DNA of 45,582 nt, from positions 1 through 45,582 of IMG/VR virus record IMGVR_UViG_3300032330_001755; one strand, 5' to 3'. The stretch's first letter is position 1. Each line of letters opens with the position of its first letter. Positions 1 to 45,582 of this stretch are shown here, piece after piece. The notes under the pieces are model-generated. The model had not been told where the DNA came from, searched no databases, and saw only the letters and a program-made list of their open reading frames with translations. Position numbers and translations under genes: made by a program. Origin of the DNA: a virus (Duplodnaviria > Caudoviricetes).

Positions 1-632
1 CCTTTCATTAAAGGGAAGTGTGTTGTTTGTGTAACGCTACCTGAATATTCATTTTGAATTATTGTTCTTGTTGATAACTCATTTTTAAAAATAGATTGTT
101 TATCTGTTATTTCAATATATCCATTTGATAAAGTACTTGATGCATCTCCAAATTTAATTTGAGCTACATTCTCAATACCTGAACCATAACTAAAGTCTAA
201 TATATTATTTGGTGAACCTCCATAAAAATCATTTGTCCAAAGAATAGGATGCTTTATATTATTAATGGCATCATAACTATTTAAACGAATTGTATCAGCT
301 AAATCATTAGCATAAAAATTGCCTACAGTTGCCACATCTTGAAGTGATGGTGTAGTCCCCCCAGACGATATGCTTACCCATCTCTTTGGGCTACAGGCTC
401 TGTAATAGTAAGCGTTAATATCCCTAGAGTATATTAATGCTCCACAACTATCTAATCCTATCTGAAGATTAGCAGATACTGTATCAGCAAATGATGGGGG
501 TCTGAAATTATATTGTGCAAATAATCTTGCATCTTGAACAGTTACGGCACTTGTACCTCTTTGTGTTATTGCTTGGGAATTACCCATTAAATACATAAAT
601 AGGATACCTAATAATACTATTATTTTTTTCAT
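1..632 (-). CDS. Putative fibre-like/secreted structural-module protein with N-terminal signal peptide (runs off the left edge; not in the supplied ORF track)
   Basis: Hand translation from ATG at 632 is open to position 1: MKKIIVLLGILFMYLMGNSQAITQRG...GGTTPSLQDVATVGN...; the TPSLQDVATVGN segment resembles motifs in Bacteroidetes phage fibre proteins. Confidence 0.7.
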   Translation of the reverse strand, partial: MKKIIVLLGILFMYLMGNSQAITQRGTSAVTVQDARLFAQYNFRPPSFADTVSANLQIGLDSCGALIYSRDINAYYYRACSPKRWVSISSGGTTPSLQDVATVGNFYANDLADTIRLNSYDAINNIKHPILWTNDFYGGSPNNILDFSYGSGIENVAQIKFGDASSTLSNGYIEITDKQSIFKNELSTRTIIQNEYSGSVTQTTHFPLMK

Positions 633-633
633 A

Positions 634-1173
634 TTAATATGGACTTATGTCTATGTAAAATTCGTATTGTTCTGTAGTGGCATCAAAACCTGGAAGTAGT
701 ACATTTATCCCACTACCAGTTCTTTCCCATTCTGTTCCCTCCGATAAATATCTAGCTACAAAATTAGCAAATACTTGAAGTCTATATCCAGACAATATAG
801 GTTGATTTAAACTATTTTGACCATTCCAATTTGTGGCATTAATAAAATCAGCCTCTGTAATTCTAATTGGAGTTATTATATTTAGATAAGGATATGGATT
901 AGGTATTACTCCGTTTGTGAAATTATTTATTATATATGATGCCTCTAAGTTGTATGGCGAACATAATGCATACAAATAATCTGATGTAGATGTCAATGTA
1001 ATATCATTTGAGTCTAATGTATATAACCATTCTACGCTTTTTCTAATGTTATATATTTTGTTAGGGAGCTGAAGGTCAACACCACCACCATACAACCCTT
1101 TCTTGTTGATATCATTAAGACAAAGGTATTGACTTACTTTTGCTATATTTATTTTTTGCGCTATAGTATACAT
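634..1173 (-). CDS. Hypothetical structural-module protein
   Basis: 179-aa ORF coupled to its neighbours in the structural operon. Confidence 0.6.
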   Translation of the reverse strand: MYTIAQKINIAKVSQYLCLNDINKKGLYGGGVDLQLPNKIYNIRKSVEWLYTLDSNDITLTSTSDYLYALCSPYNLEASYIINNFTNGVIPNPYPYLNIITPIRITEADFINATNWNGQNSLNQPILSGYRLQVFANFVARYLSEGTEWERTGSGINVLLPGFDATTEQYEFYIDISPY

Positions 1174-1712
1174 TATTTAGAATTAGCATTGAAAAAATAA
1201 GGAGAATTAAGTCTAAGATTAGTCGCCTCGTCATAGCATCTTTGTGCTGCATATAAGTCAGTAGCAAAAAATATAGCTTGATTGCCAGAATCAATAGCCA
1301 CCCTTAACCTGCTTTTATTTCCAAAGAAATTATGGTCATTTATAACCAATGGATTCCCAGACAATACCTGAGTAAGTTGATAGTCAAATGTTTCATTATA
1401 TAACGTAAAACCTAATGTATATGACTTAGTTGCTATTACTGTTGGATTTGGGAGTGTAGTATCATCTACCCAATCAACTCTTACTAATAATGCATAATCT
1501 TTATTAAGTACATCAAGGGTTATTGAGCTATCGGCTAATGCCCAAACCTCATAATCTGTTGTTGTACCAATTTCTACCAAATATGCTCCATCGGCTTTTT
1601 GTAAATAAACCCTACGACTTGTAATCGCAGGGTCTATACTAGTTGATGTATCAATTATATTTATAGAACTTGGTACTCCTAATGTTTGGGAAGTACTAAA
1701 ATTTGGTGTCAT
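1173..1712 (-). CDS. Hypothetical structural protein (possible tail hub/collar-type)
   Basis: 179 aa, beta-rich N-terminus and helical C-terminus, downstream of the capsid genes. Confidence 0.5.
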   Translation of the reverse strand: MTPNFSTSQTLGVPSSINIIDTSTSIDPAITSRRVYLQKADGAYLVEIGTTTDYEVWALADSSITLDVLNKDYALLVRVDWVDDTTLPNPTVIATKSYTLGFTLYNETFDYQLTQVLSGNPLVINDHNFFGNKSRLRVAIDSGNQAIFFATDLYAAQRCYDEATNLRLNSPYFFNANSK

Positions 1713-1722
1713 CTTTTATATT

Positions 1723-1989
1723 TTAAGTAAGATAAGTAATTAAGGCTGGATATGCCGTTGCTAAGGTAGTATAATTTGTAGCACCTACAGTTATACCTCC
1801 TGAACACATCATATCAAACGATTCCCCCCCAATAGTAAATATAATTGCATCATTCTGCAAGTCAGTATCTAATACATTATGTCTAGGTGCAAATTTATAT
1901 CCACCTGTTAGGGAATAGCACTTTTCCAAATTTGAACCTGTCTTTATCTTAATCAGGTTTGTTGTCTTTGTAATTGTTGTAACAGCCAT
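1723..1989 (-). CDS. Small hypothetical structural protein
   Basis: 88 aa, Thr-rich, A-rich leader. Confidence 0.55.
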   Translation of the reverse strand: MAVTTITKTTNLIKIKTGSNLEKCYSLTGGYKFAPRHNVLDTDLQNDAIIFTIGGESFDMMCSGGITVGATNYTTLATAYPALITYLT

Positions 1990-2012
1990 TTTATTTGTTT
2001 TTAAATTTTACT

Positions 2013-2044
2013 TAAAAAATAAGGGCAGTAGTACTAATGTACCC
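2013..2044 (-). terminator. Possible intrinsic terminator downstream of the 305-aa gene
   Basis: Minus strand GGGTA...TGCCC weak stem followed by TTATTTTTT. Confidence 0.35.
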
Positions 2045-2091
2045 AACTTAGCCGTCATAGCTTTCGCTAATCACCAATTCAAAATCAAAAC

Positions 2092-3009
2092 TTATTCAGC
2101 GGTCTTTTTTTCTTTGCCGCCTTTTACTAATGACTTTAATTTTTTATATAAATCATCTCCCTTATTACCACTTGTTTGCATCCACTCTGATAATTTTTCA
2201 ATCTCATTCTTTTTGCCTGTAGGGGAAAGGTTTGTAATGGTCTGCTGATTCCCTGACCACATAAACTTATACTCCCCATGCTCAAATGAAATAAGGTCTT
2301 TATTTATTGCTTGTTTTATTAATGACTGGTACTCTATTGATTTACCCTGAACCAAGTCATTAAAGTATATTGGGTTACTGTCCGCTAACTCTTCTACTTT
2401 GTTTCTTAATATCTCTGAATTCTCAGAACTATCCCACTGCATAGCGTCTGCAAAATCTATCAATTCTGTATCTGACATTGCTTGTGCAACATTCAAAGCC
2501 TTTAATCTTTCGCTTCTTTCTGTCCTTGCTTCTCTTGCTGCTGCGTTTTCATCTATTCTTGAAATAATTGGGTGGAGGTTCTTGTCAGCAAATTTTCCAC
2601 CTTTTAATTTAGGATGCATTTCTAGCATCATTGCCATATAAAAATCATCTCTATTATCGGCAATATTTAATTTCAAAATAGCCTTTTCTGAGCCACTAAC
2701 CTTTACTTTTTTAAATCTCTCTGGCAATCCATTGTCGTTAATGAACCCATCGTCTACAAGACCTATATTTTTTGTTTTACTTTTACCGTCCCTATTTTCA
2801 TAAGAATCTTGTATTGTAAACTTAGTTGGGTCTAATGTATACATATTTGGATATACCATGCCCCCATTATATTTTTCTGGGTCTGGATTGGGTCTTGCTA
2901 TATCAAACTTGTACCTAACTGACTTACCAAATGATTCTACTTTTTGTTCTAACTCTTCTCTCAACTTAGGAGAGAGGTCATTAAAGTGTGCAAAATTTTC
3001 TAAAGACAT
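2092..3009 (-). CDS. Hypothetical protein of the crAss-like capsid module
   Basis: 305 aa, charged and helical; position shortly downstream of MCP matches a conserved crAss-like gene. Confidence 0.55.
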   Translation of the reverse strand: MSLENFAHFNDLSPKLREELEQKVESFGKSVRYKFDIARPNPDPEKYNGGMVYPNMYTLDPTKFTIQDSYENRDGKSKTKNIGLVDDGFINDNGLPERFKKVKVSGSEKAILKLNIADNRDDFYMAMMLEMHPKLKGGKFADKNLHPIISRIDENAAAREARTERSERLKALNVAQAMSDTELIDFADAMQWDSSENSEILRNKVEELADSNPIYFNDLVQGKSIEYQSLIKQAINKDLISFEHGEYKFMWSGNQQTITNLSPTGKKNEIEKLSEWMQTSGNKGDDLYKKLKSLVKGGKEKKTAE

Positions 3010-3048
3010 TTTTATTTGATTTTAAATTGGTTGAATTGGTTGAAATTA

Positions 3049-3075
3049 TGTAGGGGAAGTACATCTTCCCCTACA
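3049..3075. repeat. Intergenic inverted repeat TGTAGGGGAAG-TACAT-CTTCCCCTACA (hairpin or operator built from two motif copies)
   Basis: Perfect 11-bp stem read directly from the sequence. Confidence 0.85.
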
Positions 3076-3086
3076 ATATTTTTTTA

Positions 3087-4079
3087 TTAACTGGCACTTA
3101 CTATAGTAGCAAGAGCCGTATCTGTAAGATACCTGCTATTATCTCTTAGCAATGTGATTTGTGTTACACAAGTTGTCGCACCCACCGTAGTTGAAGGTAT
3201 AGTTCTTAAAGAAATACCATCAGTAGGGAATGCCATCGTAACTGCTGTTGTAAGCACATTTCCATTTTGTGACGCAACATTAGTTATTGAATACATATTA
3301 GTACTTGCCTGTGTTACAATATCAGACACCGAAGAACCTGTTAAGTATACAGCCCCGTTCTCTAACAATGTAATTTGAGTATTGCAGGTTGTACTGCCTA
3401 CCGTAATGGCAGGTGTAATGGTTCTTGCTATGATATTATTCGTAGGAAAAACTATTGTACTTGCAGTAGAATAAACTTGCCCATTCTCACTAGCTACAGT
3501 TGCGGTAAACATACCTGCCCCTGCATTAGCTGATAATGTCAAGTCTGCAATCAAGCTAGTTGAACAATACACTGTATTAGTTACCAAATCCACGATTTGA
3601 GTCATGTAAGGTATTGAACCACAAAACCCACTAACAGCTCTTAACATTGTATTTCTTACTGGGAATGCCCATGGAGTTGCGGTAGAAGCACCGATAGCTC
3701 TTATGGTAATACTAACTTTACCGTCAAATGTAGTGGTAGGAGTAATTGCCAATGTGCCAGTACTTGTAGTTAATATTGAAAAATCACTACTAGCACTCAA
3801 GGTGCTTGAAGTGACACCTCCAAATCCTACAGTTACTGTACCTGCTGTTCTACTTGTAATAGTGATACTAATGCTATAGTAAGTAGCCGATGTTGCGGCT
3901 AAGCTATTTGTTAAAGCAGTCGTATTCCCTGTAGTATGAGTAAATCCAGCAGCATAACTACCTGTCCATCCAGTAGATGTCCATCCTGAGCTACTTAATA
4001 AGTCAGCACCTAATGTACCACCATTAAATGGCGACCCATTAAGACCTACTACTGTAGCTGTTATTAATTTTGTTGCCAT
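3087..4079 (-). CDS. Putative capsid decoration/auxiliary protein with three internal ~70-aa repeats
   Basis: 330 aa, Ser/Thr-rich, immediately after MCP; repeated T.V..xNG...FP....R....TQI...Y units. Confidence 0.6.
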   Translation of the reverse strand: MATKLITATVVGLNGSPFNGGTLGADLLSSSGWTSTGWTGSYAAGFTHTTGNTTALTNSLAATSATYYSISITITSRTAGTVTVGFGGVTSSTLSASSDFSILTTSTGTLAITPTTTFDGKVSITIRAIGASTATPWAFPVRNTMLRAVSGFCGSIPYMTQIVDLVTNTVYCSTSLIADLTLSANAGAGMFTATVASENGQVYSTASTIVFPTNNIIARTITPAITVGSTTCNTQITLLENGAVYLTGSSVSDIVTQASTNMYSITNVASQNGNVLTTAVTMAFPTDGISLRTIPSTTVGATTCVTQITLLRDNSRYLTDTALATIVSAS

Positions 4080-4100
4080 GTTGAAATTTATTTAAAGTAA

Positions 4101-4122
4101 GTAGGGGAATTGCTTCCCCTAC
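4101..4122. repeat. Intergenic inverted repeat GTAGGGGAA-TTGC-TTCCCCTAC downstream of MCP (terminator/stabiliser or operator)
   Basis: Perfect 9-bp stem with the same arms as the 3049-3075 element. Confidence 0.85.
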
Positions 4123-4140
4123 ATTAACATTGTTTATTAA

Positions 4141-5514
4141 TTAGATAACTCTGTACTTTTGGAAGTGCTTAACCGCTAAACACTCAAGACCCTGTGCTGT
4201 TTCCCAGTCAGTATGCAATTGCATAGTTGATGAAGTTGGAATTTCAGCCAAAGCACCTGTTCTCCACTCAGTAATCATGCCATTAGAAGACTTGTTAGCT
4301 GCGCTACCCATAAATGGAGTAGGAGTGTAACGAATCTGCATTCTTGGTTGACGACCATTGTCTACAGTATCAACTTGGTCTTTTGGTACGAAGTACATAG
4401 AACCGTTAACGTCTGCAACTAATGTAGCTGAGAACAATTGTGGATGGTCAAAGATAGGAACGTGAACGAAATCAAACTCGTATCCACCATAAGAAAGGTG
4501 TTCTACGTTGAAATCAAAGCTCTTACCATCTACATTCAATCTTCTAGAGTCAACTGAAGATGAACCTAATTGCTTTAAGAACTTGCTGATTAAACGATAA
4601 GCACGACTTCCCATGAACACCATCATATCTGTAGGTGCTTTGTTAGCGATAAAGTTGTCAATGATTTCATCTAACTCTACGAAACCAAAAGTTCCAAGAG
4701 TTGTACCTGAATCATTGATACCGTAGTTGATGCAATACCAATCAAGACCACCAGTAGTTTGAATAGGCAAACCATTTGAACCAGTAAGAACTGGACTTGT
4801 AGCAAACGGAGATGCGTTTGTAAACCCTGTTGTTGACTGAGTACCAGCTAACATTTGAACAGAAATATCACCATTCAATTTGATAACCTTCTGAACTGTT
4901 TGGTAAGGGAGGATGTGGTAGTCACCACCTACATTAACTTCAATCTTAGCAACCTTCTGAACGTCAGAGATTTCATCAACCTCACGGAAGATTTGAATGT
5001 TGTTATAGTATTTAGTCAAACCATATCTACGATTTGTAGGCGCACCAGATTGTTCTGGGAATGCGTTAGAACCAAATTGAACTTTATCTCCTGCAACAAT
5101 TGTTAAATTAGTATTATCTACAGACTTTGCAGTAATTGTAGCAGTTCCTGGAGTGGTAGTAGTATCTACAGTAATAACTAATGCTTGTTTACCAGCATTA
5201 GATGCGTTTGATGTTTTAATCAAATCACCAACTCTTGGGAAAAGATATGCACCGCCTGTAATATTAAATTGTACCTGCACTGCACCTGTTGTAATACCAC
5301 CACTTGCTACTGTCGCTACCTCATAAACATCGTTGTTAACGAAGTTGTTGTAGAAGAACATTTTTGCTGGCTTTGTGCGATTTACCATCTTCATGATGTC
5401 GGTAAACGCACGGTCACGACTTTGGTCGTAAATGTTAGGGTCTATATCCCTTTGGTCAAGAAAATCAATCGCAGATACGAATGATTTAACCATTAATCCT
5501 TGTGAAACTGCCAT
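4141..5514 (-). CDS. Major capsid protein (crAss-like)
   Basis: 457 aa; portal-scaffold-MCP gene order; YYNNIQIFRE, TTGGL and FMGS motifs typical of this capsid class; codon bias of a highly expressed gene. Confidence 0.85.
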   Translation of the reverse strand: MAVSQGLMVKSFVSAIDFLDQRDIDPNIYDQSRDRAFTDIMKMVNRTKPAKMFFYNNFVNNDVYEVATVASGGITTGAVQVQFNITGGAYLFPRVGDLIKTSNASNAGKQALVITVDTTTTPGTATITAKSVDNTNLTIVAGDKVQFGSNAFPEQSGAPTNRRYGLTKYYNNIQIFREVDEISDVQKVAKIEVNVGGDYHILPYQTVQKVIKLNGDISVQMLAGTQSTTGFTNASPFATSPVLTGSNGLPIQTTGGLDWYCINYGINDSGTTLGTFGFVELDEIIDNFIANKAPTDMMVFMGSRAYRLISKFLKQLGSSSVDSRRLNVDGKSFDFNVEHLSYGGYEFDFVHVPIFDHPQLFSATLVADVNGSMYFVPKDQVDTVDNGRQPRMQIRYTPTPFMGSAANKSSNGMITEWRTGALAEIPTSSTMQLHTDWETAQGLECLAVKHFQKYRVI

Positions 5515-5552
5515 TTTAATTAAGTTTTATTTTTTTATAATTTTGTTTGTTT

Positions 5553-6785
5553 TTACCATCCACCCGAATTAAGCCTGCCATACTTAGCCATTGCTCCTGC
5601 AACTGACTTAGGCTCTTCACCTGCGGTTGAGGTTTGTTTAACTCCAGTAGGTCTTGCATTGTCTATGGGTTCAATTGCGGCTCTACTTCCCAGACTTTTA
5701 TAATGCTTAGCAAGCTCTGTAATGAATTTTTCTCCGTACTTATTAACTGTTGCTACAAGTAGTTGATGTTGTGCTTTGGGAAGAAATACTTCTTGCCCGT
5801 CCTTGTTGACTCTATCAAACATCAGTTCGCCTGTTGTATCACCATTTAATACTAAGTCTGTAATTGCTTTTGAATCTATTGGGAAGCTGAACTTGTCATT
5901 TCCCTCACCGATTGTAATTGCATTTTTACTAAGAACTTCTTTTGTGTACGGGGAATTGTTAAACTCCGTTACAATGTGCTTAGAGAAATCAGCTAAACGC
6001 TGTTCCTCTTCTTGTGCTTCTGCACTTCTGTCTGGTGCTGTGGGAAGAAGTTTCTCTTGATGCGCCTTGGCTAGTTCATCTCTGTACTTGTCTGCTTTCG
6101 CTTCTAATAAGAGCTTCCCTTCATTCGCCTCGTCTTCATCGTAAGAATTAATGTTGTATTTCTCAACAATCTCCTTTTTGTAAAGAACATCTAACTGAGC
6201 CTCGCTTGCCTTAGGATAATCTACCCGAAGCTGATGGCGCATCACTTCTTCGGCTGGCATTTGTGTGTAATCCTTACTTAGCTCGTTCAAGTATTCTGTT
6301 ACGTTTCCTTTCTCTTTCCAAGTGTTTAGGAAGCCTACCATTTTAGGGTCAACCTCTTTTAAATCCTTGATAAAAGAAATAGCCTTTTCGTCAAACCCTA
6401 ATGCCTTTAGAACGTCATCAGGTTGTTGGCTTTTTACTGCATCTTGCCAGTTTATTTCTGCATTAGACTCCATCTCTTTTTGAGTTTGGGAAGTCCCTGC
6501 TTTGCTTTCAACTGACTCGGATGTTTCTTGCTCATCTTCAGATGTACTTTCTGCCTTCGTTGGAGCAACGGGGGCGTTTCTTACCTCTGCATCAGATTCC
6601 CAAGAGCCATCTCTATTTAAACGGATTGGATTTACATCCTCACCTTCTGCACTACTTTTTGTACCCTGTCTAGCCATCATAGCAGCTATACTCATAGTTT
6701 CTGCACTTGATGCCGATTGGGCTTCGCTTGTTTCATTTGATGTCGCAGTATCTGCTTCATCCATGTCATAGAACTTTTTTATCAT
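5553..6785 (-). CDS. Putative scaffolding protein
   Basis: 410 aa, acidic disordered N-terminus, between portal and MCP. Confidence 0.65.
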   Translation of the reverse strand: MIKKFYDMDEADTATSNETSEAQSASSAETMSIAAMMARQGTKSSAEGEDVNPIRLNRDGSWESDAEVRNAPVAPTKAESTSEDEQETSESVESKAGTSQTQKEMESNAEINWQDAVKSQQPDDVLKALGFDEKAISFIKDLKEVDPKMVGFLNTWKEKGNVTEYLNELSKDYTQMPAEEVMRHQLRVDYPKASEAQLDVLYKKEIVEKYNINSYDEDEANEGKLLLEAKADKYRDELAKAHQEKLLPTAPDRSAEAQEEEQRLADFSKHIVTEFNNSPYTKEVLSKNAITIGEGNDKFSFPIDSKAITDLVLNGDTTGELMFDRVNKDGQEVFLPKAQHQLLVATVNKYGEKFITELAKHYKSLGSRAAIEPIDNARPTGVKQTSTAGEEPKSVAGAMAKYGRLNSGGW

Positions 6786-6847
6786 TGATTTGAATTTGGT
6801 GAAGTAAAAATATTAGTTCATTTTAAATAAAAAAATTTTTTCTTATA

Positions 6848-9208
6848 CTATTTTGTCATTGTTTGGGAATTGGTCTTTTGATTAGCCAACTGTTGCTTCA
6901 AGATTGACGACTGACCTGCTATGTGCGTAGAATTTTCTTTTGCACTTGCGGTATCAGAGGCTACTTGAATTTTGGTGTTATTGTTAGCCATTGCAATTCT
7001 TTCTGCTGATTCAATTCTCATTCTCTCTTTCTCTAATTCCCCTTGCACCCTAATCTGCTCTTTTTGTATTTCAAGTTCTGCCTGCATTTGAAACTTCTGC
7101 ACTTCTGATTGTTGTGCAATTTGAGCCGATTGCATATTCCCTTGCTGCTGTGCCTGTATCTCAGCCATTCTTTGTTGGGACTGTCTTTCTTTTTCTTTCT
7201 TCACCCTATACGCCCAAATCATTTGAGCCTCTTTTACGTTCTTTGTGTTTACAAGAATGACGGCATCCGCAGTTGTTAAAAATCCATTGGATATGTCCAT
7301 CTGCATCATTTGCATTAACCAAGCCTTTTGGTCTTGTGTAGGTCTTTTTTCTAGTTCTACACCGTAATCTCTCCATGCTATGTCAGGAGATATTTGCATG
7401 AATGTTAGGGAATTGGAGTTTAACGCTGGAGCGAATCCAGTAATATCCCCCATCTTTAAAGCCTGTTGCGTTCTAGTCAACATAGCCTCGGCTAATTTTA
7501 ATGATATATTTTCTTCAGAAAACGCTAAAGGATATAGTGCCTCGTTTGTACTTTGCTGTCCACTTTCGTACCCTGGTACAAGGGTCTTGGATGATGCCTG
7601 ACCTAAGGTAACATCATTGTAGCCTGTCATTTTTTCTATTGCAGATATTGTACTTATCAAGTCATTGTAGAACATTGACAGTTCACTTGCTGCTGTGTTT
7701 TCAATGGGAATCACTGGTCGCCAGTTTGCACTCTGTGGTGTGCCACCATCATTGTCACTTCTTCCCAAGAGAACGCCAGTGTCAAAAAACATTTGCAATA
7801 ATTCTTGTGGTGACATATCTTGCCCACCCTTTGTCATTGCTACTTTTTCTAAGGCAGACAAATCAATCCACCAGCCAGAAGGTACAGCTCTGTTCTTAAA
7901 GTTCTGAATCTTTAACATAGTCAACTGATAGTCGTCTATGTATGGAATTAGTCTTTCCATCATACCCTGAGCCTTCATTTGATAGAAATTGTACGCATAA
8001 AACGTATAAGATAGTCTTGTCTTTGCTTTCTTCTTTATATCGTTGGGGCGCTTTTGGTCATAGCACATACCAAAGTCATAAACCTTGTCTGTTCCTATTA
8101 CCCACTTGCATTTATATGTGTATTGGATTTTCTTTCTTGTGTACTTGTCAGATTTTTTGCCCCTTGCGAAGTCTGCCTTTCTGAAATCAGGATTTCCTTG
8201 CTCGTCCATTGTGTCACGATATACTCTATCGTTGTACGTATAAAATTCAATATCTAATACCTTACATTTAAACTTGTCGTATGGCTTCATCCATCCAGTT
8301 CCCAAACCTAACAATCTTGGATTCCCAAACTGACCTGCTATTGTAGATGCAAACTGAGTTAAGTCGTATTCTGTAAACATTATCTTACCCTCATCGTCTG
8401 TAACTGTTGCCAATTCTATTAAAGGCACATCTATTATTTCCCCAGCATGAACAATATTAGAAAAGTCAGCATTCTTATCAAATGATGTAATTACGCACTC
8501 TGGGTCTACCACTCTAAATCCTGGCTTACCATCGTTGTCTAAGTAATCCTTTACACCTGCAACACCTAAGTCAAATAAATCCTCAAATATTTTTCTTCTT
8601 TTGGTCTTGTAATCATTTTGATAAAATGCAAGATTGATTGCCATTTCAGCATCCTTGCTTCTATTAAATTGCTCCCCAAACTCCATTCTCATTTCTAACT
8701 CTTCAATGTCCACAGGGTCTTTTGAGTTAAGTGCTAACAACGGGTGACTTGCTAATTCTGGATTTTGCTGCATCATCATTTCCCTAACAGCCAACTTAGC
8801 TTTCAAGCTAGCATAATACCCGTCCATTTCTGACTTAGCTAACATATCTACAGGAGTTGCTACGATATTATAATCAGTAGCAGTTAGTCTTGATATAGCC
8901 TTATCTCTGTAGCCAGAAACAATAGAACGAATGCTCCAGTCTAAACTTAGCCATGTATTGTTGGTTGTTTCGTCTACTCCTAACCATTTCTTATATTGTG
9001 AATTTGGCTGCTTCCCTAACGCATATAGTCTAAACTTAGAATAATCTCCGCCATTACCAGAGAAGATACCTTTAGGGTAAACAAACTGCCAATCATAGTA
9101 CGCCGCCTGTGCATATTCTCTACAAAAGTCTGCGCCCTTTTTCGCAGGGTCTATATCATGATTCGGATAACTAAATTGACCACCACTAGTAATTTGTTGA
9201 TATTGCAT
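6848..9208 (-). CDS. Portal protein (crAss-like)
   Basis: 786 aa; RLYALGKQ, W..LDW, DLFDLGVA and TGYNDVTLG motifs; Gln-rich coiled-coil C-terminal barrel; follows TerL. Confidence 0.85.
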   Translation of the reverse strand: MQYQQITSGGQFSYPNHDIDPAKKGADFCREYAQAAYYDWQFVYPKGIFSGNGGDYSKFRLYALGKQPNSQYKKWLGVDETTNNTWLSLDWSIRSIVSGYRDKAISRLTATDYNIVATPVDMLAKSEMDGYYASLKAKLAVREMMMQQNPELASHPLLALNSKDPVDIEELEMRMEFGEQFNRSKDAEMAINLAFYQNDYKTKRRKIFEDLFDLGVAGVKDYLDNDGKPGFRVVDPECVITSFDKNADFSNIVHAGEIIDVPLIELATVTDDEGKIMFTEYDLTQFASTIAGQFGNPRLLGLGTGWMKPYDKFKCKVLDIEFYTYNDRVYRDTMDEQGNPDFRKADFARGKKSDKYTRKKIQYTYKCKWVIGTDKVYDFGMCYDQKRPNDIKKKAKTRLSYTFYAYNFYQMKAQGMMERLIPYIDDYQLTMLKIQNFKNRAVPSGWWIDLSALEKVAMTKGGQDMSPQELLQMFFDTGVLLGRSDNDGGTPQSANWRPVIPIENTAASELSMFYNDLISTISAIEKMTGYNDVTLGQASSKTLVPGYESGQQSTNEALYPLAFSEENISLKLAEAMLTRTQQALKMGDITGFAPALNSNSLTFMQISPDIAWRDYGVELEKRPTQDQKAWLMQMMQMDISNGFLTTADAVILVNTKNVKEAQMIWAYRVKKEKERQSQQRMAEIQAQQQGNMQSAQIAQQSEVQKFQMQAELEIQKEQIRVQGELEKERMRIESAERIAMANNNTKIQVASDTASAKENSTHIAGQSSILKQQLANQKTNSQTMTK

Positions 9209-9223
9209 TTTATTTTTGGGTTT

Positions 9224-11308
9224 TTATATCGCCTTTCTGTAAGGCATTATTGATTCTATTTTTTGTGTTGCTTCCTGAGGCTTATAGTACCTCTTTGACT
9301 TAGCTGCTATAAGAGCAAATCCTGCTGCCATAGCATCATCGTACTTCTGTGTGTCGCCTACTTCAAATCCTAGCCATCCTGATTTATCTCCTAATAGTTG
9401 TGGGAAGTATACCTTGTTAATGTCCTTCTCAATATACGACTCCGTAAAGTCACATATTTGCTGAATAGTTTTTCCCTTACCATCTGAATAAATACCAGGC
9501 TCTACTTCCCCAGGCATCCACATTAAAAATCCACTACATAACTTCTCTTCAAAAAACTTCTTCCAACCATTTACGTTCCTCTCAAATAAAACCTGACAGC
9601 CACAAAACCATGCCATCTTTAATACGTATTGGTATTGAATATCTGTCGTAGCCGCTCTGTCAACGTAACGTAAAACAAACATATCGTTATACGGGCTGCT
9701 CTCATCCAATAGGTCTTCAATTTGATACGCATATGCTGCACAGTTTGATTTTCTGTTGTCTTTTGTTTTATCATATTTAAACGGGTCACATCCAATCCTT
9801 ACCGCATAGTTCCCATTTGGGGAAAAACTGCCTGCCCTTTGGAAAACATTGTTTGCTTCCTTGGGCATCCAACCTACTACCTTCTCATACATACCATTAG
9901 GATTTGCCACCCACATAAGTTTGCTAGGCTTCATTTCCCTAACACCGTTGCCATGTACGACTTCCTTATAATACTCGTCATTGTTTTCCCACACTAAATT
10001 ACCTCTTTCTACGCAATCTTTGTTAAAATTTAACCAATCTAATTGCTCATTTAATTTAAATGTGTTGTATATGCTGCCTTGTTGGGCTGACATAAACATT
10101 TCCTTCTCGTCAAACGGGTTCATACGAATCTCTTCCTCCATTAATGAGCCTTCTAAACTTGCTCTCTTATTTAAAAGATATTGTTTAGAACCTAGCATTA
10201 CATCTTCTTCTGTTAAATCGCCTATCCCTACAAATTTTTTAACTAAATAATCATATTGTTCGGGAGTTGGAGCATCTACAACAGACATCCCGTATTTATC
10301 TATAAATCCAACATAAGAATCCCAAGCTGGGCTAAAATATCTAACTAATCTAATTGGAGTTCTTTGCCCTTTTGTATGGTCTGCCAAATCCCATACTTTT
10401 TTAAATTCAGCTCCACCTGATTTAGACATTTCGTTTACCGTACTTGGTGCATCTAGCCAGCCAATTTTCTTTACACCCTGTACTAATGTTTTAGATATAA
10501 TTGATACTAATTCAGAAAATGGTACTTCTGGAGGCATCTTAGCTCCTTCATCTATCAGTAGTCTACTGGCTCGGGAGCTATCATAAACATTCTTTGCTGG
10601 CGCACGATAATCAACTTTACTTCTATGACCAGTATCTGTATCTATGGAACTCCCCTTGCCTCCCTTTACATTTACTGATTTATGGGCAAATACCAACTCA
10701 CTTACAGAATCTTTATTATTCATTTGCTTTGGCTTCAAGAAAACAGGCAATTGTCTGTAACCGAACGCTACCATGTTAGTAAAAGTATTTTTAGCATCCA
10801 CTTGCGTTTTACTAGTCAAACCACAATTACTATTCTTGAAAAATATACATTCATATATCAAACACGCTGTTGCTTGGGAAGACGCACCTTCCCTTCTTTT
10901 CTTACCTCGTATGCAGCCCAGTATAAATGGCACTTTTTCCCAATAATTTAAAAATAAAAAATATCTTCTGTCTGCATCTCTAAATTCTGGGTAACAATCG
11001 TCCTCTAATTTCCACCATTGTAAATAAAAATAGTTTTTACCTGTTATGTATGTAGGGTTTCCATTATTCATAAACCAAAAACCATTCTTACATCTTTGAA
11101 CTTCTTCTATTGCGTACTCTCTTTGTCTTTCATTTAATAATGCATTGCCCTCCCTATCATATTCAACTTCTTCGAAGTATTCTGGCAAATCCCTTCTTCT
11201 CCAGTATTGTTCTGATATATCATCTACTCCCCAACTTTCTATTTCTTCAATAGGCGGCTGTTCGGGAAGTGTTATTTCAGTATGGTATATTGTTATTATC
11301 TCAGGCAT
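9224..11308 (-). CDS. terL: Terminase large subunit
   Basis: Walker A-like KKRREGAS, Walker B LLIDEGAK, coupling motif PST, nuclease IGCDPF and C-terminal YDDAMAAG. Confidence 0.9.
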   Translation of the reverse strand: MPEIITIYHTEITLPEQPPIEEIESWGVDDISEQYWRRRDLPEYFEEVEYDREGNALLNERQREYAIEEVQRCKNGFWFMNNGNPTYITGKNYFYLQWWKLEDDCYPEFRDADRRYFLFLNYWEKVPFILGCIRGKKRREGASSQATACLIYECIFFKNSNCGLTSKTQVDAKNTFTNMVAFGYRQLPVFLKPKQMNNKDSVSELVFAHKSVNVKGGKGSSIDTDTGHRSKVDYRAPAKNVYDSSRASRLLIDEGAKMPPEVPFSELVSIISKTLVQGVKKIGWLDAPSTVNEMSKSGGAEFKKVWDLADHTKGQRTPIRLVRYFSPAWDSYVGFIDKYGMSVVDAPTPEQYDYLVKKFVGIGDLTEEDVMLGSKQYLLNKRASLEGSLMEEEIRMNPFDEKEMFMSAQQGSIYNTFKLNEQLDWLNFNKDCVERGNLVWENNDEYYKEVVHGNGVREMKPSKLMWVANPNGMYEKVVGWMPKEANNVFQRAGSFSPNGNYAVRIGCDPFKYDKTKDNRKSNCAAYAYQIEDLLDESSPYNDMFVLRYVDRAATTDIQYQYVLKMAWFCGCQVLFERNVNGWKKFFEEKLCSGFLMWMPGEVEPGIYSDGKGKTIQQICDFTESYIEKDINKVYFPQLLGDKSGWLGFEVGDTQKYDDAMAAGFALIAAKSKRYYKPQEATQKIESIMPYRKAI

Positions 11309-12338
11309 TTATTTTAATATTGGTGATTATTTTAGTCCCCTTTCTAAGATTGTCCGTACCCCACAATGGTTGTAAATTAGTATAATGGAAACATATTCTT
11401 TGTTGTGCTTCATCTGTCAAATCAAATTTAGAACAAGGTATTATGTGGTCTATATGTATCTTCCCTGACATGAAATCATTCCAAGACATATCTTTTGTAA
11501 ATAATGAAGTAAAATATGTTCTAAATTCTGGAACAGTACATCCTAATAAATTTTCAGTTGTATCAGCTTTTTTTATTTGACCTTTCTTCAAAGCAAATCT
11601 TATTCTGCTTCTAAGATTTTTCAATATTCTAAATGATATATTTGTCCTAGATTTTTCATTATTTTTTATTCTAGAATATTCTCTTATTTTTAATTTATTA
11701 TCTTCTCTATATTTTTTAAGTTTTTCTTTATTTTTTTCTTTATATAATTTATCAATAATTTTTCTTCTTTGTTTAACCTCTGGTCTATTTCTATATTCTT
11801 TATTTTTCTGAGATATTATATCTTTATTTTTATAATAATAATCATTGCTTTTTTTTATTAATCTATCTCTATTTTTTTTTCTATATATTTTACCATTTAT
11901 AGATATTTGTTCTTTTTTTCTTTCCGTATATCTTTTGCGACTTTCTGATACCTTTTCTTTATTTAAAATAACATATTGTTTATTTCTATTAGATATGGTA
12001 TCTCTATTTTCTTGAAAATATTTTTTTCTTTTTTCTTTTATTTTATCTATATTCTCTATTTCATATCTTCTTTTTCTTTCCGCATCACAAGGTTTGCAAT
12101 ATGGCTGAAAAAATCTACCTCCACCTGCTTTTTGATATTCAGATGATGGTTTCTCTATATTGCAATGTTTGCAAACTTTTTTATCTGCACGGGCTTGTGC
12201 CATTATCATTTCTTTTGAATGCAATGGCTTACATTTTTTGCAATTAGGTCTATACTTATTTTGTTCTTTTCTAAAATAGAATTCAGATAAAGGTTTCTCT
12301 ATATTGCAAACATTACATATTTTACATTCTTCTGCCAT
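11301..12338 (-). CDS. HNH-type (endonuclease VII-like) putative homing endonuclease
   Basis: Two CxxC...CxxC zinc-ribbon repeats, Lys/Arg-rich helical linker, C-terminal IHIDHIIP...FHYTNLQPLW...N..KG; very AT-rich. Confidence 0.8.
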   Translation of the reverse strand: MAEECKICNVCNIEKPLSEFYFRKEQNKYRPNCKKCKPLHSKEMIMAQARADKKVCKHCNIEKPSSEYQKAGGGRFFQPYCKPCDAERKRRYEIENIDKIKEKRKKYFQENRDTISNRNKQYVILNKEKVSESRKRYTERKKEQISINGKIYRKKNRDRLIKKSNDYYYKNKDIISQKNKEYRNRPEVKQRRKIIDKLYKEKNKEKLKKYREDNKLKIREYSRIKNNEKSRTNISFRILKNLRSRIRFALKKGQIKKADTTENLLGCTVPEFRTYFTSLFTKDMSWNDFMSGKIHIDHIIPCSKFDLTDEAQQRICFHYTNLQPLWGTDNLRKGTKIITNIKINA

Positions 12339-12339
12339 A

Positions 12340-12774
12340 TTATTTTCTTTCTTGGGCTATTAAATCAACAAATGGTTTAGCCTCTTCTGGTTTTTTATCA
12401 GCTTTTAATATACCCGACATTTGACCTAGTTGTGTTAGGGAAATGGCGATTTCAGATGCCCCCATCCATACAACTTTTAACCTATCAAACGACTTGCTCT
12501 TTGGGTCGTCAATGTCAAGGTCTTTCAAACTTATAGCGTTCATAAGGTCAGCCATTTCATTTGCCTTTCTGTTCAGGCTGTAGTATAACTTAGCCATTCC
12601 GTTGTCCTCGTACTTAGATAGCTTCTCTTCTAGTTTGGCTATTTTAGAACTAAGGTACTCTGGAGATGTCTTGTCTACTATTTCTTCATGTTGGGGAACA
12701 TACTCCTCACCATTTTTAGTAGCTACATCTTTTTTTCTTTTTTCGATTAGTTCGTTTAATTGTTCTTCTGTCAT
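12340..12774 (-). CDS. Putative terminase small subunit
   Basis: 144-aa helical protein upstream of TerL; call rests on position. Confidence 0.5.
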   Translation of the reverse strand: MTEEQLNELIEKRKKDVATKNGEEYVPQHEEIVDKTSPEYLSSKIAKLEEKLSKYEDNGMAKLYYSLNRKANEMADLMNAISLKDLDIDDPKSKSFDRLKVVWMGASEIAISLTQLGQMSGILKADKKPEEAKPFVDLIAQERK

Positions 12775-12800
12775 ATGATTTGAATTTGGTGGTTACTTAC

Positions 12801-13298
12801 TTATTTTTTAAATGCTCTTTTTTCAAACTCGTATACCCAGTTCTTATCAGTTTGGTCTATTGTCTCTAATTGGTTTAAGAACGTAGAATACTCAGCTACT
12901 GCTAGTCTCTGTATTGTTCTATACTGCTGTAAAAAATCCCAAGTACATGGGTCGTTCTTTTTAAATATCTCCATGCTTATTTTTTCATAAGCCTCATATA
13001 GTTCATATTCCATCTCATATGCTTTTTCAATAGCATCTACAAGACCTGTTACTTTTTGAGGTGATTGTATGGGAGGCATTGATGGTTGAATGTTCCAATC
13101 TGTCAAATACTTTTGTAAGCCTTCTGCATGAGTAAGCTCATCTACTGCTTCGCCTTTAAAATATTCAGCAGCCTTTAAGTAACCTACGTTTTCACAGTAG
13201 TTTGTTACTTCTCTATAATAATAGTGTGCCTTGTATTCATTACCTATTCTTTCGTTTAGGAGATTAGCAATGTCTTGTGGTAATTTTACTGGTGTCAT
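12801..13298 (-). CDS. ftnA: Ferritin (FtnA-like)
   Basis: 165 aa; LLNERIGNEY..H..Y, EAVDELTHA, AYEMEY and DFLQ.Y...Q pattern of the ferritin four-helix bundle. Confidence 0.85.
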   Translation of the reverse strand: MTPVKLPQDIANLLNERIGNEYKAHYYYREVTNYCENVGYLKAAEYFKGEAVDELTHAEGLQKYLTDWNIQPSMPPIQSPQKVTGLVDAIEKAYEMEYELYEAYEKISMEIFKKNDPCTWDFLQQYRTIQRLAVAEYSTFLNQLETIDQTDKNWVYEFEKRAFKK

Positions 13299-13308
13299 AT
13301 TTTATATT

Positions 13309-16300
13309 TTATTTTGTATATAATCCTAATTCATCTCTTGCTTGGTCTATAGCATTTTGATGTGCTGATTGTAAAGTTGATTTTATTTGTTTTTTTAATT
13401 CAGTTATTTCTATCTGTATTTTAGGGTCTTCTGATTTATTTTTAATTAGCTCTTTCAATCTTTGAATGCTAGATGAAGTATAAGAATCAGATAGATTTTC
13501 ATTTGTATAGTCATGGGAATACTTCATTACAAGTTCAGAAAACTTATTATATTCATCTGTTGTCATTATCCCTTTAGGATGAATATTGTCTGCTTTAACT
13601 GGATATGATAATCTTGTTCCAATTTTAGGTATTTCTATATCAGATTCAATCAAATTCTTTAATACAGGAGACTCCATTTCTTTTTCAGTAAATGCTACTT
13701 TTTGTTTATCATTTTTAGATATAATCCCTGTTTCTTTTAATATCTGGGGTTGTACTCTGCCTTTAATATCTTCACCTAATTTCTTGGCTTCATATGGTTC
13801 TTGTGTTGCCATAATCATGTGAACAGGTGTTTCTATAATAGGGATTTGTTCTGCTACTGCTCCAATACTTCCTAAACCTGCTTTTGCTATAGCTTCAAAT
13901 GTAGATACATCTTCATCTTCATTATATTTATTCCATAATCTTCTTGCTGTGGCTGCTGTTTGAATTACTTCCAATGGCAATGCGTGTTGTGTAGGTTTGG
14001 GAATTTCTACTCCCCCAACTTCCATTTTATCTGATGCCAAATCTTCATCATCTCTTTGTTTATTAGCATTGAATTTAGTATATAATCCGCCAAAACTAGC
14101 AAAACCAAACCAGCCTATCATCCATAAAGCAGTTCCCATAGTTCCTTGCTTCAATTGTCTCATTATAACATCTGCTTCTTCTGGTTTTAAATTTTCTATT
14201 CCTTTTCTATATGCATTAATAACATCTACATTTGCTTTTAATAATCCAAATGGAGACGTAATGCCTACTCTTCTTGCTATGTTGGTTGGAACTGATGATA
14301 TTGGAATAAGAAAATCTGCAACAAATTTATATGTAGCACCTACATTACCTCGTTTTTCCATTTCATTTTTCCATGCTGTGAATTTTCTTGTTAATGCATT
14401 GCTCTCTTGAAATATCTCATAATTAGCTCTTTTAAATGCAGCATTTTCTATTGATTGTATAACTAGCGGATGTGTAATATCTAAACCTTCTTTTGCAGCA
14501 TTCCTCATAGCATTATCAAAACTATGTTCAAATGTAGCTCTTTTAACAGGGTCTTTTATTATTTGGTGTAAATCAGTAGCAATATATAATACAGGTATAT
14601 GTTCATATTCTGATTTGCCCATTTTTCTATTTAAGTAAGTTGTACCTGTCTTTAATATATCCCATGAATTTTTTACAAACTTTTTAGGATTAAAAAATTC
14701 TTTATACCATTTTAATTCAGAATTCAATGCCATTGAACTACCTTCTATAGGAGCTTTTTTAGCTATACTTGAAAATACTTTGTTGTATATGCTTCCAATA
14801 GCTTGTTCGGGAATTCTTTTTACTGCACTACCTATTGTAGCTGCCGATGTCAATTTCCCTAACACTTTGTACCCAGATAATACAGCTAATCTAATGCCTC
14901 TACCCGCCCACATTAAGGATTTCTGATACCAATTTTTCTGAGATTCAAATGCTTGTCTTTTTAAATCTCTCATTTTCTTTTCAGCATTAACTACTCTTTG
15001 GTCAGCTTTAATCCATTCTGAATTATTATAAGGATTTAGTTCGCTTTCTTTTTCTTTAGTAACAACCCCTTCCCTTAATTTAGCCTCTATATTATCCGCT
15101 TTTTTATTCAATCTATCTATTTCGGATTGTATTGTTTTACTTGGGTTTACATTTTCTTTTATTAATTTTTTAGCTTCTGCTCTTATCTCAGCAACTTTTT
15201 TAGCCGCTTCGCTTCTTTCTTTAGATACGCTATACTTTCCGCCAATTAAATCAAGTACATCTTTTTTAGTCAGCCCATCTATTTGGTCTTTTAGCAAGTC
15301 ATGTATATTAGTCACAATATCATCTAACTTACTTATACCTTCTTCAACATGGCTTTTTATTAATTCCCCTACTTCAGGAGAAATAGCAGCTAATTGTTTT
15401 ATTTTTTCTATAGGTATGGGAACTGCTAATGAATACATAGTACCGCCACCTTTAGAATCCTTCCATTTCTTTTTTATTTTATCAACGATAGTTTTTCTTT
15501 CTTTTACAAATTCTTCTTTTGTTTTTTTAGCTTTCCCTTTTTGCTCTGCTTGTGCTTCTTTTTCTTTTTGGGCTATTTCTTTTTTAGCCTTTAAATCAAT
15601 TAAGTCTTTTTCTATTTTATCTTTTTGAGCTATAGCTTCATCTCTTTCTTTTGTTATAGCATCTATTTTTTCTTTTACTTGTTGGGGAACTTCTCCTGCA
15701 TATGCTTCTTTTATTAAATTCCTTTCTCTTGAAATATTAAACCCTGCATCTATTACAGGTTGCATAGAATATCCTATTTTACCCCATTTATTACCTGCGC
15801 TTCTTGCTGCTTCTGTTTGTTTATCTATTTCATCGCTTAATAATTGTTTCTTATTTGCAATTTCTGCTTTATCTATATCGTTATCGGCTTCTGACATTTG
15901 CATTGATAATTCCCTATCTTTTGCATCTAATTGATGCGCATAATATTGCATATCAAATACTTCTTTTTCATCATTATATCCTCTTTTCTTTTTTAAAATA
16001 TCATCAACCATAGAAATAGGGTCAACTTCTTCACTATCAATTCTCTGCTTTGCTTGCTGAAGCTCTTCTATATCTTTGCCCATTTTAGGTAATTCTACAG
16101 CAGGTAACCCTAATGCTTCTCTAAGCGGAATAGTTATTGCTTTTTTAACTCCTGTTTTTCTTTCTTCTACTGGCTTTACCTCTTCTTTTATTATTTCTGG
16201 CTTCTCTACTTCTACTTCTAGTTTTGCTTTTTGTTTGGGAATTTCTGGAGTAACTTTTTCTTCCATTTTCGGCTTCTCTGCCTTTACTTCCCCTCCTAAT

Positions 16301-19300
16301 AATCTACCAAATACATCTTTCACTTCTTGAGTTAATTTAACATCAATAGAAGAGCCTTTTATGTTTTTGTATATATTAACTAACCATTCTTTTAAATTGG
16401 CAAATACAGCTTCTAATGCTTTTGTAGGAGCTTTTCCCTCTCTTAAATATCTTTCAAATCCTCTAGCAAATTTTTCTTCTGCTTTTGTAGTCCATTGGTT
16501 ATCTTTTACATTAGCCCACTTTTTTACAGCATCATAATCTTTTGAAAATTGCTCATTTGTTTCTGCTAATTTTTCTAAAAATCTTCTTCCTAAATGACCT
16601 GTTATTTCATGAGCTAAAGTTGAAATATCTGCACCATCAAAAATATGGAATGTTGCTTTATTATCATTCATAAAATCAACAGCACCCTTTATCTTGCCAC
16701 CTTCATTTTGGAAAGCTATAATTGGATTGTTTCTATCTGCATCTGTTATCTTTGTTTCAATCCACTCCATTCCATTATCATCCCTTATATCAATAGCATC
16801 AGGTCTTGTCTTCTTTATCATTGCCCCCATTTCCTTATACTTATCTACTACTGTCTGCTGGTCTCTGGTTAGATTATCTTCAAAATCATCCTCTGTTGAT
16901 TCAGCCTCATAACCATCTGGCTGATTAAAACTTTCAACATTTCTTCTACTTTCTGTTACATAAACAGTATCCCCATTTGAATATATGTTTCCTCCCCAAT
17001 GAAATAAATCAGAAACATCCATATTATTATATTCATTAAAAATATCATCTTCTAATTTTTGTGATATATCTTTCCACCTTATTGTTTCTCCATCTTCAAG
17101 ACCTAATGCTTCTTGCTCAAGTATCAATTTAGCATTATCCCCCATCCATTCATCTGGCTCATAATTTTCTATTTCTTCTTTTGTTATATTGTTTAAATCA
17201 TTAAAATGCTTTTCTGCTTCATATTCTATTTCAGAATATCTATTTGATGCCTCTTCTCCTATATAATCCGATACTCTAAATACACTTACTTCATCTTGGG
17301 GAGCAACTGTAATACTATTTGAATCTGAATCTACAACCATTAAAGTCGTACCTCCGTAATCAATAGTATCTCCTTGCTCTAATCTATCACTATCTCCTCT
17401 TATTATTTCATAAGGGGCATTACCTTCTCCTGTATGGTCTACATATCCTTCTATTACTGCTAAGGTATATGGTGAGGGAAATCTTACCACATCAGCTCCT
17501 TCTTCTGCTGCGTGCTTCATCGCTTCCCTAAACAATCTCATTTCATGTACCTTCTGGGAAGCGATAAATTGCTTCTCAAGCATATTCTCTCCTTTTTCAG
17601 CCTTTATTTCTTTTGCTCTTTTATCTATAAATTCTTGTTTTTTACTAATTAAACCATTTACCTTATCATTAAAATAATCTCCAAGCTGGTCTCTAAAATC
17701 CCTAACTTTTACTTTTTCTTTTAACATATCATCTATATAGCCTTTTGCTTCTTCACTTGTGTCAAATTCACCTACTTTATATGACCTATTAATACCATAG
17801 TTTTTAAAAACTTCATATTTATATAATTGTTTATTTAAAGATTCTATTTCTTTATTAATTGCATCAAACTCTCTATTTGTTTTTACTTTATCTAATAGGC
17901 TTTCAAGTTTATGTATTTGTCTATTTATTTCTGGGAAATCTTCAGATTCAATTCTTTCATAATCAAAATATTGATTTGCTTCATTGTCTAAAGCATAACT
18001 TATTGCAGTATGTTCATCAGCTTGCCCTTCTTTATATCCTGGTTCTGTATCAAAAACTGTTCTTTCAGCTAACACTCTACCATCTTTATCAAGAACTTTC
18101 CATTCATCTTTTACTCGTTCTACCTTATATCCCCTTTCTTCTATTATAGCTTTTGCTTTTTCATCTCCAATTTTACTCCATACATCCCTGTTCATGTATT
18201 CATTAACTTCTGCTGAGGGAACTGATTCCGCAAACAAATCTGCTGCTTTTGATTTTTGATAAACATCGCTTTGAAGTTCTGCTAAATGAAATATATTATT
18301 ACGTTTGTCAAACCATGCTCTAATATGACCAAATAATCCTCTATTTACATTTCCTGTTGATGAGTTGGCATTTCTTTGACCTATCCAATGCTCTACTTCG
18401 CCTTTATTCCCTGCTGTTCCAACGTATTTTTGTATTTCTGCTTGGGGAGTGTTGTCAGGCATATCTTTATCTACGGCTGCCCACACTTCTGTATTGGGAA
18501 TTTGTCGTAGTTCCCAGCTCTTCCCATCCATACCCATAGTAGTAAAATCACCACTAAAGTGTCCTGTTTCTCCATGGTCTACTGGAGCATTAAATATTAT
18601 TGTTTTTGCATCTCCATATCCGCCACCAAGATTATCCCTGCCATATTTTGCATAAGAGTCTGTTTTTATTTTTTCAAGTTTCATTACTTGAATTTCAACA
18701 TCGTTTCTAAAATCATCAAATGATATTCTTTTTTGACCTTTATATTTATCAAATGCAAGAACATTATTAATGATGTCTTTTTCTATTTGTTTCCCTTTGC
18801 CTTTTATGAAGTCAGATATAGATTGATGAACTACCATTTGCCCTTTCATTTTTTCAAACTGAGGAGCATCAAATACTGATAATGTAACTCTTGAAATTGG
18901 GCGTGTGGGAACTGATTCGTCTTGAAATAAAACGCCTCCTTTATCCTTAATTGCCTTTAGGTCTCCTTTTTTAATATCAGAGATAAATGTATCATAGAAA
19001 TCATCTTGACCTGTTGTTTCTTTCCATACATTAGACATAGCATCAAGCATAGACATTTGTGCATTTATTTCTGCATCTGTCATGGGAACTGGCTTCACTT
19101 TCATTCCCATTGCTTTTTTAGCTTTAGCTATTACTGATTTGTCTGCGGTAACGAGGACTCCTTCATCTCTGAGTTTGATGAGGTTTGTTTTTGCTTCTTC
19201 TCTTTTACCAACATTGCGTGCAGATTGTTCCAGTCTTTCTTTGTCAACGGCTTTGGTTGTGGCTGGTTCGGGTTTAACGACTTCAGCCTTTCGTTTATCT

Positions 19301-22300
19301 TCTTTGTTTTGTATATTTTCATTTTCTTTTGTTTTTTGTTCGGGAAGTTCTACTTTAGGAAATCCTTCAAATCCTAAATCAGTAAAATCTAAATCAGATA
19401 TTTTCTTAACTTTTAATGGGTCTACTTTTGAATTTACTTCAATTGCAGTTGATGGAGCATCAGCACCAGATATTTTTAATACTACTGGTATATTATCTGC
19501 ACCAATTTCTTTTAAAGCATCTAATCTATTATGACCATCAGACAATCCTATTTTTTCATCATGTACATGATACACTAATTCTACAGGTCTTTTTATCCCA
19601 TTTTTCTCTATATCATTTTCAAGATAAAAGGTATCTCTACTTTTTCCTTGAGTTCTCATTTTATCTACTAAAGAGATAGGTAATATATCATGTGTTTCTT
19701 TTACATTGTTTACTATATCTGCACCTATAGCCATTTCCCCTACACCTTTTTGTTCTTGTTTGGGAAGTTCTGATTGTTTAACATCTTTTACATTTTTCCA
19801 TTGTAAAATAGTTTCATGACCTAATTCTTTTGCAGCAATTATTCTGTGTAACCCATCATCTGATTCTGGTATTGGAGGTGTTTTATTAAAATCTTTTTTT
19901 ACATTTTCAATTCTGGAATCCTCTTCTTTTTCATACCCTTGATGTATATCATATATATCCTTTCTTGTTACATCATGTATATTTGATAATTTTTCTTGAA
20001 CTAAAATATATTTCTCACCTTTTTCACCACTATAATCGCCACCAGAATTATCAAGTAAATCTTCAGAATCAATTACATCACCTACTTTATAGCCTCCCCA
20101 TTCAGTTCTTTCTTTTGGATTAATTATGATACCTTTCTGTTCCCCTACACCTTTTTGTTTGGGAAGTTCTGCTTGTTGTTTTTTAAATTCTTCTTTATAG
20201 TTTTCTATTATTTTATCTACATTATGAAAATCAGAAGTTAATCCTTCGGGTGCATTTTCTTCTAATTTTTTTGCTACAAATACAGCTTCATTAGGATTAT
20301 CAAATTCTATATTTGCTAATGGAGTTTCGCTTTTAGCATCTCCTACATTTAAAAGTATTTTCCCATTTTTTAAATTATCATTTACTCTATATTTATTTGT
20401 TTCAAAATAAATATTAGCACCTGTTCCTAATTGTTTTATTGGTTTTACTTCTTCCCCGACTTTCTCACCAATTCCTTTCCCTTCTCCTTCAATCCTTGGT
20501 GCTTGAAGTACTCCACTTGTGCTAATCTCTTCTGTGCCTGCTCCTTTGATAGGTTCGGTTGTGACAGGTTCTTCCCCGACTCCGACTTTACTTGGTAACC
20601 CTGGGATGTTTTCTTTATCATTTGTTTGTGTTTTTTGTTCGGGAATTTTTGCTTGTTCTTCTTTTAATTCAGTGTCATTAAAAAACACTTCAGCATCATA
20701 TTGACCGCCATCTTCTTTTTGAATCAAAACTTTCCCTACTAATTTGCCTTCAGAATTTCTACCTCTTATTTCTAGGAGCTTAACTTGTTTTACTCCTTCT
20801 GGTAATTCTTCTTCTCCAAATGACTTTGAATCTATTGCTGATAATGGTATATTAGGGGCAGGATTTTCTCCTTTTCTATTAATAGTATATTTTTTAGGAA
20901 TAAATTCGCCTTGCTCATCTTTTTCTATTGTCCCATTCTTAGGTAGCGCTTCCCCAACACTAACTTGCTCTCCTTCTACTCCTTTTTGTAGGGGAGCTTC
21001 TGATATTTCACCATTTAAAGGCTGCCCTGTCACATCGTTTACTTCATATGCAGATGGGTCATTAGTTTCTGTTATGCCTTTTATTTGATTATTTATTGCA
21101 TCTATTTGTTGTAGATATGGGTCTATTTGAGTAGCATCTTTAGATGACATTTCTGACATTAAATTATCTCTCTTTTGAATAAGACCTGCTACTGATGCTT
21201 GTGTTTCGGGAGTTAAATCTTGAGATGTTTTTTCTAATGACTTATTGTAACTATTCAAATCAGCCATTACAGCTTCGGTAGTTCCCTGAGGTACATTGCC
21301 CAATTGCTCATTATTACTCAATATAGCTTGTAATTCAACAGGGTTTTCTTTGCTTAAGCTATATTTTATAGCACTTCTTAATTGACCTGGTAGCTTTACC
21401 CCACCAACCACCGCTTGCGTAGTTAAATGCAACAAAGCTCCAGCAGTAGCGCCGCTTGCAAATGATTTAGCTGCATCATTTATCACTTCCCCAGCAGACA
21501 ACCTATATCTCTTATCCTCTATACCTGCTTCTATTTCTTTTCCAGTTTCTCCTGCTGCTGATATAAATCCTAATTCAGCAGAAGACTTAGCTGTGCCATG
21601 AGCTGTATTCTTTAATGTATTTGATATTGATTTTTCAAGTACGGGAATCGCTTCTTGTGCTATAGGCTTTGCTCCAATAGCAGTAAATGCTAAATTCGTC
21701 AATCCCCCAACTATCTCACCTGTAACTAATCCATTTTCAGCTTCACTCATTAAGTCTACATCAGACGCATCAGGGTTTTGTTCTTTAAGCATATTGAATC
21801 TTCTAAGAACTTCATCTCTACCACCTTGATTAACCATGTCTGGAGTAGTCATTGCGAATGATAGCACTGGTGCTAAACCCACTAGCGAAGCACCTGCCGT
21901 TTCTGGGGCTGCCATAACTGCTGCTGTTGCCATTATCCCTGCTTCTGTCATTTTAGTAACAAATGGCACTGCTCCACCTATTGTTTCTCCAGCTTTTCCA
22001 AAAAATGGAGATGGAGTTTTGCCTACATATCCTTCTTTGGTTAAAGCGTAAGTTTCTTCTCTTTTTTTGTTTGCATAATCAGCTCTTTGTTGTGTTGTCA
22101 TATTATTGACAAACTCTTTTGACTCTTCTTCATCATTAAAAGCCCTATTCAACGCATCCACTGTAGAATCCCAAAACCCAGTAGTTTGACTAAGTGCTGG
22201 TAGTTTTGTATTAGGGTCAACAGTATAAACTGCATCGTTGTTTTTTACAGCTTCCTCTATTTTTTTTCTTTGCTTAATATATGCTGGGGAATTTTTAGGT

Positions 22301-22797
22301 GCAGCTAATCCTTTAGCTTTTAATGCTCTTTCTGTTGTGTTATCAATAGCTATTTGCATATTAGCTCTTGACTTTGCGACTTGTTCTATTTTTTCTCCAG
22401 TTACATTCTTTGCAACATACGTTGCATCAGATGGCATTGGTTTATTAAATGAGCTTTTATCTAATACTATGCTTTTCCAATCTTTTTGTTTGGGAATTGA
22501 TTGAGGCTGAGGTGCATTTTCTTTTGCTACCTGCGCTTGTTGAGCTGCATAAGCAGGATTAAGTGCGCTTGTTTGCCAACTTTGCTTTTCTCCCCCTTCT
22601 TGTAAACTTGATGGTGATTGTGAGGGTGTAGGGGGATTGGTATTTGTCTTTAATTCTTGACCACCAGATTGACCATCTACTTTTTTTTTTACATCATCAA
22701 AATCAGAGAAATCGTATTGAGTATTAGATGGAGCTTGCTCTTTATTGCTAATAGCTTCATCAAATGCAGAAAAATCATATTTTTTAGCTCCAGACAT
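13309..22797 (-). CDS. Giant polyvalent virion/ejection protein
   Basis: 3162 aa; two ParB/Srx-like modules (DGLHR, DGHNR), an HIR...ELQSD module, a zincin-like STLAHEITGH motif, coiled coils and a hydrophobic C-terminal region resembling LPD38-type ends. Confidence 0.75.
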   Translation of the reverse strand: MSGAKKYDFSAFDEAISNKEQAPSNTQYDFSDFDDVKKKVDGQSGGQELKTNTNPPTPSQSPSSLQEGGEKQSWQTSALNPAYAAQQAQVAKENAPQPQSIPKQKDWKSIVLDKSSFNKPMPSDATYVAKNVTGEKIEQVAKSRANMQIAIDNTTERALKAKGLAAPKNSPAYIKQRKKIEEAVKNNDAVYTVDPNTKLPALSQTTGFWDSTVDALNRAFNDEEESKEFVNNMTTQQRADYANKKREETYALTKEGYVGKTPSPFFGKAGETIGGAVPFVTKMTEAGIMATAAVMAAPETAGASLVGLAPVLSFAMTTPDMVNQGGRDEVLRRFNMLKEQNPDASDVDLMSEAENGLVTGEIVGGLTNLAFTAIGAKPIAQEAIPVLEKSISNTLKNTAHGTAKSSAELGFISAAGETGKEIEAGIEDKRYRLSAGEVINDAAKSFASGATAGALLHLTTQAVVGGVKLPGQLRSAIKYSLSKENPVELQAILSNNEQLGNVPQGTTEAVMADLNSYNKSLEKTSQDLTPETQASVAGLIQKRDNLMSEMSSKDATQIDPYLQQIDAINNQIKGITETNDPSAYEVNDVTGQPLNGEISEAPLQKGVEGEQVSVGEALPKNGTIEKDEQGEFIPKKYTINRKGENPAPNIPLSAIDSKSFGEEELPEGVKQVKLLEIRGRNSEGKLVGKVLIQKEDGGQYDAEVFFNDTELKEEQAKIPEQKTQTNDKENIPGLPSKVGVGEEPVTTEPIKGAGTEEISTSGVLQAPRIEGEGKGIGEKVGEEVKPIKQLGTGANIYFETNKYRVNDNLKNGKILLNVGDAKSETPLANIEFDNPNEAVFVAKKLEENAPEGLTSDFHNVDKIIENYKEEFKKQQAELPKQKGVGEQKGIIINPKERTEWGGYKVGDVIDSEDLLDNSGGDYSGEKGEKYILVQEKLSNIHDVTRKDIYDIHQGYEKEEDSRIENVKKDFNKTPPIPESDDGLHRIIAAKELGHETILQWKNVKDVKQSELPKQEQKGVGEMAIGADIVNNVKETHDILPISLVDKMRTQGKSRDTFYLENDIEKNGIKRPVELVYHVHDEKIGLSDGHNRLDALKEIGADNIPVVLKISGADAPSTAIEVNSKVDPLKVKKISDLDFTDLGFEGFPKVELPEQKTKENENIQNKEDKRKAEVVKPEPATTKAVDKERLEQSARNVGKREEAKTNLIKLRDEGVLVTADKSVIAKAKKAMGMKVKPVPMTDAEINAQMSMLDAMSNVWKETTGQDDFYDTFISDIKKGDLKAIKDKGGVLFQDESVPTRPISRVTLSVFDAPQFEKMKGQMVVHQSISDFIKGKGKQIEKDIINNVLAFDKYKGQKRISFDDFRNDVEIQVMKLEKIKTDSYAKYGRDNLGGGYGDAKTIIFNAPVDHGETGHFSGDFTTMGMDGKSWELRQIPNTEVWAAVDKDMPDNTPQAEIQKYVGTAGNKGEVEHWIGQRNANSSTGNVNRGLFGHIRAWFDKRNNIFHLAELQSDVYQKSKAADLFAESVPSAEVNEYMNRDVWSKIGDEKAKAIIEERGYKVERVKDEWKVLDKDGRVLAERTVFDTEPGYKEGQADEHTAISYALDNEANQYFDYERIESEDFPEINRQIHKLESLLDKVKTNREFDAINKEIESLNKQLYKYEVFKNYGINRSYKVGEFDTSEEAKGYIDDMLKEKVKVRDFRDQLGDYFNDKVNGLISKKQEFIDKRAKEIKAEKGENMLEKQFIASQKVHEMRLFREAMKHAAEEGADVVRFPSPYTLAVIEGYVDHTGEGNAPYEIIRGDSDRLEQGDTIDYGGTTLMVVDSDSNSITVAPQDEVSVFRVSDYIGEEASNRYSEIEYEAEKHFNDLNNITKEEIENYEPDEWMGDNAKLILEQEALGLEDGETIRWKDISQKLEDDIFNEYNNMDVSDLFHWGGNIYSNGDTVYVTESRRNVESFNQPDGYEAESTEDDFEDNLTRDQQTVVDKYKEMGAMIKKTRPDAIDIRDDNGMEWIETKITDADRNNPIIAFQNEGGKIKGAVDFMNDNKATFHIFDGADISTLAHEITGHLGRRFLEKLAETNEQFSKDYDAVKKWANVKDNQWTTKAEEKFARGFERYLREGKAPTKALEAVFANLKEWLVNIYKNIKGSSIDVKLTQEVKDVFGRLLGGEVKAEKPKMEEKVTPEIPKQKAKLEVEVEKPEIIKEEVKPVEERKTGVKKAITIPLREALGLPAVELPKMGKDIEELQQAKQRIDSEEVDPISMVDDILKKKRGYNDEKEVFDMQYYAHQLDAKDRELSMQMSEADNDIDKAEIANKKQLLSDEIDKQTEAARSAGNKWGKIGYSMQPVIDAGFNISRERNLIKEAYAGEVPQQVKEKIDAITKERDEAIAQKDKIEKDLIDLKAKKEIAQKEKEAQAEQKGKAKKTKEEFVKERKTIVDKIKKKWKDSKGGGTMYSLAVPIPIEKIKQLAAISPEVGELIKSHVEEGISKLDDIVTNIHDLLKDQIDGLTKKDVLDLIGGKYSVSKERSEAAKKVAEIRAEAKKLIKENVNPSKTIQSEIDRLNKKADNIEAKLREGVVTKEKESELNPYNNSEWIKADQRVVNAEKKMRDLKRQAFESQKNWYQKSLMWAGRGIRLAVLSGYKVLGKLTSAATIGSAVKRIPEQAIGSIYNKVFSSIAKKAPIEGSSMALNSELKWYKEFFNPKKFVKNSWDILKTGTTYLNRKMGKSEYEHIPVLYIATDLHQIIKDPVKRATFEHSFDNAMRNAAKEGLDITHPLVIQSIENAAFKRANYEIFQESNALTRKFTAWKNEMEKRGNVGATYKFVADFLIPISSVPTNIARRVGITSPFGLLKANVDVINAYRKGIENLKPEEADVIMRQLKQGTMGTALWMIGWFGFASFGGLYTKFNANKQRDDEDLASDKMEVGGVEIPKPTQHALPLEVIQTAATARRLWNKYNEDEDVSTFEAIAKAGLGSIGAVAEQIPIIETPVHMIMATQEPYEAKKLGEDIKGRVQPQILKETGIISKNDKQKVAFTEKEMESPVLKNLIESDIEIPKIGTRLSYPVKADNIHPKGIMTTDEYNKFSELVMKYSHDYTNENLSDSYTSSSIQRLKELIKNKSEDPKIQIEITELKKQIKSTLQSAHQNAIDQARDELGLYTK

Positions 22798-22809
22798 TAT
22801 TTATGTATT

Positions 22810-24483
22810 TTATGGTTTTTTTATTAACCCTTCAGCAATAAGTATTTTTATAGCATCGCTTTCGCTTAATTTATTCTTGCCCATAAAAGATGAAATCTTT
22901 TTTTGAGTTGCATTATCATAAGATTTTATTGATGGCGCAGATTTAGAGCTGCCTTTTTTTTCTTCTATTGCTAATATAGTTTTACCTTTTGCATTAGGTT
23001 GTACTTTATATCCTAATGTAGCGGCATCTATAGTAGTTAATCTTTTTCCTATTTTATTATCTAAAACAGGATATATTTCCCAATTGCCTTGCTTATTTAG
23101 CTTTACACCTAAATTATCCGAACCATACTCTCTTTTTTCTGTCTTTCCTTGTTCCTTTACTTCGTATCCTAATTTTAAATCTTTAATTATCCCTACAATG
23201 CTTTTAGAAAACTCTGCATCTAAGTCTTCTCTATTTAATGGCATATACGCTTCATTTCTGCCTTGCTGTGATGCTAGTACAGCGTTTGGCTGCAATCCCG
23301 TTTCTCTTGCAACCTCTTCTACGCTCTTGCCTTGCTTTAATAAATCAGCAGCCTTATCTTTTTGGTCTTGAAGAGCTTTGTATTGTGTAGCAGCAAGAGT
23401 GTATATATCTCTTTTTTCTCCACCTGCTCCCCCTACATTAACATTAGTTGTATTTCTAACTATAGGTTGCTTTTGTTCTTCTCTTACTTTAATAGATGCA
23501 GACTCAGTCATATTGTCTTTAACTAAATCATAAGCGATAGCTCTTGATAATGCTTCTGCTTGGGAAGTGTTAAGAGGGGCTTTGCCCTGCATTTGTTTTT
23601 TTACTTCGTTTCTTAAATAAGCTGCTGCCGCTGGATTATTTTTAGGAGAAAAAATTTGCTCAAAGGCATCTCTATCTAATAGTTTTATAGGGGCTTTCAC
23701 CTTTTCCCCAGCGTCCCCCATCCATTCGTGCATTACAACAGCATTGTTGTCTGTAAATGTTTCGTGCTTAGGTTCAAAATCTCCTGTTGGCTTACCAGAC
23801 GCATCTGTTAGTGGCTGATAGAATGGCTGTGATTTTGCGTCATATAATGTAGATTTTTCTACGCCTGCTTTATTTCTTTCCTTTTGGCTATATTGGTATT
23901 CTACTGGCTTTGCATTTTTTATAGATTCCCTTACAGCCTCTGTGTTATATATGTCGTCATTGTTTAGTACATCGTCTATGTAGTTGTGTGTGATGTCTAC
24001 GTTGTCTAGATTGTCTGGGAGTTGCTTATCTTTAATGCCCCAAGCTCTGTTTTGAAATGATTCCCTAAACTTATTAGCATCTACCCCTTTCATTCCTTTT
24101 ATTTGCTCTAAGCCAAGTTCCATTTGTCTTTTTAATTCCTTTGACTTTTCAGAATCTTGTGCCACTTGTCTTATTATAGGGTTTGCAAACATTTGTATAT
24201 GAGACTCAGTTACTCCTGGGTTTTCTGCTATAAATTTATACACTTGTTGCAATCCACTAGATAATTTATTTGTAATGTTAGGGTCTGCGACTGTTCCACT
24301 TAAATAATCTTTAGAACTAAATTGATTTTCGGCAAGTTTTGTTAATGCTGCTTTATTAGCTTTGGCAACTTCGTCAGCTTTTGCTTTAGCTGCTTTTTGT
24401 GCAGATATATCCTCTGCTAGTTTATATAAACCAGCAAATTGTTGTTCGGGAGTTACAAATCCTTTAATATCTAATTCTGCCAT
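22810..24483 (-). CDS. Putative internal virion/ejection protein
   Basis: 557 aa, helical, between the small Gln/Gly-rich ejection protein and the giant protein. Confidence 0.55.
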   Translation of the reverse strand: MAELDIKGFVTPEQQFAGLYKLAEDISAQKAAKAKADEVAKANKAALTKLAENQFSSKDYLSGTVADPNITNKLSSGLQQVYKFIAENPGVTESHIQMFANPIIRQVAQDSEKSKELKRQMELGLEQIKGMKGVDANKFRESFQNRAWGIKDKQLPDNLDNVDITHNYIDDVLNNDDIYNTEAVRESIKNAKPVEYQYSQKERNKAGVEKSTLYDAKSQPFYQPLTDASGKPTGDFEPKHETFTDNNAVVMHEWMGDAGEKVKAPIKLLDRDAFEQIFSPKNNPAAAAYLRNEVKKQMQGKAPLNTSQAEALSRAIAYDLVKDNMTESASIKVREEQKQPIVRNTTNVNVGGAGGEKRDIYTLAATQYKALQDQKDKAADLLKQGKSVEEVARETGLQPNAVLASQQGRNEAYMPLNREDLDAEFSKSIVGIIKDLKLGYEVKEQGKTEKREYGSDNLGVKLNKQGNWEIYPVLDNKIGKRLTTIDAATLGYKVQPNAKGKTILAIEEKKGSSKSAPSIKSYDNATQKKISSFMGKNKLSESDAIKILIAEGLIKKP

Positions 24484-24494
24484 TTTTATTTTTT

Positions 24495-25292
24495 TTATTC
24501 ATATCCTCCTGGATATTGCTGAGGATACATTAACGCTTGTTGTTGAAAATAATAAGGATTATTTGCATTATACATAAGCCCCATTTGACCATAATTGCCC
24601 ATAGTAGGCTGTCCCATATATGACATATTCCTTAATGCAGATGGAGCATAAGCCCCTTGAACTGCACCTGTATTTGTTGGCGGCATAACTTTAGGGTATC
24701 CAATTTTAGACATATTTGATACCGCTGCTGCTTGGTCAACACCGCCTCCATTTTTACCAAACATACCCTGTAGTCCATTCTTACCAAATCCTCCAGCCGC
24801 ATTAAATGATGCTAAAGAAAATCCAGCATTAGATATATCGCCCCAAGTATTTTGTTTGTTTTCTTGCATTGCGCCCTCTAATTGCGCTCTTGTTTGATAT
24901 TGTCTTAATTCATCAGCGAACTTTCTTTGTTGCTCTTCTTGATAATTACCATATCTTCTTTGGTAGTCTTGTGCCTCTTGTCCTGCTAAGCCTTGCAATG
25001 CTTGATTCCCTTGAGCCTGTACACCTGCTGCTGCTTGCATAACATCAGATGCTGATGTAGCAGCTTGTTGCATTCTACCCATTGCATTTGCTCCACTTTG
25101 GAAAATGTTTCTTTCTGCTTGCGCAGCTCCTGGCATTCTTGCATTAAGCAAGGTTCTTGCCATTTCATCGTATTTATATTTCGGCTGGTCTGCTAATAAC
25201 TTTCTCATTTGTCTATTAGCTACTCCCCTACCTATCGCTTTACCTGCTGCGCCTGCTAAACCTAATCCTACCATTCCTAATGTAACTGGCAT
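24495..25292 (-). CDS. Putative ejection (pilot-like) protein
   Basis: Hydrophobic Gly/Ala-rich N-terminus and Gln/Ala-rich helical core, typical of podovirus internal proteins. Confidence 0.6.
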   Translation of the reverse strand: MPVTLGMVGLGLAGAAGKAIGRGVANRQMRKLLADQPKYKYDEMARTLLNARMPGAAQAERNIFQSGANAMGRMQQAATSASDVMQAAAGVQAQGNQALQGLAGQEAQDYQRRYGNYQEEQQRKFADELRQYQTRAQLEGAMQENKQNTWGDISNAGFSLASFNAAGGFGKNGLQGMFGKNGGGVDQAAAVSNMSKIGYPKVMPPTNTGAVQGAYAPSALRNMSYMGQPTMGNYGQMGLMYNANNPYYFQQQALMYPQQYPGGYE

Positions 25293-25296
25293 ATAA

Positions 25297-25734
25297 TTAT
25301 TGTTTTAAATAAACTAATTGAACAATGTCGTCTTTATCTTCAATGACCTCTAAGTCATTTTTTAATAACCATTTTATTGCCCTTATATTTCTATTCCAAA
25401 CCCTACACACAAACTTTTTCCCTAAGTCTTTTCGTATCATCCCAAAGAATTCTCTTAGATATGTTCTTATTCTGTACTGGGAAGACAAGCTAAAAGAAAT
25501 CAAGAGCATATCTGTGTAAACATAGTACCCTACTAGCTTTCCTTTGTCATAAACTCCCTTACAAACACACAAGTCTTTTATTTCAAATATCTGTTCACTT
25601 ATACTTTTAACGACATCGTCTACGGTTTCTACTTTTATATTTGGGTTATACAGTTCAACTATTTGCTTGTCTTCTTCAAATGCCACTCTTATCGCTTTCT
25701 CTAATTGGCTGTATGTTATTTTTCTTGCTATCAA
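25297..25734 (-). CDS. GNAT-fold acetyltransferase-like protein (T7 gp13-like position)
   Basis: GKLVGY and VWNRNIRAIKWLLKN (N..A...L) motifs; located between tail and ejection genes. Confidence 0.55.
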   Translation of the reverse strand: MIARKITYSQLEKAIRVAFEEDKQIVELYNPNIKVETVDDVVKSISEQIFEIKDLCVCKGVYDKGKLVGYYVYTDMLLISFSLSSQYRIRTYLREFFGMIRKDLGKKFVCRVWNRNIRAIKWLLKNDLEVIEDKDDIVQLVYLKQ

Positions 25735-28700
25735 ACTATATGACCTTTACTTATTGACATTCCTAGTTCTAAAATACGAAGTTGTAAGGGTGATGTTGTT
25801 GGGGAATACTGTGCTAAAACGAACATATTAGTATTCCTCATTACCTCAGCCGTTAACAAACCTGTATACACATCACCACTATTTGTTGGCACTACCTTGT
25901 TCCTCAATATCTGTGCGTACCATATTCCTTCTTTCTGTACAAAGCTATCGTCTGTTAAGTCGGATATTTGTAAGTAAGGGAATTCATTATAAAAATACAC
26001 AAAACTTGGGACAATATTAGATTCTGATAAAAAATTATCATAAACCTTGGGCATTTGTGGTAAAATGTTTGATGTAAACATTATTCGTGACTGGGAATAC
26101 ACTCCAAAGAACACATTCTGACTGTCTTGATTGTGTTCCCAAGCATTACCCTCATTAAAAGAAAACAACCTATTTTGTATTGTACAGAAATATTCTGTAT
26201 TAAATGTATAAGCACTTTGCCAATGTGGTTGTACAATAGCTCCAGTACCCAACTTGTAAGAAATGGTTTTACCTTGATAGTCTAGGATATCAAATGGATA
26301 TACTAATTCTGGGTAGTCAGGTAAGAATCCTTTTGGTGGGTTGTTATCAAGTTTGGGAATTGTTATTAATAACTCATCGTGACTAGGGTCTACTGTTGCA
26401 AATACGTATGGTCTGTCCCCAAACGCCTCAATTTCTCCCTTAGTCAATGACATATACTTGTAGCACCAATTTTTCCAAAACCTTGACATCTTTATAGCCG
26501 AAATATTATCTAACCCATTAGCAGAATATTGTACCCATCTACCATTACTAGCATCAAGATAATAAACATTACCACGATACTGAATAACTGATGCAGGGTC
26601 TATACAACCATAGTTTCCCTTCAATATATTTATAGTTCCAATTACACTAGTGCCTGCACTAAAGAATTGCACACCGCCTGTACTATCCGTTATCTGCGTT
26701 TCCCCAAGATACATAGAATTAGTTTCAACTGCACATATTGCTAACATTACACTGCCTTGGTCTTGCACCTTTGATGTGTTCTGAAGTTTAGTTATAGACC
26801 CACAATCATCTGACACAAAGGTTTGACTTCCCAAACGAAATGTACTAGAGCCATTTATTTGTGTTCCTGATATATACGTATCGCTCCATACAACTTCTGT
26901 ACTATTATTCGCTTGACCTATTCTTGTTATTACATTTATCTTTCCTGTATCCGTATACCAATTTCTATAATATAAATCATTCGGACTCATTGCAGACACA
27001 TTATATGGAATACTAGTTCCAGTATAAAAAGTTCTTGTTAAAATATATGCATCAGAATAAAAATATCCTATAAGTTCGCTATACGTTCTATTTATTGTTC
27101 TTGGATTATATATAGGGAATATTTGACCTATTTCATAATAAGGCTCTTGCTCACTAGTTTTATACGGAGTATATATTTCATATACAAATGCAGTGCTTGT
27201 TAAAGAACCTACATCAGTAGCCTTTATTAAAATATAATCATTATCTTGACCTATAACAGGTAATGTAAATGTAACACTATCGCTTCTTGTTAATATACAT
27301 ATATCTCCTTCTGTAAATATATATCCAAGTCCAGATTGATTTAATGCCGTTGTAATCAATCCAATAGCAACAACGCCTGCACCAAACGATGTTGATGTGT
27401 AAACATAATTTCCACTAGAATCTTTTGTGGCGTATTTTGGATATGCAAAAGATTGAATAAAGAATCTTTTGCTTTGATTTTTTGTTATAATAGGAGCATA
27501 ATAATATGCCCAATCTGGTATTTCATTTACAGCATTTGCATTATCCAATTCCCAAGCAAATGACGATATCGCTGAAGTATACCCATAGTCCCTAACTGGC
27601 GTACTAACTATGCAATCATTATTAGTTACAACACCACATTTTCTCATTGCGTAATCATAAAATGCAATACCTGATTTGTATGATGACAATTGAGGGAATG
27701 CATTATAATATGCTAATCCACTAGTTCCAGTTATTGTACTATTAAATCTAACTTCTGATGAATCTGGATATGAATAACCAGACGGTATGGAATTATTTAT
27801 ATATTCAGAATATGTAGCACCTTTATATGTTAAAGATGCAAAAGAAGGTATTGAAGTTGGGGCAGATGTAGCTGGAACTGGATATGTATTATATACAGGA
27901 GCTGAACCCAATACTACAGTTTCAGAACCATTCACCAAATAGTATCCAGATGGAGATGCCCATGGAATAAATATAGCCCATGATGCGCTCGCATACAAAT
28001 TATTTAATGTGTTCCCAAATCTAAATAAAAATAAATTTCCAGATTCTATATTTACAGAATCGCCTATATTTAAAGTCATTGATGTACTTAATGGCGCACT
28101 ATACCCTTCAATATTATTGGCAAGAAAGTATCTCTGTTTTGCTATTTCGTGTGTTTGGGAATAGATGGGTACATTGTCAAATGGTCTTAATACATCGTAA
28201 TCTGGTATAACAATACCAGTTGTAGTATTATTAAAATAATATGTTAATGGAGATAAATTATTATTATGTGCTAATATCTGATATTCATCATCATAATTCC
28301 CTTTATTCCATGTTCTTACAATAAACGCATAATTAGTATCGCTACTTCTTGCAATCAAGTTGACAATCTTAACATTGTCTGGAATTATATTAACGTAATT
28401 CATAGTAACCTTGATACTATTGTAAGTATCACTCGCTCCATTTATTCTTGACGATACGCTATATAATCCTATTACAGATGTTTCATTGTCATAATATTGA
28501 TATTGGAATGCAAACTCAAACGATTCATTGTATATAAAATTATCAGTACCTATTGTTTCTTTTAATATAAATGGAGGATATGCTGGAGGCGGTTTTATCA
28601 ATGTTATTTGAGAAAAATCTATTGGGTATACGTATGTGTGGGAATCTGTTACAAATGAAGAATAATTGGCACTAATTGCAGACTCTATATTTATTTTTCT

Positions 28701-29933
28701 TGGTTCGTTATTTGTTCCATCTGGAAATGATAAAATATTATTTGCTATATGTGCGCTATGTATTAATGAGTTCTTATCAAAGTTTAGTCCACCAACTACT
28801 TGAGAAGAAGTCAATACATTATATTGCGTATTTGTATCTGTATACATACAGACAATCTTGTCTTCCCCAGCAACAGTATACAAAATATCAGTAGTATATG
28901 TATCTGTTCCTAATGATACACCTACATTTAAATAATAATATCCATTTGTAAATACTATAGATTGACAAGTATATGTTCCAGCGTTTGAACCAGATGTAAC
29001 AACAAATATATCTCCTGCTTTTATTGCATTTATTCTTTGGTCAGCTATAATAAATGTATTGCCTCCAAATGATATTATAGATATATTAGCTATAGGAACT
29101 TGGTGGCTTCTTACTGTGTCATAGTCAAAGTAAACAAATCTGTTGTTCTCTGTGTCTTCTATTGAGCCTATTGTTATGTATTGGGAATTGAATGTTATTG
29201 CTCTTACAGATAAACCATAATTAAAATCTAATTCATTTTCATATAAAACAATATCATTGTATTTTAATTGTTTACTAATTGCTTTATTACTAATTAAACT
29301 TTGTGTAGAATTCCAAAAGTATGTAGAATCGTATAAATCAAAATATGAACCTGAGTCTGTTCTTCCCCCACATCCTAATGCAGTAAATCCACTGCTATTA
29401 TCAGCTATGTTAGGAGAACTCCAATTAATAGTTCCTGTTTGTTTTAATTTACCTCCAGATACTGTATCTCCACCTAAATAAGTAGATAGTTGTTGCCATT
29501 CATATTGTGTGGGAATCCACCATCCAGTAGGCGCTAACCCTCTTGGGTCATTCACCGCATACCAATTGTAGAGTCTAATTCCAGTAGCTTCATCATTATT
29601 ATACCAACACCAAGCTCCAGTTGTTAAGTCTGTCCAAACTCTAGGGTCTGAAACTTCTGGTATTGGGTCTCCATTTCTATAATTAGTTACATTAAGATTT
29701 TGTAGTGACCATTTTTGGTCGCCTATAACTACTGATGCTAAATCAGCAGGTTTGGGAATTTCTACGTTACCGCCAATACTTTCAACAACTCCCGTAACAC
29801 CCTTGTCAGTAGTTCCCGTACGCACATTCTCTGCATTAACCCACTCATTAGTAGTTAATGCAAATGGAGAGTCGTCTGAGTTCATGCGACCAGACTGTAT
29901 ATCTCCAAAGTATTTTAAATCTTTTTGCCTCAT
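25731..29933 (-). CDS. Tail stabilization/muzzle protein with an inserted Fib_succ_major domain
   Basis: N-terminal GRMNSDDSP...WVNAENVR, FAFQYQYYDNETS, RYFLAN, YGCIDPASV...YYLD and FVQKEGIWYA motifs of crAss-like/P22 gp10-like proteins; LYNWYAV...LAPTGWWIPT insert. Confidence 0.8.
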   Translation of the reverse strand: MRQKDLKYFGDIQSGRMNSDDSPFALTTNEWVNAENVRTGTTDKGVTGVVESIGGNVEIPKPADLASVVIGDQKWSLQNLNVTNYRNGDPIPEVSDPRVWTDLTTGAWCWYNNDEATGIRLYNWYAVNDPRGLAPTGWWIPTQYEWQQLSTYLGGDTVSGGKLKQTGTINWSSPNIADNSSGFTALGCGGRTDSGSYFDLYDSTYFWNSTQSLISNKAISKQLKYNDIVLYENELDFNYGLSVRAITFNSQYITIGSIEDTENNRFVYFDYDTVRSHQVPIANISIISFGGNTFIIADQRINAIKAGDIFVVTSGSNAGTYTCQSIVFTNGYYYLNVGVSLGTDTYTTDILYTVAGEDKIVCMYTDTNTQYNVLTSSQVVGGLNFDKNSLIHSAHIANNILSFPDGTNNEPRKINIESAISANYSSFVTDSHTYVYPIDFSQITLIKPPPAYPPFILKETIGTDNFIYNESFEFAFQYQYYDNETSVIGLYSVSSRINGASDTYNSIKVTMNYVNIIPDNVKIVNLIARSSDTNYAFIVRTWNKGNYDDEYQILAHNNNLSPLTYYFNNTTTGIVIPDYDVLRPFDNVPIYSQTHEIAKQRYFLANNIEGYSAPLSTSMTLNIGDSVNIESGNLFLFRFGNTLNNLYASASWAIFIPWASPSGYYLVNGSETVVLGSAPVYNTYPVPATSAPTSIPSFASLTYKGATYSEYINNSIPSGYSYPDSSEVRFNSTITGTSGLAYYNAFPQLSSYKSGIAFYDYAMRKCGVVTNNDCIVSTPVRDYGYTSAISSFAWELDNANAVNEIPDWAYYYAPIITKNQSKRFFIQSFAYPKYATKDSSGNYVYTSTSFGAGVVAIGLITTALNQSGLGYIFTEGDICILTRSDSVTFTLPVIGQDNDYILIKATDVGSLTSTAFVYEIYTPYKTSEQEPYYEIGQIFPIYNPRTINRTYSELIGYFYSDAYILTRTFYTGTSIPYNVSAMSPNDLYYRNWYTDTGKINVITRIGQANNSTEVVWSDTYISGTQINGSSTFRLGSQTFVSDDCGSITKLQNTSKVQDQGSVMLAICAVETNSMYLGETQITDSTGGVQFFSAGTSVIGTINILKGNYGCIDPASVIQYRGNVYYLDASNGRWVQYSANGLDNISAIKMSRFWKNWCYKYMSLTKGEIEAFGDRPYVFATVDPSHDELLITIPKLDNNPPKGFLPDYPELVYPFDILDYQGKTISYKLGTGAIVQPHWQSAYTFNTEYFCTIQNRLFSFNEGNAWEHNQDSQNVFFGVYSQSRIMFTSNILPQMPKVYDNFLSESNIVPSFVYFYNEFPYLQISDLTDDSFVQKEGIWYAQILRNKVVPTNSGDVYTGLLTAEVMRNTNMFVLAQYSPTTSPLQLRILELGMSISKGHIV

Positions 29934-29935
29934 TA

Positions 29936-30721
29936 TTAATTTTTAATTGCTGCGGTATATCCGTTACGGAGTGTGTTCTTGATGTCTACTAATGTAAGTC
30001 CACTTAACCTTGACCTTAATCTTTTCTTGTTGTTATAGAAAGATACTGCCTCTGGGCTGTAGTCGTTGTTTGAGTTAGGGGAGCGTTTCCACTCCTGCCA
30101 TGCTCTGATGCATTGTATAGCTTGTATATCTATCTGACTTGCAGTATCTACACTCTGACCGCTTGATATGTACTGAAGCACTACGCTCTTTCTTTCAAAC
30201 CCAAGCGACATCTGTATTTGTCTTCTTTCCTTTATTACCTTGTATCCAATACTAGTGCCTCCCGTAGCACCAAAGAATCTACCCGTTGGCTCACCAAAGT
30301 CTGACACATTCCAAAACCAGAAAATTCCCAAGCCGCCTAAAAATAACTGATTTCCGCCATAAATATTGTTCACATTTCCTGGTGTAACTCCATTGGTTGT
30401 AGGGTAGTGTGGATGTGTAAATTGAGCCGTTGCTGGGTCATATTTTCTTAATGGACTAATAGAGCTTTGATGTGGAAGTTTTTGCAGAACCCCATTGCCA
30501 TAAAAACCACAAGACACATCATCTACGAAATCATCTGGCAAGTCTACTGCACCATAGTCGTTAACTGGTAGTTCTACCGTGTTAACTATTTTAAGTGTGT
30601 CAAATGATAGTTCTCTTAGGCAAGTAGCACCATGTACCATGTATTCTAAATAGTAATGTATGGGAAGACCTGACTCAATGAGTCCACGCCTTGTTATTTC
30701 ATCTAATGTTGCTAGTACCAT
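29936..30721 (-). CDS. Tail ring/tubular protein
   Basis: LRELSFD, LPDDFVD and VVLQYIS motifs; adjacent to the muzzle gene. Confidence 0.65.
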   Translation of the reverse strand: MVLATLDEITRRGLIESGLPIHYYLEYMVHGATCLRELSFDTLKIVNTVELPVNDYGAVDLPDDFVDDVSCGFYGNGVLQKLPHQSSISPLRKYDPATAQFTHPHYPTTNGVTPGNVNNIYGGNQLFLGGLGIFWFWNVSDFGEPTGRFFGATGGTSIGYKVIKERRQIQMSLGFERKSVVLQYISSGQSVDTASQIDIQAIQCIRAWQEWKRSPNSNNDYSPEAVSFYNNKKRLRSRLSGLTLVDIKNTLRNGYTAAIKN

Positions 30722-30736
30722 CTTTTATTATTATTT

Positions 30737-31432
30737 TTATTGGTTAGCTTTTTGCTGGTTTGTAGGAATTCCCTTACTCTCGTCAACAGTTGGGTCAACA
30801 AGTTTATCAGGTATTGCTTGAGTGCTGTATAATTTATATACTTCTTGAATTACTTGCCATTCTTGTTCGGGAAGTATCGGCAATGGGTCGTAATCCCCAT
30901 ACATAGATATGTCCATTATGGCTAAACGCATTGCTAACTTTATGTTAGGGAATAGGGTCTTCAAGTCCTTTGTAAAGATAACGTCCATGCCAAAGTTTTC
31001 ATATCCCACCTGCCCCATTAAGTCGTTCAACAACGGCTGAGATTTAATAAGACCTCCCTGACCCATTTGTAATGGAATAAATTCTTTGTCTAATTCATAC
31101 CCTATATCATTTGGGTCGTACTTTGCATATATAGCCCATATGCCCATATTTCTTGGTAGTTTTATTGGCTTGATGGGAAGCGTTGCCTTGCTCTTGCCAT
31201 TATATGAAACGACATCTATACCTTCATATAGACCTAGTGTTGTACCGTTTGGTATCACTTCCCCCATCTTCCCATTAATACTAAAATATTCTGTTTTAAG
31301 TAATTGATTTATTACATTACCACAGGCTATTTTTATTTCATTATATGAAAGACTAGAACCTTCTGCTATATCGCCACCTTCAATAAGTGACAAACAGCTT
31401 TCAGCTAATCTATAAATTGTTACAACACTCAT
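30737..31432 (-). CDS. Tail ring/tubular protein
   Basis: 231 aa in the ring gene cluster; C-terminal YDPLPI...VI helix pattern. Confidence 0.55.
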   Translation of the reverse strand: MSVVTIYRLAESCLSLIEGGDIAEGSSLSYNEIKIACGNVINQLLKTEYFSINGKMGEVIPNGTTLGLYEGIDVVSYNGKSKATLPIKPIKLPRNMGIWAIYAKYDPNDIGYELDKEFIPLQMGQGGLIKSQPLLNDLMGQVGYENFGMDVIFTKDLKTLFPNIKLAMRLAIMDISMYGDYDPLPILPEQEWQVIQEVYKLYSTQAIPDKLVDPTVDESKGIPTNQQKANQ

Positions 31433-31442
31433 TTTTTATTTT

Positions 31443-32354
31443 TTATAAATGATTAACGCCTTGATAATTTTGTTGTGATTTCATTTCTGCAAATTGAGAT
31501 ATTTCAGCATCACTAAGATTTATACCAACACTCAATAAAGCCTTTATTAAAATCATGTTTATATCTGTATCTCTCCACTCTAATTGAACAGAATTTATTG
31601 GGTCGTAAACAATATTTCTTCCCCCAACAACATTATAGCCATACACTGGCTTTTTAGGTCTTCTCATATAAGACACGCTGCCAATATAATTAGTATTAGC
31701 AGGATATAAACGAATAGTTCTTGGTGCTGTTATTTCTCCTAATGGTGCTGTGGGAATTGGCGGGTCTATTTGAGAATTTAGTTTATTAGACCTTTCGTCT
31801 TCATTTGTCATTTTAACTGGGTAATACGTTTCTCTTCCATTTTGAGTAAAAACGATTTCCATGTCTAACATATCAAGATACACCCTACTTTCAAATACCC
31901 TTATTGATGCACCACTTTGTATGGTTGTTATAGGCTCAATGTCTACCTGAAACGATGTAGAAGATATTATTTTAGTTATAATAGTACCTGGCTGAAATAA
32001 TCCAGTTCCCGTACTTACTACAACAATTTGCCCTATAACCAATCCTGTTGTACTAGAAACATTAATTGTTGTCCCAGACGATGCATCATTTGCTGTAATT
32101 GTTGATACTAGGAATGTATTGGGAATTGACACTAGCTGTGGGTCATTGGCATCCGAATTAAAATCATACCTAGTCTTAAATGGAGTTAGGCAGTCTTTTA
32201 TTATCTGAGATGTAGCGTACTTTGGAATAATGTCATTGTAATATGCGATTTGTCCTAAATCAATAACCGCAACAGACTCTTCTATTGTCAAGAAAGAACC
32301 TCTTTCTTTTCTTATCCAGAAATTAATATAATCAACGCAGTCTTTAATATTCAT
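31443..32354 (-). CDS. Tail ring/head-tail adaptor protein with a beta-rich insertion
   Basis: N-terminal KERGSFLT..E....I...Q; SYMRRPKKPVYGY; C-terminal L..VGINL. Confidence 0.65.
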   Translation of the reverse strand: MNIKDCVDYINFWIRKERGSFLTIEESVAVIDLGQIAYYNDIIPKYATSQIIKDCLTPFKTRYDFNSDANDPQLVSIPNTFLVSTITANDASSGTTINVSSTTGLVIGQIVVVSTGTGLFQPGTIITKIISSTSFQVDIEPITTIQSGASIRVFESRVYLDMLDMEIVFTQNGRETYYPVKMTNEDERSNKLNSQIDPPIPTAPLGEITAPRTIRLYPANTNYIGSVSYMRRPKKPVYGYNVVGGRNIVYDPINSVQLEWRDTDINMILIKALLSVGINLSDAEISQFAEMKSQQNYQGVNHL

Positions 32355-32371
32355 CTTGGCTGAAAGTTTGC

Positions 32372-32379
32372 CAAATTTA
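32372..32379 (-). promoter_or_regulatory. Bacteroidetes-type -7 promoter box (TAAATTTG) for the tail operon
   Basis: Matches TAnnTTTG, 18 nt upstream of the ATG at 32354; the -33 box is not clear. Confidence 0.5.
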
Positions 32380-32403
32380 ATAATATTATTAAGAAAAAAA
32401 TTT

Positions 32404-33066
32404 TTATTCTACGATTTCTTTGCCTAATATCCTGTCTTGCTGTAAAATTATAAATTTCTTTCCGTTTATTTCGTAGTGCTGTGCCTTGTCTGAATTAAAG
32501 TATGCTAGGTCGCCATTTGAGGCTTGTATGTTTGGGAGGTGCTGCCTGTTGTTCCCAATGTGCATTATATGCGAAGACTTGGCTTTCTTTGTTTTCTTTA
32601 TTGTCTGAGCCAATATAATCTTGTCCTGCTCAAACTCTTCAAGCATTACAAAACCGTTTACCATTATTATTTCCCCGTCACGAATAACTCCAAATAAGTT
32701 TCTTATATCACAACTAAAATATTCCTTACCATCGTATTTAATTAAGTTCCTGTAAACAGGCTCTCCGTTTTCTTGTTTTATAACAAGGTCGTAAATTACT
32801 TTAAATGAGAATATAGCCATGTCGCCTATCTGTAGGTCTTGTATAGAATACCCTTCGTATTGCTTGTCGTTTGTGATTTGTCTGGGAATTGACACTATTT
32901 CCCCTACAATATTTACCACATCTGCTGGGTCAACTGAAGCCCCGTTTTGAATTGATGACCTCTTCATTAGGTCTGAAATATGTCTTATGTATCTTGTCTT
33001 TGGATGTACTATTACTTTATTTGTTGGGGCTTGAATCATACTTAAATTTTTTGTATTTTTTTTCAT
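32404..33066 (-). CDS. Tandem GroES-like (co-chaperonin-fold) protein
   Basis: Two GroES-like halves (APTNKVIVHP...GEIVSIP...IGDMAIF; NGFVMLE...GDLAYF...EINGKKFIILQQDRILG). Confidence 0.6.
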   Translation of the reverse strand: MKKNTKNLSMIQAPTNKVIVHPKTRYIRHISDLMKRSSIQNGASVDPADVVNIVGEIVSIPRQITNDKQYEGYSIQDLQIGDMAIFSFKVIYDLVIKQENGEPVYRNLIKYDGKEYFSCDIRNLFGVIRDGEIIMVNGFVMLEEFEQDKIILAQTIKKTKKAKSSHIMHIGNNRQHLPNIQASNGDLAYFNSDKAQHYEINGKKFIILQQDRILGKEIVE

Positions 33067-33340
33067 TCAGTACTATACGATAAGCATAGTACCATGTTGC
33101 CATGTCATTCAATACAAATTTAATATCCTTTTCTATATTTTTATATCCTGGGATTAAACTTCCTCTCAAAGAACCACTAAATACAACCCAAAGATAATAA
33201 TTGGTTATTTGTATGGACGGGATGATTGAATCCTTTGGGTATGTAGATATTAATCCTATATAGTGAGGGAACTCACGCTGTAGTATGTAATATTGTAGCT
33301 CCCCACTTTCATCATTGTCACGATATGTTATGTATTCCAA
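33017..33340 (-). CDS. Hypothetical protein
   Basis: 107-aa ORF overlapping its neighbours in the operon. Confidence 0.55.
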   Translation of the reverse strand: MEYITYRDNDESGELQYYILQREFPHYIGLISTYPKDSIIPSIQITNYYLWVVFSGSLRGSLIPGYKNIEKDIKFVLNDMATWYYAYRIVLNEKKYKKFKYDSSPNK

Positions 33341-33521
33341 AGGTTGCGTTTTTGTGTATTTTTATTTGGGAAGTGTTGAAGTGCCTAATCATTCCTCCTT
33401 CACACAAAACCACACACCAAATGTCGTTCTCAAACATTCCAGAAGACTCTACATAAATAGCGTATCCGTCTTCTCCCTTTTCGGTAACTACAGGAATTGG
33501 TATATTAAATTGCATCATCAT
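33318..33521 (-). CDS. Small hypothetical phage protein
   Basis: 67 aa; IPVVTEKG.DGYAI...NDIWCV..C..G.IRH pattern seen in many small phage proteins. Confidence 0.6.
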   Translation of the reverse strand: MMMQFNIPIPVVTEKGEDGYAIYVESSGMFENDIWCVVLCEGGMIRHFNTSQIKIHKNATFGIHNIS

Positions 33522-33804
33522 TTTCGTATTCCCTTACAATAAACCAAACATCACCGTCTGGTGCTGCCTTTGCGTCAATCCATAAACAAGCATTGCCATT
33601 ATACATTTGACCAATGCCAGAGTTGGAACTAATTACTACCACATCACCTGGGATGTACATATCGCTGTATTCTTTACTAACCTCTACAACCTTTACCTTT
33701 TGAAATTCAAGTTGTACAAGTTCTATACCAACCGATGTTGTATAGTTGTCCTCCTTTAGCGGCTCAACTAACATTTTTCTGCCTACGGGTTCAAACTTTT
33801 GCAT
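33505..33804 (-). CDS. groES: Co-chaperonin GroES-like protein
   Basis: FEPVGRKMLVEP...TTSVGIEL...KVVEV...PGDVVV matches the Cpn10 pattern including the mobile loop. Confidence 0.7.
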   Translation of the reverse strand: MQKFEPVGRKMLVEPLKEDNYTTSVGIELVQLEFQKVKVVEVSKEYSDMYIPGDVVVISSNSGIGQMYNGNACLWIDAKAAPDGDVWFIVREYENDDAI

Positions 33805-33918
33805 ATATTTTTTGTTTTATAATTCGCCTTCTGTATGACTATCCCATTCGAGTTCTTCAGCACTTTCAGCACCTTCACCTCCCCAAGAATAATAATTTTT
33901 CACCTATTTAACGGATGT

Positions 33919-34212
33919 TTATGTTTTTATATAATAGTGTCTATTCCCACACATCCACAAAATAAATCCCCTCAACTCAATACACTCCATAATACCAGAC
34001 ATAACCTCATCTGATACTATCTGACTATCTTTTCTGAATGCATTTTTTATTGTTGCCGTTGACTTTAAGCCAAGTTTTACTGCAATTTCTAACTCAGATA
34101 GTTCGCAGTTCGCAAACCGTGCATCCATTTCGGTTTGGAATTTTAGGTAATTAACCTTAGTATAGCCTTGTATTTCTATCATAATAGCAAAATAAATTAA
34201 AATAAATATCAT
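33919..34212 (-). CDS. Putative HTH regulator (true start probably the ATG at 34182)
   Basis: LSELEIAVKLGLKSTATIKNAF helix-turn-helix-like segment; sits at the divergence point of the two arms. Confidence 0.55.
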   Translation of the reverse strand: MIFILIYFAIMIEIQGYTKVNYLKFQTEMDARFANCELSELEIAVKLGLKSTATIKNAFRKDSQIVSDEVMSGIMECIELRGFILWMCGNRHYYIKT

Positions 34213-34241
34213 TTCAAAATTTATTTTGTCAAAATTATTAT

Positions 34242-34249
34242 TATTTTTG
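34242..34249 (+). promoter_or_regulatory. Bacteroidetes-type -7 box (TATTTTTG) for the right arm
   Basis: Matches TAnnTTTG in the short AT-rich divergent intergenic region. Confidence 0.45.
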
Positions 34250-34253
34250 TGTC

Positions 34254-34418
34254 ATGGGAAGAGTCAAGACTAAAACTGAAGTTATTAAAGAGCCATATGT
34301 TCCCAAACCTGATGCGCATTTATACGTATATATACGCAAAAATCCATTATTACTGATTCCCATACCTTATAAATACAAACCCAACTACCAATACATTTTA
34401 TCACTCATAAAAAAATAA
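34254..34418 (+). CDS. Small basic hypothetical protein (54 aa; not in the ORF track)
   Basis: MGRVKTKTEVIKEPYVPKPDAH...SLIKK*, ending 3 nt before the next ATG. Confidence 0.45.
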   Translation: MGRVKTKTEVIKEPYVPKPDAHLYVYIRKNPLLLIPIPYKYKPNYQYILSLIKK

Positions 34419-34421
34419 AAA

Positions 34422-34616
34422 ATGGAACTATCATTAAAAATGCACGAAACAAAAACAACTATTGAACAACAACATGACGACATCACAATAGATGAGATGT
34501 TCAATTTGTTCTCTGCTTTGTTAATATCAGCCACCTTTTCCCAGACACAAATAGATAACTACATTATTGATAAAGCAAATGAATTAAAAGAAGAAGAAGA
34601 AGACTTTAATGATTAG
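34422..34616 (+). CDS. Hypothetical protein
   Basis: 64 aa with A-rich leader. Confidence 0.6.
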   Translation: MELSLKMHETKTTIEQQHDDITIDEMFNLFSALLISATFSQTQIDNYIIDKANELKEEEEDFND

Positions 34617-34733
34617 TTTGCAAAAGGTGTCGTAAATCAGCACCTGTCGCAAATATTTACTTTATTTACGAAAACGTAAACGGTTTAAAAAAATAAACAA
34701 CAAGGTACTTTTAGTACCAAAAATCAAAGATAT

Positions 34734-35117
34734 ATGGGACGAAAAATACAAAAACTTACTGAAGAAGAATGGAGTGAGTTGAATAATGTAAGTAAGGGAA
34801 CTACTACTTCCCCAACATCAATAGAATGGTTAATAGACCAAATGTTTAGGCAAGGTTATTTTGATGGGAACAAGCCATTATCAATTACTAATCTTGACCA
34901 TTTACAACAACAAGCAGTAGAAATGCACAAGCAAGATATAATAAAAGCATTTGATGAAGGTCAAGAATATGAGTACCAATACCACATTAACAATGCTCCT
35001 AAATTTGATTCAGAAACTTATTATCAAGAAACATTTGTAAGTAATTCGGAAAAACCGAATGTTTCTGGAACTTATGCTGATTTAGAAAAATTACGCAGAG
35101 GTAGAAGTAAACATTAA
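34734..35117 (+). CDS. Hypothetical phage protein
   Basis: TSIEWL...QAVEMHKQDIIKAFDEG...ETYYQETF pattern common in Bacteroidetes phage small genes. Confidence 0.65.
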   Translation: MGRKIQKLTEEEWSELNNVSKGTTTSPTSIEWLIDQMFRQGYFDGNKPLSITNLDHLQQQAVEMHKQDIIKAFDEGQEYEYQYHINNAPKFDSETYYQETFVSNSEKPNVSGTYADLEKLRRGRSKH

Positions 35118-35129
35118 AAAAGAAAGTCA

Positions 35130-35216
35130 ATGAAACAAGTGTTCTTGATTATTATTGTTTGGGAATTAGCAAAACTTGCAATTAGAACAATTTTTGATAA
35201 AATAGTTAATGAGTAA
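35130..35216 (+). CDS. Small hydrophobic peptide (28 aa)
   Basis: MKQVFLIIIVWELAKLAIRTIFDKIVNE*, A-rich leader. Confidence 0.4.
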   Translation: MKQVFLIIIVWELAKLAIRTIFDKIVNE

Positions 35217-35295
35217 AATGAGCGCACCTAAATAAAAATAGGCGCTAACTTATGTTTTGTAGGTGAATTGTCAGTTTAAAACTTACATTTAAGAT

Positions 35296-35649
35296 ATGAA
35301 AACAATAGAAATAAACAGAGAAAAACTTTACGAAAAGTATATTGCTTGGGTAAACCAAGTAGCAGATGATATACCAGAAAAGACGCACTTTGATGTGGAT
35401 GAGATAATAAATGCTATTAGCCGTATTTTAGAGTCTGATACTGATATAATTCAAGAGTTCCCAGATAAGATTGTTAGGGAAGTAGTAGCAAAGTACAAGC
35501 AAAGAAGCGACACAGGTATAAATAAATACAACACGACCTTGGAAGAAAATAACACAGATAATTTTTTATTGCATCTTCAGCAGGAGCTTATGGATTCAAC
35601 TTTGTATATTGAAAAGCTCCTATCAAAACTTCCCAAACAAAATGACTAA
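35296..35649 (+). CDS. Phage protein with an all-alpha NTP-pyrophosphatase-like C-terminal domain
   Basis: RSDTGINKYNTTL...LHLQQELMDSTLYIEK pattern. Confidence 0.5.
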   Translation: MKTIEINREKLYEKYIAWVNQVADDIPEKTHFDVDEIINAISRILESDTDIIQEFPDKIVREVVAKYKQRSDTGINKYNTTLEENNTDNFLLHLQQELMDSTLYIEKLLSKLPKQND

Positions 35650-35887
35650 ACAAGAGTACATAAACTATAAAAGAACAAACCAAATGAAAGTAATATACGA
35701 ATACTACAAGGAGAAGTTTGACCATAAGAAACACAAACCATTTTTGCCTGAGCAAGAGTTTTACGTTTACATACAAATGAACAGAGATTTAAACGAAACC
35801 TACATTAAAGTAGCAAATTACTACGACTCATACTATAACGTAATCACCATTCTAGACGAACAAGGAAATATAATTACTGCTTATTAA
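35609..35887 (+). CDS. Hypothetical protein (likely start ATG 35642)
   Basis: ORF overlapping the previous stop codon. Confidence 0.55.
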   Translation: MKSSYQNFPNKMTKQEYINYKRTNQMKVIYEYYKEKFDHKKHKPFLPEQEFYVYIQMNRDLNETYIKVANYYDSYYNVITILDEQGNIITAY

Positions 35888-35895
35888 AAATATTT

Positions 35896-35926
35896 TTTGG
35901 TAGTATCAAAAAGTTTTTTATTTTTG
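35896..35926 (+). promoter_or_regulatory. Bacteroidetes sigma-A promoter (TTTG-N19-TATTTTTG)
   Basis: -33 TTTG at 35896-35899 and -7 TATTTTTG at 35919-35926, canonical spacing. Confidence 0.7.
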
Positions 35927-35928
35927 TC

Positions 35929-36074
35929 TTGCTCAAATTCACATTATATGTTTACTTCAAAAACATTCATTCAATTTATTAACGGTCTATACCTGCGGTT
36001 AAAATCTTTCTATTGCGTATCTGCAATTGTAATGTGATTTTTGAGCAACCGCAGGAATAGACCTATATTTTTTT
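35929..36074 (+). promoter_or_regulatory. Structured 5' leader with alternative helices and a 29-aa leader ORF (35948-36037)
   Basis: TTGCTCAAA.CACATTA pairs with TAATGTG.TTTGAGCAA; GGTCTAT.CCTGCGGTT pairs with AACCGCAGG.ATAGACC, followed by a T-run. Confidence 0.6.
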
Positions 36075-36509
36075 ATGAAAACTTATTCAGAAAAACTTCG
36101 TGACCCAAAATGGCAAAAGAAAAGACTTGAGATTTTAGAAAGAGATAAATTTTCATGTCAGCTTTGTTTGGATGAAAAAACAGAACTTCATGTACATCAT
36201 TTTACTTATGATTTTAAAAAAGAACCTTGGGATTATGATGATTCAAATTTTATAACTTATTGCAAACATTGCCATTTGTTAGTTGAATCATTATTGAAAG
36301 AAAAGACTGAAATATTATCAACTTGCAAAATTAAAAATCATATTTCAACTTTATGTATAAAAGACAATGTAAAATATGTTTATTTTTTTAAAATTAATGA
36401 AATAGAAATTAGCCCGATTTTTAAAATACTATATTCTGAATTACAAGATTTAGAAACAATGATTTGGAATATGAGATTAAATAATTGCTTAATTTTTAAT
36501 AAAATATAA
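36075..36509 (+). CDS. HNH endonuclease
   Basis: DPKWQKKRLEILERDKFSCQLC...LHVHH...ITYCKHCH. Confidence 0.85.
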   Translation: MKTYSEKLRDPKWQKKRLEILERDKFSCQLCLDEKTELHVHHFTYDFKKEPWDYDDSNFITYCKHCHLLVESLLKEKTEILSTCKIKNHISTLCIKDNVKYVYFFKINEIEISPIFKILYSELQDLETMIWNMRLNNCLIFNKI

Positions 36510-36512
36510 ATA

Positions 36513-37373
36513 ATGCCAAAAAGATTTACAGATACAGAAATATGGAAAAATCAAAGATGGTTTAGAAAACTATCTCCAATAAATAAATTGATATTTTTTT
36601 ACATTAAAGACCAATGCAATCATGCAGGAATTTGGAAAATAGATTGCTCTGACCTCATTGATGATTTAGGATTAGATATTTTTTCTTTAGAAAATTTTAT
36701 TAGCGAAATGAATTCAGATTTTGATAAAATAAGTGGGAATAAAACTTACAAAGAAAGAGTTAAAATAATAAAAAATAACAACCTTTGGATAACTGGCTTT
36801 ATACAATTTCAATATGAATCAAAAGAAAAAATTATTAGTGAATCGTCTTGCGTAAGAACAGCTCTTCAAATTTTAAAAGGTCTTGATATATATGAAGAAT
36901 CTATTAGTAAGGGATATGTAACTCTTAAGCAAAAAGATATAACCCTTAATAACGGTTTGGTAACCAATAAGGATAAGGATAGTATTTCTTTTAATACTTT
37001 TACAAGCAATAAATACTCTAACGAATTAATAGACTCTAATAGTTGGGAGAGTGAAAAAAAATATTTTAAAAACGATGAAGTTTATTTTTATAAAATTTGT
37101 TCAGAGTATAAATTTTCAAAAGATGAAATAAATTTAAAAATTGAAGAATTTTTAAAATCATTAGAATTAGGAGAAGATTTTAAATCTGTAAAAGAACTTA
37201 AAAGACATTTTTTAAATTGGATTAAGAAACAAAAAAAAGAAACATCAGAAAAACCATTCAATCCTCATACAGCCACTGGAACAGAAAAAGCAGAACACTA
37301 TAAAAAGATGATGCAATCATTACAAGGAGATAATAAATCTATTTATAGCAATTCTTATAGCCAAAATTTATAA
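36513..37373 (+). CDS. Putative replication initiator
   Basis: MPKRFTDTEIW...CNHAGIW N-terminus and LKRHFLNWI C-terminal domain; precedes the primase-helicase. Confidence 0.65.
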   Translation: MPKRFTDTEIWKNQRWFRKLSPINKLIFFYIKDQCNHAGIWKIDCSDLIDDLGLDIFSLENFISEMNSDFDKISGNKTYKERVKIIKNNNLWITGFIQFQYESKEKIISESSCVRTALQILKGLDIYEESISKGYVTLKQKDITLNNGLVTNKDKDSISFNTFTSNKYSNELIDSNSWESEKKYFKNDEVYFYKICSEYKFSKDEINLKIEEFLKSLELGEDFKSVKELKRHFLNWIKKQKKETSEKPFNPHTATGTEKAEHYKKMMQSLQGDNKSIYSNSYSQNL

Positions 37374-37447
37374 GATAATTAGTTTTTGGATAGTATGTAC
37401 CACTCAGAAAAAATAACGCACTAAATCGCCTTAAAATAACGAATACG

Positions 37448-39304
37448 ATGATTACGATTTTTCAGAATATATTTTCAAAAGACCCACATTACATTTCTGT
37501 TGGGGAAGCGTTGACTAGAATTTCCCAAGGCAAAAGCAAACAAAGGGTAGAGGACATAAGGAGTCAACTAGACAAGGAGAAGTCAAATAAATTGAAAGCG
37601 AACTTACCTTCAGTTTGTTTTTCGGGTAAGTTTGGGAAGAACCGAAAGGATGACGAACTTATAGAGCATAGTGGATTTTTAGTGCTTGATTTTGATGATA
37701 TTTATGAACTTAGGGAAAAGCAAACAGAGATAATTAGCCATGATTTTGTATATGCTTGTTGGGTTAGTCCGTCTGGGAAGGGTTTAAAGGCGCTCATAAA
37801 GATAGCCGATAGAACTAAGCATAGAGAGCATTTTTCTTCTTTGCAGGAGATTTTCCCTGACATAGATAAATCAGGAGCTAACCCTTCAAGAGTGTGCTAT
37901 GAGTCTTATGACCCTGAGATATACATAAATGAAACGGCTAAGGTTTTCAAAAAGACTAAAAAGACAGAAAAGATAGTAGAGCGTAAGGTTCAAGACACAG
38001 ATGATTATCAGATATTTAAGAATCTTTTAGTATGGATGTCAAATAAGGGTAACGCATTTGTGTCTGGGGAAAGGAACAACTTTATATTTATGTTAGCTTC
38101 ATCTTGTTGCAGGTTTGGTATAGATGAGTTTACTGCTGAAAATTTAATTTCTTCTGAGTTTTTAACTAATTCTGAATTTAGCAGTACGGAGTGTGTGAGA
38201 GCAATAAAGTCTGCTTACAGAGCAAATTCATCAAATTTTGGTTCTGCTAAGTTTGAAAAAGATGTATTAGTAGACAAGGTTACCAGAAAAGAAATAGAGA
38301 TTAACCAAGATATTTTTGACGAAAGCATAAGACCTCAAGATGTTATTTATGGTATTGATGTGAAAGAAAGGGCGATGGACTTATATAATCTTGGATTTGC
38401 TAAGGTTAATGGAATTAATGTTCCCGATATTGATGATAAGTTTAAGCCAAAGAAGGGTGAAGTTACTTTATTGACGGGAATTGGTAATTATGGTAAGTCT
38501 TCGTTCAAGAGATGGTATCAAGTATTTAGAACTGTTTTGTATGGTGAAAAGTTTGCTACGTTTTCGCCAGAGGATAATCCTCCAGAAGAATATTACCACG
38601 ACCTTGCTGAGATTTTATTAGGCTGCGATTGTACACCAAGAAATCCAAGACGACCTAATATAGATGTTTATCAAAGAGCATATGATTTTGTAACTGAGCA
38701 TTTCTTTTACATTTATCCTAAAAATTCAGAACCTACGCCTCAATATATTAAGCAAGTTTTTTTAGAATTGATTATAAAGGAAAAGGTTGACGGATGTGAT
38801 ATTGACCCATTTAACCAAATGACAAATAACTATCAAGGTTTTGCAGGTAGAGATAAGTATCTTGAATTTGTGTTAACGGATTTCTCAAGATTTGCAGTTT
38901 TGAACGATGTGTTTTTTTGGATAGTAGCACATCCAACAAAACTTCCCAAACAACAAGACGGTAACTACCCATGCCCAGAAGTATTTGATGTAGCAGATGG
39001 TGCTATGTGGAATAATAAGATGGATAACATACTCGTTTACCATAGACCATTAGCACAGACAGACCCACAGAATCCAATGTGCGAATTTCATTCAAAGAAA
39101 ATCAGAAGACAGAAGACAGTAGGTAAAAAGGGTGCATCTTCTTTTGAAATGAATTTCCCAACAAGAAGGTATATTTTTTTAGGTGGCGACCCTTTGCAAA
39201 AAGCAGTTAATGAAAAGCAATTAGATTTTAATTATAAACAATCTAAGATAGAAATTCCCGAACAAAAAGAATGGAAAGCTATTGATGATGAAATGCCATT
39301 TTAA
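37448..39304 (+). CDS. Primase-helicase (BT4734/VirE-N-like primase, PriCT-like linker, DnaB/Twinkle-like helicase)
   Basis: LPSVCFSGKF, LVLDFD, SPSGKGLK, SYDP; GERNNFIF; Walker A TGIGNYGKS, IDPFN, IVAHPTK. Confidence 0.85.
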   Translation: MITIFQNIFSKDPHYISVGEALTRISQGKSKQRVEDIRSQLDKEKSNKLKANLPSVCFSGKFGKNRKDDELIEHSGFLVLDFDDIYELREKQTEIISHDFVYACWVSPSGKGLKALIKIADRTKHREHFSSLQEIFPDIDKSGANPSRVCYESYDPEIYINETAKVFKKTKKTEKIVERKVQDTDDYQIFKNLLVWMSNKGNAFVSGERNNFIFMLASSCCRFGIDEFTAENLISSEFLTNSEFSSTECVRAIKSAYRANSSNFGSAKFEKDVLVDKVTRKEIEINQDIFDESIRPQDVIYGIDVKERAMDLYNLGFAKVNGINVPDIDDKFKPKKGEVTLLTGIGNYGKSSFKRWYQVFRTVLYGEKFATFSPEDNPPEEYYHDLAEILLGCDCTPRNPRRPNIDVYQRAYDFVTEHFFYIYPKNSEPTPQYIKQVFLELIIKEKVDGCDIDPFNQMTNNYQGFAGRDKYLEFVLTDFSRFAVLNDVFFWIVAHPTKLPKQQDGNYPCPEVFDVADGAMWNNKMDNILVYHRPLAQTDPQNPMCEFHSKKIRRQKTVGKKGASSFEMNFPTRRYIFLGGDPLQKAVNEKQLDFNYKQSKIEIPEQKEWKAIDDEMPF

Positions 39305-39316
39305 AATATATTATTT

Positions 39317-39493
39317 ATGAAAATTAAAAGAAAATATAATTTAACAAAACCAAGAACATTAACACATCCTCAAAATAGAATTAAACCATTTGACGAAAGA
39401 AAAGTACAAATATTTTTTTCTGTGAAAGGGAAGCATTACAAAGAAGCACAACTAATTATTTCACAATTAATAAAACAAAAACAATGGAACTAA
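39317..39493 (+). CDS. Small basic hypothetical protein (58 aa; not in the ORF track)
   Basis: MKIKRKYNLTKPR...RKVQIFFSVKGKHYKEAQLII...WN*, overlapping the next ATG. Confidence 0.45.
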   Translation: MKIKRKYNLTKPRTLTHPQNRIKPFDERKVQIFFSVKGKHYKEAQLIISQLIKQKQWN

Positions 39494-41646
39494 ACTACGA
39501 GCAATTTTTAAAAACAAAACAAAAACAACACATTTTATCAGGATTTGAAACAGATGATTTAAATGAGAATTTATTTCCCTTTCAAAGATTTATTGTAAAA
39601 AGAGCATTAAAGGCTGGGAAATATGCAATTTTTGCTGATTGTGGATTAGGTAAAACATTAATGCAATTATCATGGGCTGAACAAGTATTTAAATATACAA
39701 GTAAACCTGTATTAATTTTAGCCCCATTGGCTGTAAAAGGACAAACAATTCAAGAGGGATTGAAGTTTGGTATTGATATGTCTTTAATTGAAGTTAATAA
39801 TTATGACCAATTAGATAATATAGACACTGAAAAATATTCAGGGATTGTATTAGACGAATCAAGTATTTTAAAAAACTTTGAAGGTTCTACAAAAAAATCT
39901 ATAATAGATAAATTTAAACTTACTCCATATAAACTTGCGTGTACAGCAACTCCTTCTCCAAATGACCCTATGGAATTAGGTAATCATTCTGAATTTTTGG
40001 ATGTTATGGGAAGAAATGAAATGCTTGCTATGTATTTTATTCATGATGGAGGGGAAACAGCAAAATGGAGATTAAAAGGTCATGCGGTTGAATTATTTTA
40101 TCAGTTTATTGGTACATGGGCGATAATGCTTAATAAACCACAAGATATAGGATTTGAAATGGATGGATATAATTTACCAAAATTGAATATTGAAGAAAAT
40201 CAAATAAAGACTAAAAAACGAAATAATGGAAGTTTATTTAATGACGCTATAATATCAGCTACTAATTTTAATCAAGAGTTAAGATTAACTAAAATTGAAA
40301 GATTAGATGAAGTGGTAAGATTGGTAAATGAAAAACCTGATGAAAATTTCATTATATGGATTAAACAAAATGAAGAAGGTGAATTATTGAAAAAATTGAT
40401 ACCAGAAGCAATAGAAGTAAAAGGTTCTGATTCTGATAAATGGAAAGAAGATAAACTTATTGGTTTTGCTAATAATGAATTTAGAATATTAATTACAAAA
40501 ACAAAAATAGCTTCTTTTGGGATGAATTATCAAAATTGCAGAAATCAAATATTTGCAAGTTTAGATTTTAGTTTTGAAGGATTATATCAGGCTATTAGAC
40601 GTTCATATAGATTTGGTCAAAAAAACGAAGTAAACATTTATTTAATAACAACAGATACTATGGCTAATGTAAAACAAGCTATAGATACTAAACAAAAACA
40701 ATTTGAAATTATGCAAAATGAAATGAGTAAAGCAATTAATGCAAATCTTAATGGTCAATTAATGGCAATAGCAAATTATGATACAGAAGAAGTTAATAAT
40801 GATTATTATAAAATAAAAAAAGGAGATTGTATTCAGTTAATAAAAGAATTAGAAGACGAATCAATAGGTCTTAGTGTATTTAGTCCTCCATTTGCTGAAT
40901 TATATACATATTCTAATCATTTGGAAGACATGGGAAATTCTAAAGATTATAATGAATTTTTGATACAATTTTCTTTTCTAATAAAAGAATTATATAGAGT
41001 ATTAATGTATGGAAGAAATGTTGCTGTTCATTGTATGGATTTGCCTATTCAAAAAGGAAAAGAAGGCTTTATTGGATTAAGAGATTTTAGTGGTATGATA
41101 TTAAAGGTTTTTGAAGATGCTGGATTTGTTTATGCATCTAGGGTAACTATATGGAAAGACCCTGTTGTTGAAATGCAAAGAACAAAAGCATTAGGATTGC
41201 TTCATAAACAAGTAAAAAAAGATAGCACTATGAGCAGAGTGGGAATACCTGACTATGTAATGATATTTAGAAAAGACGGAGAAAGAAATAATCCAGTAAC
41301 TAATACTGAATTATCAGTTGATTTATGGCAAAAATACGCATCACCTGTATGGATGGATATTAATTATGGTAATACTTTGCAAGGGTATCGTAATGGGAGA
41401 GATGAAAATGATGAAAAACATATATGCCCACTACAGCTTGATACTATTGAAAGATTAATACATTTATATTCAAATAAAGGAGATACTATTTTTACTCCTT
41501 TTATGGGAATAGGGAGTGAAGTTTTTCAGGCTGTAAAAATGGATAGAAAAGGTATAGGTTTTGAACTTAAAGAATCATATTTTGATTTAGCTAAAAAAAA
41601 TCTTTCATCAATTATAGAAACTAAAAAACAAGTTCAATTATTTTAA
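39484..41646 (+). CDS. SNF2-like helicase fused to an N4/N6 DNA methyltransferase
   Basis: CGLGKT, LDESS, TATP and QAIRRSYRFGQ helicase motifs; FSPPF (motif IV), HICPLQ and PFMGIGS (motif I). Confidence 0.85.
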   Translation: MELNYEQFLKTKQKQHILSGFETDDLNENLFPFQRFIVKRALKAGKYAIFADCGLGKTLMQLSWAEQVFKYTSKPVLILAPLAVKGQTIQEGLKFGIDMSLIEVNNYDQLDNIDTEKYSGIVLDESSILKNFEGSTKKSIIDKFKLTPYKLACTATPSPNDPMELGNHSEFLDVMGRNEMLAMYFIHDGGETAKWRLKGHAVELFYQFIGTWAIMLNKPQDIGFEMDGYNLPKLNIEENQIKTKKRNNGSLFNDAIISATNFNQELRLTKIERLDEVVRLVNEKPDENFIIWIKQNEEGELLKKLIPEAIEVKGSDSDKWKEDKLIGFANNEFRILITKTKIASFGMNYQNCRNQIFASLDFSFEGLYQAIRRSYRFGQKNEVNIYLITTDTMANVKQAIDTKQKQFEIMQNEMSKAINANLNGQLMAIANYDTEEVNNDYYKIKKGDCIQLIKELEDESIGLSVFSPPFAELYTYSNHLEDMGNSKDYNEFLIQFSFLIKELYRVLMYGRNVAVHCMDLPIQKGKEGFIGLRDFSGMILKVFEDAGFVYASRVTIWKDPVVEMQRTKALGLLHKQVKKDSTMSRVGIPDYVMIFRKDGERNNPVTNTELSVDLWQKYASPVWMDINYGNTLQGYRNGRDENDEKHICPLQLDTIERLIHLYSNKGDTIFTPFMGIGSEVFQAVKMDRKGIGFELKESYFDLAKKNLSSIIETKKQVQLF

Positions 41647-41648
41647 TT

Positions 41649-42242
41649 ATGAACAGATTTAATTCGACAATAGTACAAAAAAAATGTAAATGTTCTGCTG
41701 ATTGCGATAAGTACCCCACATTAGGTTATAAGGGGTACTTTATTCATCACTTCCCTGGCGAAATAAAAAAACAATACAGAAACCATAAAGCTCAGTTAAG
41801 TAAAATATCAAGAGAACTACATAAGGTATCTAAGGACAAGACCAAGAGTGATTACTTAAAGATTGCTGATATATTGTTTGGGAATTGGATAAAAAAGCGT
41901 GACTCAGATAGTAATAAAAATATTACCTGTATATGTTGTGGTGGAACTTTTAATTTAAAAGATAAGGACACATCTGGTAACTATGTTGTACAGTGTATGC
42001 ACTTTGTTTCACGTGGAACATATTCCCTAAGATTCAATGAAATAAACTGCCACGCTGGATGTTGCCATTGTAATTTAAGTATGCACCTAGAACCAAGTGG
42101 TCTAACATATCAGAGATACAAAAGGTTTCTTGTTGATGCTGTTGGGGAAGAAGAGGTACAGCGAATGGAAGAGCAAAAAAGAGAAATAAATAAAATAACA
42201 GAAGCAGAATTAAAAAATATAATAGAAAAATATAAAAAATGA
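41649..42242 (+). CDS. ninG: NinG/Rap-like recombination nuclease
   Basis: FGNWIKKRD...CICCG...CMHFVSRG...LRFNEINCHAGCCHCN. Confidence 0.75.
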   Translation: MNRFNSTIVQKKCKCSADCDKYPTLGYKGYFIHHFPGEIKKQYRNHKAQLSKISRELHKVSKDKTKSDYLKIADILFGNWIKKRDSDSNKNITCICCGGTFNLKDKDTSGNYVVQCMHFVSRGTYSLRFNEINCHAGCCHCNLSMHLEPSGLTYQRYKRFLVDAVGEEEVQRMEEQKREINKITEAELKNIIEKYKK

Positions 42243-42844
42243 TAACAATAACAAACGAAGATAATATGGAACTAATGGCTCGTTATCCTGATAAATATTT
42301 TGATTTAGCCATTGTTGACCCTCCTTATGGATTAGGTAAAAAAATATATTCAGGTGGAACAAAAGGATGTAAGTTTCATACATTATTTGGAGAAAATAAA
42401 TGGGATGACGAAATACCAAGTGAAGAATATTTTGAACAACTATTTAGAGTAAGTAAAAATCAAATTATATGGGGGGGGAATTATTTTCCACTTTTGCCAA
42501 CAAGATGTTTAATTATTTGGGACAAAATGAAAGGAGATAATAATTTTTCTATGTTTGAACTTGCGTGGACTTCTTTTGATAAACCTTCTAAAATATATAA
42601 AGAGTCATCTATGGGCGAAAGAATACATCCAACTCAAAAACCAATAAATTTATATAAATTTTTAATCGATAAATACGCAAAACAAGGGGATAAAATACTT
42701 GATACTCACTTGGGCTCAGGAAGTATTGCAATAGCTTGCCATGATTATGGATTTGATTTAACAGCTTGTGAATTAGATAAAGAATATTATGATAAAGCAA
42801 TGCAAAGAATAAATAATCATATAATGCAACAAAAGCTATTTTAA
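42239..42844 (+). CDS. N6-adenine DNA methyltransferase (beta class)
   Basis: IVDPPY, WGGNYF, HPTQKP, LDTHLGSGS. Confidence 0.9.
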   Translation: MITITNEDNMELMARYPDKYFDLAIVDPPYGLGKKIYSGGTKGCKFHTLFGENKWDDEIPSEEYFEQLFRVSKNQIIWGGNYFPLLPTRCLIIWDKMKGDNNFSMFELAWTSFDKPSKIYKESSMGERIHPTQKPINLYKFLIDKYAKQGDKILDTHLGSGSIAIACHDYGFDLTACELDKEYYDKAMQRINNHIMQQKLF

Positions 42845-42892
42845 TAATTCCCCAACATAAAAATTAATTATTGAACAATACAAAACTAAAAA

Positions 42893-43360
42893 ATGAAACC
42901 AGAAGAAAAATTTATTAAACAACTAGAAACTTACCTAGATGATGACTTCAATGATTTTACAAAAAACAGAATTATTGGATATTTAAAAGAATATCGTGAC
43001 TCTATTCCATTTGTTGTAATAAAGCCAGAGAAAGAAAAAAAAGAATATCAAAGAATTGAAGACAGAATGAGGGACAGAATGAGAAAGCAGTTTATTACAC
43101 ACGAAGAGTTGATTATAGAAGCAAAAATTTTATGTGAAGAATATGATGTTTCTATAAATGATTTTATTGTAAAAAGAAGCTCAAGGTCAAGAAATAATAT
43201 AGGTGAATTAAGAAAAATATTTTGCAGTATAATTCATGAAAAATATTTATGTAGCAATATGATTTTGTCTGAATTTTTTAACGTACATCATTCTACTATT
43301 TCTCATTATCTGTATGGGAAAACAAGAATATCCAGAACCCCAAAAATTAAAACTAATTGA
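42893..43360 (+). CDS. Protein with a DnaA domain IV-like HTH
   Basis: SRSRNNIGELRKIFC...ILSEFFNVHHSTISH resembles the DnaA C-terminal R..R....R...DH(S/T)TV signature. Confidence 0.6.
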   Translation: MKPEEKFIKQLETYLDDDFNDFTKNRIIGYLKEYRDSIPFVVIKPEKEKKEYQRIEDRMRDRMRKQFITHEELIIEAKILCEEYDVSINDFIVKRSSRSRNNIGELRKIFCSIIHEKYLCSNMILSEFFNVHHSTISHYLYGKTRISRTPKIKTN

Positions 43361-43458
43361 AAAAAATAATAAAAGAAGCCATTGATATAATTTTAGGATT
43401 ACTAATAATTGTAACAATAGTAATAATAGTGTTTTATTTTATTTGCATAAATTATTAA
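43357..43458 (+). CDS. Small single-pass membrane peptide (33 aa, TTG start)
   Basis: MKKIIKEAIDIILGLLIIVTIVIIVFYFICINY*, overlapping the previous stop. Confidence 0.4.
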   Translation: MKKIIKEAIDIILGLLIIVTIVIIVFYFICINY

Positions 43459-43469
43459 TTCCCATACAC

Positions 43470-44882
43470 ATGAACGTATTAAGCCTTTTTGACGGAATGT
43501 CTTGTGGTCAACAAGCATTAGAAAGAGCAGGATTTAAAATAGATAATTATTTTGCATCAGAAATAGATAAGTATGCAATTCAGGTAACTATGGCTAATTA
43601 TCCAAAAACAATACAACTTGGTTCTGTTGTAGATATAGATGGGTGTGAATTACCTAAGATTGATTTATTGATTGGAGGAAGCCCTTGTCAATCATTTTCT
43701 TTTGCTGGGAAACGCAAAGGAATGTCTACAAAAGATGAACAAGAAATACTAACATTATCACATTATTTAGAATTAAAAAAAGAAGGGTACGAATTTGAGG
43801 GTCAGTCTTATTTATTTTGGGAATACATGAGGCTGCTAAATGAAACTAAGCCTAAATATTTTTTACTTGAAAATGTAATGATGGGCGAAAAATGGGAAAA
43901 AATATTAAGCAAGGCAATAGGAGTAAACCCAATTGAAATAAACTCGTCTTTAGTATCTGCTCAGAATCGCAGAAGATTATATTGGACTAATATTGGTATG
44001 CAAGCTGTTGGACTTTTTGGAGATATGGAGTCTATTATTAAACAGCCAAAAGATAAAGGTATTTTATTAAAAGATATTTTACAAGATAACCCTAATGCAA
44101 AATATTATTTAAGTGTCCAACAGGTTGATAAGGTATTGGGTAGGACGGGTGTTGACCCATCAATTGATGAACCAAAGATATTGGATGTATACAACAAAAA
44201 AATAAAGGAAGATGGTAAGCCTATAACGCTTACAGACCCTTGCCACAACAACTTGCGTTTAATAGAGCCAATAGTAGGTCAGGCAGGATATGAGAAGGGG
44301 TTTAAAGAAAACGATAAGGCTTCTACATTGTTGCAAAGAGATTATAAGGGCATGAATAATTATGGCATAAACGTGGTGTTGACACCTATGCCTGTAGATG
44401 AAAAGTATTATTTGAGCGATAAAATGATTGCTGGATTTGAAAAGCACAAGGAAAGGCATACAGAAAAAGGGACAGGTTTTAAGTGGAAGCCAAAGGATGG
44501 TAGTGAGAAGGGAAATGCACTAAGGGCAAACGCTGCACTATGTCCTACAGACAATTCAATAAAGGAAGTAAAGCAAGTCAATCAGACCAACCTTAAAAGT
44601 AATGGGGGGACACAATTATACCAACAAGATAGAATTTATGATATAGATGGAATAAGTCCTGCACTTTCAGCAGGTAAAAGTGATTTATTGATTAAAAAAC
44701 AACAGATACTTACATCAAGGATTAGAAGGCTTACCCCAATTGAATGTGAAAGATTGCAGACTGTTTCTGATAATTATACTAATCATGTTTCCGACAGCCA
44801 AAGATATAAAATGCTAGGCAATGGGTGGACGGTAGATGTTATATCGCATATATTTTCTTATTTAGATTTTCCCAAACAATAA
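43470..44882 (+). CDS. C5-cytosine DNA methyltransferase with a long variable region (ORF track start 43443; likely start ATG 43470)
   Basis: VLSLFDGM (I), GGSPCQ (IV), LENV (VI), QNRRR (VIII), RRLTPIECERLQ (IX), LGNG (X). Confidence 0.9.
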   Translation: MNVLSLFDGMSCGQQALERAGFKIDNYFASEIDKYAIQVTMANYPKTIQLGSVVDIDGCELPKIDLLIGGSPCQSFSFAGKRKGMSTKDEQEILTLSHYLELKKEGYEFEGQSYLFWEYMRLLNETKPKYFLLENVMMGEKWEKILSKAIGVNPIEINSSLVSAQNRRRLYWTNIGMQAVGLFGDMESIIKQPKDKGILLKDILQDNPNAKYYLSVQQVDKVLGRTGVDPSIDEPKILDVYNKKIKEDGKPITLTDPCHNNLRLIEPIVGQAGYEKGFKENDKASTLLQRDYKGMNNYGINVVLTPMPVDEKYYLSDKMIAGFEKHKERHTEKGTGFKWKPKDGSEKGNALRANAALCPTDNSIKEVKQVNQTNLKSNGGTQLYQQDRIYDIDGISPALSAGKSDLLIKKQQILTSRIRRLTPIECERLQTVSDNYTNHVSDSQRYKMLGNGWTVDVISHIFSYLDFPKQ

Positions 44883-44892
44883 AAAACAAAAA

Positions 44893-45246
44893 ATGAAAGA
44901 ACATTTTCAAGACAGCACATTCTCCTTAATCAAAGCATTGCACCATACAAAAATAGCAATGGATTATTTTGATGATGTTGCAAAGGGATATGAATATGGA
45001 GCAAAGCAAATAATGCTTAATTATTCATCAAAGTGTAAATGGATTTTAGATAACATAAGACACAGGCTTCCACAAGAAGCTGTAAATGAAATTGATTCTG
45101 ACATAAGAGATGCCTTATTCTTGGATGCAATAGAAGATAAGGTTATTCACTTCAGTAATTCCCAAAAAGAAACGCTAGAGAATATAATTGATTTAATGGC
45201 TAAGGGGGAATTGATAGAAATAACAGATAACATAAACCCCCAATAA
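44893..45246 (+). CDS. Hypothetical protein
   Basis: 117 aa, A-rich leader, last gene before a terminator. Confidence 0.6.
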   Translation: MKEHFQDSTFSLIKALHHTKIAMDYFDDVAKGYEYGAKQIMLNYSSKCKWILDNIRHRLPQEAVNEIDSDIRDALFLDAIEDKVIHFSNSQKETLENIIDLMAKGELIEITDNINPQ

Positions 45247-45264
45247 AAGGGGGTTTGTGTTTTT
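45230..45264 (+). terminator. Intrinsic terminator ending the right-arm operon
   Basis: ACATAAACCCCC-AATAAAA-GGGGGTTTGTGT stem followed by TTTT. Confidence 0.75.
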
Positions 45265-45362
45265 CATAGGTAAACTATTGTTTATCGTATTTTTTGGCAT
45301 ATAGCCAAATCTTTGTCAATACAACTGATATTATAAGCGAAACTATCATTTTCATTTCAATG

Positions 45363-45370
45363 CAAATATA
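45363..45370 (-). promoter_or_regulatory. Leftward Bacteroidetes -7 box (TATATTTG) ahead of a possible 26-aa hydrophobic ORF (45355-45275)
   Basis: TAnnTTTG match; ORF MKMIVSLIISVVLTKIWLYAKKYDKQ*. Confidence 0.4.
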
Positions 45371-45582
45371 AAAATATTTTTTGAAAAATAAAATATTCCT
45401 TCATTTCCCCCAACAAAAACCCACTACTATATATAAACATAGATAAACACTCCCAGCACTTCCCCCACATAAAAAACCTACTTAAGCTAAATACATTAGC
45501 AACAACATACTAATAATATTAGCATGGTTCAAATTTCCTCAGCGCCTGTTTGCCTGTCAACAATTCCCTAACATTAGCAAAC

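Follow-up and report, generated by a model that had tools for sequence, protein, structure and literature searches.

A dispersed asymmetric DNA word in a clade of crAss-like-virion podophages, possibly Chi-like in action

Why should a viral genome carry the same gapped 10-bp word, TGTNNGGGAA, once per 0.8 kb, and what would read it? The window analyzed here (i.e., the whole stretch of 45,582 nucleotides from a tailed virus) contains 57 exact copies, 31 on the + strand and 26 on the - strand, and our recount matched all of the coordinates given in the original prediction, its 11 NN dinucleotides, and its one-mismatch examples (10/10 truly one mismatch away). That prediction regarded the motif as undescribed, and we did not find it in the literature searched.

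Selection on the word within the window

The chance expectation of about one copy had been estimated well: dinucleotide shuffles (n = 100) yielded a mean of 0.99 and a maximum of 5 copies of TGTNNGGGAA. The enrichment also persisted under the proposed codon-preserving null, with synonymous-codon shuffles (n = 1,000) giving 3.47 +/- 1.66 copies (maximum, 10) and codon-order shuffles giving 0.85, versus a coding count of 51 (i.e., 50 coding sites, one of which lies in overlapping ORFs and is counted twice). The other 7 sites are intergenic, and the coding sites fall in several frames and in both orientations, as had been claimed. The word is used at 50 of the 68 positions where the proteins permit it; the reversed word is used at 2 of its 39. 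The core GTNNGGGAA occurs 88 times in the window (3.3 expected), i.e., once per 0.5 kb. Together with the retention of sites in relatives described below, the synonymous null and the usage of permitted positions support selection acting on DNA rather than on protein. A by-product of codon bias, dipeptide bias, or repeats is extremely improbable; two site pairs do sit within the internal repeats of a giant gene, but the codon nulls, the usage of permitted positions, conservation, and the intergenic sites contradict this explanation, and motif-poor orthologues exist despite 68 to 78% identical core proteins.

The consensus is graded rather than strict, as judged from the counts of single changes at each position of TGTNNGGGAA (82 one-mismatch sites in the window). 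The G at position 2 and the GGG are considered invariant because single changes there remain at background (0 to 3 copies). The first T tolerates change to A, C, or G (16, 5, and 10 copies), as does the second T (5, 9, and 3 copies), and A-to-G changes are tolerated at either A (7 and 8 copies). A spacer of 2 gives 57 copies, and spacers of 0, 1, 3, 4, and 5 give 8, 1, 13, 6, and 9. Flanks outside the 10-mer show weak preferences that partly track the reading frame. The sites and their convergent pairs are as follows.

1354..45573, 31 + and 26 -: exact TGTNNGGGAA sites; mean spacing, 789 bp; CV, 0.96 (random)
2249..37779, both strands: 31 core GTNNGGGAA sites differing in the first base, at or close to 2249, 4100, 5687, 5900, 6483, 8299, 8322, 9012, 9472, 9986, 13994, 15364, 15413, 17471, 18902, 20452, 20572, 21638, 25973, 26350, 26828, 29749, 29813, 30769, 32006, 33262, 34300, 34357, 34791, 37629, and 37770
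3049..3075, no strand given: convergent pair in an intergenic 11-bp hairpin with a T-run on the + side; RNA fold z, -5.0/-5.1
4100..4123, -: convergent pair with a 4-nt loop, terminator-like, just 3' of the capsid gene; z, -4.5
32879..32908, no strand given: convergent pair within a coding region; homologous pair in two relatives (G001 and G414)
34791..34817, no strand given: convergent pair inside ORF 34734-35117

Core sites in the window comprise 45 in forward and 43 in reverse orientation, with no polarity, and 36 versus 42 with respect to the coding strand, with no orientation preference; the argument against a promoter or a strand-polar signal thus stands. Sites are spread uniformly along five records. 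Spacers of paired sites vary (3 to 10 or more bases). Same-orientation pairs of GNNNGGGAA less than 40 bp apart are depleted in three divergent genomes (2 versus 12.7), a scarcity consistent with either a polar reader or deletions anchored at the motif; control words gave 762 versus 466 such pairs, and opposite-orientation close pairs showed no depletion. Site usage differs among the genes of the window.

4141..5514, -: gene for the major capsid protein; lacks core sites, only 3 positions permitting one
12801..13298, -: ferritin gene, adjoining the terminase genes
33919..34212, -: small protein opening the late arm, no family match; candidate genome-coating reader
37448..39304, +: primase-helicase; 6/8 possible core sites used
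39484..41646, +: accessory helicase-methyltransferase gene, skipped by a close relative; 0/7 possible core sites used
42239..42844, +: accessory N6/N4 methyltransferase gene, skipped by a close relative; 0/6 possible core sites used
42893..43360, +: DnaA-domain-IV-like helix-turn-helix protein; candidate genome-coating reader
45399..45582, +: right end of the window; matches the start of locus L326 at 96% identity

The capsid gene likewise lacks core sites in 16 further clade copies. Locus L326 continues with genes for a Rad52-like annealase and a lambda-type exonuclease, and on the basis of the matching end this phage likely carries the same block beyond the window. GATC, GGCC, CCGG, and CGCG each have an o/e value of 0.0, which points to heavy restriction pressure.

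Distribution among phages and bacteria

The motif marks a single clade (clade A) of crAss-like-virion podophages, in which it is 24- to 82-fold enriched; the sister clade carries other GGGA-core words, and outgroups carry none. The lineage words (i.e., GTNNGGGAA in clade A, CAAGGGGA and GAACGGGA in G410/G411, GGGAAGT in G413, and bare GGGAA in L013) have a common 3' core with lineage-specific 5' extensions. The suggested check of synonymous-site conservation showed retention between relatives well over the synonymous rate: 10 of 12 sites are kept between the window and G002 (2.8 expected) and 24 of 27 between the window and G001 (11.1 expected). Only 1 of 32 site positions across eight gene families is common to all six genomes compared. 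Gain and loss are patchy in the sister lineages, and L013 and G005, with 93% identical portals, carry 22 versus 3 copies of GGGAA, which indicates fast switching. Loci of other phages (79, 73, and 70), many with similar GC content, lack the motif, and 0 to 2 copies occur in each of four distant relatives, either cultured or annotated.

The clade likely infects freshwater Bacteroidota. A sample of 401 Bacteroidota genomes shows no enrichment of the motif (about 8 to 50 per Mb versus 1,250 per Mb in the phage), nor do 10 and 55 further ones, which excludes host mimicry within the sample; a few genomes overlap among these sets, and the host of this phage may lie outside them. An apparent host-strand polarity was an artefact of the match list, host G044 showing none. 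Host outliers relative to the reversed control reflected depletion of AAGGG, with TTGNNGGGAA equally or more frequent, and a cluster in G186 (7 sites in 60 kb) does not extend through that genome, which has 95 sites in 3.1 Mb.

A Chi-like signal and its rivals

Our tentative interpretation is that TGTNNGGGAA (with GTNNGGGAA as its core), an asymmetric signal dispersed through the DNA and selected across the clade, may act like Chi. An enzyme that resects double-stranded DNA inward from its end would stall or halt at the word and pass the DNA to recombination. The phage genome, linear and probably unmodified, would be exposed to such enzymes when it enters the cell, when restriction enzymes cut it, and when concatemers form. 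An extra site on either strand would slightly improve the odds of repair or circularization over degradation, which would account for near-saturation without fixed positions. The predicted reader is either a host helicase-nuclease of the AddAB/RecBCD type or, from the clade itself, the lambda-type exonuclease acting with the Rad52-like annealase; we rate the two about equally. Enrichment, conservation, distribution, clade limits, and the exonuclease-annealase block of clade members were observed directly, and the reader, the pause, and the benefit are inferences.

Chi is the sole dispersed short motif that we found documented as being under positive selection in phage genomes (PMC12315714, accessible text). 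As in the Chi phages P1, LLS, and MD8, the word is short, asymmetric, G-rich, the most over-represented in its genome, and selected beyond codon usage, with lineage variants that keep the 3' core. The sources available in part describe such a core with a variable 5' portion for host Chi words as well (AGCGG in B. subtilis versus GAAGCGG in S. aureus, and the gapped GNTGGTGG in H. influenzae). The presence of both orientations had been taken to argue against a Chi-type signal, an argument that fails, since P1 has Chi on both strands (31/50 on the top strand, according to the part available of bioRxiv 10.1101/2021.07.08.451572). Position independence, fast switching, the depletion of close direct pairs, and restriction-site avoidance also favor a Chi-like action. 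An annealase and an exonuclease (the Rec module) are present in clade loci; the exonuclease has a lambda-exonuclease-like fold, all nine loci (9/9) with its close subfamily are GGGAA enriched (1.5- to 3.4-fold), and lambda exonuclease itself has a strand-specific pause motif (PMC7496540, accessible text). Against this interpretation, 70 loci with more distant exonucleases (36 to 45% identical) lack the motif (19 copies versus 15.6 expected). As far as the sources available in part go, the Chi words described for hosts occur often in those hosts, whereas the sampled Bacteroidota show no matching enrichment; no Bacteroidota Chi was found in the literature searched. In lambdoid phages rich in Chi, the sites are polar and cluster at the ends, and a Rec module is absent (PMC12315714, accessible text), whereas the sites here are uniform and non-polar along the five records, in a clade with its own exonuclease and annealase. 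The motif is also two to four times denser than Chi in LLS and P1 (1 per 1.9 kb). Absence of the exonuclease from motif-poor G412 and G415 to G417, in a comparison leaving out L313, was first taken as support and then withdrawn as unreliable, because contigs likely end at a short inverted repeat that adjoins the Rec block.

A reading of about the same probability is that the clade writes a genome-wide self-tag read by its own protein, either as a phage-encoded Chi for the exonuclease or through a coat protein. Tagged phage DNA would then be spared or rescued and nearly tag-free host DNA would not, tag and reader would co-diverge between sister clades, and the tag would accumulate like an uptake sequence, even altering protein sequences.

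The genome-coating protein of the original prediction is a live rival, although a doubtful one that ranks below the Chi-like model. A phage-encoded, sequence-specific protein would bind the site on double-stranded DNA and coat the genome for shielding, ratcheting into the cell, or organizing replication or silencing; the candidates are the products of 42893-43360 and 33919-34212 or an ejected core protein. A graded asymmetric 10-bp site suits a monomeric binder, and the word is absent, as an enriched word, from the hosts sampled. The predicted fold of 42893-43360 resembles DnaA domain IV (Foldseek top hit, 1j1v; probability, 1.0; E value, 0.11; Pfam E value of 6e-4, below the cutoff). Its HHSTI helix is kept in 6/6 distinct clade-A copies seen (window, G414, L031, L032, L319, and L320; 42 to 95% identity; for L325, left out of the alignment, a tblastn hit was used), and motif-poor G412 and L152 and clade-B G410 carry DHT[ST]V instead. 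The association is nevertheless confined to one clade (on a quick version of the portal tree) and so amounts to a single event, and the family is broad (97 clusters) with mixed DHS, DHT, HHS, and HHT helices; the gene was not found in any cultured phage, and DnaA boxes are not enriched in G412, whose helix is canonical. The small protein, in our reading a probable helix-turn-helix fold, matches only motif-bearing loci (10/10), but neither gene explains clade B or L013, and G411 lacks both. The giant virion protein is mosaic, and none of its segments is shared by every motif-bearing genome. In mycobacteriophages, stoperator motifs and their repressor can diverge together (PMC6550527, accessible text); here, orientation relative to transcription is lacking, and no tyrosine integrase (PF00589) was found in five records, some incomplete.

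The remaining explanations are much less probable. The word might mark phage DNA as self to the terminase, allowing packaging to begin anywhere on it and never on host DNA, and it is indeed rare in sampled hosts; the likely small terminase (12340-12774, no match in the Atlas) is 71 to 98% identical within clade A and 57 to 63% identical to clade B. This is improbable, as motif-free phages have similar small terminases (41 to 55%), the large terminase of GGGAA-rich L013 belongs to a different lineage (38% identical), and one site per 0.5 kb would be far above initiation needs. A static or translocating host protein (i.e., a titrated transcription factor or a KOPS-like translocase) is equally improbable: the purine-rich core and the patchy gain and loss would suit it, but polarity is absent in the phage and in host G044, a sponge would have no need of sites throughout coding DNA, and the other-phage loci of similar GC content lack the motif. 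Slightly less probable still is a HIP1-like methylation or other modification mark, despite three methyltransferase-domain genes in the window. A HIP1 or methyltransferase site would be a strict palindrome with a linked methyltransferase, whereas this site is graded and non-palindromic; the two accessory methyltransferases, skipped in a close relative and site-free, were rejected as readers, and all three genes are missing from the syntenic region of motif-bearing G414 and L032. The suggested likeness to Noc/parS, a 14- to 16-bp palindrome read by a ParB-family protein, was not borne out for an asymmetric motif with variable pair spacers, and the proposed ParB-like modules gave no ParB match among 38 ORFs. 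Priming by the phage primase-helicase is very improbable and largely refuted, and this enzyme was rejected as a reader: site spacing approximates the length of an Okazaki fragment, but G414 and L032 have swapped this initiator for a DnaB-type helicase, 79 loci with 51 to 73% identical primase-helicases lack the motif (18 copies versus 32 expected), and strand polarity is absent. Ferritin, which retains its ferroxidase residues, was rejected as a reader after 73 other-phage loci with ferritin (one 72% identical) showed 17 copies versus 32.6 expected. Inside the family, ferritin and motif co-occur perfectly.

Comparison with known systems and significance

The uptake sequences of Neisseria (DUS) and Pasteurellaceae (USS) resemble the motif in density (about one per kb), occurrence on both strands, and conservation. 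Their inverted pairs serve as terminators, and they are absent from recently acquired genes (PMC2397512, accessible text); correspondingly, inverted pairs here lie in terminator-like hairpins, and the accessory genes are site-free. The motif is, however, in a phage, with no uptake step known to drive it; the record is viral, and sampled cellular genomes show no enrichment, so the proposal of an uptake-type sequence was not upheld. Cluster A mycobacteriophage stoperators likewise occur as many asymmetric copies per genome, with related but different motifs in sister clades; in the sources available in part they mostly share one orientation relative to transcription and have a known repressor, whereas both orientations are about equal here and most sites are coding. 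GGCGA is a strand-specific pause word of a 5'-3' phage exonuclease of the same fold, noted at one end of the lambda genome, and its genome-wide accumulation is not described in the accessible text.

Under either reading, the question is a small one to test, since the 10-mer is defined, the variants of the sister clade can control for specificity, and few proteins need to be tried. If a phage protein reads the word, it would constitute a self/non-self code across a viral genome at uptake-sequence density, of which no described case was found in the literature searched. If a host resection enzyme reads it, the phage would reveal a Chi-type word for Bacteroidota, and phage genomes would offer a way to read Chi words and to match uncultured phages to their hosts.

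Form, count and conservation of the word

The window (45,582 bp; 33.5% G+C) carries 57 exact copies of TGTNNGGGAA (31 on the plus strand and 26 on the minus strand), compared with a mean of 0.99 and a maximum of 5 in 100 dinucleotide shuffles. The site coordinates of the original prediction and its estimate of about one expected copy were thus borne out. The word ranked first in an unbiased scan of the window for gapped words with 8 specified bases. Its consensus is graded: GGG and the G of TGT are fixed, substitutions are tolerated at both T and both A positions, and the spacer is 2. The core GTNNGGGAA, in which the first base is free, occurs 88 times (3.3 expected). The enrichment survives a codon-level null: 51 coding copies were found against 3.47 expected (maximum, 10; 1000 synonymous shuffles).

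In the proteins of the window, the word is used at 50 of the 68 positions at which synonymous codons permit it, compared with 2 of 39 for the reversed word, which served as a control. Such positions occur at 40 to 48 per 10,000 residues in three genomes rich in the motif, compared with 20 to 25 in three others, which suggests that the proteins themselves are bent toward the word. Among sites whose spanning residues are identical, those of the window were retained in five relatives at 24/27 (11.1 expected), 33/38 (17.7), 10/12 (2.8), 7/8 (1.9), and 5/7 (2.0), while retention of control words was mostly close to expectation. Sites nonetheless turn over; 11 of 32 positions in eight gene families are private, and one is common to all six genomes. 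Core sites are missing from the capsid gene in all 17 of its clade copies, a weak result since just 3 positions allow one. Two methyltransferase genes that are skipped in the contig of a close relative use none of their 7 and 6 allowed positions, respectively; the accessory methyltransferases were rejected as readers.

Distribution among phages and bacteria

The word is enriched 24- to 82-fold in a single clade, represented by the window and 16 further records or loci, some of which are nearly identical. A quick tree of portal sequences (54 rows) placed 11 rows in the motif clade with 100% SH-aLRT support. In a second, sister clade, GGGAA is enriched 2.2- to 2.9-fold with different flanks; the preferred words are GAACGGGA (27 versus 0.5 expected) and CAAGGGGA (28 versus 1.2) in record G410, CAAGGGGA (41 versus 1.1) in record G411, and GGGAAGT (65 versus 4.1) in record G413. 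Only 0 to 2 exact copies occur in G005, G412, L309, and L313. The portal genes of L013 and G005 are 93% identical, yet GGGAA counts are 22 and 3, respectively. Within L013:1-4603, bare GGGAA occurs about once per 120 bp (39 versus 11 expected), a density not seen in its sister G005. The large terminase of L013 belongs to a different lineage, and this gene is uncoupled from GGGAA there.

At none of the loci with distant terminases (39), related primase-helicases (79), or related ferritins (73) was the core enriched more than 8-fold, and the primase-helicase and ferritin were accordingly rejected as readers. Ferritins of this kind are common in other phages; those of the two motif-bearing clades (window 12801 to 13298; L042:9495-9989) share about 25% identity, and both adjoin terminase genes. 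At 70 loci with distant exonucleases, 19 exact copies were counted (15.6 expected), and four annotated distant relatives had 0 to 2 each. Other phage loci (L222, L157, L252, and L254) have strong words of their own (GCNGAAGG, 23 versus 0.8 expected; CGGCANTG, 13 versus 0.25; GTNNNCAAGG, 116 versus 2.4), some of which may be peptide repeats.

Host mimicry, for which the original prediction proposed equal abundance in the host as the sign, was not apparent in the sampled Bacteroidota: the word occurs at about 8 to 50 per Mb in 401 genomes sampled evenly across the phylum to which a Bacteroidia MAG belongs, versus 1,250 per Mb in the window; the true host may lie outside this sample. Ten genomes of a different order and 55 from a single family added no enrichment. 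The high ratio of word to reversed control in some bacterial genomes reflects a shortage of AAGGG, not an excess of the word. HIP1, Noc/parS, KOPS, and the DnaA-box consensus served as background for comparison. Among the 20 papers listed of 311, in literature largely outside subscription journals, none matched the four IUPAC forms of the motif, and the papers listed for Chi in Bacteroidota, for uptake-like motifs in phages, and for DnaA-IV proteins of phages showed nothing on the word.

The phage, its likely host, and candidate readers

The capsid, portal, large terminase, and crAss muzzle-like domain in the window mark the phage as a podophage whose virion module is crAss-like. Among cultured phages, those of Flavobacterium and Cellulophaga are closest to it (21 to 29% identity), and three of four cellular matches are Bacteroidota MAGs; we therefore infer a Bacteroidota host. 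Freshwater runs X2 and X6 contain close relatives. The window yielded no DNA polymerase, and five related records, some incomplete, yielded no tyrosine integrase. The window avoids 4-bp palindromes (GATC, GGCC, CCGG, and CGCG, observed/expected 0.0; TCGA, 0.08), which implies frequent cutting; comparable avoidance is seen throughout the family. A 3162-aa virion protein (13309 to 22797) is mosaic, with separate segments matching separate relatives and no confident Pfam domain. Between the GroES-like genes of G410, G411, G412, and G005 lies a cluster of predicted glycosyltransferase-like and sugar-nucleotide-like ORFs that is absent from the window's clade. Locus L322:1-7120 consists of two mirror-image copies and probably represents an assembly chimera.

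Three candidate readers (i.e., the annealase/exonuclease block and two proteins of the window) were retained, and the correlation of each with the motif amounts to one phylogenetic event:

Probably just beyond the right end of the window, by overlap with loci L321 and L326: Rad52-like annealase (weak Pfam match, E 0.013)
Probably just beyond the right end, by the same overlap: lambda-type exonuclease (PHROG E 4e-43; model pLDDT 88; Foldseek 3k93, E 2e-17)
42893 to 43360: DnaA-domain-IV-like protein with a clade-typical helix (broad family; G411 is without it)
33919 to 34212: clade-restricted small protein (no family match)

All nine close exonuclease copies lie within GGGAA-rich DNA, and they share a 30-residue helical insert that is missing from distant copies. 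The apparent absence of the exonuclease from four motif-poor records is untrustworthy, because an inverted repeat of about 100 bp borders the block and is a likely point of breakage in assemblies. This short repeat (L022:1-100; L032:12865-12964; the G412 ends, 132 bp) occurs both next to the block and at the end that bears the early genes; the G003 copy contains two core sites. The block may be missing from records labeled complete with inverted terminal repeats; in G411, the block is joined at the other repeat. A canonical DnaA-domain-IV helix is present in two other phage proteins (L097:4433-4984, Pfam E 1.5e-16; L087:1554-2039), which may bind host DnaA boxes.

Arrangement of sites and possible mechanisms

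Spacing between sites is random in six genomes (CV, 0.93 to 1.17), and no polarity relative to the genome or transcription was found. Convergent pairs at offsets of 9 to 20 are overrepresented in ten related sequences (20 versus 2.9 expected); the majority form intergenic hairpins, in many cases with loops of 4 nt, and several of the pairs share homology. Same-orientation pairs within 40 bp are depleted in three divergent genomes (GTNNGGGAA, 2 versus 7.0; GNNNGGGAA, 2 versus 12.7), while 565 control words are enriched for them (762 versus 466). Selection and arrangement together match the signature of uptake sequences as described in PMC2397512. The likeness to stoperators (PMC6550527) fails on orientation.

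Our favored but tentative reading is a Chi-like resection stop, in which resection of a DNA end would halt at the word. Chi is the documented route by which dispersed short words become positively selected in phages (PMC12315714), phage P1 uses Chi on both strands, described Chi words have a common 3' core with differing 5' extensions (both bioRxiv 10.1101/2021.07.08.451572), and a pause word is described for lambda exonuclease (PMC7496540). Against a Chi-like stop stand the lack of enrichment in sampled hosts, the lack of polarity and end clustering, a density higher than in the compared Chi-bearing phages, and a Rec module carried by the clade; all of these weigh against a host reader, not against an exonuclease of the phage itself. 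The phage enzyme in turn faces the objection that distant exonucleases of its family bring no motif. A phage coat protein that binds the word across the genome would fit the graded site and the absence of the word from sampled hosts, but not the word variants of the sister clade; we consider it the main rival, somewhat less likely than the Chi-like stop.

The word would be Chi-like in action and is uptake-like in distribution, with the findings placing it in neither class. It is a genuine DNA signal of these phages, under strong selection and specific to the clade, with readers that are still candidates.
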